Notes under the pieces: generated by a model
Told to the model about the DNA's origin: nothing
What the model saw: the letters and a program-made list of their open reading frames with translations, nothing else
Database searches by the model: none
Assembly: GCF_004010195.1 (NCBI RefSeq)
Contig: NC_057718.1
Coordinates: 99,559,822-99,623,821 of the forward strand
Source: Chiloscyllium plagiosum
Taxonomy: Eukaryota
Length of the DNA stretch: 64,000 nucleotides
Direction of reading: 5' to 3'
Made by a program: the position numbers and the translations under genes
Shown: piece after piece, positions 1 through 64,000 of the stretch
How positions within the stretch are numbered: the first letter of the stretch is position 1
Layout: each line of letters starts with the position of its first letter

Positions 1-352
1 GGATTGGACATTCTGGAGGCAGGAAACATGTTTCCGCTGATGGGTGAGTACCGAACCTGAGGACACAGCTTAAAAATACGGGGTAGATCATTTAGGACAG
101 AGATGAGGAGAAACTTGTTCACCCAGAGAGTGGTGGCTGTGTGGAATGCTCTGCCCCAGAGGGCAGTGGAGGCCCAGTCTCTGGATTCATTTAAGAAAGA
201 GTTGGATAGAGCTCTCAAGAAAAGTGGAATCAAGGGTTATGGAGATAAGGCAGGAACAGGATACTGATTAAGGATGATCAACCATGATCATATTGAATGG
301 TAGTGCAGGCTCGAAGGGCAGAATGGCCTACTCCTGCACCTATTGTCTATTG
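1..352 (+). mobile_element. CR1-type LINE 3' end fragment
   Basis: Encodes the CR1 C-terminal motif (RRNLFTQRVVAVWNALP), followed by the 3'UTR and a (ctattgt)n tail. Confidence 0.85.
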
Positions 353-575
353 TCACTGCTACCTCACAGCACCAGGGACCCAGGTTAGATTCCTCGTGTC
401 TGCGTGGGTTTCCTCTGGGTGCTCCCACAGTCCAAAGATGTGTAGACTAGGTGCATTGGCCATGGGAAATGCAGTGTCCCAGGGATGGGTTGGGTCTGGG
501 GGGGATGCTCTTCAGAGGGTAGGTGTGGACTGGATGGGCTGAATGGCCTGCTTCCACACTGTAGGGATTCTGTGA
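353..575 (+). mobile_element. HE1-type V-SINE, internally deleted
   Basis: cactgctacctcacagcaccagggacc head, gtgtctgcgtgggtttcc V-domain, cacactgtagggattc tail. Confidence 0.85.
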
Positions 576-1075
576 GCAACAAGAGCACACTAATGGATAA
601 CCGTTTGGATTTGTGGTCAATACTAACAACAAATTAATCCTGCAATGTAAATAAGTCAGTGGCTGTACTATTGAGAAGCTCCCAGTTGGCAGAATAATGC
701 TCTTGACTTCAAAGGATCGTTTCTGGCAAGCGATGAGGCGTTAGTCACTGACATTTTTTCTCACACAAGGAGATTTCTAATAAAATTACTGAGAATTTCC
801 AACATGGAAATAGCGGAGCTGGACCAACTGAGCTGTGTTGGTGATCTGCTTCATATCTGCCTACCCTCACTTACCCATCAGCCTTACCCACAATTCCCTT
901 TGTGCGTTTAACTAGCATTCCTGAAAATCTGTGCAAACTCTTCACCACAATTGTTCCCTGTGGGAGCAAGTTCCTCAAATTCTCACCATTCTCGTCGATA
1001 CAGAAGTTACCACTGGAGTTCACTGTCATAATGTTGGCCCCAGCTTTGGTCTCTTACACAATGCCCTTTTTAAAT

Positions 1076-1310
1076 TGACCCGTGGGATGTGGGTGTCACT
1101 GGCTGGGCCCAGCATTTATTGCCCGTTCCTAGTTGTTCTTTGAGAAGGTGGTGGAGAGTTGCCTTCTTGAAACGTTGCAGTCCGTGGGGTGCGAGTCGGT
1201 CCACAATACTGTTAAGGAGGTAGCTCCAAGATCTAACCCAGTCACAGTGAAGGAACGGCGACATATTTCCAAGTCAGGATGGTGAGTGGTTTGGAAGGGA
1301 ACTGGAAGAA
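1076..1310 (-). mobile_element. 3' end of a second CR1-superfamily LINE family
   Basis: Same sequence family as 13370-13620 and 19645-19970 (GLQRFKKA motif on the minus strand). Confidence 0.75.
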
Positions 1311-1628
1311 ACTCATCTATGTCTAACTTGTGAAGTACCTTTTAAGTGTTTTAAATTCCTCGATCAGGTCACCTCTCAGCCTTCCCTTTCATAAAACAAA
1401 TTGCCTGACCCTGTATATTTCTTCCTGATTGCTATAGCCTCCTAGAGCTGCAATCTTATTTGTCATTTTAGTTTTGCATTATTCCTGGTGTCTGATCTAT
1501 AATCATTTGGTAATACAACGACCAAAACTGAACTGCATATGGTGTTCAAACTGTGTGCTATCCGTTGGCTAAACTTGCTGACTAATGATGGTCAGTTAAC
1601 AAGGGAAAGAGATTATTCATTTGGATTA

Positions 1629-1932
1629 GGGCTGCACAGTTGCTCAGTGGTTAGCACTGCTGCCTCACAGCACCAGGGTCCCAGGTTTGATTCCAGCCTC
1701 TTGTGACTGTGCGTGTGGAGTTTGCACATTCTCCCTGTGTCTGCGTGGGTTTCCTCTGAGTGCTCCGGTTTCCTCCCATAATCCAAAAATGTGCAGGTCA
1801 GGTGAATTGGCCAAGCTAAGTTGCCCATAGTGTTAGCTGCATTAGTCAGAGGGAAATGGGTTACTCTTCAGAGGGTCGGTGTGGATTAGTTGGGCTGTAG
1901 GGCCTGTTTCCATACTGTAGGGAATCAAATCA
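1629..1932 (+). mobile_element. HE1-type V-SINE
   Basis: tRNA-like head with A/B boxes, V-domain and LINE-like tail. Confidence 0.9.
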
Positions 1933-3269
1933 TTGATCCCTTTAGCTCCCATTATAACTTCTGATGAATGTGTGAAAATGCTGATTCAAAACTGCCAGGT
2001 AATGGATTGGTAACTGGACAAAGGCTGAATTAAATTTGCAGAGGGATTTATAAATTTACATTTATAAAACTGTATATGAATTTATAAAGAGATTGGTAAC
2101 ATTGCTCCCCCAAAGCATTTTTGAACGGCCTTTGGTAATACTTTCTTTTCAATAGTGCCTGATTCTGCCCTCCAACCATTGCACCTGGTTGGCTGAAACC
2201 CTCCTCCATACCTTTGTGTTACAAGTATCTGATCTTGCGGCACTTCAAGATATAAATTCTAGCTTGAAGGATTAAAGTGCTAAATATAAATCAAAACATT
2301 TGATGGAAAAATTGGTGCAAAGTCTTTTGGGAAGTGTAATTCAGACAGCCCTGGATAATTATGGTTCAAATTGTTTGTCGCATAAGGGAGAAAACTTACC
2401 TCAGCTCAGGAAACTCTGACGATAACAGATAAATCACAAGGCGCTGCATGGAGTGCATGTTTAGATGCTTGTGTTGCATTTTCTGGTGAATGGTTTGTAA
2501 TGTTGTAAAATGCCAAAGCCCTGTACCTGAAGAAGGGTCAAGCTGGGAGAATACTTACAATTCAACCCTCCTACAGTTTGTTTCAGTAAAAATTTCCACA
2601 ATTGGCTCTTCATAAGGCACTGACTCTCAACAATTGATTTAATCACTTTTGGTAATTGCTATTGATCAGCTATAATGATTGGGTCGAATCCTAAATGGAA
2701 GAGAAACCTGGTGGTAAGAATAGGAGCATAGGAACAGGAGGAGGCCTTTCAGCCCCTCAAGTCTCACCCACCATTTTACAAGATCATGGCTGATCTGTGA
2801 CCTAATTCCATATACCTGCTCCTAACCCATATCTCTTAATACCTTTGCTTTTCAAATTAAAATCTATCTCAGATTCAAAATGAATATGAAAGCCAACCGT
2901 CACATTTTTCACCGAGCAACAAGTAAGGAATGTCACGAGTGCAGATCTAAAATTGACTCCCATCTTTCTTCACACCTTTCGACAATGGTGTTCAATTGTT
3001 CTGTATTTGATTACGCGAGTCTATTTACAATTGATCCTCACTGGGCTCGATTGGTTAAGCCTGGGTGTGGACTCAGAGGAAAGTAACTGGGGCTTTGTTC
3101 AGAGTTGGAAGCCAGAGCTGAAACATGCAGCAGACATTTTAAAGCATTGTGAATACAATCTGTCACTCACATAGAAACTAGTGCCATCACACTGCAGATC
3201 CATGGCAGAATATATCAATGTAGCATTGCCATTGCAACTAAAACTTGAGCATCAAAGTCCTCACACAAA

Positions 3270-3583
3270 CAGAGAAACTCAACAGGTCTGGCAGCATCTG
3301 TAGAGAGAGAAATGGGGTTAATATTTCAGGTCCAGTGACCCATCTTCAAACCTCCAAGCATTAACTCTGTTTCTCTCCCCACAGATGCTGCCAGACCCGT
3401 TGAGTTTCATATAGTCATAGAGATGTACAGCACGGAAACAGACCCTTCAGTCCACCTCATCCATGCCGACCAGATATCTTAAATTAATCTAGTCCCATTT
3501 GCCAGCACTTGGTCCATATCCCTCTAAACCCTTTCCCCTAGCAATTTCTGTCTTTGTTTCAGATTTCCAGCATCTGCAGTTCT
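3270..3583. mobile_element. Penelope-like terminal unit (family B, inverted), interrupted by a CR1 3' fragment at ~3409-3535 (-)
   Basis: aaactcaacaggtctggcagcatctg ... cagatgctgccagacccgttgagttt inverted arms; the sequence resumes after the insert. Confidence 0.7.
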
Positions 3584-3617
3584 TTAACTTACTCTTTACC
3601 TCAAAATCATTACTGTA

Positions 3618-6035
3618 CTTGGGGCTATGATGTTGTGGTCATAATGGAGATGTGGGTTTCACAGGTTCAGGAATGGTTGCTAGATGTTCCAGGGTTTAGA
3701 ATGTTTAAAAGGAACAGGGAGGGTGGAAAACAAGGAGGGGGTGTAGCATTGCTAATCAGAGAGTGCATCACAGAAACAAACGTTGTTGGGGAAGGTTTGT
3801 CTACTGAGTCAGTATGGGTGGAAGTTAGGAACAGCAAGGGAGCAGCCACCTCATTGGGGGTTCTCTACAGACCCCCTAATAACAGTAGAGAGATTGAAGA
3901 ACTGGTAAGCCGGCAGATTTTGGAAAAATGCAGGTGTAGCAGGGTTGTTGTTGTGGGTGACTTCACCTTTCCCAATATTGACTGGAACCTCCTGAGTGCC
4001 GATGGTTTGGATGAGGCCGTTTTTGTCAGGTGTGTTCAGGAGGGTTTCCTTACTCAGTATGTAGACAGACCAATGAGGGGAGAGGCCATTTTGGATTTGG
4101 TGCTCGGCAATGAGCCAGGACAGGTGTCAGATCTCACGGTGGGAGAACACTTTGGTGACAGTGATCACAACTGCCTCACATTTACCATAACCTTGGAGAG
4201 GGAAAGGAGCAGATACAGAGGAAAGATATTTAATTGGGGAAAAGGAAATTATGACGCAATCAGACTGGAGTTGGGAAGTACAGACTGGGAGCAATTGTTC
4301 CACAGAAAGGGCACAGCAGACATGTGGAGACTATTTAAGGAGCAGTTGTTGCGGGTGATGCACAAATTTGTTCCTCTGAGACAGGTGAGAACGGGTAAGA
4401 TTAAGGAACCTTGGATGATGAGAACAGAGGAACTTCTCATCAAAAAGAAGAAGGTAGCTTATGTAAGGTGGAGGAAGCAAGGATCTAGTACAGCTTTAAG
4501 GATTACGGGCTTGCTAGAAAGGAGCTCAGGAATGGACTGAGGAGAGCCAGGAGGGGGCACGAAAAAGGCTTGGCAAATTGATAAAGTCGATGTGCTGGAA
4601 ATTGTGGCAAACATTAAGATTGATAATCCCCAGGACCAGACCAGATTTATCCTAGGCTGCTCTGGGAAGGAAGAAAGGAGGTTGCTAAGCCATTGGTGAA
4701 GAGTTTTGCCTCCTCACTCTTCAAGGGAGCCATACCAGAGAATTGCAAGGAGGCGAATGTTGTTCCTCTTTTCAAGAAGGGGAACATGGAAATCTCTGGC
4801 AATTACAGACCAGTCAGTCTCACATCTGTGGTCATCAAGGTTTTGGAAAGAATTCTGAGGGATAGGATTTATGACTATTTGGAAAAGCACAGTGTGATTA
4901 AAGGCAGTCAGCATGGTTTTGTGAGTGGCAGGTCGTGCCAAACTAATCTTATTGAGTTCTTCAAGGAGGTGACAAGACAGGTTGATGAAGGTCGAGCAGT
5001 GGATGTGGTGTATATGGACTTTAGCAAGGCACTTGATAAGGTTCCCCATGGTAGGCTCATTCATAAAGTCAGAAGGTATGGGGTACAGGGAGATTTGGCT
5101 ATCTGGATTCAGAATTGATTGGCTGAGAGAAAGTAGAGAGTGGTTGTAGATGGAACGTATTCTGCCTGGACGTCAGTGTTGAGTGGGGTCCCTCAGGGCT
5201 CTGTTCTTGGGCCTCTGTTCTTTGTAGGTTTTATAAATGACTTGGATGAGGAGGTTGTGCGGTGGGTTAGTAAATTTGCAGATGACACAAAGGTCGATAG
5301 TATCGAGGGCTATCGCAGGCTGCAGTCCGACATAGACAGGATGCAGAGCTGGGCTGAGAAATGGCAGATGGAGTTCAACCTGGATAAATGCAAAGTGATG
5401 CATTTTGGAAGGTCGAACGTGAATGCTGAATATAAGATTAAAGACAGGATTCTTGGCAGTGTGGAGGAACTGAGGGATCTTGGTGTTCAAGTATATATAT
5501 CTCTCAAAGTTTCCACCCAAGTAGATACGATTGTTAAGAAAGCATATGGTGTTTTGGCTTTCATTAACAGGGGGATCGAGTTTAAGAACCACAAGGTTTT
5601 GCTCCAGCTTTACAAGTCCCTGGTGAGACCACACTTGGAATATTGTGTCTAGTTCTGGTCATCTATAACAAAGATACAGAGGCTTTGGAGAGGGTGCAAA
5701 GAAAGTTTACCAGGATGCTGCCTGGACTGGAGGGCTTGACTTATGAAGAGACGTTGACTAAACTTGGGCCTTACTCTCTGGAGAGAAGGATGAAGAAAGG
5801 TGATCTGATTGAGGTATACAAGGTAATGAGAGGCATGGATAGAGTCAATAGCCAGAGACTTTTCCCCAGGGCAGCTTTGACTGGGATGACGGGTCATTGT
5901 TTTAAGATATTTGGAGAAAGGTATAGAGGATGTTATAGAGGACATCAGAGGTATGTTCTTTACACAGAGACTTGTGAATGCATGGAATGCGTTGCCAGTG
6001 GTGGTGGTGGAAGCAGAGTCATTGGGGATGTTTAA
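3618..6035 (+). pseudogene. Disrupted LINE ORF2 (pol) spread over ORFs 3554-4540, 4693-5118, 5140-5652 and 5643-6035
   Basis: Collinear EN-tether-RT-CTD fragments broken by frameshifts and an in-frame TGA at ~5116. Confidence 0.9.
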
Positions 6036-6183
6036 GCGACTGCTGAACATGTACATTGACAGCAGTGCATTGAGGGGTGCGTAGGTAATGTTATTCTATT
6101 TTACATTAGGATTAATCTTTGGCACAACATCGTAGTCCGAAGGGCCTGTTCTGTGCTGTACGTTTCTATGTTCTATGTTCTAT
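3618..6183 (+). mobile_element. 5'-truncated CR1/HER1-type LINE with decayed ORF2 (APE endonuclease + reverse transcriptase)
   Basis: GGGVALLI, YRPP, VGDFTFPNIDW, SDHN (APE motifs); NYRPVSLTS, QHGF, DFSKALDKV, GVPQGSVLGP, KFADDTK (RT motifs); (ttctatg)n tail; stops, frameshifts and internal deletions. Confidence 0.95.
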
Positions 6184-6704
6184 AATTGAAGGAAAATGCT
6201 GTGGAGTCTGGAGATGATGGTGCTACCTCTGATCATGAATCTGCCTCATTCTCTAACTCCTGCTGCTCTTTCTCTCTGTTCCACTTGCTCCTCTACACCT
6301 TGATCCACAGCATAAAACCCGTCAGTTTCTCGTTTTAGTTCTGAAGAAGGGTCACAGTGGACTCAAAGACGTTAACTCGGGTCTCTCTCGACACAGGTGA
6401 CTTCATCCAGTCCTTACTGTTATTATTTTATCCACAGCAGCCAATTCGAGGAATCACATTTTCGGAAAGATGCTAAGATTTTCCATGGACCAGAAACAAA
6501 AAGAAAATGAAAGTAGGTTCAATAGAAAGATCAAAACTGAAAATATCATTCAATAATGAGGAATGAACTGAAACTAAAATGCCAACAACCTGCAGCTTTA
6601 AGAAAGTAAAACATCACTGTGTGCTAGGCAGGAGCCTCATACCTGGACTAATGAGGATGTTGAACAGGACATTGTCAGACACTGGAATGAGACAGCATAC
6701 TTGT

Positions 6705-6963
6705 CACATTGACTTGGATCTCATTTACCACCCCCTGAGAAAAAGAACAGGAAATGACATCACCACAGGAAATGATGTCACCACAGGAAATGACATCATC
6801 AACCCAAGGAAAGCCAAACATATAAATAGAAAGCAAGCTACACCACCAGAGCTTCGTTTGGAGTCTCACTGAAGATGTTACCTAGTATGGTGACGAAATG
6901 TCTGAAACTGAACCTTCCAGCTCAGCGAGCAAACCTACATCCAAAACCTCAACCTGAGCTACA
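6705..6963 (+). mobile_element. Penelope-like element 3' end (ORF tail plus pseudo-LTR) with a hammerhead-like core at 6866-6905
   Basis: HIDLDLIYHPLRKRTG peptide tail; 3x 18-bp acaggaaatgacatcacc; ctgaaga-t-gttacc-tagtat-ggtgac-gaaa-tgtc. Confidence 0.75.
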
Positions 6964-7401
6964 AAGGGGAAAGAAATAATCATTTACAATGCTACTTCAG
7001 AGCTGCCAATCAGTGATAATGCCATGGAAATGGGTAGGGTTGGCATTTCAAATAACTGCACTGACAGGTGGATATCTCACACCAAACTTCAGGGCCATGG
7101 TGTTACAATTGTGTGTCTTAACTGAAGCAATGCTTAACCTCGCTTTGCTTAACATGCCAACACTTTGAAGAGCAGGTTCCCTTCTGGTCTTTGCTGGCAC
7201 CAAGCAAAGTGCCAGGCTTATCCATAGCATTGTTAATTCCATACCAGAGGAGCCTCAACTATCCATATTTCAGATTATCCAAAAAAGCTTGCAGGTCCGA
7301 TGACGAAGCAATATTATCTGGCATTCAATTAACCCAACAAAATACTCCCTGCCTGTGTCCTTTGGATAATCGAGGTTCCTCTGCAGACTTCTTTTTTTCA
7401 A

Positions 7402-7728
7402 AGAATCCCTACAGTGTGGAAACAGTCCATTTAGCCCAACATGTTCGCACTGACACCTTCGAAAAGTAATCCACCCAGACCCATTCCCGTACAGTTTGCC
7501 CTTAACTAGTGCACCTAACCTGCACATCCCTGGACACTTGTGCATGGCCAGTTCACCTGACCTGCACACCTTTGGATTGTGGGAAGAAACTGGGGCACCC
7601 GAAGGGAACCCGCGCAGACACGGGGAGAACGTGCAAACTCCACACAGTCAGTCGCCCGAGACTGGAATCAAACCCAGGTCCCTGGTGCTGTGAGGCAGCA
7701 GTGTTAACCACTGAGTCACCATGCCACC
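7402..7728 (-). mobile_element. HE1-type V-SINE
   Basis: Reverse complement of the HE1 head, V-domain and tail. Confidence 0.9.
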
Positions 7729-8249
7729 CAAAAGATATAAGTCTATGATTTCCTGATGTTTCAAGACCAGGAAGCTGTATTTTAATCTCATGCTGATACA
7801 TGTGAGCCCATTGAAATATCAACTGTACTAAGCGGTTAGTGAGAAGGGAAGTGGGATCTGACAGTATAATGTATGACTGGCAGATTAAGTGGGTGGGGAG
7901 GGTGTGGTACATCCAGTAAACAGTTCCCTCAAGCTCCCACCCCTATTGAGGCGGTGAGGAGGGAGCTTCCTCTCCAGACTTCTTCTCAATCTAACGCTGC
8001 CGACTTGCTTACTTCGCAGCTCGCTGCACACTGTGAGAATTTGGCTTTCAAGGTCAAGTTATATTGAACTTCCCTCGGTGTGGGAAAATGTCATCAAGGT
8101 AACCTTTTAGTCCTCGTGATTAGTGCACCATTGAGTAAAGCATCATGTAAGCGAGATAAACATACACTTGCTTCCCGGGCTCCAATAGGCAAAGATATTC
8201 TACAGAACGGATATTTAGCGTCTAGCCATGATTCAAAGGGTGTGTGTGT

Positions 8250-9238
8250 GATTGTGGGTTCAACTCCCACTCCAGAGATTTGCAGATGGTCTGACACTCC
8301 AGTGCTGTACTGAGGAGGTGCAGCATTGCCAGAAATGCAGCTTTTCACCCATAACACCAAACCACGCCTCCATCCCCACCTGCTCTTGAAGTGACCGTGA
8401 AAGAAGAGGATGGGAGTAATCCCTTGGTGTTCCGGCCAATATTTATCCCCCCAAAGAACATCCTTTAATAAACAGACTGCAAAGTTATTACAGGGGCACT
8501 GCTGTTTGTGGGATCTTGCTCTATAGAGATGTACAGCACGGAAACAGACCCTTTGTTTCAACTCATCCATGCCAACCAGATGTTCCTAGATTAATCTAGT
8601 CCCATTTGCCAGCACTCGGCCCAGATCCCTCTAAACCCTTCCTATTCATTTCCCCATCCACATGCCTTTTAAATAGTGTAATTGTACCAGCCTCCACCAC
8701 TTCCTCTGGCAGCTTGATCCATACACGCACCTCCCTCTGTGTAAAAAAGTTGCCCCTTAGGTTCCTTTTATATCTTCCACTCTCACCTTAAACCTATGCT
8801 CTCTAAATTTGGACTCGCTTGGAAAAGACTTTGTCTACTTACCCTATATGCCCCTCATGATTTTATAAACCTCTATAAGGTCACCCCTCAGCCTCAGACG
8901 CTCCAGGGAAAACAGCCCCAGCCTGTTCAGCCTCTCCCTATAGCACAAATCCTCCAACCATGACAACATCCTTGTAAATCTTTTCTGAATGCTTTAATGT
9001 TTCACAACATCTTTCTGATAGTAAGGAGAGCAGAACTCAATGTAGTATTCCAACAGTGACCTAACCAATATCTCATACAGCCACAACATGACCTCCCAAC
9101 TCTTATACTCAATGCATATTGGCAGATCTGTTTCCCACTTTACAACATGTGATTATGTTTCAAATTATATTCAAATTATGGTGAAGCACATTGGAACTTT
9201 GTAAGGTCATGAAAGGTTGTAATGTAAAGCTTTTATTT
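8250..9238 (+). mobile_element. Old Deu-domain SINE (SacSINE1-like), split by a CR1 insertion
   Basis: gggttcaactcccactccaga B box; ggtgttccggccaatatttatccc; ctgtttgtgggatcttgct | gcatattggcagatctgtttcc; catgaaaggttgtaatgtaaagc tail. Confidence 0.7.
8522..9114 (-). mobile_element. CR1-type LINE 3' fragment
   Basis: Reverse complement of the CR1 C-terminus and 3'UTR (gagatgtacagcacggaaacagaccc end). Confidence 0.9.
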
Positions 9239-10094
9239 GTATAATTTCTGTTCTTAATATGTATGACCAAACTTAATTCCTCTCAATTTAAACTATGTGC
9301 TATTTAGCCTCAGTTGTATCTTTGGACTATTGTTGAATCAAGGTAAAATGTTTGCTCTCCTGAAAGCTAATTGATATTGAGAAGGTTCTTACCTGCAGAT
9401 CTCCCATTGTTCCATGTAATGTGTTGTAGTGTCTTCTGTTTAAATTAAATTGAAAATGACTTCCAGCAGAGGTCACAAGACTATGGAAAGCTGGAGTAAT
9501 CAATATACAAATGCATATCGCCATGCATCATAAAATCAATTGCAGGCTTGTTATTTGCAGTTATGAGTTACCCAAAACGTTTTGTCAAGAAAGAAAATTA
9601 TTATTCATAAACAAAAAGGAAGTCTCACTTTCGTCAGTTTCCATACATGCATTTCATGCATAAACTCTAAAGCATTCTGTTATTTTAATGGTACATGTCC
9701 AAGTCAGTGTTAGCACATCACCTACTATCTGCTTGTTCCCCAGCTAGGTCCTCCTTCTCTGGGAAATGCCATTCTCAAGGTGAGCAGTTGATCAGAGCAA
9801 GAGGCTATTCTTTCCCAATTATCCTATCTACCATGTCAATGATTTCCACAGTATGTTGAGCTGTTCCTGCTCCTTGTTGAATGTGAGTGAAAGCTGCTTA
9901 TAGTTCTGGGCCTCAGTGTCACTGCACATCCTTAACAGTGAACCTGCGCTCTGATGACAAGATCTTTGCTGGATAGTTCACAAATCCAACAAATTGTAAC
10001 CCTGCTTCCAAAGCTGTTGGTCACTGCACCTCTATTATCGCCCTGACTGATACACTGTCTGATTTTTCTCTATGTTAGTCTGCCTTACATGTAC

Positions 10095-10270
10095 CATGAT
10101 GTGGAGGTGCTGGTGTTGGACTGTGGTGGAGAAAGTTAAAAATCACACAACACCAGGTTATAGTCCAACAGATTTATTTGGAAGCACTAGCTTTCGGAGC
10201 TCTGCTCCTTTGTCAGGTAGATAGTGGGGCAGGATCAGAGGACACAGAATTTATAGCAAATGATGCAGCT
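10095..10270 (-). mobile_element. Penelope-like terminal unit (family C)
   Basis: ggtgttggac...caccaggttatagtccaacag...ctagctttcggagc, shared with 12179, 16195, 45445, 49590 and 53180. Confidence 0.7.
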
Positions 10271-10493
10271 CAGAGTGAGGTCATTCAGCCCACTGAGAAC
10301 ATACTGGGAATGTAAGAGAAGACTGCCCTTAGGAGGTCTCGATCATTAACTACTGACGAATCAGTACTCCACCATGTTGAAAACCATTTAAAGGTCATAC
10401 AAGAGAGAACAAGGAGGGCTGATCGACCCTGGACTTGATACGTCAATCTCCTTCTCAAAACCAGCTTCAGACTGGCCAGGTCCTGAAGGGAGT

Positions 10494-10720
10494 TGAAATA
10501 ACACGACAGAGGCCAGTATCCTGTCACCGATTCACCCTTTATTTACACCTGAACAGTCCTTGACTCTAGTACTACATCATTCAGAGTCGACTCTCAGAGT
10601 GTCAGTATCTCTGATGCTCACCCTTTTTATCTGTCAGCCAAGGCTCCCTGTTGAACAGCCCCAATCAGGGAACTCATACTGTATAAGGTCTACCTGGCTA
10701 ACCTCATTACAATCACAACA
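10494..10720 (-). mobile_element. Probable solo LTR (Gypsy-like)
   Basis: Minus strand runs TGTTGTGATTG...TTATTTCA (TG..CA ends) with an AATAAA-like signal; a related fragment lies at ~59735-59790. Confidence 0.55.
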
Positions 10721-11143
10721 GACACCTGGCTAACCTCATTACAATCACAACAGACACCTGACTAACCTCATTACAATCACGACGGACACCTGGCTAACCT
10801 CATTACATTCACGACAGATACCTGGCTAACCTCATTACAATCATGACAGACACCTGGCTAACCTCATTACAATCATGGCAGATACCTGGCGAACCTCATT
10901 ACAATCATGACAGATACCTGGCTAACCTCATTACAATCACGACAGACACCTGGCTAACCTCATTACAATCACGACGGACACCTGGCTAACCTCATTACAA
11001 TCACGACAGATACCTGGCTAACCTCATTACAATCACAACAGACACCTGGCTAACCTCATTACAATCATGACAGACACCTGGCTAACCTCATTACAAACAT
11101 GACAGATACCTGGTTAACCTCATTACAATCATGACAGATACCA
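10692..11143. repeat. 32-bp minisatellite, ~14 copies
   Basis: Unit acctggctaacctcattacaatcacgacagay; period 32 (10692, 10724, ...). Confidence 0.97.
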
Positions 11144-11579
11144 GTGTCAGTTGTGACAAGTTCTCAAGAAGCTAAGGTGGGGGAATTTCTGATTTTTGCA
11201 CCTCAGAATCTCCTTGCCAGCTCTAAGAATTAAGTCAGGAGGCTGTGGCGCTTATCCGAGACATAGCTGCAGTGAGCAAAATGTTCGACACTAAAAGGAG
11301 GAGTTCACTTGATCAGCACGGAATCTATTGTATCCAGCTCCCCCAACCTCACAGGGATCCACCTCCGGCAAACATTGAGCATCTTCTGAGATCAAGGTCC
11401 TGTGTCCCATCAAAAGGGAAGTGAACAGGAACAAATGTGGGAACAACATCCTTTCCATGGCACACACCCACCCTAACCTGGGGGCAGATAGTTGTTCCTT
11501 CATTATTGTACCTAACATCCATGAGAACAACCATTAGCACAGCAATGTCATAGGCTTGCATTCTCTAAAGATCTCTACT

Positions 11580-11802
11580 AAGAACATAGAACATAGAAAA
11601 GTACAGCACAGAACAGGCCCTTCGGCCCACGATGTTGTGCCGTGGTTTAATCCTAATGTAAAATATAGTAACTTAACCTACGCACCCCTCAACTCATTGC
11701 TATCCATGTGCAAATCCAGCAGTCACTTCAATGTCCCCCATGCCTCTGCTTCCACCATCACAGCTGGCAACGCAGTCCATGCATTCACAACTCTCTGCGT
11801 AA
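11580..11802 (-). mobile_element. CR1 3' end, same subfamily as 3618-6183
   Basis: (tagaaca)n tail; reverse complement of 5960-6183. Confidence 0.9.
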
Positions 11803-11895
11803 AGGTATCACACTGTTGGCTCCCAAAAAGGGTTTCACTCCTGTGAAAACAGATCATTAACAGATGAATTGGGACCAAATTGTACTTTTGAAATG

Positions 11896-12855
11896 CCATA
11901 TATATTCATGTAAAAGCTGAAGTTTTTAGACTACTTTTTAAGGTTAAATTTATGGGGTCAACTATTACATGGATACTGCCTTCAAAGGGCTACTGCATCA
12001 TTAGCAGAAGTTCAACGAATTTCTAAACGAATAAAGAGTAAAAAAAAATGAATTACAGCAATTACCAGATAAAGACATTAGAAACAAACATGAATCAGTA
12101 AACTTCTATTTATACATACAAAAAGTGAAGTAGAAATATAATTCAGCTTTAAATCACAATTACATGGTGTATCTTAAATTGTGATGTGGAGGAGCTGGTG
12201 TTGGACTGGTGTGGACAAAGTTCAAAATGACACAACACCAGGTTATAGTCCAACAGGTTCATTTAAAAGTACAAGCTTGCACTTTCAAATAAACCTGTTG
12301 GAGTATAACCTGGCGTTGTGTCGTTTTTAACTTCATCTTAAAGAGGTCAAATACAAAAGTTCACCTTCCTCCAGCCTCTCACTAGTTTCTCCAAAACACA
12401 AAATTCTCTTGCTGCTCTGCAGTTATTTGTCTTCTCTGAAACTCTAATAACTTTGAGTTTAAATGCTGTGGTTTTTTTTTTTAAAATTTTCTGGAGGGCA
12501 TTTTTACACAAAATGATGAAAAAATTTCAAAAACTCAACTAGGTATATGGCTGTATTCCATGAGTGCGATGAGGGAACGGAGCTCAGCTGAGCTGCTCAC
12601 CAAGAGAGGTTGTCATCTTAAACTTTGGCACCAAACTGGTGTGGATTGTACATCAAAGCACATAATAGCATGATCAAAAAGTTCATTTCCTCTCCATAAC
12701 ATTTACGTACAGAATAATACCTTGACTCGCAAATGTTGATCTATTATCTGTGAAGAACTAGGGTCAACTTTTGCATGAGATATATGGAAAATTCCAGATG
12801 TTTGGGTCAAAAATAGGAGGTGACATGAGACTGACTTTTACTCAAGTATATCCGG
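11896..12855 (-). mobile_element. Internally deleted Tc2/pogo-superfamily DNA transposon
   Basis: Degenerate TIRs ccatatatattcatgtaaaag / cttttactcaagtatatccgg (15/21 match), TA on the right flank; minus-strand peptide TAFKLKVIRVSEKTNNCRAAREFCVLEKLVRGWRKV at 12362-12470. Confidence 0.8.
12179..12336. mobile_element. Penelope-like family C inverted unit nested in the pogo relic
   Basis: ccaggttatagtccaacagg ... cctgttggagtataacctgg arms; atcttaaa duplicated at 12171 and 12337. Confidence 0.75.
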
Positions 12856-13106
12856 TAAGTGGAAGAAGATAGCAGAAATAAAGGATAGTTTGTTTTTCAG
12901 ACTGGAGAAATATAGAAGGAGGTGAATGACAAAGATCAAAGTTATTAGCACTGTAATTCAAAATTTTCATTGATGATTTAACCTAAGTAACAAATAACTT
13001 ATTATCAATGTTTCTGGATGAAGCAATCCTTGGATGTAGCTAATATTACGGACAGAATACAAGAGAACGTTAGAAACTTGCAGATAGGACCCTGAAATAA
13101 ATTTGG

Positions 13107-13290
13107 TGAGGTGAATTGGCCATGCTAAATTGCCCATAGTGTTCAGGGGTGTGTAGGTTAGGTGCAACATCCTTGAGAAATGTAGAGTAATGGGGTATGG
13201 GTCTGGGTGGGATACTCTTCGGAGGGTCAGTGTGGACATGTTGGGCCAACTGGCCTGTTTTCCACACTGTAGGGGATTCTATGATGATTC
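13107..13290 (+). mobile_element. HE1-type SINE, 3' half
   Basis: aggtgaattggccatgctaaattgccc ... tgtaggggattctatgat. Confidence 0.85.
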
Positions 13291-13369
13291 AATGATAAAT
13301 ATATTTTAATATTGATGAAAATGACATGATGCACCATTAACAAGGGATGCTGACACAACTTCTTTTTTC

Positions 13370-14495
13370 TTATTTATTTACTCTTGGGACATGAATGTCG
13401 CTGGCTGGGTCAGCATTCATTACCCATCCCTAGTTGCCCCTTTGAGAAGGTGGGAGTGAGCTGCCTTCTTGAACCGCTGGAGTCCACCTGCTGTGGGTTG
13501 ACGCACAATGCCCTGAGGGAGGGAATGCCAGGATTTTGACCCAGCGACAGTGAAGGAACGGTGATATATTTCCAAGTCAGGATGGTGATTGGCAGAGGGT
13601 GGTGTTCGCATCTATCTGCTGCCCTTGTACTTCTAGATAGAAGTGGTTGTGGATTGGAAGATGCTGTCTTAGGATCTTTGACGTATTTCTGCAGTGCATC
13701 TTGTAGATAGTACACACAGCTGCTACTGAGCATTGGTAGTGGAGGGAGTGGGTATTTGAGGATGTGATGTCAATCAAGTGGGGACTGCTTTGTCCCTGGA
13801 CGGTGTTGGGCTCCCTGAGTGTTGTTGGAGTTGCGCCCATCCAGGCAAGTGGGGAGTATTCTATCAGTATTCCTATACTCTGACCTGCTCTTGTAGCCAT
13901 TGTGTTTATGTGGTAAGTCCAGTTGAGTTTCTGGTCAATAATAACCTCAAGGATGTTGATAGTTGGGAAATTCAATAACACCATTGAATGTCAAGGGGCA
14001 GGGATCAGGTTTGTTCTAAAGAAGGGTCACTGGACTCAAAATATTAACTATGTTTTTTCTCCACATATGCTTCCAGATCTGCTGAGTTTTCCCAGCAATT
14101 TCTGCTTTTTTTGTGTTGATCTGATTGTCTTGTATTTGATGGTCATTGCCTGGCATTCGTGTGAAACGAATGTTCCTTGCCACTTGTCAGCCCAAGCTTG
14201 AATATTGTCCACATTTAATTGCATTTGAACACGGACCTCTTCAGTATCTGAAGAATCACAAATAATGCTGAGCATTGTGCAATCGTCGATGAACATTGCC
14301 ATTTCTGACCTTATGATGGAGGGAAGGTCATAGATGAAGCAGCTGAAGATGGTTCGGCCTAGGGAATTACCCTGAGGGACTCATGCAGAGGTGTCCTACA
14401 GCTGTAATGATGGACCTCCATCAACCACAGCCATTTTCCAACGTGTCGGTTATGACGCGGAGAGTTTGCTCCCTGATACCCATTGATTCTAGCTT
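13370..14495 (-). mobile_element. Decayed LINE of the second CR1-superfamily family (RT C-terminus plus 3' end), with a Penelope family B fragment at ~14010-14115
   Basis: MFIDDCT (degenerate FADD), QAWADKWQ, LEVIIDQKLNWTYHI, EYSPLAW, HSLH..SVAAVCTIYKMHC. Confidence 0.85.
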
Positions 14496-14601
14496 CACAC
14501 GCTTCAAATATATTTAAAAGTGTGATGGAGCAGCAAAGAGATCCAGGGGAAAAGGTGAAGAAATCAGTTTTGTAAGACTAAAGAGGCTTGATGGGAGCAG
14601 A

Positions 14602-14805
14602 TTACTGCAGATGCTGGAGTCTGTGCTGAAAACAGCAAATGCTGGAGATCACAGTGGGTCAGGCAGCATCCATGGAGAGAGAGCGAGCTAACGTTTAGGA
14701 TGTAGACTATGTCACATCAGCTCAGATGAAGAGTCATCTTGACTCGAAACATTAGCTTGCTCTCTCTCCATGGATGCTGTCTGGTCTCCAGCACTTTTGT
14801 TTTCA
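14602..14805. mobile_element. Penelope-like terminal unit (family D, inverted)
   Basis: cagcatccatggagagagagcgagctaacg ... cattagcttgctctctctccatggatgctg; gatgaagagtcatctttgactcgaaa. Confidence 0.7.
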
Positions 14806-15654
14806 ATGAGGAGGCTTGTTGATTTGTTGTGGACCACCTTGAAGATTTTCTGCACTGATAGTAAAACCATCAGTCTTTCTAAGGCTAAAGAAAAGCTTTT
14901 CAGTACAATAAAACACAACTAGTGCTGAGTTTAATGTTGTACAAGCGAGGTAAATAGGACAGGAGGCAACTAACATCATGTGAGAAAATACTGGAGAAAG
15001 ACTGATGGTTAAATAGTGCCTTGTATTGGGGTGTTGTCGGCCTGGATTTTCAGACAACACATGTATCAAACAATTCTGAACAAGTGACTTGTTAATATTA
15101 TTAATAGCATGATGTCATTCCTCAGGATGTGCAGGTGACTGAGTGATATCCTGCCATTGGCTCCATGCCCCACAATCCAATCAAACCCATTAGCCTTGCC
15201 CTTTCCTATTTGTGAAGTTTTACATAATGAGAAAGGAGGGAAAGACGAAATCAGTGTGCAGCATGCCACATTGTGCTTGTTCTGTTTGTTACAGCTGATT
15301 TTCTTGTTAAGGTCAAGTTATGTGAACACATCAGCGGAACAAGACCCAGCCAGCAATGACGTCAACCCCTCAATTTTGACTTTTCACATTTTAGGGTGTG
15401 GTGGCTTTCAGAGGTTAGTGAGCAATCCTCTTCCAGGTGAAATCAGGTATAATTTCAGAGGGGAGAGAAGTGTTTGCCTTCACGTTGTAAAGAATTAAGC
15501 AGAGTGCATTGTAATCTGATCATCCAGCATCCTTCTAGCTATGATTAACCCAACTCCATCAGCTTTTCCTTCACCATGCACCCTCCCAGTATGTATAGCA
15601 AGGAAATGTAACTGTATTGATGCCCAAAAACTTCACCAGTTATGATCTACTACA

Positions 15655-15888
15655 GGGCTGAGATGGGAAAGTATTTCTTCACTCAGAGAGTTCTCTCCCA
15701 CAGGAAGCTGTTGGTGCCTGTTCATTAGATAGATTCAAGAGGGAGCTGGACATGGCCCTTGTGGATAAAGGGATGAAGGGGTATGGGGAGAGGGCGGGAG
15801 TGGGAAACTGAGATTGCATGATCAGCCATGATCGCGTTGGATGGTGGGGCCAAATGGCCTACACCTACACCTATTTTCTATGTTTCTA
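15655..15888 (+). mobile_element. CR1 3' fragment
   Basis: ttcttcactcagagag ... atcagccatgatc ... ttttctatgtttcta. Confidence 0.8.
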
Positions 15889-16194
15889 CAACACACTGGA
15901 GGTGATGGAGGGTTAAGATAATAGTGTAAATATGCAACATTGTCCATGGAAATGCCTCTGTCAATCAGAGTCCATTTGCTAACCAATCAACACTCCCTTC
16001 TCATGCAGTACAAATTGTTGTTCACTTTGCAATGTAGTATTCTTGCAATTCTGTCCTGATGAGTGCTAGAAAATAGGACTCTATCCCGAACACTCAATAT
16101 TGGTTGATTATTTCAATTTGGAGAGAGCAGCTAATTAATCAGGAAAGATCAGATACTTGAAATGATGCTTCTCAGCCTACTGTGGCCCTCTTAA

Positions 16195-16442
16195 GGTGGA
16201 CAAGGTCAGAAGTCACATGATGCCAGGTTACAGTTCAACAGGTTTATTTGAAATCACAAGCTTTCGGAGCACTGCTCCTTCATCAGATGAAGTGAGGGAG
16301 AAGTGCACAGGCACAGAATTCTCTCTCTCTTCAACTGACAAAGGGGCAGCGCTTCGAAAGCTTGTGATTTCAAATAAACCAGTTGGACTATAACCCGGTG
16401 TTACGTGACTTCTGACTTTGTCCATCCCAATCAGCACCTCCC
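16195..16442. mobile_element. Penelope-like family C hairpin unit
   Basis: Long inverted arms; intact hammerhead-like core on the minus strand at ~16256-16290. Confidence 0.8.
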
Positions 16443-17149
16443 TATCGTATCTTTTCAAGTGAAGGAAGTTTTGGGATATACGTTCTGATATATAAGGCAT
16501 AGCGGAACGATGTACAAGATTACAATTGTCTTAAATTAATCTTCTATCGAAACGAAACCTACATTCCTCTGATTCCCTCAGGGCTTTTCTTCCTGAAACA
16601 CGAGGAATAAATATTAAAGGACAATGACATTTTGTTTCTCGATTATCGTCTTTCCAGATGGGGGTGACTCAATTTGGAAAGTTGTTTACCACTTCCTGAA
16701 GCATTGTGGGACAGGTCTAACATAGCTTCATGTCCTTCCAGATTCTTACCACTTCACACCTGGAAACCTACTGCTGTATTGAAACACTTCCTTAAAGAAT
16801 GGATGTCAAAACAACAAGACGAAAGGATGTAGCTCAACAAGTTAAATAGCCTCAAGATTTCAGATTTTTCTTTTATTAATGGTCAAGCTTTCTCCTTTTA
16901 ACAAAGAATTCAGTTTCTCTTTTGGTTTTAATGCCTCCAACTCAAATCTGCCATCTGTTGTTTCTGACTTTGGGAAATATAAACTTAGTAACAGAAGCTA
17001 AGAAATGCAACCAATAATGAGTCACCAGAATTAATACTTCTTTTTACATTTACAAATCATGTAGATTTCTATCTGGAGCAAAATCCATGCTTCAAATTGA
17101 TGCAATTGTTGTTTATTTATATCTTAAAGCAATGCAGTGATAGCACTTG

Positions 17150-17721
17150 AAAGGTTGCCAATATGATCAAAGATGAAAATGTGTTGCTGGAAAAGCGCAG
17201 CAGGTCAGGCAGCATCCAAGGAGCAGGAGAATCGACGTTTCGGGCATAAGCCCTTCTTCAGGAAGAAGGGCTTATGCCCGAAACGTCGATTCTCCTGTTC
17301 CTTGGATGCTGCCTGACCTGCTGCGCTTTTCCAGCAACACATTTTCAGCTCTGATCTCCAGCATCTGCAGACCTCACTTTCTCCCCAATATGATCAAAGA
17401 CCCCTCCCACCCCAGTCATGCTCTTCTGTCAGGCGGAAGAGACAGACGCTTGAATACACACACGCCGACAGGTTCAGGAACAGCTTCTTCCCAGCTGTTC
17501 TTAGACTGATGAATGGACTCTCTAACTTCAAGTAATGTTAATCTTGTTGATGTTGATCTTGCCTAGCGCTCAGCGATACCTGAATGCCTTACTCTGCTCA
17601 AGCTTTACTTTCCACCCTATGATCTGTGTGTCCTTGCTTATTATGATCTCCCTGTACTGCTCACAAACAAAGCTTTTCACTGTATTTAGGTACACATGCC
17701 TATAATAAATCAAATCAAATC
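17150..17721 (+). mobile_element. Rex1/Babar-type LINE 3' fragment, interrupted by a Penelope hairpin
   Basis: IKDPSHPSHAL..SG.R ... RFRNSFFPAVLRLMN peptide remnants; (caaat)n tail. Confidence 0.7.
17174..17384. mobile_element. Penelope-like family A near-perfect hairpin unit with a 16-bp TSD
   Basis: ~86-bp arms at 17174-17347; ccaatatgatcaaaga at 17158-17173 and 17385-17400. Confidence 0.9.
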
Positions 17722-18093
17722 ACTACATTCTATCTATAAAGCAGGATTTATCACAGTGTTTTAAAATATCTGCTCCACACTTCAGTTGTAGCTTCCAACT
17801 CATTAAAATCTTTGTTCACTTCTCTCTGAGTCCACACCCAGGGTTAAAGCTTCAAGCACAGGAAGTATAAATAGTCAACACAGCACCACTGCATCAAGGG
17901 AAAACCATAACTATAGGAAGTAGAAAGTCTACAGACTCAATACTGGACAGTTGACTAAATTATTAGTTAACAGATTCTTCTTCTTAGTGAATAGGAGCAG
18001 AATATCATTATAATGCACAAAGAGAAGGTGAACAAGGTGACTTAGAGATGGGAAATTTACAGAAAACATGTTTAACGTGTGACCAAGTGTGAT

Positions 18094-18215
18094 TGAAAAC
18101 AACAAATGCTGGGGGTCACAGCGGGTCAGGCAGCATCCATGGAGAGAGAGCAAACTAACGTTTCCAGTCTAGATGACTCTTCATCAGAGCATGACATGAA
18201 CTGGGAGAATGAGAT
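18094..18215 (-). mobile_element. Penelope-like family D unit
   Basis: taacgtttccagtctagatgactcttcatcag (reverse complement of ctgatga...gaaacgtta). Confidence 0.7.
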
Positions 18216-18485
18216 GGATCCCTTGCAGGACGTGGGGTGGGAAGAGCCTGTAGTGAACGTTACAACCAGGTGTTATGTGCCCTGAAGAACAAGAGACATG
18301 AAGTGGTAAGTATAAGATGCTCCAATAGTTTTTAACCACTGGGATTGTTACCATCTCACACCTGGTTCTATTGTACACACGCTGAAACAGAGCGAACATC
18401 ATGACGAGTCAACAACTCCAACACTGACATGACACATATATTCCGGGGCTTGAAGACAAAGAAGATGGGCCCTGGGTATTTTTCT

Positions 18486-18618
18486 AGGAGAAAGTGAGGA
18501 CTGCAGATGCTGGGGATCAGAGTCGAGGAATGAGCTCATTCCTGATGAAGAGCTCATGCCCGAAACATTGATTCTCCTGTTGCCTGACCGGCTGTGCTTT
18601 TCCAGTGCCACACTCTCA
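18486..18618. mobile_element. Penelope-like family A unit with a 17-bp imperfect TSD
   Basis: gccctgggtatttttct (18469-18485) / gcccttggcatttttct (18619-18635). Confidence 0.8.
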
Positions 18619-18920
18619 GCCCTTGGCATTTTTCTGTCTCATCATTTCTGTGCTACTCTAGAAACCTGAGAGTGAGAAAGTATTATCAAAAGAGAGGTCG
18701 AATTTCTGAAGGGGAAAGTAAGATACTTGTTGCTAATTGCTGCTGAAACTTTATGTTTTTACTTTTTTTTATAAAATGGGAATTCACTTTTGGTCATGAA
18801 GTAGGTTGTTATATCATATTTTTAAAGGGCTCATTGGTCAACTGTGAGTGATACATAAGCCACACTGGGTAAGACTGCCCCAGGAATCCTTCCTTATAGA
18901 ATGGTGATGAGTAAAATACC

Positions 18921-19428
18921 CAGTTCTGGTCTCCCTACTATAAGAAGGATTTTATTAAGCTGGAGAGGGTTCTGAAAAGATTTACCAGGAATGGAGGGTT
19001 TGAGTTATAAGGAGAGGCTGGATATGATGGGACTGTTTTCACTGGAGTGAGGGAGGTTGAGGGGTGATCTAACTGAAGTTAATGAAATCATGAGGGGGAT
19101 AGATAAGGTGAATGTATTTTCCCTAGGGTGGGGGATTTCAAAACTAGGGGACATATTTTTAAGATGAGAGGAGAAAGATTTTAAAAAGACACGAGGGACA
19201 ATTTGTTTACACAGAGAGTGGTTCGTGTGTGGAGTGACCTTCCTGAGGAAGTGGTGGATGTGGTACAGTTACAAAACTTAAAAGACATTTGGATAAGGAT
19301 ATGAATAAGAAATGTTTGGAGGGACATGAGCCAAGCACAGGCAGTTGAGACTAGTTTAGTTTGGGATTATGTTCGGCATGGAGTGGATGGGCCAAAGGGT
19401 CAGTTTCCGTGCTGTATGACTCTATGTG
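18921..19428 (+). mobile_element. CR1 3' fragment bracketed by a 41-bp direct repeat
   Basis: cagttctggtctccc ... gctgtatgactctatg; repeat at 18881-18921 and 19451-19491. Confidence 0.9.
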
Positions 19429-19644
19429 AGTTGTTATGACAATACACTGTCAGGAATCCTTCCTTATAGAATGGTGATGAGTAAAATACCCTTATTGTTC
19501 CAGAATTCTTCATGAGCTGAATTTAATTTCCCCACTTTCTGTGATGGGATCTCTGCATCAGTAGTCTGATCCTCTGAATTACTAGTTAAGTTACAGAGGT
19601 ATTCTCCAAAGTACACTCTGGGTCACTGAGTTTTCACTTTATTT

Positions 19645-19970
19645 GTTTGTAGGATGTGACTATCATAGTCTGTCACCCATCCTTAACTGCATTTGCAAAC
19701 GGAGTGGTGACTCATCTCTTGAGCTGTTGCAGTCCACGTGGTGTAAGTAAAGTACTATTAAGGAGGAATTCCAGGATTCTGACCCAGCGACACTAAAGGA
19801 ACAGTGATATATTTCCAATTCAAGATGGTGAGTGGCCCGGAGGGGGACTTGCAAGGGTGGTTTGGTGCTCCCATGTAGCTGCTGCCCTTGTCCTTCGAAA
19901 TGGAAATGGTCGTGGGTTGGAAGGTGCTGTCTAAGGAGCCTTGGTGAATATCTGCAGTTCATCTTACTGA
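19645..19970 (-). mobile_element. Second-family LINE 3' fragment
   Basis: CRYSPRLLRQHLP motif; matches 13400-13710. Confidence 0.75.
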
Positions 19971-20041
19971 GAGAACGTTATTTTATATGGTGGGCCATTC
20001 CAGTCTGGATCACCTGTAAAGGTGGTGATGCAAGATTCCAT

Positions 20042-20330
20042 GTCATAGAGTCATCGAGTCATCCAGCATAGAAACAGACCCTTCGGTCCAACCAGTCCAT
20101 GCCGACCATAATCCCAAACTAAACTAGTCCCCAAACTAAACTAGTCCCACCTGCCTGCACTTGGCTCATATCCCTCCAAACATTTCTTATTCATGAACTC
20201 ATCCAAATGTCTTTTAAACATTGCAACTGTACCTGCATCCAACACTTCCACATGTGAACCATCTCCGTGTAAAAGAATTTGCCCCTCGAGTCCTTTTTTA
20301 AATCTTTACCCTCTCACCTTAAAAATATGT
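20042..20330 (-). mobile_element. CR1 3' fragment
   Basis: gtcatagagtcat ... aaactaaactagtccc (locally duplicated). Confidence 0.85.
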
Positions 20331-21149
20331 GTGTTAGAACAGTGATTTTTAGGGCTAGAAGGAGGTAGTTGAGTTGTCAGACGAATTGGACAGCACAGAG
20401 GCTGATGGGTCAAATGGTCTCCATATGTGCCATATGATTCTGGGGCACTTAAATAATTCGAGCAGTCCATCACAACTGTTTCCATTGGATTGTTCTTTGG
20501 TAACCCCAGCCCGAGGTCTTCAGCTTGTCGATGACTCTTTATGGGCTTGTCTGGTCCCTGGGCTGATTCGCTGTGGGTTTCATTACAAGCTTGTTCCCAT
20601 CACAGTACCTCTGTGAATCAAACAAACCATTTCAGATCAGGACAAGAACCAAAAACAACAACAACTCTCATTTCCAGCCTCTGCGGAGGCACAGACTGAC
20701 AGAAAGAGATGTGGGTTGAGCGACCAAAACCAAAAAAAAAATGCTTTGGAAATAAAGCAGATCATCGATAAAATATGTGGTATATTCTTGTCATCATCTC
20801 AGTTTAAAAAAAGCCGACTGCAGTTTGTTTTAAGAAGCTTGATGGTGTTTTTTTAAAATATAAATAAAAATAAGCATAGCCTCTGACTGAAATCTGTTTT
20901 AGGCAGCCCAGTTACACAGTGGGAAGGGTGGGAATGATATGAGTCATGCAGTGTTGCTTGTCAGGACAGGAGACTGAGAGTTTATGAGGAACCAGGCCAA
21001 ATTCTGATCGTTTAGAACTTATATTTCGGTTTGACCATTTTATACCTGTGGCTTAATAAAGATGTATCGCCCAGCACGCTCCCTCCATATTCAGGGAGAA
21101 TTGTTCACACGCATGTTGTAATGATTGCAACTCTCTATTCCCAATGATG

Positions 21150-21662
21150 GTCATAAAGTCATACAGGTTTAGGGATGTGCAGCACGGAAACAGACCCTTC
21201 AGTCCAACCCGTCCTTGCCAACGAGAATGCTAAATTAATCTAGTCCCATTTGCCAGCACTGGGCCTGTGTCCCTCTAAACCCTTCCTATTCAAATAACCA
21301 TCCAGATACCTTTTAAATGTTGTAATTGTACCGGTCCCCACCACGTCCTCTGGGCTCATTCCATACATGCACCACCCTCTGGGTGAAAATGTTGTCCGTT
21401 AGGTCCTTTATAAATCTTTCCCCTCTCACTCTAAACCTATAGCCTCTTTGTTTTGTATTCATCCCACCCAGGGAAAAGACCTTGCCTATTTATCCTTTCC
21501 ATGCCCCTCATGATTTTATAAACCTCTATGAGGTCATCCCTTGGCCTCTGACACTTCAGGGAAAACAGCCCCAGCCTATTCAGCCTCTCCCTACAGCTCA
21601 AACCCTCCAACCCTGGCAACATCCTTGTAAATCTTTTCTGGACCCTCTCAAGTTTCACAACA
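21150..21662 (-). mobile_element. CR1 3' fragment
   Basis: KLERVQKRFTRMLPGLEGLS..ERLNRLGLFSL. Confidence 0.9.
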
Positions 21663-21950
21663 CCGTTCAACAGTGTGACTTCACATCAGCGAGTCACATT
21701 GTAGATCCTCAATGGAATCACCAGTGTCTGCTGGATGTTGGAGCCCCTGATGTGATTCCCAGGACAAAATAAGCAGCTAAGGTTGTTAGGATGGCCTGAA
21801 AATCATAGAATCCCTACAGTGTAGTAGCAGACCATTTGGCCCATTAAGTCGACACTGTCGCTCCAAAGACCATCCCACTCAGACCCATCCCGTTAGAGAC
21901 AAGGCCCAAAACTGCTCACACCATTCCAAATGTAGCCTGACCAGAGCCGT

Positions 21951-22079
21951 AGGAGAAAGTGAGGCCTGCAGATGCTGGAGATCAGAGTCGAGAATGTGGT
22001 GCTGGAAAAGCACAGCAGGTCAGCCAGCATCCGAGGAGCAGGAGAGTCGGCGTTTTGGGCATAGGCCCTTCATCAGGAA
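21951..22079 (-). mobile_element. Penelope-like family A unit inserted in a CR1 fragment
   Basis: tgaccagagc duplicated at 21938 and 22080. Confidence 0.8.
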
Positions 22080-22704
22080 TGACCAGAGCTATATACAGCC
22101 CCAGCAGTACATCTCTGCTCTTGTATTCTAGCCCTCTTGAAATAAACGCAAACAGTGCATTGACATCCATGAACTTACCAAAGAGAAAATGACACTTGAG
22201 GACATAAACCAGCATGTTCATGCTGAAGGAAATATAGCTGTATTGCCCGTGCAAAGTGTAATTCACCCACAGTCTGAAGCCTGAGATATCCCCTGCTGTG
22301 AAAGAAGCGGGTCATCCAAGTTGTGAACCATGGATACCAGGCTGAGTTACTGAAGATACATACTGTAGACCATTGTGTAAACTATTCTTCAGTTACAGGT
22401 AACAATACATTAGTTCTGTTAAACATGACCTAGATGTTCCTTTAGCCTCACCACCAGTGTTTTATATACAGCAAAGTGAAATTTAATTTTACTCAGACTA
22501 CACTTACCCTGAGAGAAGCATCAGTTTCAGACAGCTCTTGACTATTGTATACTTGAGAAAGGCATTTTGTTCAGTGGTAGATTCTTGCGAGTCATAGAGC
22601 TGTAGTCATAGGAAACAGACCCTTCGGTCCAACTCGTCCATGCTGACCAGATATCCTGAATTAATCTAGTCCCATTTGCCTGCACTTGGCCCATATCCCT
22701 CTCA

Positions 22705-22874
22705 GGCAGAAATGGATAGTGCAGATGCTGGAGTAAATCAAGATTAGAGTGGTGCTGGAAAAGCACAGCAGGTCAGGCAGCATCCGAGGAGCAGGGCAAT
22801 CGACGTTTCAGTCGATTTTCCTGCTCCTCAGATGCTGCCTGACCTGCTGTGCTTTTCCAGCACCACTCTAATCT
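22705..22874. mobile_element. Penelope-like family A hairpin unit inside a CR1 3' end (22590-22922, -)
   Basis: 14-bp TSD ccatatccctctca at 22691-22704 and 22875-22888. Confidence 0.85.
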
Positions 22875-23870
22875 CCATATCCCTCTCAACCCATCCTATT
22901 GATACATCCATCCAGATGCTTTCTCTCTCTCTCCCTCACTGACATTGTGGCTGCTGCCTTTGGTCTTTCTTCCTACTTTTAAAAGTACCATTGTTTTGAT
23001 CTTTCTTCCCCAAAGTTTCAAAACAAAGCAACAGTTTATAAAACAGTAATTGCTGCTCCTGGAGTTCGAGGAAATCACCTCAAATATCTCAAAAATGGAA
23101 CAGGTCTTACAGCCATAATGTTTTCCTATTCTCCATCTTGGATTACCCAGAATCTTCCCTGACTGGTGCTCATAGGTCACAGTGCACAGGGTAAGACAGA
23201 AAAATGAATAACCCCTTTAAAACAAATAATTATTACGTGACTCATTAATGAAATGAATGTCTGATTTGTGGAACAGTATTCCAATATTGAAAGGCTACAC
23301 TTTTGATCAAAAGTGGCTGTCTCAGGTAGTGTTAATCATTCCCTTTGTGAAATATTTTAAACAATTGCTATCTTTGTTAAAAATAAAGCTGCCAAATTAA
23401 AATTTCTGTCTGTAATATCTGGTTTCCAATTGGTTGTGCATCTGACATTTACTCCTTCTGACTAAATATCTGACTCAGTGATTTTTCTGCACTGTCCGTT
23501 CGTTTGTATCTGATGGATTGCATTCCAAATAAAAGAAGTGGACAATTGTATTCTTTCAAAACCAAAATCCCCATGATATCACCAGCAGGATGTGATGGCA
23601 GTGCCCCTGGTAACAATGCATGTTTGTTGACAGCCCAGATCTCAGTGTTTCCCAACTCGCCGCCTTCTGGGCTGAACATTCAGTGGATTACTAAACAACT
23701 TGACAACTCCTCATACCTTTTAACTTGCTTCGGAGGTGGAATGTTACATTCTCCCACAATCCCAAGGGGACCCCATCAAACTCCCCAGATGACCTTCCAT
23801 CCAGACTCCTGTGTTTTTGATCTTTCCTGCACTTTGTGGTCAGATTAGCGGGAGGGGGTGCCAAGACTGG

Positions 23871-24004
23871 GTGGAAATGGGTACTGCAGATGCTGGAGAT
23901 TAGAGTCAAGATTAGAGTGGTGCTGGAAAAGCACAGCAGGTCAGGCAGCATCCGAGGAGCAGGGAAAATCGATGTTTCAGGGAAAAGCCCTTCATCAGGA
24001 CTCA
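23871..24004 (-). mobile_element. Penelope-like family A unit
   Basis: TSD gccaagactgg at 23860-23870 and 24008-24018. Confidence 0.8.
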
Positions 24005-24094
24005 GGCGCCAAGACTGGACTTGCCCGGTTTGAAGACCTTAAGTGACCAGTTAATGACCCCTGTTTGAGCCATTTCCAAGCCAGTCTTGATTTT

Positions 24095-24592
24095 CATAGA
24101 ATCATACAGCTTGGAAACATATCGTTCGGTCCAAACTGTCTGTGTCGACCGTAATCCCAAACTAAACTAGTCCCACCTCCCTGCTCCTGGCCCAGCTCCC
24201 TCCAAACATTTCCTACTCATGTACTTATCCAAATATCTTTTAAACATTGTAATTGTACCCACATCCACAGGTTCATTCCACACACAAACCACTCTCTATG
24301 TAAAACAATTTGCCCCTCATGTCTTTTTTAAAAATCTCTCCTCTCACCTTAAAAATATGTCCCTTAGACTTGAAATCTACTCCCCCCCCCCTCACCCGAG
24401 GGAAAAGACACCTGCCATTCACCTTATCTATGCTCCTCATTAATCTGTAAACATCCATAAAGTCACTTCTCAACCTCCTATGCTCCAGTGAAAAAATAAT
24501 CTCAACCCTTCTTTATAACTCAAATCCTGGCAACATCCTGGTAAATCTCTTCAGAACCCTCTCCAGCTTAATGATATCCTTCCTATAACTGG
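24095..24592 (-). mobile_element. CR1 3' fragment
   Basis: Reverse complement of the CR1 C-terminus and UTR, same subfamily as 18921-19428. Confidence 0.85.
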
Positions 24593-25067
24593 GGGTTTGA
24601 GTGGCTCTGAAAGTGCTGAGCTTGTGAAAGGTGCTACGTAAATGCAAGTTCTTTACTAATCCCAGTAGAGAAAGAATGAGTCAGACTTTACTGGCTAGAC
24701 AAATGCTAGGCTGTTACCTGGGAATGGGTTGGTTGGCGTGTACAGTCGGGTGAGGCAGGCTTGTACCTACTGGAAGCTTTGAAGTGGAAGAGCCAGATTG
24801 ATTGAAATATCTAGAACCGTGAAGGTCCTTGGCAGGGTGGGTGATTGGGGAAATCAGGGGTTTCCCATTTTGGACACCGATGAGGCATTTTCTTTCCTTT
24901 CAGGAGGTTGGAAAGTATTGTGGAAGCCGAGTTTTTGAATATTTTTAAGGTAGGCGTGGATTGATTTTGGGACTGGGGGAGGTGAAATGTTATTAGTGGT
25001 AGACAGAATGTGGATTTGAAATCACAATGAGACAGCCATTGATTTATTGAATAGTAGAATAGGCTAG

Positions 25068-25417
25068 AAACATAGAAACCCTGCAGTGTGGGAACAGGCC
25101 ATTCGGCCCCACAAGCCCACACTGACCCTCTGAAGAGTAACCCACCCAGACACATTTCACCTTCCCTATTACTCTACATTTACCGCTGATAAACGCACCT
25201 AGCAGATACATCCATGAACACTATGGGCAATTTAGCATGGCCGATTCACCCTAACCTGAACATCTTTGGACTGTGGGAGGAAACCGGAGCACCCAGAGGA
25301 AACCCAAGCAGACACGGGAAGAATGTGCAAACTCCACACAGACAGTCACCCGAGGCTGGAATCGAACCCAGGTTCCGTGAGGCAGCAGTGCTAACCATTG
25401 AGCCACCAGGCTGCCCA
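25068..25417 (-). mobile_element. HE1-type V-SINE, inserted in an old CR1 3' fragment (~24690-25450, +)
   Basis: HE1 reverse complement; aggctaga on both flanks. Confidence 0.85.
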
Positions 25418-25794
25418 AGGCTAGAGGGGCTGAATGGCTACTCCATGCTCATACACATCTCTGCAATGATCATTAGTGCCACCACATCAAAGAATTTCCT
25501 TGACTTTTATACTCTATTAGCTAAAATAGCAATCCCACTGCACCTGCATGTAAGCGGCACGATTAAAGTTGGATAAACAGTACAATGGAAACCAGAAGTG
25601 ATCAGAAAGGTTAGGCCTCAGAAACAGATCTTCTGCTTTTAATAAACTTCGGTGGTTACTTTCAACAGGAATCAGTCTCAAGGCAGAGTCAGTCTGATAC
25701 GGGTGGGCTTGTGACAATGACACTTTTTGAGAGGTCGGGCAGTTGTAAGATCCAGTCTGGGGGCAAAAACGTGTGTGTGAAAGTTTCGAAATAA

Positions 25795-25955
25795 AAACCG
25801 AAAGAGCTGCAGATGCTGTAAGTCAGAAACAAAAACAGAAGTTGCAGGGTAAGCTCAGCTGAGATCTGAGGAAGGGTCACCAGATCTGAAACGTTAACTC
25901 TGATTTCTCTGCGCAAGATGCTGCTGAGCTTTTCCAGCAATTTCTGTTTTTGTTG
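25795..25955. mobile_element. Penelope-like family B inverted unit
   Basis: ctgaggaagggtcaccagatctgaaacgttaac core; aacaaaaacagaa / tttctgtttttgtt arms. Confidence 0.7.
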
Positions 25956-26503
25956 TTGTGAGAATTCCTATGTGGCTCCATGCATTATTTCTGCAAAGCA
26001 TAGCAGTGGTTGGACCATGATATCTTCCCCATTGCTCCTCACCATCTTCGCTACTTTTTAATGAATCCTGTCTGACTTGAATTTATTGGACTGTTAAATT
26101 GAAGGTGACGTTGAATAAAGAAGGTCAAATACGTCATGTCAACAATCAACAATTAACTGATTGGGTTCTTTCTCTGAGTCTTCACTGTGGGCTGAAAGGA
26201 TAGGCGAATTGTACCATTACCTTGAACCTGCATCACATGATGGTCTTTACAATACAGAGGATGCTCATCAGATGCAGACTTTGTTCCAAACCTTCAGCGT
26301 TTAGATAGCCCAAGCAAGAGATGGCAAATATCTCAAGCGTGGACAATACCTGCCAATTAATGAGACGTCTTGTTAAGGAGACATTTCTTTTAAAGGGAAC
26401 AATTTCTCATTTACCAGGTGATGTTGGTTCATCTGCATGTTTATCAGGAAGGAAAACCCCAATGAACTTGGCCAACAGCTTAAGTTTGGGTGCTGCTGCC
26501 TTG

Positions 26504-26737
26504 TAATCCACTTAATCTCCACATCCCTGGACATAACAGGGCAATTTCCCATGGCTACCCCACCCTAACCTGCACACCTTTGGACAGTGGGAGGAAACTG
26601 GATCACCCTGAGAAAACCCCACGCAGACACGGGGAGAGGAGTGTGCAAACTCCACACAGACCTGAGGCTGGAATCGAACCAGGGACCCTGGTGCTGTGAG
26701 GTAGTAGTGCGAACCACTGAGCCGCTGTGCTACCCAC
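26504..26737 (-). mobile_element. HE1-type V-SINE (partial)
   Basis: HE1 reverse complement. Confidence 0.85.
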
Positions 26738-27079
26738 ATTCTTAGACTATGATGCTGGTTCTGAACTCCCTGGTCATTGGGAACATCCTTGCTGCATTTA
26801 CCCTGTCTAGTCTGTTTAGAGGTTTCTGTGAGATTCTCCTTCTCATCTTTCTAAACTCCCCGTGAATGCAATCCTTTCTTATCCAGTCTCTCTTCATATG
26901 TCAGACCTGCCATCCCAGCAATCAGTTCAATAGTTCTTAAGCACACTGGGGGTGTAAAGATACCCCCACAGACCTTTTGTTTATATATTCAGACGATGCA
27001 TATATTGCATGACATCCCTAATTGCCCAGTGGGCAGGTAAGAGTCAACCACATTAATGTAGATCCAGATTCACATCTTT

Positions 27080-27392
27080 GGGCGGCACGGTGACACAGTG
27101 GTTAGCACTGCTGCCTCACAGCGCCAGAGACCCGGGTTCAATTCCCGCCTCAGGCGACTGACTGTGTGGAGTTTGCACGTTCTCCCCGTGTCTGCGTGGG
27201 TTTCCTCCGGGTGCTCCGGTTTCCTCCCACAGTCCAAAGCTGTGCAGGTTAGGTGAATTGGCCATGCTAAATTGCCCGTAGTGTTAGGTAAAGGGGTAAA
27301 TGTAGGGGTATGGGTGGGTTGCGCTTCGGCGGGGCGGTGTGGACTTGTTGGGCCGAAGGGCCTGTTTCCACACTGTAAGTAATCTAATCTAA
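27080..27392 (+). mobile_element. HE1-type V-SINE, young subfamily
   Basis: CpG-rich full-length copy with a (ctaat)n tail; near-identical to 42218-42535 and 49731-50028. Confidence 0.95.
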
Positions 27393-27659
27393 ACCAGACC
27401 AACAAATTCCCTTCCCTTGAAGTTATCAGTGAATCAGATGGATTTTGAAAACAAAACAATGCATTACCTTTTAGATTTTTATTGAATTCAAATTTCACCA
27501 TCTACCACTGGAGGGCAATTCAAACCTGTAGCCCCAGAACATTAGCCAGGGATTGAGGATTGCTCGTCAGTGACATCACCACTCCAACAAGCTTCTCGGG
27601 GCAATTAGGGATGGACATTAGATACTGGAGCGACACCCTGTGTAAGATATTGTCAAACA

Positions 27660-27934
27660 GATTGATTAGATGCCCTACAGTGTGGAAACAGACCCTTCGG
27701 CCCAACCAGTCCACACCAACTCTCTGAAGAGTGGCCCACTTCCCCTCTGACTAATACACCTAACACAATGGGCAATTTAAGCACGGCCAATTCACCTGGC
27801 CTGCACATCTGTGGGCGGAAACCCACGCCAATGCAGGGAGAATGTGCAAACTCCACACAGACAGTTGCCCGAGGGTGGAATTAAACCTGGGACCCTGGCA
27901 TTGTGAGACAGCAGTGCTAGCCACTGTGCCACCC
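27660..27934 (-). mobile_element. HE1-type V-SINE
   Basis: HE1 reverse complement. Confidence 0.9.
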
Positions 27935-29132
27935 TAATTGAATGGCTAGCAAATTGAATTCTCCAAAGATTAAGAACTTTCATAACCCATCTGCTTGTGA
28001 ATGGGAAGCCAAGAATCAGGAACATGTTCTGGAATTAAATCTTTTACTAATCATCAAATATTTATGGGGCGGCTTTTCTTTTTAATTCAGAGTGAAAAGG
28101 CTAATATCGGAAATCACTACACGATCGCTCGTGCTAAACTTTAAATGTTTCCTTGCTGACATAACTTTGGGAAGGAAATATGGCTCTGCAGTGATTTCAT
28201 CCTCTCAAAATACATATTTTAAAATATATCTGCATTCACATTTTCCAAAAATGTCAGAAATGCTTTGAATGGTATCCCACCGTTGGGATACATGACTTGT
28301 GTCAAGGATTTGGTAAGTCTCCAGACAGCAGAGTCATGCCAGCATATAAGACGGCTTTTTGAACAAAATGGCCTGAAGGGGATTTTTTTTCCAGGGGAAA
28401 GGCTTTACTGGATCAGCGTCTCACGTGAAGGCATTAATGATGTTTTAAGAGATTGCTGGCAGAGTTCACAGCAATGTGGTGGTTTAATGTATGCATATAT
28501 ATGCTCTCTCAGTAAGGACGGGGCTAGACAGGAAGTAGGGTGTGGATGGAAAGATATCTATACTTGGCTATATCTCGTAGTGGCAATGAATGCCGCATAT
28601 TTCTCAATCAACTGCTCTCCTCGTTCCCTGGGATTGAATCTGATGCTGGCTGCCTGGCAGCCCAGAGTGATGAGTAATACCGTCTCCTGAAAGTCAGCGC
28701 ACGGAGTGGGAGATGGGCGTCTGTGGGGTATCTAAGCCCTGGCGTGGGTTTGCCGTCTTGCCTCCGTCAGTATCGAGCTGCCCACCTACCCTGTTGTGGG
28801 TCGGTGCGGTACCGAGGGCGAGCTGAAGGTGCCATTTTTCAGGAGAGACATTAAAGCAAGGCCCCCTCCCCAACCCTGCCAACCTCCACGAAACCTTCCA
28901 TGGCAACATTCTGCAGGCCATCGTGAGAATCCTCGAAAGGTAACTCCGCTTCCAAGACCTCACCCCTCCTTTGGGCGCCTCCATTTATCTCTGGGACTGG
29001 AAGTCGTCTGTTGGCGTTTACTGAGGTGCGCCCAGCATTTGTACATTGGGTCTCCCACAGCCGAAGAAACCAACAAGAGACTTGTTCCTTCTCTCAGAGA
29101 AAGTGAGCCAGATACCTCTGCCAGAGCAAGTC

Positions 29133-29250
29133 ACTGCAGAATCTGGAATCTGTACTGAAACCAATAAATGCTGGAGATCCCAGCGGGTCAGACAGCATCC
29201 ATGCAGAGAGAGCAAGCAAACGTTTCAAGTCTAGATGACTCTTCATCGGA
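29133..29250 (-). mobile_element. Penelope-like family D unit
   Basis: aacgtttcaagtctagatgactcttcatcgg; matches 18094-18190. Confidence 0.7.
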
Positions 29251-29707
29251 CATTGCCCACACAGTTCAGCAATGAGTGGGGAGATACAACAATGTGCACC
29301 AACATAGCAACTCAGGCACGACCTGAAAGTTCTTCCCAGGACTAGCATCATACAATGTCCGATGCCTCAGAAGATACTTAATAAGCAGGCCACTCTGCTC
29401 ATTATGTCTGGGCTGAAATTAATTGCATTTCACTGACTGCAAATTGTCTGCCTTCTCTGATAACCCTGACTTCTCTCCTTTTCAATTATCAGTCTAACTC
29501 TTCCCAATTCATCGAGCCTCCACCACACTCTCAGGGCTAACCACTCGCTGCGTGAAAACATATCCTTCCTCAAGTCAGTTTACTTTCTTTTGCTAGTTAC
29601 TGTAAAGCTGTGCCCTTTCATTCTTGATCCTTTCATGAGGAAGGACAATTTTTCTTGACCTACTTTGACCAGACCCCTCAAGACTTTGAAAACCTCAATC
29701 AAATAAG

Positions 29708-30144
29708 ACCAGGATGCTGCCTGGATTGGAGGGCTTTTCTTATGAAGAGAGGTTGACTGAGCTCGGACTTTTCTCATTGGAGAAAAGGAGGAGGAGAGGG
29801 GGACCTAATTGAGGTATACAAGATAATGAGAGGCATAGATAGAGTCGATAGCCAGAAACTATTTCCCAGGGCAGAAATGACTAACACGAGGGGTCATAGT
29901 GTTAAACTAGTTGGAGGAAAGTATAGAGGGGATGTCAGAGGCGGGTTCTTTACACAGAGAGTTGTGAGACCATGGAATGCGTTGCCAACAGCAGTTGTGG
30001 AAGCAAGGTCACTGGGGACATTTAAGAGACTGCTGGACATGCATATGGTCACAAAACTTTGAGGGTGCATACATGAGGATCAGTGGTCGGCACAACATCG
30101 TGGGCTGAAGGGCCTGTTCTGTGCTGTACTGTTCTATGTTCTAT
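29708..30144 (+). mobile_element. CR1 3' fragment, same subfamily as 3618-6183
   Basis: MRGIDRVDSQKLFP...FFTQRVVRPWNALP; (ttctatg)n tail. Confidence 0.9.
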
Positions 30145-30149
30145 AATAC

Positions 30150-30635
30150 ATAAGAGCAAATGTAGACCATTCAGCCCATTGAGTCTTCCTCGTCACACAC
30201 TGAGATCAGGGATGATTTGACAACTCTCAACTGCCTTTTCCCAGAAACCCTTGATTCTTTTTACTAATTAAAAATCTAAGTATCTCGGCCTGGACCGGCC
30301 TTAACACCTGCAGCCTTGACGGCCTTCTGTTGTAAAGATTTCCACAGACTCACCACCCTCTGAGAGAAGAGATTCATTCTCATTTCTGCTTCAAATACCC
30401 AACCCCTTCTCCAGTCCAATACTCTCCCACATGGGGAAACAACCTTTCTACATCTCCGAGGTCAAGCCCTTAACAATCTGATAGATTTTTCCTCTCATTC
30501 TTCTAAATTCCAATGAATACAGGCCCAATTTACTCAAACACTGCTCACAAGACAGTCCATCCATAGCCAGGATCAGCTGAATGAACCTTCTCTGGACTGC
30601 CTCCAATTCCTGTGTCTTTCCTTAGAGAAGGGCTT
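30150..30635 (-). mobile_element. Older CR1 3' fragment
   Basis: gtagaccattcagccc ... gaaccttctctggactgcctcca. Confidence 0.75.
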
Positions 30636-30759
30636 CCTCAACTGTCTCCAATTTGTCTTCCTGAATGATTCCTCACCCCTAGAAGCATTATGTTTCCTGC
30701 GCTGTCTTCTGAAGAGAAGTCCTCAGATCTGGGCATGAGATTCCAGCCTGGACCGAACT

Positions 30760-31009
30760 AGGAGAAAGTGAGGACTGCAGATGCTGGAGATCAGAGTCGA
30801 GAGGGCGGTGCTGGAAAAACACAGCAGGTCAGGCAGCATCCAAGGAGCAGGAGAATCGACGCTTCGGGTATAAGCCCTTCATCAGGAATGTCGACATTTC
30901 GTGCATAATCTGTCCATCAGGATGATGAGGGGCTTCTGCTCGAAACGTCGATTCTCCTGCTCCTCAGATGCGGACTGACCCGGCTGTGCTTTTCCAGCAC
31001 CACACTTTA
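30760..31009. mobile_element. Penelope-like family A inverted unit
   Basis: Inverted arms; gaccgaac at 30751-30758 and 31010-31017. Confidence 0.8.
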
Positions 31010-31446
31010 GACCGAACCAGTAGCCCCCCCCCCCCCCCCCCCCACCCCACACAAGGTTACCCAAACCTCCCCGCTCTTGAACTTTACATCTCTACGAATA
31101 AAACCAAGAATATTGTGTGATCTATCAAAAACTTTCTTGGCCTGACCTGAAATCTTTCATGGTTCAAGCACATGCGCATCCAGGTCCCCCGTCACTGTTT
31201 AGATTAAATCCTGTTTAGTTTGCCTCGCTATGTGTTTCCAACCAAAATGAATCATCCCATATCTCTCCACGCTGCACTTTATCTGCTCCCGGTGTGCCCA
31301 TTCCACAGTCAGTCTTTACCCTTATGAAACTTTCGACAATCTAGGTCACAGTTTACAATGCTCCTGAGTTTTATATCATTCACACATTTTGAAATCACGC
31401 CCTGCACACCTCAGTTTGGATCAGACTAAAATAGCTTGAATAAACT

Positions 31447-31765
31447 CACTGCTGCCTCACAGCACCAGGGACCCAGGTTCGAATCCACCCTTGGGTGACT
31501 GTCCATGTGGGAATTTGCACATTCTCTCTGTGTCTGTGTGGGTTTCCTCCGGGTACTCCGGTTTCCTCCCACATTCCAAAGATGTGCAGCTTAGGGTGGA
31601 TTGGCCCATGGGAACTTGCCCCATAGTGTCCGGGATGTGTGGGCTAGGTGGGTTAGCCAGGGGAAATGCAGGGTTATCAGGATGGGTTGGGTCTGGTGTG
31701 GTGGGGTGCCAATCGGAGGTCAGTGTGGACTTGATGGGCTGAATGGCCTGCTTTCGCACTATGGC
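31447..31765 (+). mobile_element. HE1-type V-SINE
   Basis: HE1 head and V-domain. Confidence 0.9.
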
Positions 31766-32388
31766 AAGTGTTTGACGTGGCTGTCAAAGAGAGATGTGAG
31801 TTGATGCTCAAAAATGCGCACAGCATCATTCTTTTCGGCTTGATCCCAAGCAAAACAGCTTGGTTTGGGTCCAAAGCATCCCCATTCAAATCCCTCTCGA
31901 TTTCCGACTCCGATCGCTTGCTCATCCACAATACGGCTGAGTTGACAGTTGCTTTGTAACTGCTAAAAGGGAGAGAATAAATTCCCAGTAAATGTCCTCA
32001 TCTCCGGTCGGGACACAGACAATTAGAGAACATGAATTGGAATCTGCTAAAAAACCAGTCTGTGGATCTGACTCTTGTTGACTGGAGCTGACTGGCTTTT
32101 CAGAATAGTGCCATTCAACTCCCGGAGACGATAATTAGTGATTCTCTCTATTGTCAATGCCTGTCTCATTCTGTCAATCTCTGTCTGACAACCCCACATG
32201 CACATAAACTGACACTCTTCCGCTAATGTGTCTGCACAATGTGGTATTTTTAATTCCAATTACGTCTCCCTTGGTTGCATGATCTATATTGTAGTCTGTT
32301 CCAATTCCACACCACTGTATCCAAATAGATGTATGTACACACTTGCATTATTGTTACACTAAAAACAGGCAGACCCCTACTCCCATAC

Positions 32389-33573
32389 CCACAGAAACAC
32401 ACACACACACAGACACCCACACAAACACACACACATACACACAGACACACACAGATACCCACACAGATAATCGCACACACATACACACAGACACCCACAC
32501 AAACACACANNNNNNNNNNNNNNNNNNNNNNNNNNNNNNNNNNNNNNNNNNNNNNNNNNNNNNNNNNNNNNNNNNNNNNNNNNNNNNNNNNNNNNNNNNN
32601 NNNNNNNNNNNNNNNNNNNNNNNNNNNNNNNNNNNNNNNNNNNNNNNNNNNNNNNNNNNNNNNNNNNNNNNNNNNNNNNNNNNNNNNNNNNNNNNNNNNN
32701 NNNNNNNNNNNNNNNNNNNNNNNNNNNNNNNNNNNNNNNNNNNNNNNNNNNNNNNNNNNNNNNNNNNNNNNNNNNNNNNNNNNNNNNNNNNNNNNNNNNN
32801 NNNNNNNNNNNNNNNNNNNNNNNNNNNNNNNNNNNNNNNNNNNNNNNNNNNNNNNNNNNNNNNNNNNNNNNNNNNNNNNNNNNNNNNNNNNNNNNNNNNN
32901 NNNNNNNNNNNNNNNNNNNNNNNNNNNNNNNNNNNNNNNNNNNNNNNNNNNNNNNNNNNNNNNNNNNNNNNNNNNNNNNNNNNNNNNNNNNNNNNNNNNN
33001 NNNNNNNNNNNNNNNNNNNNNNNNNNNNNNNNNNNNNNNNNNNNNNNNNNNNNNNNNNNNNNNNNNNNNNNNNNNNNNNNNNNNNNNNNNNNNNNNNNNN
33101 NNNNNNNNNNNNNNNNNNNNNNNNNNNNNNNNNNNNNNNNNNNNNNNNNNNNNNNNNNNNNNNNNNNNNNNNNNNNNNNNNNNNNNNNNNNNNNNNNNNN
33201 NNNNNNNNNNNNNNNNNNNNNNNNNNNNNNNNNNNNNNNNNNNNNNNNNNNNNNNNNNNNNNNNNNNNNNNNNNNNNNNNNNNNNNNNNNNNNNNNNNNN
33301 NNNNNNNNNNNNNNNNNNNNNNNNNNNNNNNNNNNNNNNNNNNNNNNNNNNNNNNNNNNNNNNNNNNNNNNNNNNNNNNNNNNNNNNNNNNNNNNNNNNN
33401 NNNNNNNNNNNNNNNNNNNNNNCACAGACACACACACACTCTCTCTCATAGACACACTCTCTCTCACACACGCACACACACACAGAGACGCATACGCACA
33501 GAGACACACACATGCACACACAGAGACACACACACGCACACACTCACACACACAGAGATATACACACACACAC
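32389..33573. repeat. Compound (CA)n microsatellite spanning an assembly gap (N at 32510-33422)
   Basis: CA/CAGA repeats on both sides of 913 Ns. Confidence 0.97.
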
Positions 33574-34109
33574 GTACTAGCAGCAGATGCTATTCTGGAC
33601 TGTTGGCATGCACTTAAAGTGGGTGGATTGAAACATCAATGAAGGGCACAGATCTCCATTGTTCACACTTTTCAATGTGTGTAGCACTGAATATTTAATG
33701 TCCTGTTACGATGAAGGTTCCTGTGTTGTCCAGGCTCATTATAGGGTGGCAGAGCAAGCAGAAGGGCAGACAGCTCACTGTGGAAACTGCCCTTGACAAC
33801 TGAGATTTCCTTTATAACTCAAGCGAGCGTTTTTAAGTAAGGCATCATCATGTCTGTAAATCACATCAGCGGCCACAGAGCATGGCCACCCTCATGTCTG
33901 AATTGGCTGACACCACTGCACACAGCACAGGGCATGTCGTTTATCCAATATTAACCTCCTGAAGCACTGGATAATTTTGAAAGGCCCAAGCCACTTCCTG
34001 AATATTCACCGAGTCCTTGTGGGTAGCCTCCAGGAGTTTGACAATAAAGTGAAATGTTCATGAAAGCTACAAATTCAGCCATCGCTAATCAGTGTGATCT
34101 TACTTCGAC

Positions 34110-34323
34110 AACTCACTCTGCTGTAACGCGTGTTTCATTAACGTGAATTCGCTGTAACGTGGTTGACGAATTGGGGATATTGTTTCTAAAGCGCAAACCT
34201 TTGAAGCGTGTGTTGGCTGTAACGTGATTATATCACCAACGCTTTAAGCGCTGTTTCTAGAGCGTAATTTTTCTATAACGTGGAGCTGCACAAGAATGCA
34301 ACCATCACGTTATAGAAGAACTC
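34110..34323. mobile_element. MER6/Tigger-like MITE
   Basis: tctgctgtaacgcg ... cacgttatagaagaact inverted ends; repeated internal (c)tgtaacg motif. Confidence 0.65.
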
Positions 34324-34364
34324 AACAAATAGACAAATGGCCACATTGGATGGGTTGCATTCAT

Positions 34365-34840
34365 AAATTGGCCCATCAAGCCATGCAGCCCTTCGGACTG
34401 TGCCATGCATTGAAAGCATGGCTGTACTCAACTCCGCTTTCCTGCCCATTTCCCCATAACTCTCGATTCCCTTTGTGATTCAAGACCTGCCTTGACTTTT
34501 CTTAACAATCCAGCCTGGACAGCTCTCTGCGGTGAAGAATTCCACAGTCACTCCGCTCTGAAAGAAGAAATTATTCCTCACCTCTGTCTTAAATGTGCAA
34601 TGCCTGATTCTGAAATGATGCCCTCTGGCCCTCGACTCTCCCACGAGGGGAAACATCTTCTCCCCATCTACTTTGCCAACTCCCCTATGGATCTTGTATA
34701 CTTCAACAAGATCTCCTCTTATTCCCTTAAACTCCACTGCCTACTGGCCAAAACCATTCAGCCTCTCTTTAAACAAAAACCCCTCTTTACCCCAGGTCAG
34801 CCGAGTTAACCTTCTCTGGACTGCCTCCAGTGTTAGTCTG
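34365..34840 (-). mobile_element. CR1 3' fragment
   Basis: RGDLVEVYKI...MFPLVGESRARGH. Confidence 0.85.
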
Positions 34841-34997
34841 GCAGCGTCCGAGGAGCAGGAAAATCGACGTTTCGGGCAAAAGCCCTTCCTCAGGAATGAA
34901 GGCCTTCTGCCCGAAACGTTAATTTTCCTACTCCTCGGATGCTGCTTGACCTGCTGTGCTCTTCCAGCACCACTCTAATCTCCAGTCCTCACCTTTG
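34841..34997. mobile_element. Penelope-like family A hairpin unit with a 15-bp TSD
   Basis: tccagtgttagtctg at 34826-34840 and 34998-35012. Confidence 0.85.
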
Positions 34998-35017
34998 TCC
35001 AGTGTTAGTCTGTCTTT

Positions 35018-35341
35018 CATAGAATCCCTACAGTATAGAAACACTTAGGGCCTTCGGCCCAACAAGTCCACAATGACTCTCCGAAGAGTAACCCACTCAG
35101 ACCCATTCCCCTATCCTATATTTACCCCCCTGACAAATGCACCTAACCTGCACATCCCTGGGCGCTTTAGAATGGTCAATTCACCCTGACCTGCACATCT
35201 ATTGGATTGTGGGAGGAAACCCACGCAGACACAGGGAGAACATGCAAACTCCACACCAACAGTCACCCGAGGCTGCAATTGAACCCAGGTCCCTGGTGCT
35301 GTGAGGTAGCAGTGCTAACCACGGAGCCACCGGGCCACCCA
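35018..35341 (-). mobile_element. HE1-type V-SINE
   Basis: HE1 reverse complement. Confidence 0.9.
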
Positions 35342-35624
35342 AGCTATTTCCTTATTTAAGAGGAACATTGGTGTTCACGCTTACAGTTACTTCAGCCCTA
35401 GCCTCCCTGCACCTGCTAGCGTCTCCCGTTCACTTTCCCCCTTCCAGGCACATGAACCTGACCGAGCTGCGGGCCACTTCACCTCCTTTACTGTGAAGGA
35501 CCCATTCTGCACTAACAAAGGTGCTACCTGACTATGGGTTGTTGTTTACATTGTTATAATTGTTCAGTTTGCAAGAGAAGCACAGTTATTGTGTACGCAA
35601 GAAAACAACCTCAAGTAAGGATGG

Positions 35625-35947
35625 CCCGGTGGCTCCATGGTCAGCACTGCTGCCTCACAGTACCAGGGACCTGGGTTCAATCCCAGCCTTGGGTGACAGT
35701 CTGTGTGGAGTTTGCACATTCTCCCCGTGTCTGCATGGGTTTTCTCCCACAGTCCAAAGATGTGCAAGTCAGGGTAGATTGGCCATGCTAAATTGCCCTG
35801 TAATGTTCAGGGATGTGTAGAATAGGTGCATTGGTGAGGAGTAAGTGTCAAAGAGTAGGGGAATGGGTTGGGGTCAGTTACTCTTCGGAATATCGGTGTA
35901 GACTTGTCGGGCCGAAGGGTCTGTTTCCACACTGCAGGGATTCTATG
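35625..35947 (+). mobile_element. HE1-type V-SINE
   Basis: HE1 head, V-domain and tail. Confidence 0.9.
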
Positions 35948-36009
35948 AAACCTCTTTTTCATCCTTTAAGATGTTCCTTATAAAACACATCTGTTTCCTC
36001 ATGCTTCTT

Positions 36010-36970
36010 TCCAAAGGGTGTCTTGCTGCAATTGTACAGGGTATTAGTGAGGCCATACCTTGGAGTGTGGTGTGCAGTTTTGGTCTCCTTTATCTGAGGA
36101 AGGATGTTTTTGCTACGGAGGACTGCAGAGAAGCTTTATCAGACTGATTCCTGGCATGGCAGGGCTGACATATGAGGAGAGATTAAGTCAGTTAGGACTG
36201 CATTTTTAAAAATTCATTCATGGAATGAAGATGTCACTGGCCAGGCCAATATTTATTGCCCATCCCAGGGGGCAGTTAAGAGTCAACCAGATTGCTGTGA
36301 GTCTGGAGTCACACGTAGGCCAGACCAGGGTAAGGATGGCAGTTTCCTTCCCCAGAAGGTGAACTAGATGGGGTTTTCTTTTGATAACCAGCAATGATCA
36401 TCATTAGACCCTTAATTCCAGATTTGTAAAAAATTGAATTCCACCAAATTTCCCAGCCGGATTCAAACCTGGGTCCCCAGAACATTACGTGAGTCTCTGG
36501 ATTGACAGTCTAGCAACAATACGACCAGGCCATTGCCTCCCTGTTCTCTGGAGTTTTGAAGAATGAAGGCGAAATCTCACAGAAACCCATAAAATTCTAA
36601 CGGGACTGGACGGGTTAGATGCAAAAAGGTTGTTCTTGATGGTGACAGATTCCAGAACCAGGGGTCATAGTTTAAGGATCATGGGTACATGTTTTGACAC
36701 TGAGATGAGGAGAAACTTCTTTGCCAGAGAGTGGGGAGCCTGTGAAATTCACTGCCATGGAAAGTATTTGAGGCAAAAACATGATGTGTTTTCAAAAAGG
36801 AGTTAGATACAGCTCTTGTGGCTAAAGGGATCCAGGGATATGGGAGAGGGGAAGGTGGGATTAGTGTGTTGAACTCAATGATCAGCCATGATCCTAATGA
36901 ATGGCAGAGCAGACTTGAAGGGGCGAATGGCCTATTCCTGCTCCCATCTTCGGCGTTTCCATGTTTCCAT
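36010..36970 (+). mobile_element. CR1 3' fragment interrupted by a SINE
   Basis: LLQLYRVLVRP..., CVQFWSP; resumes at ~36542; (tttccatg)n-like tail. Confidence 0.8.
36210..36541 (-). mobile_element. Second tRNA-derived SINE family, with a tail shared with the second LINE family
   Basis: Minus strand starts gggaggcaatggcc..., has a ggtttgaatcc B box and ends gggatgggcaataaat...tgaat; another copy at 59387-59725. Confidence 0.8.
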
Positions 36971-37706
36971 GGCTTGGCCATGAATTCTCTTTGATAGCAC
37001 ATCAGTGACGTGCCACATTGACTTTTTAACTACAGAATGTGCCAGTAAGGGCACTGCACAAATGCGAGTTGTTGTTGCTAATTTGATGCAGCGTTGGAAT
37101 GAATTGGTTATGGGTGAGTGAGTAATCGGGAGTCAGTTATTTCTTTCCATTTCAACTTGGGCCAGCTTTCCAGTGGTGAAGGACAATAGCAGAGGAGACT
37201 GCTGGTCCCCACGGAGCGCTCAGGCGTCACACTTTGAGAGTGACCAGACCAGTTGCTAACTTTAGCTGCGTTTCTAACTCTTCCACATTTGAAACCTTGC
37301 AGTTATACGAAAAATAACCCATTCCGTCACAGCTGTTGACAGCTATACATTGCATTGACTTCCCAAAGTGAAACGAAAAAGGAAAGTGTTTGGAAAATAT
37401 ACTTTGCCCGAAACAATCAGTTGATTGTTTTAGCAAGTAACAAAACACAATTAGTCAAGGGTGGTAAGGTGAATGCATGAATAGAGAAACTCTGTTACTT
37501 TGCATAGCTCACATTGAGAGATCCTGTTCTTTAGTAAACACACGCCAATCTCCACAACAGCAACCAGAGAAAGGGGAAGAACTCTCAAAGACAAACATAG
37601 GGACTGCAATCACAATTTTTTACTTCATGCTTTCCAAATAAATTTAACTTACTTTTCCCCGAAAATATAATTCTGTCATAAAATTTATAGAAGTCCTTTT
37701 CAAAAT

Positions 37707-37964
37707 GGGGTGGCATGGTGGCTCTAGCCTCGGGCGACTGTCTGTGTGGAGTTTGTACATTCTCCCCGTGTCTGTGTGGGTTTCCCCCGGGTGCTCCGGT
37801 TTCCTCCCATAATCCAATGATGTACAGGTCAGGTGAATTGGCCAGGCTAAATTGCCCGTAGTGTTACGTGCATTAGTCAGAGGGAAATGGGTCTGGGTGG
37901 ATTACTCTTTGTAATGTTGGGCTGAAGGGCCTGTTTCCACACTGTGGGGGAATCTAATCTAATC
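37707..37964 (+). mobile_element. HE1-type V-SINE (head partly deleted)
   Basis: V-domain and (ctaat)n tail. Confidence 0.9.
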
Positions 37965-38114
37965 AAACTGGGATATTACAGCAAGTGTAATAGAATTCAA
38001 CTTCTCTCCATGTTGCACTCTGAGGTGTTTCAGCACAGTTCCTTGATAGTTATGATAGATTCACTAGATTACAGATGGTTCACAAGATTACTTAAAATTC
38101 ATTAGATTAAGTAG

Positions 38115-38580
38115 ATTACAACAGGTTCACTAGATTGATTCCAGAGATGAGAGGTTTATTTTATGAAGAGAGGTTGAACAGTTTAGGCCCGAGTTTAGAA
38201 GAATGAGAGGTGATCAAATTGAGGTCTATAAGATACAAAAGAGGATGGACAAAGTAGACGTAGAGAGGATGTTAACTCATGTGGAATAATCTAGAATGAG
38301 AGGTCACGGTTTTAGAAACGGGGTGACAGATTTAAAACAGAGATGAGGAGAAATTACTTCTCTCGAAGGATCAAGAATCTGTGGAATTCACTTCCCAGAG
38401 TGTGGTGGATGCTGGAACATTGGGTAACTGTAAGGCGGAGATAGTCAGGCTTTTAATTAATAACGGGTTGTGGAGAGAGGGCAGGAAAGTGGAGTTGAGG
38501 CCGAGTTGAGATCAGCCATGATCATATTAAAGGGCGGGGCAGACTCGAGGGGCTGAATGGCCTCCTCCTGTTCCTATGTC
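38115..38580 (+). mobile_element. CR1 3' fragment
   Basis: RFTRLIPEMRG..YEERL; gagatgaggagaaattacttc; atcagccatgatc. Confidence 0.85.
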
Positions 38581-39319
38581 ATCGTGTATAATACATTCCA
38601 CATCAGACATGCATCCTGAGAGTAAATTCCATCTACACCTGCCTCATCAAAGGTTATAGGATCCATTTGCAGTGATTGCTGACGGCAAACAATTATTGCA
38701 AGGGCATCTCACTTGTTAAACATTACACTTTCTTCAAATCAGCTCTTAAGACTGAGCAGTATTTCCTTCGATGTAATTTAAAAAATGAACCAGATACTAT
38801 TTTCGCTCCCCCCCAAATCAATCTTGAGGAAACATATTTATGTGAACACCCATGAGAGTGTTATTGGATAAGGTCGGGTCCAGCTAACAAAATGCTTCGA
38901 AACTGGACCCAGAGGTCTAATAATAAAACAAAACAATAAACACACTGAATGGTGAGGAACAATTTACACCTACTAAATACATTTGTTCTGATGAATGATG
39001 TGATACCGTCCCCACAGCTTGGGAAATTTACACGCGATTGAAGTTGCATTAGGCGAAATGAAATATGCTTCCTGAACATGGTCTTTGACAGCCTCTGTGA
39101 CCTCAGAGCAGAATAAGGAGTATTATATGATTAATCCTTGGGTCATTATCCCTTTAGAATGACTCTGACACTGTATTGTAATTTCTAAGCCTGGAATTTG
39201 GTCTCAATGTTCGTAACTGATGCATCCAACTCGCTGAACTGTGTTAAAGTTTCCTCTTTAACTCTTTGAAGGCCATGGGTTGACTTTTGCCATTCGTTTT
39301 CAGGAAACTGACTCCATAA

Positions 39320-40445
39320 GTCATCGAATCAAACAGATGTACAGCACAGAAACAGACCCTTCGGTCCAACTCGTCCATGCCGGCCAGATATCCGAAATTA
39401 ATCTAGTCCCATTTGCCAATATTTAGCCCTTATCCCTCTAAACCCTTCCTACTCATATACCCATCCAGGTGCCTTTTTAATGCTGTAACTGTACCAGCCT
39501 CCACCACTTCCTCTGGCAGCTCATTCCATACGTGTACCACCCTCTGTGTGAAAACGTTGCCCCTTAGGTCTCCTTTAAATCTTTCCCTCTCACCCTAAAC
39601 TTATGCCTTCTAGTACTGGACTCCCCGACCCCATGGAAAAGACCTTGTCTATTTATCATATCGATGCTCCTCATGATTTTGTAAACCTCTATAAGGTCAC
39701 TCCTCAGCCTCCAACACTCCGGGGAAAACAGCCCCAGCCTGTTCAGCCTCTCCCTGTAGCTCAGATCCTCCAACCCTGGCAACATCCTTGTAAATCTTTT
39801 CTGAACCCTTTCAAGTTTAACACCACCCTTCCTATAGCAAGGAGAGCAGAACTGAACCTTGCATTCCAAAAGTGGCCTAACCAACGTCCTGTATAACCTC
39901 AACATGACCTCCCAACCCCTGTACTTAATGCACTGACCAATTGCCTTTATTGGTCAGAGTATTGAGTACAGGGGTTGGGAGGTCATGTTGAGGTTATACA
40001 GGACGTTGGCAATAAAGGCCTTCTTCACTATCCAATCTACCCGAGAATCCACTTTCAAGGAGCTATGAAACTGCACTCTAAGGTCTCTTTGTTCAGCAAT
40101 ACTCCCCAAGACCTTACCATTAAGTTTATAAGGCAAAAGTGAGGACTGCAGATACTGGAGATCACAGTCTAGATTAGTGAGGTGCTGGAAAAGCACAGCA
40201 GGTCAGCAGCATCCGAGGAGCAAGAAAATCACGTTTCGGGCCTGATGGAGGGCTTTTGCCCAAAACGCCGATTTTCCTGCTCCTCGGATGCTACCTGACC
40301 TGCTGTGCTTTTCCAGCATCATTCTAATCTTGACATTAGGTGTATACGTCATGCCCTGATTTGTTTAGCCAAAATACAGCATCTCGCATTTATCTTGATT
40401 AAATTCCATATGCCACACCTTGGCCCATCGGCCCATCTGATCAAC
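39320..40445 (-). mobile_element. CR1 3' fragment with an internal inverted duplication and a Penelope unit (~40131-40334)
   Basis: LRLYRTLVRPLLE...KLERVQKRFTRMLPGLE; inverted segment at 39941-40009. Confidence 0.9.
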
Positions 40446-40723
40446 CCCCAAGATGATTCTTGCTCCCTCACCACCATTCGTGCCTCCCCCGGAGGTGGGG
40501 GAGGGGGGGGGGGGGGTGTTGCTAAAGATGGTGGTCAACCCTACGAAGCTGGTGCCTCATTCAGATGGCAGACTGGCAGCTCAGAGTCCAATGGGTGGGG
40601 AAGGGGTTTCTCCTGGGGCAGGCGGGTGACGCTGAGGCTGCAGTAAGATGGGGAGAGGGGGAGTAAGGAGTAACTATACTTCAGGATCACTGCAACCAGT
40701 TGGCCATGCTGATCTGTGTGTGG

Positions 40724-40859
40724 TAAAAACAATGACTGCAGATGCTGGAAACCAGATTCTGGATCAGTGGTGCTGGAAGAGCACAGCAGTTCAGGCAGCA
40801 TCCAACGAGCAGCGAAATCGACGTTTCGGGCAAAAGCCCTTCAGCAGGAATAAAGGCAG
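40724..40859 (-). mobile_element. Penelope-like family A' unit with a 14-bp TSD
   Basis: tgatctgtgtgtgg at 40710-40723 and 40860-40873; same variant as 59207-59332. Confidence 0.85.
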
Positions 40860-41764
40860 TGATCTGTGTGTGGGTGGAGTTGTAGGGAGTTGGGGGGGTT
40901 GGTGGGGTGTAGGAGGACAATAGAGATACAGGGGAATCTCTCTCTATAGCAACCCCTGCTCCCAAACATCCCTAAGACGCACATCCTCCATGAAGCTGGT
41001 TGGTGTTCTTCTAATAAGATGGGGGTGAGAAAGGAGGTGGTGGGGGGGAGAGGGATCCACACCACTGTTGGCTCAATGCCAACTTCCTTGCAAGAGGCCC
41101 TTCGTTGTCTATGTGTCTGCTGGTACAACTGCCCAGGATCAAGGAACCAGCTCACCTTTGCTTTACATTCTTGTGTACCCCAACATCCCTGTGCTACCCT
41201 TGGCAACCCATCACTGGGCATCGCTCCCGAGGGCTGGTGGGGGAAATTAACATTGTCAAGGCCCTCATTAGGGACTGCCTTGCCACCATTTCGCCATCCT
41301 GCCCCACGCGAAGGTCAGTGGCTCGATGAAGGCAGCCTCCCTGTGGGAGAGCAATGCCAGGGAGGGGCCTATGCTTCTCCTGGCTGCAGCAGTGGCACGA
41401 TCGGTCCATTGGAGGAGATTATCGGCCCAAGCACCTGCCTGAATGGCCACGTCCTGCTGTCTCAATCCCAGATGGGTTCTCTAACCTGCTGCAGCCATGC
41501 CCACCTCTCATGGTGTGGTCACTGAGGCTAGGACCCTGTCTGATTGGGGCCAGTTGGGTTGGGAGTCCATGGATAGTGAAGCAGGAAGTGACCATTTCGG
41601 AGGTCTCCCCGGGACACTTATTCAGACTGTCCTGGTCCTAGTTTACGCTGGCTCAGGGTCTTCATTAGATCCCAGCAGCAGGGTCCCATGGCAATGTCCA
41701 TGCCCCTGGCCCTGCATGGTATCTCACTGGCAAAACACCATCCTTACAGAATGTGGAAAGAAGA

Positions 41765-41925
41765 TTTTAAAAGGCATCTGGAATGGGTTTATGAATAGGA
41801 AGGATTAAGAGGGATATGGGCCAAGTGCTGGCAAATGGGACTAGATTGGGTTGGGATATCTGGTCAGCATGGACGGGTTGGACCGAGGGGTCTGTTTCCA
41901 TGCTGTACATCTCTATGACTCAATG
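41765..41925 (+). mobile_element. CR1 3'UTR fragment
   Basis: tttaaaaggcatctgga ... catctctatgactc. Confidence 0.85.
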
Positions 41926-42217
41926 GCTCTAAGATCTGAATCTGTTCAACATCAAACAAAGGTTCCAATTACCTCAGAGCACTCTCCCCAAAGATTTTCT
42001 CCTTATTTGGGTAAAATGATTGGATTGTACCAACAGGAATAATCAGACCAGTAATAAAACCCAATGTTACTGAGCACTGTCACCATGCAAAAGAGCAAAA
42101 CTTCTGCAGCAGAGTCATACCAGACTCACAACGTTAGCTCTGTTTCTCTCTCCACAGAGGCTGCCAGACCTGTTGAGTTTCTCCAGCACTCTCTGTTTCT
42201 ATTTCCCATTCACATTG

Positions 42218-42535
42218 TTAGATTAGATTACTTACAGTGTGGAAACAGGCCCTTCGGCCCAACAAGTCCACACCAACCCTCCGAAGAGCAACCCACCCCA
42301 GACCCATTCCCCTACATTTCCCCCTTCACCTAACACTACGGGTAATTTAGCATGGCCAATTCACCTGACCTGTACATTTTTGGACTGTGGGAGGAAACCG
42401 GAGCACCCGGAGGAAACCCACGCAGACACGGGGAGAATGTGCAAACTCCACACAGTCAGTCGCCTGAGGCAGGAATTGAACCTGGGTCTCTGGCGCTGTG
42501 AGGCAGCAGTGCTAACCACTGTGCCACCATGCCAC
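42218..42535 (-). mobile_element. HE1-type V-SINE, young subfamily
   Basis: (ttaga)n tail; near-identical to 27080-27392. Confidence 0.95.
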
Positions 42536-42929
42536 TCGTAAATCTGATCTACACTGGTGCCCTGTCCAACAACGCTTTGATTCATACCCATTCGAGCTGA
42601 TTTTCTTTTTGAAAAAGGGGTTCTTCCAAAAGGTTTTTGCAAAAAAAAAGTAAACATTTTTCTGCGAGTTTTCATTCCACCGACGGGAAAGAGTTGCAGT
42701 CGAGCCTTGTGTTTAGTATTCACGTGACCGTGAGCGTGGCGGGCACTCCAATGTATCTCAGCACAATTCTCCCAGATTCAGGCAGCTTTAAGCTCAAACA
42801 TTAGGGTTACTTATGAAATGATTTCATTAACACTTTGGCAAGTAACAGTTAGAAGTTTTCTAAAGATACAGTTACAGAGAAATAGTGTAACTGAACACCA
42901 AACAAGTCACGTCCATCTTTTTCCATAGA

Positions 42930-44150
42930 CATAACATTTAGGAGCAGAATTAAGCCATTTGGCCCATCGGGTTGGCTCTGCCATGCGATCATTGCTGTTA
43001 TGTTCCTCAACCCCAATCTCCTGCTTCCTTCCTTAAACCCTTACCAATCAAAACTCTACCTATCTCTGTCTTTAATACACTCAAAGGCTTGGCTTCCACA
43101 GCTCTCTGCAGCAATTAGTTCCACAGATTTCCCACTCTCTGGCTGAAGACATTCCTCCTCATCTCAGCTTTAAAGGGTCGTCCCTTCCCTCTGAGGCTGT
43201 GCCCTCAGGCCCTAGACCCTCCTACTAGTGAAAATATCTTCTCATCTACATTATCAAGGCCTCTCGATATTTTGTAAATTTCAATTAGATCCCCCTCATC
43301 TTTCTAAACTCCATTGGTGACAGACTCAGAGTTCTCAACAGTTCTTCCTACAGTAAACCCTTTGTGCTGGGGATCATTCTTGTGAATCTCCTCTGAACTC
43401 CCTCCAAGACCAGCACATCCTTTCTTAGATACAGGGCTCAAAACTGCAATGAATACTTGCATTGCATTTGCCTTCCTAACTGCCAACTGAACCTGCATGT
43501 TAACCTTAAGAAAATCCCGAATTAAGATTCCCAAGTCCCTTTGTGCTTCAGACGTCTGAAGCTTTTCCCCCTTTAGAAAATGGTCTGTTTCTCTATTCTT
43601 CCGACCAAAGTGCATAACATCACACTTACCACATCTGCCACTTTGTTGCCCACTCTCCTAGTCTGTCCAAGTCCTTCTGCAAACTCCCCGCTTCCTCAAC
43701 ACTATCTGTCTCTTCACCTATCTTTGGGTCATCTGCAAACCTAGTAACAATGCCCTGAGTTCCTTGTCCAGACCGTTAATGTATACACTGACCCCTGCAG
43801 AACTCCACTACTCACTGCCTGCCATCCTCAATAAAAAACCCTTGTCCCCACTCTCTGCCTTCTGCCAATCACCCTATCTATGTCAGTGCCTTGCCCCTAA
43901 CAGCACGAGCTCTTGTCTTATTGAGCAGCCTCCTGTGTGACACCTTGTCAAAGGCCTTCTGGAAATCCAAACAGGTCACATCCACTGGCTCTGCTTTGTC
44001 CAACTTGCTCATTCCCACCTGAAAGAATTCTGATTTGTCAGTCCTGACCTCCCCTTGACGAAACTGTGCAGACTCAGCCATGTTTTACCATGCTCTTCCA
44101 AGTACTCTGCACTCTCACCCTTAATAATGGGCTATAAAATCTTATCCACG
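42930..44150 (-). mobile_element. Decayed CR1 LINE (RT through 3' end, with deletions)
   Basis: LDFQKAFDKVSHRRLL; MHFGRKN...QRDLGILI; RFADDPK-like remnant near 43725. Confidence 0.9.
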
Positions 44151-44581
44151 TAAGATTTCTGACTGAGAGGAATGGAGAGAGATTACTCATCGAGACTACA
44201 ATGTCCTGTGTATAATCAATGCCCAGAAATGTATGCATTACTTCCCAAGATGATCAAACCAATATCTCGTAAAAATTCAACAAAATGTTGTTGTTTCTGT
44301 ATAATTATCCTGCTCCTTATTTTTGTGGGATTTCTACCCAGTGCTCCATCACTTGAAGGTTATTGGAATCTCTCCCTTCCATTGCAAGTGTGCACAACTT
44401 AGGTTGTAATTTAGAAAGAAAGAACTTACACTGATTTTCAGACATGCTTTATTTCACTAGTTCCATGGTGTTTTGTTGCATTTCTTTCAGCTTTGAACAG
44501 TGTTCACTTAAAATCTCTCTGTGTTTTCTCCCGCAATCTTCCTCGTGGTCTGTAACAACTAAAATAAGGGTCACTATTTTG

Positions 44582-44898
44582 TGGGCAGCACGGTGGCGAG
44601 CACTGCTGCCTCACAGCGCCAGAAACCAGGGTTCAATTCCTGCCTCAGGCAACTGTCTGTGTGGAGTTTGCACATTCTCCCCGTGTTTGTGTGGGTTTCC
44701 TCCGGGTGCTCCGGTTTCCTCCCACAGTCCAAAGATGTGCAGGTTAGGTGAATTGGCCATGCTAAATTGCCCCATAGTGTTAGGTGAAGGGGTAAATGCA
44801 GGGGAATGGGTCTGATGGGTAGCTCTTTGGAGGGTCAGTGTGGACTTGTTAGGCCAAAGGGCCTGTTTCTACATTGTAAGTAATCTAATCTAATCTAA
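44582..44898 (+). mobile_element. HE1-type V-SINE
   Basis: V-domain and (ctaat)n tail. Confidence 0.9.
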
Positions 44899-44974
44899 TA
44901 TCACTTTTTCTTTATGCACAGGATGTGTGGGTTCCAACCAAGGTCATTGTTTACTGCCCATTCCCAAATTGGTG

Positions 44975-45225
44975 TAGAATCCCTTCAATAGGGAAAGATT
45001 TGGCCCATCAAACCCACACCGACCCTTTAAAGAGCATTCTACCCAGACACACCAACCCCTCCACCCTAACCACACAACTTCAGACTGTGGGAGGAAACCC
45101 ACACAGACACGGGGAGAACTTGCAAACTCCACACAGTCCAACGTGCAAACTCCTGACCCAAGGATGGAATCGAGCCCAGGTCCCTGGCCGTGTGAAGCAG
45201 CCATGCTAACCATTGAGCCACCGTA
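44975..45225 (-). mobile_element. HE1-type V-SINE (degenerate)
   Basis: HE1 reverse complement with deletions. Confidence 0.75.
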
Positions 45226-45653
45226 CCTTCAGAGATTGGTGATGACCTGCCTTCTTAACCCACTGCATTCCATGTGCTGAAGGTGCTCATAGAGTGCAGT
45301 GAGGCAGCAGGACAATGAAAGAACAGTGATGTAACTCCAAGTCAGAAGTGAGTGTGATTTAATTTGGAGGGGTATGTGAAGGTTATGGTGACCCCATGCT
45401 TCTGCTGATCTTGTCCTTCTGGGTAGTACAGGTCACAGGTTTGGAGCGCTGACCAAGGGGCAGTGCTCCGAAAGCTTGTGACCTCAGATGTACCTGTTGG
45501 ACTATAACCTGGTGTCATGTGACTTTTGACGTTGTCCATCCCAGACCAACATCATTGGCTATTCTTGTAGCCACAGAGTTTGCAAGCCAGTCATTGAAAC
45601 CAAAAAGGTGGTTCAAAAACTGCAGCGTGCCCCCATTTGAAGAGTTACTTGAC

Positions 45654-45980
45654 ATTGAATTGAATTGAATTGAGTTGAATGTATTTATTGTCACGTGTAC
45701 CGAGACACAGTGAAAAGCTTTGTCTTGTGAGCAATACAGGCAGATCACAGAGTTAAGTAGCATAGAGAAGTAAATAATAGGTAAACAGTGGCAAAAACAA
45801 AAACATAGGTACAAGCGAATGTTAAGAGTTTCTGAGTCCATTCAGTATTCTAACAACAGTAGGGTAGAAACTGTTATGAAACCGGCTGGTGCGTGTGTTC
45901 AGACTTCTCCCCAATGGTAGAGGTTGTAGAAAAACATTGCCAGGGCGGGATGGATCTTTGAGAATGCTGGCGGCCTTTCC
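45654..45980 (-). mobile_element. Rex1/Babar-type LINE 3' fragment
   Basis: (attga)n tail; minus-strand KAASILKDPSRPG...NSFYPTVVRILN remnants. Confidence 0.7.
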
Positions 45981-46521
45981 TATCCCTCTCGTCTCCCTCA
46001 AACGATTAATCCTCTCTCACCTGTACAGGCTGCTATCCTGCTTCCAAAGGCTCCAATCTTGCAAACCAAGGTTGAGAGATAACCTTCTTAATTCATTGGC
46101 TGATAGCATTTGCTGACAACAGCCCCTGATCACTGCGTGCCAGTTTGTAATACACATTCCCACATCTCCATGGCTTCATTGAGTACACAAACCCATAATG
46201 TCAGCATCACCTTTGTTTGTGATGCCACTGTGTTTAGTCTTGGACCCATTATTAAACTGTCCCAAAGCACACAAACCAATGACCTTATCTTAAATTGGTG
46301 TTAGCATACAAAGGACACGTTAGTAAGTGAATTTGAAAAAGCAGGCTCGCCCATGCTGAAAATATGCTGTTTCCATCACTTTTGTCTGCATTTGTAAAAT
46401 CCCATGGAGCTTCAGAATGGGATCCTGAACGGTTTTGTATTAAATTGCAACAACATGAAATGTTTGGGTTTTATGTTCCAATGTAGGCTCATGAAATATT
46501 GCAAAAGTGGAAAGGGAAGGA

Positions 46522-46790
46522 AATTATTGGGCTGGTTCATTTCAAATTTATCGATCTGACCCACAGAGAAAATGCGAGCTGCGAAGAGACAGATGCATTT
46601 CATGTTTCGTGCACAATCAATATCTTATCTCTGATACATCTCATCATAATAATAGCAGCATGTGATCTGAAGTCATGTGAAGGAAGCACATACTGGATTG
46701 TTAACTCTTTCAGGGGAACCACTCTGATTGGATTGACTGCCTGTGGTCAAATATTTGCTTTAGGGTAGTTCAATCCATTCTATTCAAAGC
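46522..46790 (+). repeat. Local duplication, copy 1 (copy 2 at 48503-48766)
   Basis: 42-bp identical core at 46541-46582 and 48518-48559; collinear similarity over ~265 bp. Confidence 0.9.
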
Positions 46791-47494
46791 ATTAACATTG
46801 AAAATTAAAGTTACAAACTTCTTTAATGACAACAGAGTGCAAGTGCAGGCCATTCAGCCCTTTGATTCTGATCTCCCATTGAAAACCTTCATGGTGGATA
46901 TTCCACCTCAACCCCGCCTTAGCACACAATCCCTTAGAATTTCAAAATCTGTTGATCACTGCATGTCAGAACTCTCTCCAGAGTACAGAATTACAAAGAA
47001 TTATAAGTTTTGAGCAAATGAAATTTCTCCACAATATAGGAATCTCATTTGGACATTGGGAAAATGGGATTAGAATAGTCAGATGCCTGTTTTTGACCAG
47101 AACAGAGTTGATGGGCTGAAGGGTGTTTTGTCTGTGTTGGAAATCTCTATGACTTGCAGATTGAATACAAGGATAATAGAAATTGTTTGTATTTATTGTC
47201 AACAAACATTAATCATAGTAAGGATTTGTCTCACTTGCACCTTTTTTTTTCCCAGGGCATCAGTCTCCTGTGATTGGACATCATCACAATGTAGTTTCTC
47301 ATGCACATGCTCAGTAGTTATTCTCAGAGAACTGGGACAGACAACTCCTTAGTCTACCCTCTCTGGCTCTCCCTCTATTCTGATACTCTGATCCTAGACT
47401 CTCTCCATCCAGCAGAAACATCCTTGAACAACATCCAACCTGTCAAACTGCTCCACAGCCTTAATATATCTCAACAAGACCACTTCTCATTCTA

Positions 47495-48281
47495 GAGTTT
47501 AATTTGGAAAGGCAAATCAGGGCAGGACTTATATACTTAATGGTAAGATCCTGAGGAGTGTTGCTGAACAAAGAGACCTTAGAGTGCAGGTTCATAGCTC
47601 CTTGAAAGTAGAATCTCACGTAGATAGGATAGTAAAGAAGGTGTTTGGTATGCTTTCCTTTATTGGTCAGAGTATTGAGTGTAGGGGTTGGGAGGTCATG
47701 TTGCAGCTGTACAGGATATTGGTTAGGTCACTGTTGGAATATTGTGTACAATTCTGGTCTCCCTCCTATCGAAGGATGTTGTGAAACTTGAAAGGGTTCA
47801 GAAAGCTTTGCTAGGATGTTGCCAGGGTTGGAGGGTTTGAGGTATAGTGAGAGGCTGAATACACTGAGGCTGTTTTCCCTGGACAATTGGAGGCTGAGGG
47901 GTGATCTTATAGAGGTTTATAAAATCAATAGGAACATGGATAGGGCAAATAATTAAGGTCTTTTCCCTGGGTTGGGGGAGTCAGAACTAAAGGACATAGG
48001 GTTTAGTGTGAGAGGGGAAAGATCTGAATGGGACTAAAGGGGCAACTTTTTCACACAAAGAGTGGTACGTGTATAGAATGAGTTGCCAGAGGAAGTGGTG
48101 GAGGCTGGTACAGTTACAAAGTTTAAAAGGCATCTGGACGGGTATATGAATAGGAAGAGTTTAAAGGGATATGGGCCAAATGCTGGCAAATGGGACTAGA
48201 TTAGGTTGGGATATCTGGGTGGCATGGATGAGTTGGACTGAAGAGTCTGCATCCTTGCTGTACATCTCTCTGTCTCTATGA
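47495..48281 (+). mobile_element. CR1 3' fragment
   Basis: EQRDLRVQVHSSLKV...LLEYCVQFWSP; CR1 UTR. Confidence 0.9.
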
Positions 48282-48502
48282 CAATATAAATTTGAGAGAA
48301 AAAGGCCTAAAGCACTCAACATCTCCTCCCAGGACTACTACCCTAGCCCAGCCGTCAGTCTAATGAATCTTTATTGTACTTTCCATAAGGTCACCACACC
48401 ATCCCATGTACTGGGTGTTCCTAATGAAGGATCAGCAATCTCTCTATAATTGTAGGAGGGTTTCTTCAGTCTACACATGTATTCTTTTGACCGAAGCTTG
48501 AC

Positions 48503-48766
48503 AATTATCTGGCTCACTTCAAATTTATCGATCTGACCCACAGAGAAAATGCGAGCTGCAAAAAGGCAGATGCACAATCAATATCTTATCTCTGACACAG
48601 CTCATCATTATAATAGCATGTGATCTGGAGTCAAGTCAAGGAAGCACAAACTGGATTGTTAACTCTTTCATGGGGAATTCCAGGGAATTCAGGGGAACTC
48701 GGGCATGGATCGACTGCCTGTGGACATACGCTCGGTTTGGGACAGATCAATCCACTCCATGCACAG
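48503..48766 (+). repeat. Local duplication, copy 2
   Basis: See 46522-46790; lacks a 16-bp segment between tgca microhomologies. Confidence 0.9.
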
Positions 48767-49730
48767 CTTCCTGATTTGTTTGTTGGATCTGCCTGTTAAA
48801 TCTCTGATGGTTCATTTACAAGGGCCACCAAAATACCTCTGAACACTGGCAATTCCCAATCTCTGACCTTGTGGAAATGCATTGGGTGGAATTTTAAGCT
48901 CCCTCGCCAGGATGTTTGACGATACAATGGCCTATCCTCTGCCAATCCGCCCCTCACCCTGGCCTCCTAACCATTTTGCTGGAGGCATCAGGGAACCCAC
49001 TCAGACCTGGGCCAATTGCAGCTCTACAATGGTCCCCCTGCCTCCACTGCTAACGCATCCATCGTTAAGGGAGGCTGTCGCTTAAGGGGGTCTCCAAGGA
49101 GACTTTACAGTGCGGGATGGTGCCAGGCAAATGGGGGGAAGCATTTTCCACCTTTAAGACGTCCCCCCCGTGCCCATTAGAAGCATCCCACCTTCCCAAA
49201 AGGTAGGCACCTGCTTTGTATTGTCAACAAACCTGGCTTTGTTAGACTCAATCCCCTCCGGGATTGATTTAGATTGTGACAAACTAAGGGCCAGAGAGTA
49301 ATCCTGACAGCATCTAATTATTTACAATCCGCCAGCACCAAAATGGCGTCCTCAGTCCAATTCTCAGGTTCTATCCATTCACTCATCCTCAATCTGTGCT
49401 CAGAGGTGACTCACTCCCTCCCCCTCTCCCTCCCCCTAACATCCACACGCCCTAATTTTATGGTTTCACATCTGGCACCTTACCAAATGTTTTAGAAAAT
49501 CTAATTAGCCTGGCCCCCAGCACACCCACACGCAATGCAATCTCGATCCTAACCACTCGCTATCTGAAAATGTTTTTCCTCAGGTAGCCATGATGTGGGG
49601 GAGCCAGTGTTGGACTGGGGTGGACAAAGTTCAAAGTCACACAACTCTTGGTTATAGTCCAAAGGTTTATTTGGAAACACTAGCTTTCAGAGCGCTGCAT
49701 CTTCATCAGGTGGTTGTAGAGCAGGATTAG

Positions 49731-50028
49731 TGGGCGGCACGGTGGCACAGTGGTTAGCACTGCTGCCTCACAGCGCCAGAGACCCGGGTTCAATTCCCGC
49801 CTCAGGCGACTGACTGTGTGGAGTTTGCACGTTCTCCCCGTGTCTGCGTGGGTTTCCTCCGAGTGCTCCGGTTTCCTCCCACAGTCCAAAGATGTGCAGC
49901 TCAGGTGAATTGGCCATGCTAAATTTCCCGTAGTGTTAGGGGTATGGGTGGGTTGCGCTTCTGCGGGTTGGTGTGGACTTGTTGGGCCGAAGGGCCTGTT
50001 TCCACACTGTAATGTAATCTAATCTAAT
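49731..50028 (+). mobile_element. HE1-type V-SINE, young subfamily
   Basis: Diagnostic cctcaggcgactgactgtgtgg; (ctaat)n tail. Confidence 0.95.
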
Positions 50029-50280
50029 CATAAAACACAGAATTTATAGCAAAAGGGCACAGTGTCATCCAACTGAAATAATATATTGATCAAACCAAGA
50101 CTGGTTTTAAGTGCTGTTAAGAAATTCTGGGATTTACATATTAATGAACCAAAACCTGCAACCCATTCGAAAAGATAAAAGACTTAACAGCAATCTAGGT
50201 TTGTTCAATATATTGTTTCAGCTGCATGACACTGTGATCTTTTGCTATAAATTCTGTGTCTTATGATCCTGCTCCATTGC

Positions 50281-50315
50281 TACCTGATGAAGGAGCAGCG
50301 CTCCGAAAGCTAGTG
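50281..50315 (+). ncRNA. Putative minimal type I hammerhead ribozyme motif
   Basis: uac-CUGAUGA-a-GGAGC-agc-GCUCC-GAAA-GCUA-gug; palindromic AGCU helix III; CUA cleavage triplet. Confidence 0.65.
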
Positions 50316-50379
50316 CTTCCAAATAAACCTGTTGGACTATAACCTGCTGTTGTGCAATTTTTAACTTTCGCCTCAGTTC

Positions 50380-50690
50380 GTTACTGCTTCTTCTGCCAAT
50401 TACTTTAAATCTGTGTCCTCTTGTATTTGATCCTTCCATGAATGGGAAGGGGTTGTCTCGATCTGTATTCATCCTGACTGCTCATGATTCTGAACCTCTC
50501 CATCAGACCTTTTCTTCTGCTGGGAAAATGGTCCCATTTTCTCCAACGTCCCTGTGTAACTGGAGTCCTTTATCCCTGGACCCGTTTCTGTGAATCTCTC
50601 CTGCGCCTTCTCCAATACCCTTCACACCTTTCTAAAGCATGGCAGCCAGAACTGGACACAATAATCCAGCTGAGACTGAACCAAGTACTC
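50380..50690 (-). mobile_element. Old CR1 3' fragment
   Basis: FPFMEGSNTRGHRFKV; ccagaactggacaca (CVQFW). Confidence 0.7.
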
Positions 50691-51199
50691 TTTACACTAT
50701 TGTACCAGTGTGAGGGTTTTAACGGGTTAGTGCTGAGGGTCAAATTAAGCATAGTCCATGATGATCATGTTATATGGGCTTGGTGGGAAACCAGCAAACA
50801 CATGACAGGCTGAACGTCCTCCATTAGTCTGTAACCATTCCATTATCGCATTCTATTTTATCTTTCTTCATCAATATCTTCATCGACCTTTGCCAAAGTA
50901 AAAATCATGTCAATCTGTAGGATTACCACTTAGTCATCAACATTTTGATAATCCCTCCCTCTAATTTAAACTACCTATAACTTCTCCAAGATTGGTCCAC
51001 TTTTCCAATGGGATTTGGTTTTTGTATTGCTGTAGGATGTACAATTTCCTTGCAAATTATGAAGTATTTGAACTCATGTCATTTCTCACAGTTCCATTAA
51101 ACTCAATTCAATTGGAGTTTGGTTTGTTTTGCAGTTAATGTGGATTAGATACCTTTTGGACACCAATGAGGTTCAGCCGAAAATAGCACACCATAAAAT

Positions 51200-51765
51200 A
51201 ACATAAATGCGAGGTGCTGCATTTTGGGAAAGCAAATCTTAGCAGGACTTATACACTCAATGGTAAGGTCCTAGGGAGTGTGTTCAGAAAAGATTTACAA
51301 GGATGTTTCCAGGGTTGGAGGATTTGAGCTATAGGGAGAGGCTGAACAGGCTGGGGCTGTTTTCCCTGGAGCGTTGGACACTGAGGGGTGACCTTATAGA
51401 GATTTATAAAATCATGAGGGGGTATGGAAAGGGTAAATAGACAAGGTATTTTCCCTGGGGTGGGAAAGTCCAGAACTAGAGGGCATAAGTTTAGGGTGAG
51501 AGGGGAAAGATATAAAAGAGACATAAGGGGCAAATTTTTCACACAGAGGGTGATGAGTGTGTGGAATGGGCTACCAGAGGAAGTGGTGGAGGCTGGTACA
51601 ATTACAGCATTTAAAAGGCATCTGGATAGGTATATCAATAGGAAGGATTTGGAGGGATAAGGGTCAGGTGCTGGCAGGTGGGACTAGATTGGGTTGGGAT
51701 ATCTGGTCAGCATGGACGGGTTGGACCACAGGGTCTGTTTCCGTGCTGTACATCTCTATGACTCT
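51200..51765 (+). mobile_element. CR1 3' fragment with an internal deletion
   Basis: KCEVLHFGK...; RTRGHKFRVRGER...FFTQRV..VWNGLP. Confidence 0.9.
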
Positions 51766-52449
51766 AAATGCACCAAACATTAGGTGAAGGGCACTACCTC
51801 CAGTATCACTGTTACATATGCAAAACCCTCTGTTTTTCTCTCCACTAATGAATCTGCTCAGACTTGGTACAGCTGACAAGTTGCCAATCACTTGCTTTGT
51901 AAAGCTTTAGTTTAGCTTCTTCACATCTGCCAAAGGTTCGGCAACTGAAGTCAAGTGTGTGTGGCACTGCTGCTCACCTGATCTCTACCCCTGAGGTAAG
52001 CTGGAGCTGACACAAGCCCTTTAAAGCAAAACCCTTACAGACAAATCTATCCCATCAGGCTGATCCGGATAAAAGCCCACCCGGATTTCGAAGGTATCAG
52101 GTGATTGTCTAACTCGCCTATACCAGTCTGCTTGCTTGCATGTTTAACTAACATCTAAAACGTATTCCCAATCTTGTGGCCATCATGCCTTTGTCGCGCT
52201 GTTGGGATTGCAACTGTCTCGTGCCTGAATGTAATGGAGAAATTAGTTGGTAATGGTAAGATTCAGTTACATACACTTAGTGATAGGAGGGTCTTGTAGT
52301 GTACTGATAAAGCCTGGACCCCCGGTCAAAAGCTCCAAGTTGAATACCCACCCCAGAACTGGACAGACACCGAGGTGTATTTGGAACAATGACCCAAACA
52401 GGTTAAACATCAACCTGCAATTCCTTCTGCCACCACTAGTGACAGATAA

Positions 52450-53070
52450 AGTCATAGAGATGTACGGCACAGAAACAGACCCTTTGGTCCAACTCATCCA
52501 TGCTGACCAGATATCCTAAATTCACCTAGCTCCATTTGCGAGCATTTGGCCCATATTCCTCTAAACCCTTCCTATTCAAATATCCATCCAGATGCCTTTT
52601 AAATGTTGTAATCATACCAGCCTCCACCAGGTCCTCTGGCAGCTTATTCCATACACACACCACCCACTCTGTGAAAATGTTGCCCCTCTGGTCCCTTTCA
52701 AATCTTTCCCCTCTCACCCTAAACGTATGCCCTCCAGTTTTGGACTCCTCTACTGTGGGGAAATGACCTTGTCTATTCAATCTAATCATGCGCCTCATGA
52801 TTTCATAAGCCTCTGCAAGGTCACTCCTCAGCCTCTGACCCTCCAGAGAAAACAGCCCCAGCCTCTTCAACCTCTCCCTATAACTCAAATCCTCCAACTT
52901 GGCAACATCCTTGTAAATCCTTTCAGAACTCTTTCAAGTTTCACAACATCCTTCTGATAGGTAGGAGACCAGAATTGCACGCAATATTCCAAAAGTGGCC
53001 TAACCAATGCGCTGTACAGCTACAATATGATATCCAAATCCTATACACAGTGTACTGACAATAAAGGCAA
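52450..53070 (-). mobile_element. CR1 3' fragment
   Basis: EDLSYRERLKRLGLFSLE...WNKLPEDLVEAG. Confidence 0.9.
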
Positions 53071-53689
53071 GTGTACCATTTGGGAAGAACGGGAGACATT
53101 GTGTAAAAGAACTTTGAAGCCTTTATTATTGCCTGTGAAAAATATACATCACCGCAGAAACTCCCTGAAAGAACGACGCTTTGGAGGTGCCAGTGTTGGA
53201 CTGGGATGGACAAAGTTAAAAAACACACAAGACTACGTTATAGTCCAACAGATTTATTTGGAAGGGTCCAATGATGTGTAAGTTTGGTGCATTAATCAGG
53301 GGTGAACATAAAGTAATAGAGTAAGGGAATAGGTCTGGGTGGGTTACTCTTCGGAGGGTCAGTGTGGGCTTTTGAGGGTAAATGACCTGTTTCCACACTG
53401 TAGGGATTCTATCATTTGATGATGCACTGGCTTCCAACTATGGCACACCAGCCCCACTTTCAATTAGATTGGTCTTTCCGGCCTCCCAACACTTACTGCA
53501 ACAGTTGGTGTTCCCAAGACATGTTTAAGGATGTGGGAATTGATGGTAGATTTAAAGTGATTCAAGCGTGTGAGCTTTTTCATTTCACTTTTAACATTAA
53601 TGCTACCACTAAAATCATTTTTATATCAAATTAAAATCTTTTTAACTTGCTGCTGCCTATTGTGCTGTGGTGTGTATGTACCTTTAAGG

Positions 53690-53892
53690 GCACTTCTCAT
53701 GATGCTGCCTGGTTTGCTGTGTACCCCCAGCTTCCTGATACTGCCTGCCTTGCTGTGTCCCCCAGCCTCCTGATGCTGCCTGCCTTGCTGTGTTCCCCCA
53801 GCCTCCTGATGCTGCCTGGTTTACTGTGATCTTCCAGCCTCTTGCCTGACTACTTTGGATTCCAGCATGTGCAGTTTTTTTGTCTTGAACTC
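53690..53892 (+). mobile_element. Penelope-related unit with 4x ~34-bp internal tandem repeat and a 13-bp TSD
   Basis: tgtacctttaagg at 53677-53689 and 53893-53905; unit tgatgctgcctgccttgctgtgttcccccagcctcc. Confidence 0.7.
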
Positions 53893-55292
53893 TGTACCTT
53901 TAAGGAAGCATGTCTCAAACTGCTGTCAGTCACTGCCATCTCGACAGATTGTAATGGATTAGTTCCATGACTTATAGTCAGTCTGCAAAGGCACTAGTAG
54001 AGATCAAACATACCATCTACTATTTCCCAATGAACCCAAGTTATAGATAGCCTTATCTTCAAACGAAGGACACTCATTACTGTTTTACCAATCTTGTCAT
54101 GTGATTGGCACATTCATGTCAAAGACAAGAATATAACATTGCCAGTAACATTAGGCTGGTTTTCTGGTCTCACTGTGTTTCCTACCTCTCTCATTACCAG
54201 AACACTTGGCCCATATCCTTCTAAACCTTTCCTATCCATATATTTGTCCAAATGCCTTTTAAATGTTGGTCATGTACCCGCTTCAGCCACTTCCTCTGGC
54301 AGCTCATTGCATACATGTACCACCCTCTGTGTTAAAAGGCTGCCCCTCAGACTCCCTTTTATCTTTCCCCTCTAACCTTGCCCTGCCGGCCCAAGTGCGT
54401 TGGGACTTTTTAGCTGTTGAGTCACCGAACCCTTTACTTAGAACTGCTTTTGAAGTGGGGGACTTGGGGTTCCCTGCAACAGTTTGTGTGTGATGTTAGA
54501 ATGGGTCCTTGCTACCTCAAACATTTCATTCTCAAATCACAAGGGCCTCCCCAAAACCATAAGCGTTCTGTGAGTGGAACTCAGTCCCTCAGTAAATGAG
54601 TTCCTAGTAAAGTAGCAGAGCCTTGAACTGATGGATGAAGCCCGTTTGGTTTTGTAAGGAGTATAACAGATGCTTAAGGAAGTCCCTTATATCTAAACCA
54701 TAAATGCGCTAAATATTCCCTCAGTCTGACAGAGGATGTGTGATTGAAAGGTTACAATATCTTTGTCTTCCATCTGTCTATTTTTCTGCACTCATCTCCC
54801 CCTCCCCCATACCCCATTTTCCTTTCTACCTCTCTCTTTCTCATTCTCTTCCTCCTCCTAATACCAAGTACTGATCCCTTCTCCTTTTCTTTGTCTCTTC
54901 TACTTCCATTCCTGACCCTGCACCTTCTTGACTCGCCCTCATTTGCCTTTGTTCCAAATGCCTAAAGTTGTCCTTTTTTACGTACTCACTCATCGCCCTT
55001 TCAGCATCTGACTTCAACACTGACACACACATTGCTACTCAGTCCTCCCACTCCCCGAATCCCTGTCGCTTCCTGTCACTGTGATGCTCGTCTGCGTCTG
55101 CAATGTCACATCTACCCAGCCTTCACTCCCAGCAAACCTAGCAGCACCCTCTCCCATGGTCTGCTAGTTCAAGCTAACACTGTCTCTGTGGAAAAAAGGA
55201 GGGATTTTGTGAACACCTCATTTCTCTTGATCCCTAAAATAGGAAGAATGGAAATTGTTCAACATCAACTGAGGGGAAGAGATATTTATTAA

Positions 55293-55712
55293 TGTCTCTC
55301 TCTCACACACACACTTTTTCTCTCCCTTTCTGAATTCCTCACTTTCATTTGCACTTTCTGCTTTGCTCTCTCTCACTTGTTCTCTCTGCCTTGTTTGCTT
55401 GTTTTCATTAATTTTATCTCTCTCTTGCTCTTTCTCTCACTCCATCTCTGATTTGTTCTCTTTGTTTTGCTCACTGTTTAATGGTCACACTATTTCTTGC
55501 TCACTCGCTCTATTGATCCCTCTCACTTGCTCAATAGGTCTATCTCACTTGTTCACTCTCTGTCTCCTGCTCGCTGACTTCTTCATTCGTTCACTCTCCC
55601 CTCCTCCAGCTTGCTCTCTCTTTCTCTCTCACACACACACACACATTCTCTCTCTTGCTTGCTCACTCCCTTGCTCTTTCACATTCTCTTTCGCTGTTTC
55701 CCTTTTCCCCCG
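55293..55712. repeat. CT-rich low-complexity / decayed microsatellite
   Basis: Extended pyrimidine-rich (ctc/ctt/ca)n tract. Confidence 0.85.
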
Positions 55713-57053
55713 CTGCACTGTGCCCATGTTAGAGTCAGGTACAGAGCTGGGTCTAGATTAAGGTAAGAAAAATGCTGGGAACACTCAGCAGGTCAGTGAT
55801 GAGAGAAACAGAGCTAATGAACACTTCAGGTCATGAATTTGCACTGGAACACCACTGGAGCGGCTGTCCTGACCTGAAACATAAAAATCACAGCAGGTCA
55901 GGCGCATCTGTGGAGAGAGAGCAAGCTAACATTGCAGGTCTATCATGACTGCCAAAATATCAGCGTCCAAAGCTTTTACTTCTGGAGACTTGAGGTAACC
56001 AATATGGCTCTCTTTGGAAAAACTCAATGTCCTTACACTTCCGAAGTTGGGAATGCACTTTGTAGGAACACCAGAAAAAGTCAAACAAGGCATCAAAGAG
56101 ACACACTGTGGCTTTGCAGGAGCGATGTTCACAGTCTCCTTACTCACTATAAACAACTTATCAAATAAAGAGGGATGGAGTACGCTGAGACGGTAAACAC
56201 TTCCAATTTCCAAGCTGTCCAATATTCCCTTTTGAATAAGACACTACAAAAATATTTCTAAACTTGTCACCAAGCTAAATCTGAAATGTAGCTGCAGTGT
56301 TAAATACATAATGATAAAGATATTCACCAAAGTGCTAACAAGGAAGTTGTATTTTGTTAGTTAGGGAAACGGGGAGGATCAACACTGCAGAACTACAGAA
56401 ACATGGATGGAGAGAACAAAGTTTCTTCAACGTCACTACAGCAACGAGAGGTCTTATTTATATGTTTGCAGGATGCAGGTTGTGAGTTAATGCCCATCCC
56501 TAATTGCCCCTGGGAAGGTAAGATGCCTTCTTGGACTGCTGTAGTCAAAGTAGCATAGGGTCACCCAGTTAAGAATGGAGTTGTGGGTTTGGGTCCCAAT
56601 CAATCAGACATAATCTTACTGCATGGAAGAGCAAGCTTGAGGGGCTGAATGGCCTTCGCCTGCTCCTAATTTGCATAACTGTACATTATTATGCACTGTG
56701 TGGGAAGATTTCAATAGGGCCAGGGGAAAGATATGAAGGCCATTTTTACAAATATGTGTCTTGTAGTGGATAGGGCATTTGTTGCACAGTGATAATGTTC
56801 ATATCTCTAGCCTTAGAGGTATGAGTTCAAATTCTACTAGCATCAGAGATCTCTGAATAGGTTGCTTAGGCAAATAGCTATGGTCTGTAGTGGGAACTTG
56901 GCCACCAGGAGAGTATGTTGGGAAACACTGGGAACACCCTATGTGATGTTTCATCCAATAATGCTGTCCCAGTTTCCAAAGGGACATTGCAATACCAATG
57001 TGACTCACCAAAACCTCTTGACTCGGTTTTAACCTCAACATGTCAGCCTTTGA

Positions 57054-57377
57054 AGGGTGGCATGGTGGCTCAAGTGGTTAACAATGCTGCCTCATAGTGC
57101 TTAGGAACCTGGGTTCAATTCCACCCTCAGGTGACTGCCAATGCAGAGTTTGCATATTCTCCCCATTATCTGCATGGGCTTTTTCTGGTTCACTCCCAGA
57201 GTGTAGAGATGTACAGGTTAGGTGGATTGGCCATACTGATGTGTGCAGGCTAGGTGGATTAGTCATGGGAAATGCAGGGATAGGGGAGGGTGTTGGCTCT
57301 GGGTGAGATGCTGTTTGGGGGGCTGGAGTGCACTTGATAGGCTGAATGGCCTGCTTCCGCACTGTCGGGATTCTATG
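57054..57377 (+). mobile_element. HE1-type V-SINE (older copy)
   Basis: Degenerate head and V-domain. Confidence 0.8.
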
Positions 57378-58384
57378 TTAATGACAGAAGTTCAGCAGAG
57401 AGTTCCCAGTCTGATCTCCAGAGTAATGAGACTCACAGATGGGACGGGGGGGCGGGTGAACTGTTTTGCAAAATTAGATTGAAAAGAGAACAGTTAGCAA
57501 AGCCTCCTGCTTGAACATATCGTTACTGAAACAATTTTCTGTGCAAACTGGTTGTGTCGATGCAAGGCTCCTGGTGAGCCAAGACTTTTGCCAGTGACTT
57601 GCTGCATAATCATGAGCCACTAATTGTCTGGTCTTAAGCCAACAATAATATATCAAAACTAAATTGAAATGCAGTAATAGGCAGGTGGGAAGTGGTGAAA
57701 CATGATGATTTGTGAATACTTGGCATCTTGTGTTCCAATCAACTTTATTTACAACTGAAAATCTTTTGGTGATTAAAGGTACATGACGGGGAATCAAATC
57801 AAAAACACATTTTGACCTGTTAAATCTCTATTAACTCAGTAAAAGCATATATTTAATGCAAGTTTACTCTCAATGTAACACAGAGGCAGCTGTTTTTATT
57901 TGGAAACTGCAATAAGGAGTAATGTGTACCTGGAAGAAATTAGAATAACTGATTAGATCAAGCTATTTGATATTATCAGGAGCAATACTGGAGTGGCTTA
58001 TTCCTGTCAGCCCCAGTGTTAAATCAGAGCATCAAATCACCCCTTCATCAACATTGCATTCGAATAAATGTACAGATATAGAAAATTAATTTTAAGTTAG
58101 CACAGGGTATTTTAATGGAAATCACCAAACCACACTACAAATGATAGAGGTTTCAGCAGCTTATTGACATGTGTCTACTGAGAAATTATTTCCGTTCTGA
58201 CAACAAAATGATCGTTTCATCCTTCTGCAAGCTGGTCCTGTCCTGTCCGATCCTACTTAGAAAGCTCACCTTGGCCTCAAGGTAACTCTGTTTCTGAGAG
58301 GAATTCTTCACCTTGTTCGGGATATGACCATTTTCCCAGTCTGAGGGCAGTAGGCAATAAAACTGGGCTCTCCTAGTTACAGGA

Positions 58385-58669
58385 TCATAGAATCCCTACA
58401 GTGTGGAAGCAGGCCATTCGGCCCATGCTGACTCTTCATAGAGTATCCCACCTGCCAACCTATCCCTACAACCCTGCAGTTCCCATGGCCAATCCACCCC
58501 AAGCTCAACGTCTTTGAACAGTGGGAGGAAGCTGGAGCACCCGGAGGGAACACACGCAGACACAGGACAACGTGTAAAATCCACACAGGTAGTCACCCGA
58601 GGCTGGAATTGAACCCAAGTCCAGAGTGCTGTGAGGCAGCAGTGCTAACCACTGAGCCACTGTGCTGCC
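58385..58669 (-). mobile_element. HE1-type V-SINE
   Basis: HE1 reverse complement. Confidence 0.85.
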
Positions 58670-58832
58670 AATTGCAGAGTAGCATTGACAGTTGAATTCT
58701 CCCTGGCTCGAACTGGGTGGCATGTAAAGGGTTGCTGTGTGGTTGTTAACTGTTTAGTTGTCAGGGTGACTGATGCCTCTGTTCCTGATCAGATTAAAGC
58801 CCTTCAGTATGTTAATCCCCTAATACCACATG

Positions 58833-59029
58833 TTTGAATGGACCTCTCCAATGTTAATGTCAATCTCCCTCTCTCTGCACCATCTCTACAGCTGTAACAC
58901 TATATTTCGCTCTCTGTTCTGAGACACTGACGCACTTTGTATTGTACAATCTTATACAGCACGCTAAACAACACTTCTCACTGTATCTCGGTAGGTGTGA
59001 CAACAATAAATCAAATCAAATCAAATCAA
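58833..59029 (+). mobile_element. Rex1/Babar-type 3'UTR fragment
   Basis: tgaatggacctctc ... cactgtatctcggta ... aataaa(tcaaa)n; similar to 17510-17721. Confidence 0.65.
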
Positions 59030-59207
59030 ACCCTAACCCTACTCTGAACCCTAAAGCTAATCTTAACCTTAATCCTAACTGTGGCCCTATTCCAAACTGT
59101 AATGTTGATCCTAACCCTAATCCTTATCCTAACCCCAATCCTAATCCTAGCCCTAAACTTCATCCTAATCCTGACCCTAATCCTTATCCTAACCCTAACC
59201 CTAATCC
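59029..59207 (+). repeat. Degenerate telomere-like hexamer array (CCTAAC/CCTAAT)n
   Basis: ~30 hexamers including aaccctaaccct and cctaaccctaaccctaa. Confidence 0.9.
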
Positions 59208-59238
59208 TGATGAAGGGCTTTTGCCCGAAACGTCGATT
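59203..59238 (+). ncRNA. Putative minimal type I hammerhead ribozyme motif
   Basis: aauc-CUGAUGA-a-GGGC-uuuu-GCCC-GAAA-CGUC-gauu; 4-bp stem I; ACGU palindrome; GUC triplet. Confidence 0.65.
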
Positions 59239-59386
59239 TTGCCTGTCCTCGGATGCTGCCTGAATTGCTGTGCTCTTCCAGCACCACTGATCCAGAATCT
59301 GGTTTCCAGCATCTGCAGTCATTGTTTTTACCTTCCTCTCTCCACATCATTCTCCCTGTTCTTGGCTTGCACACCAGCTGGATAGT

Positions 59387-59725
59387 GGGAGGAGGCATTA
59401 GCCTAGTGGTATTATTGCTAGACTGTTAATCCAGTCAATGTCCTGTGGACCCAGGTTCGAATCCTGTCATGGCAGACGGTATAATTTGAACTCCGTTAAA
59501 TATGGAGTTCGGAGTCAAATGATGACCATGAATCCAATGTCAATTGTTGGAAAAACCCATCAGGCTCATTAATGTCCTTTAGGGAAGGAAATCTGCCACA
59601 CTTCCCCGGTCTGGCCTGCATGTGGCTCCAGACCCACAACAATGTGACTGACCCTTAACAATTAGGGATGGGCAATAAATGACCTGGCCAGTGATTCCCT
59701 CATCCCAGGAATGACTAAACAAAAG
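59387..59725 (+). mobile_element. Second tRNA-derived SINE family
   Basis: ggaggcattagcctagtgg A box, ggttcgaatcc B box, gggatgggcaataaatg tail. Confidence 0.8.
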
Positions 59726-59850
59726 TCTCACCCTGACAGCTGCCTCTGAGGGAGCTGGATCAGTGTGTGTGTGCGTGCAAGGACTCTCCTCCTTGACTGT
59801 GTCTGAGAGGAAGGGGACTGTCTTTGGACCAGCTGCCCCACATTCTGAGA

Positions 59851-59976
59851 AGTGTGAAGAAGGGCTCATGCCTGAAACGTCGATTCTCCTGCTCCTTGGA
59901 CGCTGCCTGACCTGCTGCACTTTTCCAGCAACACATTTTCAGCTCTGATCTCCATCATCTGAAGTCCTCACTTTCT
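59851..59976 (+). mobile_element. Penelope-like family A unit with a 13-bp TSD
   Basis: ccacattctgaga at 59838-59850 and 59977-59989. Confidence 0.85.
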
Positions 59977-59985
59977 CCACATTCT

Positions 59986-60125
59986 GAGAGGAAGGAAGAA
60001 AGAAAGAAGGAAGAGGAAGAGGAAGAAGGAGGAGGAGGAGGGAGAAGAGGAAGGAGGAGGAAGCAGAGGCAGAAGGAGATGGGAGCTTTGAGTAAAAAAG
60101 AAAAGAAAAACAAATAAAACAAAAG
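59986..60125. repeat. Purine-rich (GAA/GGA)n and A-rich tract
   Basis: gaggaagaggaagaagga... directly visible. Confidence 0.9.
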
Positions 60126-60194
60126 TCCCAGGATCAACAGCTCAACGGCAGGGATCCCATCCTGCTATCCCGATCTGAAGTTCCAATCACACTT

Positions 60195-60545
60195 CTCATT
60201 ACAGTACTCAGTCCAAAACCTCCACATGGTCACTTCACTAAACTACCTCAGCTCTCAATCTCCCTTCACTGTAAAACTCTCTTCAAGTCCTTTCTTAGAT
60301 GCTCCTCATCTCTATAGCCTCCTTCAACCCCACACCTCTCGAAGGACTCTGTACTCCATAACTCTGTCCTCTTGCTCCTTTCCAATTTTAAACTCTCCAG
60401 CTATTGGGGGCCATGATTTTAGCAGCCTGACTCATACGTTAATGAATTCCCTCCTCTAAACCTGTCCATCTCTCCCTCTCTTCAGTTAACTTGCACCTTA
60501 ATGCCACCTCTTTGACCAGGTTTGTCGTCATTCTCTCTTAATAGT
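60195..60545 (+). mobile_element. Old L2-like LINE 3' fragment
   Basis: attgggggccatgattttagc ... gaattccctcctctaaacc ... acctctttgacca. Confidence 0.5.
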
Positions 60546-60609
60546 TTCTTATGGAGTTAAATTGAATTCATCCAATATGCTCACTTTGTGTCTGTCTTTT
60601 CCAATGTGG

Positions 60610-63200
60610 TAAAACCCAGGTGAAGGTTTGAGAAAACTGATAAGGAATACATGATAGATAGACTAATAAGACTTAACGTTCACAAGGATTTGGGAATAGA
60701 TGAATTGCATCCAAGAATATTGAAGGAAATGGGACATTGCCGGGATATTGGCCAAAGATCTTTCCGTTTTCTGTGGACTCAAGGGATGCGCCAGAAGTCT
60801 AGAAAATTGCAATCATTCTAGTCTTGTTCAGTAAATGTTCAAAGGATAATTACAGACCAGTCAATTTAACTTCAATCATGAGGAAGCTTCTCGAAGCAAT
60901 TATGTGGGGCGATCATATGAATAGAAAAGTGGGGTAATGAGGATTAACCAATGTGGATTTCTAAAGATGAAATAAAATTTCAATAACTAGCTGGATTTAA
61001 AGGAACTTTCTAGTTATAATCGTATAAGGAGAAGGCAGCTTGTTAAGAGTAATATTGGTCCAATGAAGGCAGAGAGTAGGGATATTGTCAATGACCATAG
61101 GAAAATGGAGGCCATGTTAAGGGATTATTTTGTTTCAATATTCACAGCAGAAAAGGAGGATTGCTTGCTGGAAGTCCCAAAGAAATTAATGGAGGATCAG
61201 CGATAGGCTCTAAGTAAAATTAGCTGAAATAAATAATCAATAATGGGAACATTAAATGGGAATTTTTAGTCCCTACAGTATGGAAACAGGCCTTTCGGCC
61301 TGACAAGTCCACATCAACCCTCTGAAGAGTAACCCATCCAGACCCATTTCCCTTACTCTATATTTACCCCTGACTAATGCACCTAGCAATTGCCAACAGT
61401 GAGTTGGCAATTTAGCATGGCCAACTCACCTAACCTGCATATCTTTGGATTGTGGGAGGAAACCAGAGCTCCCAGAGAGGGCACACGCAGACACGAGGAG
61501 AATGTGCAGACTCCACACAGACAGTCACCCAAGGTAGGACTTAAACCCGGGTCCTGGCACTGTGAGGCAGCATGCTAACCACTAAGCCACTGTATGACAA
61601 ATCCCCAGAACCTGATGGTTTCATCCACAAGTGTTAAAGAAGGTAGGAGAGCACATTGCTGGTGCATTAACCGTAATTTTTCTGAGTTCTCTGGATTCAG
61701 GATTTTACCTCTGGATTGGAAAGTTGCTCATGTCACTCTAATCTTTAAGAAGGGCGACAGAGGGAAACCAGGGAATTACAAACTCGTTAGCCTTACGTCT
61801 GTGGTGGGGGGGACTATACTCAAGGATGGGGTACTGATCACCTCAAAAAAATTCATGGAGAACCAACATGGATTCACAAAGGGTAGGTCATGCCTAACAA
61901 ACCTCATAGAGTTTTTTGAAAAGGTAACAAAGGTGGTGGACAGAGGTAAATTAATGGATGTTGTTTATATGGATTTCCAACAGGCTTTAGATAAAGTCTC
62001 ACATGAGAGACTGTTAGCTAAGGTGGAAACATGTGGAACTGAGGGCAAATTGCCAACATGGAGAGAGAATTGGTTGTGTAGCAGAAAACAGAGAGTTGGA
62101 ATAATGGGTAAGTACTCAAATTGGCAGGACATGACGAGCAGTGTCCCACAGGGATCTGTGCTGGGACCTCAACTGTTTACAATATTCATTAACAACTTGG
62201 ATAATGGCATAAAAAGTCAAATATCCAAATTTGCGAATGACACAAAATTGGGCAGCATTGCAGACAGTGTTGACAACACCATAAAATTACAACAGGATAT
62301 TGATAGATTAGGTGAATGGACAAAGCTGTAACAGGTGCGTTTTAATTTAACAAGGAGAGGGGTTTGGTTGCTTATTTTTATACAAGTGGACAGAGCAGTC
62401 AATAAAGCAAATAGTACCTTCAGCCTTACCAATGAGCTCCAGGGGAAGTGGTGGAGGTTGGTACAATTACAGTAGTTAAAGGGCATCTGGATGGCAATAT
62501 GAAGAGTAAGGGTTTAGAGGGATGTGGGCTAAGTGCTAGCAAATGGGACTAGATTGGGTTGGGATATCTGGGCGGCATGGTCGAGTTGGACAGAAGGGTC
62601 TGTTTCCGTGCTGTATATCTCTAAGAGTCTATGATAATAGGGACACAGAGTACATGAGCAAGGAGGTGATGCTGAAATAACACAAGGCACTTGGTGGGCT
62701 TCAGTTGGAGTCCTATTGGAGTTGTGGGTGACATACTTTAGGAAAGATGTGAGTGCGTTGGAGAGTGTGCAGGAGAGATTTATCAGATTGGTTCCAGAAA
62801 TGCATTATGCAGGTAGGTCGGCAGAAGGGGGTGAGGGACAGTGGTGTGGGAGTTAAGGATGGATGGGAATGTGCTCCATGGAAAAAAGACCAAGAGACGA
62901 TCTGATAGAAAACAATAATATTGGGAAGAAATTAAGACTTAAAGTGATTTGCAAACGCAAGTAGAAACATTTTCAGCCAGCGAGTAGATCAGGTCTGGAA
63001 TACACTGCCTGGAAATATAGTGAAGGCAGGTTCCTTTGACGTGTTCAAGAGGGGTATTGGATGATGATTTAAATGGAAACACTGCGCAAGGGGATGGGGA
63101 AAAGACAGGAGAATGGGACTGAGTCACAATGTTCACTTGGATAACCAATGCAGACTCGATGGACCGAACAGACTCATTCTGCACCTTAACACCTCCATGA
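60610..63200 (+). mobile_element. Composite of decayed CR1 LINE segments, including an RT ORF at 61594-62331, interrupted by HE1 (61268-61592, -) and a younger CR1 3' end (62437-62633)
   Basis: DWKVAHVTLIFKKG, GNYKLVSLTSV, QHGFTKGRSCLTNL, VPQGSVLGPQLF, KFANDTKLG. Confidence 0.9.
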
Positions 63201-63252
63201 TTCCACATTTGATTTCCTGAAAAGTGCATTGACAACTTTTACTATATCAAAA

Positions 63253-63550
63253 GGGGCAGCGTGCTGGCTCAGTGGTTAGCACTGCTGCCTCACAGCACCA
63301 GGAACCGGGGTTCAATTACAGCCCCGGACGACTGGCTGTGTGGAGTTTGCACATTCTCCCTGCGTCTGCGTGGGTTTCCTCCAGGTGCTCCGGTTTCCTC
63401 CCATAATCCAGAGCTGTGCGGGTTAGGTGGATCGGCCATGGGAAATGCAGGGACAGAGTAGGGAAGTGGGGCTGGATGGGATACTATTTGGAGGGGTGGT
63501 GTGGACTTGATGGGTCAAAAGGCCTCCTTCCACACAGTAGGGATTTTATG
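63253..63550 (+). mobile_element. HE1-type V-SINE
   Basis: HE1 head, V-domain and tail. Confidence 0.9.
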
Positions 63551-64000
63551 AAAAGTGTGATTAAAAATGCTTATCGCTGTTATATATCTGGTTATGACCA
63601 ATGCTGTGGGTTCAATTCTTGCACTCACTGAAGTTACCATGAAGAACCTTCCTTCTCAACCTCTCCCCTCATCTGAGACGTGGTCACCCTCAGGTTAAAC
63701 CACCTCTATCTCTCTCTCTCTCTCAAATGAGGGAGCGGCCGAATGGACCTCTGGGATTATGCTGACTTTAACCTTTAAGTTCTGATCATGTGAGTGGGAT
63801 TCAGTGATATAGATCCAGGAGTTGTGCAACCAGTGATAGCAGCATAATGTGACTATGGGAGGCATAATTGCCTCTTAACTGACTTGCACACTGTAAAACC
63901 TGTGGTCTAACGCACTATGACCACAGCTTTTCAAGTTCCACCTCAAGATTACTTAGCCCTGAGATAACCATCTGCTACTCTGGATGAAATTGTTATCTGA

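Follow-up and report, generated by a model that had tools for sequence, protein, structure and literature searches.

Minimal hammerhead motifs in short, decaying inserts of probable Penelope type in Chiloscyllium plagiosum, with a candidate poly(A) site in one family

The window analysed here, the whole stretch of 64,000 nucleotides of Chiloscyllium plagiosum DNA (contig NC_057718.1, positions 99,559,822 to 99,623,821), contains inserts of 100-270 bp, covering roughly 7% of it, in which hammerhead motifs are accompanied by target-site duplications, head-to-head arms and the "tail" of Penelope-like elements (PLEs). There are 28 traceable arms with a locatable core, in five families, F1 to F5 (Table 1). 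The core-box patterns CUGANGA and GAAA..UH could be reconstructed for all five, a bulged nucleotide separates positions 9 and 10.1 in every registered arm, and closure by G10.1-C11.1 is the family majority state, other copies showing CpG-type decay. Positions 15.2-16.2 form a palindrome without loop 3, which is ACGU in F1, F3 and F5, AGCU in F2 and AUGU in the single F4 copy. An earlier note on this DNA described minimal type I hammerheads of the kind borne by PLEs, whose palindromic helix III has no loop, and this description is supported.

Table 1 Hammerhead motifs and associated features in the window
Family	Feature	Positions	Strand	Remark
F1 (stem II GGGC/GCCC, ACGU)	Complete minimal hammerhead, C3 to H17	59207..59234	+	Heads a ~130-bp insert that ends near 59335
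F1	Complete core, left arm of head-to-head insert	17234..17261	-	P(stem II)=0 in context
F1	Head-to-head insertion, young	17174-17384 (whole 17158..17400)	.	16-bp target-site duplication 17158-17173, 17385-17400
F1	Right arm, 5' box truncated	17260..17287	+	
F1	Complete core in head-to-head insert 34838-34996	34866..34893	-	15-bp flanking repeat
F1	Right arm, 5' box truncated, stem II damaged	34893..34920	+	
F1	Copy, A6>C	40820..40847	-	14-bp flanking repeat
F1	Copy, G12>A and U16.1>C	22049..22076	-	10-bp flanking repeat
F1	Copy, C11.1>U and broken palindrome	23971..23998	-	11-bp flanking repeat
F1	Copy, A15.1>G	30858..30885	-	Second decayed motif directly upstream, same strand
F1	Right arm without C3	30922..30949	+	
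F1	Right arm, A9>G, G12>A, U16.1>C	40242..40269	+	
F1	Left arm paired with 40242..40269	40130-40241	-	Only motif 3' half
F1	Copy without C3, C11.1>U	59854..59881	+	13-bp flanking repeat
F1	Copy, stem II and palindrome both broken	18542..18569	+	
F1	Head-to-head pair, only motif 3' halves	22715..22876	.	14-bp flanking repeat
F2 (GGAGC/GCUCC, AGCU)	Complete minimal hammerhead	50284..50312	+	In longest F2 copy (50134-50368)
F2	AAUAAA hexamer, then GU/U-rich tract	50322..50327	+	9 nt after cut site
F2	Complete core, left arm of head-to-head insert 16205-16430	16258..16286	-	
F2	AAUAAA (16248-16243) and poly(A) point	16232..16248	-	Poly(A) after about 16232 in family-wide RNA reads
F2	Right arm, G8>A	16335..16363	+	
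F2	Copy, G8>A	10188..10216	-	
F2	Copy, G8>C	45449..45477	+	Hexamer lost
F2	Copy, boxes intact, stem II broken	49681..49709	-	
F2	Head-to-head 3' halves	12190..12335	.	Inverted on AGCU palindrome itself (12273-12278)
F3 (GGGUC)	Copy, boxes and palindrome intact	25866..25895	+	G.U closing pair, helix I mismatch
F3	Copy, G12>A and 1-nt insertion	6341..6373	+	
F3	Copy, G5>A, G12>A	14016..14045	+	
F3	Copy, C3>U, left arm of head-to-head insert	3320..3349	-	Insert interrupted by another repeat
F3/F5-type	Copy, heavily decayed, core broken	42104..42135	+	C3 at 42104
F4 (GUUACC/GGUGAC)	Single copy, boxes intact	6869..6902	+	UGU tail, palindrome AUGU
F5 (GAGUC)	Copy, U4>A, broken palindrome (CAU tail)	14723..14753	+	
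F5	Left arm paired with 14723..14753	14595-14696	-	Motif 3' part
F5	Copy, G.G mismatch at 10.1-11.1 closing pair	18157..18187	-	
F5	Copy, U4>C	29219..29249	-	

The strict pattern CUGANGA..GAAA with a stem II of at least 3 bp matched ten times, against a mean of 1.2 in 20 dinucleotide shuffles of the window; with the (CGU or GCU)H tail added, seven matches were obtained, and thirteen when the tail-bearing pattern was allowed one core mismatch, against none in all 20 shuffles in both cases. A relaxed descriptor gave 19 sites (shuffle mean 0.75), of which 18 lie within the families; the remaining one, at 1140, is probably a chance match. The number of motifs claimed earlier (about 20) and their coordinates are borne out by these searches, the cut sites predicted at 50312 and 59234 are correct, and the GGGUC example, placed at 25867, starts at 25866. 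An Rfam covariance-model search of the window gave 17 matches at E<=5, none of them a hammerhead, as is expected for motifs that lack helix III.

The cores, presented earlier as intact, are real motifs in excess of the shuffles, but few are complete. Both boxes are intact in 11 of the 28 arms, eight also have a stem II of at least 3 bp, six have a Watson-Crick palindrome in addition, and only five retain all defining features including the G10.1-C11.1 pair (59207+, 17261-, 34893-, 50284+ and 16286-). Several of the examples named in the earlier note are damaged (14723, 18187, 6869 and 25866), and stem II, said to pair always, has at most three contiguous pairs at 23998, 30885, 18542, 49709, 18187 and 34893+. 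The cores decay like their flanks: differences from the family majority amount to 30/373 in the core and 142/1794 in the 3' flank (p=0.92; non-CpG 17/314 vs 126/1727, CpG 13/59 vs 16/67), although weak selection is still compatible with this result because the test is small and its ends are trimmed.

The families are less unrelated than had been supposed, since those with GGGC, GGGUC and GAGUCA stems have downstream sequence in common, the latter two aligning end to end, and only GGAGC and GUUACC stand apart. Stem II covaries between families, as claimed, but only modestly within the GGGUC/GAGUCA alignment, where 87.3% of cells are paired (0/500 shuffles as high), with three double-change pairs (40/500 shuffles) and a covariation score reached in 7/500. 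Helix I, which none of the strict search patterns included, shows complementarity in each of the five families, with 16/20 positions Watson-Crick within families against 18/80 across them (p=3e-6); in F1 it comprises only 2 bp, followed by a U.U mismatch. Among the four ACGU-type families, most helix I registers do not fit one another, and GGGUC and GAGUCA alone are near-compatible. Because a double hammerhead also needs helix I across partners, palindrome class alone would not set compatibility, and the proposal that dimers are matched by the ACGU or AGCU class does not agree with the cross-family count.

At least 11 inserts are head-to-head, and exact flanking repeats, sought at 24 inserts, measure at least 10 bp at seven, 8 bp at five and are lacking at twelve. 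The 3' ends lie at one of two distances downstream of the cut, about 60 or 97-100 nt in F1 and 55-69 or 86-92 nt in most F2 copies, and one arm is longer by 37-40 nt (the tail) at 17174-17384 and 30760-31008. The former insertion, with a 37-nt tail on its right arm, is absent in organism B, where X10 record 1 joins 17157 to 17385. Pfam, applied to 28 of the 53 long window frames, detected APE/RT LINE pieces only and no PLE reverse transcriptase or GIY-YIG, and metagenome and viral scans gave 0 matches. The inserts are too short to contain a frame for these PLE proteins, and no open reading frame lies between the repeats. In F4, a frame of 34 codons starts with an ATG at A9-bulge-G10.1, and an upstream frame of 55 codons, for which a homology search gave no real relative, terminates at the UGA of the core.

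AAUAAA is retained 9 nt after the cut in seven of the nine F2 copies, and the alignment published in 2014 (PMC4209133) has it at this place in its turtle and Xenopus(2) rows. In RNA run X21, one poly(A)-primed single-cell sample of which about 2% was read and which would miss cut products, reads span the F1 and F2 motifs. T-run loose ends at 16232/16236 were seen in 189+168 of these reads (357), with first mates distributed 433 vs 35 by strand; such reads cross the uncut F2 motif, and the tail begins about 26 nt after the cut site. About half of them (187-189), judging from the loose-end consensus, apparently come from a copy missing 3 nt in the 5' box. Taken alone, the F2 poly(A) site is probably genuine. 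A poly(A) site in use directly behind the hammerhead, probable here in one lineage, is the only detail that the literature searched did not show.

The eight head-to-head inserts that were folded gave hairpins of -68 to -183 kcal/mol. Three of the five complete arms are in head-to-head hairpins, with a predicted stem II probability of 0; 59207 keeps its stem II (predicted P about 0.9). Constrained homodimers of five copies with a usable helix I cost +2.7 to +9.7 kcal/mol in a model without Mg2+, tertiary contacts or protein help.

What the data show is the anatomy of the motif, 3' ends at fixed distances, duplications, an empty site, core and flank decaying equally, and uncut F2 RNA with poly(A). 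The inserts are likely 5'-truncated end-pieces of PLEs, and their hammerheads likely passengers that were functional in the parents and are mostly inert now. We infer the PLE origin with no PLE protein found. The two classes of 3' ends resemble the PLE tail and twin start sites of reverse transcription described before (PMC11167929, PMC3846280, PMC8557442), and a PLE protein would here start synthesis on uncut RNA at either of two putative fixed sites, ~55-65 or 86-100 nt downstream of the cut, so that any copy longer than about 100-130 nt would carry the motif. Synthesis would halt at or just upstream of the core, often folding back into a head-to-head arm, and the insert would gain its flanking target-site duplication and then decay without selection. 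In the parents, cleavage by the type I fold would depend on a double hammerhead formed within one family, probably aided by an element protein, and selection for such a fold would account for the between-family covariation of stem II and helix I. Most copies are broken and probably inert in vivo.

Other readings of these inserts were weighed against truncated PLE ends. Chance matches or assembly artefacts, which a short motif and the Rfam result might suggest, are refuted by the shuffles, by the complementarity of helix I and by the presence of the repeats in independent DNA runs of two organisms, and their probability is practically nil. The earlier note saw in the dispersed copies a large reservoir of self-cleaving RNA that would cut host transcripts by dimerising, with partners set by the palindrome. 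Neutral decay of the cores, burial of three of the five complete arms in hairpins, poor helix I pairing across families and positive dimer energies leave a reservoir of active RNA unsupported and highly improbable, even with a very high copy number, five of 28 arms complete, 4409 repeat RNA reads on both strands in X21 and the published in vitro activity of PLE minimal hammerheads, nil as monomers and low but real as dimers (PMC4209133). No complete same-family pair on one strand of the window was recorded, yet 17261- and 34893- are both listed as complete F1 arms. In run X21, whose library is poorly suited to showing cut products, read begins and ends did not pile up where cuts would fall, and there was zero depth on the unique flanks of 16150-18700, which is a weak test.

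Non-autonomous mini-elements, similar to retrozymes or SINEs, in which an RNA of 100-130 nt starting at the 5' edge of the hammerhead is mobilised in trans by PLEs, would explain why 13 of 16 F1 arms start close to C3 and why no F1 arm has common sequence beyond about 7-12 nt upstream; pLTR sequences are reported to suffice in trans (PMC3846280), and animal retrozymes have been derived from pLTRs (bioRxiv 10.64898/2026.07.22.740005). However, these starts are scattered and not at a single base, 379 RNA reads and 564 and 579 contigs continue from 17264 into upstream sequence that they have in common (agreement 0.35-0.48), F2 and F4 copies reach at least 150 nt upstream, and the 15 TRF rows of the window include no tandem array with a hammerhead per unit, one decayed direct pair being present at 30858-30922; we regard this origin as rather unlikely. 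The AGCU-class ends could also be mobile poly(A)-site cassettes, distributed genome-wide and composed of the hammerhead, AAUAAA at +9 nt, a used tail site at +26 nt and a GU-rich element, whose intact copies, dimerised with a same-family partner or assisted by an element protein, would cleave 26 nt before the tail, thereby de-tailing the transcript. The hexamer, the strand-biased T-run reads, the turtle and Xenopus(2) rows and the Clec2 precedent agree with this, but the poly(A) reads represent uncut RNA from one sample, about half of them apparently from the copy with a damaged box, templated A-tracts in unseen source copies are possible, and the cores are free of detected selection. Such an off-switch is a long shot and quite improbable; if true, the cassettes would donate transcript 3' ends and constitute a transposon-borne off-switch like the Clec2 ribozyme.

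As truncated PLE ends, the inserts provide many natural variants for probing the role of PLE hammerheads, still called unclear in the literature. If the F2 poly(A) site is used, 3'-end processing would occur downstream of the cut site but before the point where reverse transcription starts. RNA to be mobilised would then have to evade both, and the inserts would be a source of new transcript ends.

Among known systems, the Clec2 3'-UTR hammerhead (reviewed in PMC6765202) resembles F2 in having its cut site upstream of a polyadenylation signal, but it is a discontinuous, active and conserved host motif, whereas F2 motifs are minimal and repeat-borne, with predicted cleavage. Non-LTR retrozymes (PMC7229834; bioRxiv 10.64898/2026.07.22.740005) are likewise non-coding and PLE-related with a type I hammerhead, but are defined as tandem arrays with a hammerhead per unit, unlike the inserts in the window. 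EN+ PLEs (Arkhipova et al. 2013, PMC3846280; Craig et al. 2021, PMC8557442) share the head-to-head inverted pLTR, palindromic junctions, the optional 30-40 bp tail on one arm and target-site duplications of 8-16 bp, whereas the inserts here represent only the last 100-270 bp. In PAc, the Poseidon element of Anolis (Frangieh et al. 2024, PMC11167929), the tail is likewise delimited by two fixed ends that lie downstream of the ribozyme, and, as in F4, stem II begins with an ATG, the cut following after 25-28 nt; F1, F2, F3 and F5 differ by an A bulge and other downstream sequence, and no coding part is recognisable here. PAc is characterised biochemically, the window copies from sequence; its ribozyme depends on protein and is not required for in vitro insertion, and no RNA-seq reads were seen to end at its cut (PMC11167929).

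The closest likeness is to the minimal hammerheads of PLEs (Cervera and de la Pena 2014, PMC4209133), with the same CUGANGA-bulge-stem II-GAAA-palindrome-UH order, G10.1-C11.1 and a short helix I. In both cases a genome has several consensus families, most copies are solo and truncated, pairs on opposite strands occur, and the ACGU and AGCU classes are both present. In the searched part of its supplement, no shark row was found. The density of 28 arms in 63 kb far exceeds that of the 4,000-9,000 per genome given there, with a strict descriptor, for coelacanth and Xenopus. The association of PLE terminal repeats with minimal hammerheads is already described and is extended here to a very repeat-dense vertebrate genome.

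The hammerhead motifs of this window are real, of a known kind and mostly fossil. The pattern CUGANGA, an optional single nucleotide, stem II and GAAA was fitted by 10 sites, against an average of 1.2 in 20 block-wise dinucleotide shuffles; with the (CGU/GCU)H tail added, seven sites were found, and 13 when one core mismatch was tolerated, with 0 matches in 20/20 shuffles in both cases. A relaxed descriptor including helix I returned 19 sites, 0.75 being expected from shuffles. BLAST from family seeds, together with alignments, gave 28 arms with a locatable core in five groups, F1-F5, defined by stem II (see the table), as well as several arms retaining the 3' half only. Both core boxes are kept in 11 of these 28; eight also have a stem II of at least three pairs, six in addition a perfect helix III palindrome, and five the G10.1-C11.1 pair closing stem II as well, namely 59207 (+), 17261 (-) and 34893 (-) of F1 and 50284 (+) and 16286 (-) of F2. 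The "about 20" cores of the earlier note are thus a fair count of recognizable motifs, not of intact ones. Nor are the families all unrelated, as had been stated, since F1, F3 and F5 have downstream sequence in common and F3 and F5 can be aligned over their whole length. An Rfam search of the window yielded no hammerhead match.

Helix I, which formed no part of the strict search patterns, pairs with its own 3' strand at 16/20 positions and with the strands of other families at 18/80 (one representative per family; Fisher p=3e-6), and the hammerhead fold is genuine at the family level. In the F3/F5 alignment, 87.3% of the cells are paired (0/500 shuffles) and double-sided changes are modest (three pairs, 40/500). 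In a double hammerhead, helix I and helix III both form across the two partners, an established topology with which a figure legend of PMC4209133 agrees. From this requirement and the cross-family pairing, F1, F3/F5 and F4 are predicted not to complement one another despite belonging to one palindrome class, F3 x F5 alone coming close. So, the proposal that the ACGU or AGCU class sets pairing compatibility is unsupported, the palindrome being necessary and, given these helix I counts, insufficient.

Decay was measured as differences from the family majority among copies gathered by homology, the core being compared with the next 60 nt of flank; rows 50112- and 25860-, without core and flank, were left out, F4 has one copy, and flank columns in which at least three rows had a second letter were removed as subfamily markers. 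The cores were no better conserved than their flanks in this comparison: 30/373 differences were counted in the core vs 142/1794 in the flank (p=0.92), in a small sample whose end trimming favours the core. The split was 17/314 vs 126/1727 at non-CpG and 13/59 vs 16/67 at CpG positions, and C11.1-G12 is itself a frequently mutated CpG. Predicted stem II probability is 0 in three of the five complete arms, all three within head-to-head inserts, at most 0.07 for 50284 and ~0.9 for 59207. Eight inverted inserts are predicted to form hairpins of -68 to -183 kcal/mol, and constrained double hammerheads of five copies lie +2.7 to +9.7 kcal/mol above the monomers in a model without Mg2+ and tertiary contacts. 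The window holds no same-strand pair of complete arms of one family. With cores decayed like flanks, 5/28 arms complete and 3/5 of these devoid of predicted stem II, the suggested active reservoir of self-cleaving RNA finds no support. Two F1 hammerheads, both decayed, lie in direct tandem ~36 nt apart at 30858-30922 (-), the upstream unit stopping 2 nt past its own cut site; nowhere else in the window does the layout allow for a double hammerhead having formed in cis.

Every motif sits at the head of an insert of ~100-270 bp. Two classes of 3' end occur, lying ~60 and 97-100 nt past the cut for F1 and, in most cases, 55-69 and 86-92 nt past it for F2. Head-to-head pairs make up at least 11 of the inserts, and where checked, one arm has the longer end. 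Exact flanking repeats measure 10-16 bp at 7/24 inserts tested and 8 bp at five more, with none at 12. The empty site of one palindromic insert, with its 16-bp duplication, is seen in a contig of a second organism, B, that connects 17157 directly with 17385, so this insert is a single insertion event. This insert, missing in organism B, comprises 211 bp of almost perfect palindrome within 17158-17400 (~-180 kcal/mol as RNA). If transcribed, palindromic inserts would yield long dsRNA; sub-threshold Rfam miRNA-precursor matches coincide with their hairpins. The inversion point of the F2 head-to-head pair at 12273-12278 is the helix III palindrome itself, an F1 pair is inverted adjacent to it at 22809-22811, and 53696-53885 contains four tandem 36-bp units from the F1 3' region without a hammerhead. 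Additionally, 13/16 F1 arms start near C3, the first position of the 5' box (e.g., 22076, 34893, 18542, 30885 and 40847), five have identical 4-5 bases just upstream of it, and longer copies are present in reads and contigs.

Features of the window, with hammerhead families defined by stem II
Feature	Coordinates (strand)	Details
F1		stem II GGGC; 13 arms
F2		stem II GGAGC; 6 arms
F3		stem II GGGUC; 5 arms
F4		stem II GUUACC; 1 arm
F5		stem II GAGUC; 3 arms
Longer arm end	inserts 17174-17384 and 30760-31008	37-40 nt
F2 AAUAAA to tail region	16232-16248 (-); 50322-50338 (+)	AAUAAA, GU/U-rich tract; poly(A) in 357 RNA reads
APE-endonuclease/RT LINE fragments	3542-5652 (+); 61579-62331 (+); 14048-14380 (-)	Pfam PF03372, PF14529, PF00078
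32-bp minisatellite	10692-11142	
Gap of 913 N	32510-33422	within CA tract

A Pfam search of 28/53 window frames of at least 110 aa gave only APE/RT LINE pieces and no protein of a Penelope-like element (PLE); SINE-like repeats are abundant. Hammerhead pattern scans had 0 metagenome and 0 viral matches. We infer the PLE origin from the architecture, which strongly suggests that the carriers belong to this order. By the definition in bioRxiv 10.64898/2026.07.22.740005, which demands tandem units, the motifs here are not non-LTR retrozymes; that study detected retrozymes in the one chondrichthyan genome it covered. Ribozyme cleavage was rejected as the origin of the short copies, since copy starts fall upstream of the core and not at the cut site. 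A degenerate CCTAA(C/T) telomere-like tract (59029-59208) adjoins one complete F1 copy and provides the 4-bp 5' strand of its helix I; a telomere-repeat link as an F1 feature was discarded, the CCCTAA-like tract before 59207 being absent from all other F1 arms.

In the single F4 copy, an open frame of 55 codons (6705-6872, +), which contains an 18-bp triple repeat, terminates at a UGA within the core, and a fresh ATG opens 3 nt later, an arrangement that we take to resemble a Poseidon-type ORF end/start junction. Database searches with the 55-aa frame found no relative, the sole match being an unrelated repetitive protein. An 8-bp repeat around this copy is doubtful as a flanking duplication because the upstream frame runs on past it. 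As in the PAc ribozyme (PMC11167929), the ATG lies where stem II starts. Immediately 5' of helix I in one F3 copy (6325-6340, +), a pyrimidine tract with AG resembles the Drosophila virilis Penelope intron end beside helix I (PMC4209133).

Run X21, a single-cell poly(A) RNA library from organism A of which ~2% was read, was aligned to 16150-18700 at 88% likeness, and 4409 reads were placed, all on repeats and 0 on unique flanks; because 97% diverge from the window beyond the aligned part, they derive from other repeat copies. From run X22, 0 reads were placed, which is uninformative. No pile-up of read begins or ends occurs anywhere in 16150-18700, six predicted cut sites included, which is a weak test, as cut products would scarcely be visible in a library of this type. 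T-run loose ends, in 189 and 168 reads before 16232 and 16236, correspond to poly(A) on the hammerhead-sense strand, ~11-13 nt past AAUAAA and 26 nt past the F2 cut site, with first mates divided 433 vs 35 by strand. Loose ends also occur in 187 reads at 16282 and in 224 at 16286. As the segment lengths (70+51+29 and 73+51+26) total the 150-nt read, these probably belong to the reads with poly(A), which would then run uncut over tail, cut site and core. In the first read group, the loose-end consensus (agreement 0.91) implies a single source whose 5' box is 3 nt short; the second group, aligned over the whole core, is mixed (0.58). In 7/9 F2 copies, AAUAAA stands 9 nt past the cut and precedes a GU/U-rich tract, and none of the nine has an A-run. 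Note that this evidence comes from one sample with 2675 loose-end rows beyond those listed, and templated A-tracts at other loci are possible.

Cervera and de la Pena 2014 (PMC4209133) describe minimal hammerheads with a bulge, a G10.1-C11.1 pair and a palindromic 15.2-16.2, in many families per genome, mostly as solo truncated copies and also as opposite-strand pairs; their alignment includes CG and GC palindromes, and cleavage was none for a monomer and low for dimers. The window inserts resemble PLEs, whose hallmarks according to PMC3846280 and PMC8557442 are an inverted arm, an optional tail and target-site duplication. PMC11167929 attributes the tail to reverse transcription starting at either of two sites downstream of the ribozyme; there, the PAc ribozyme is reported to be protein-dependent, dispensable for insertion in vitro and without RNA-seq ends at its cut. 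PLE dimers are reviewed in PMC6765202, as is the Clec2 ribozyme, which lies upstream of a poly(A) signal. A literature search, with subscription papers largely outside its scope, found no description of a poly(A) site right after a PLE hammerhead; in the 2014 alignment (PMC4209133), AAUAAA occupies the same place in the rows for turtle and Xenopus(2). The window motifs would work like the PLE minimal hammerhead class and, on every testable sequence feature, belong to it; the probable F2 poly(A) site adds modestly to this picture.
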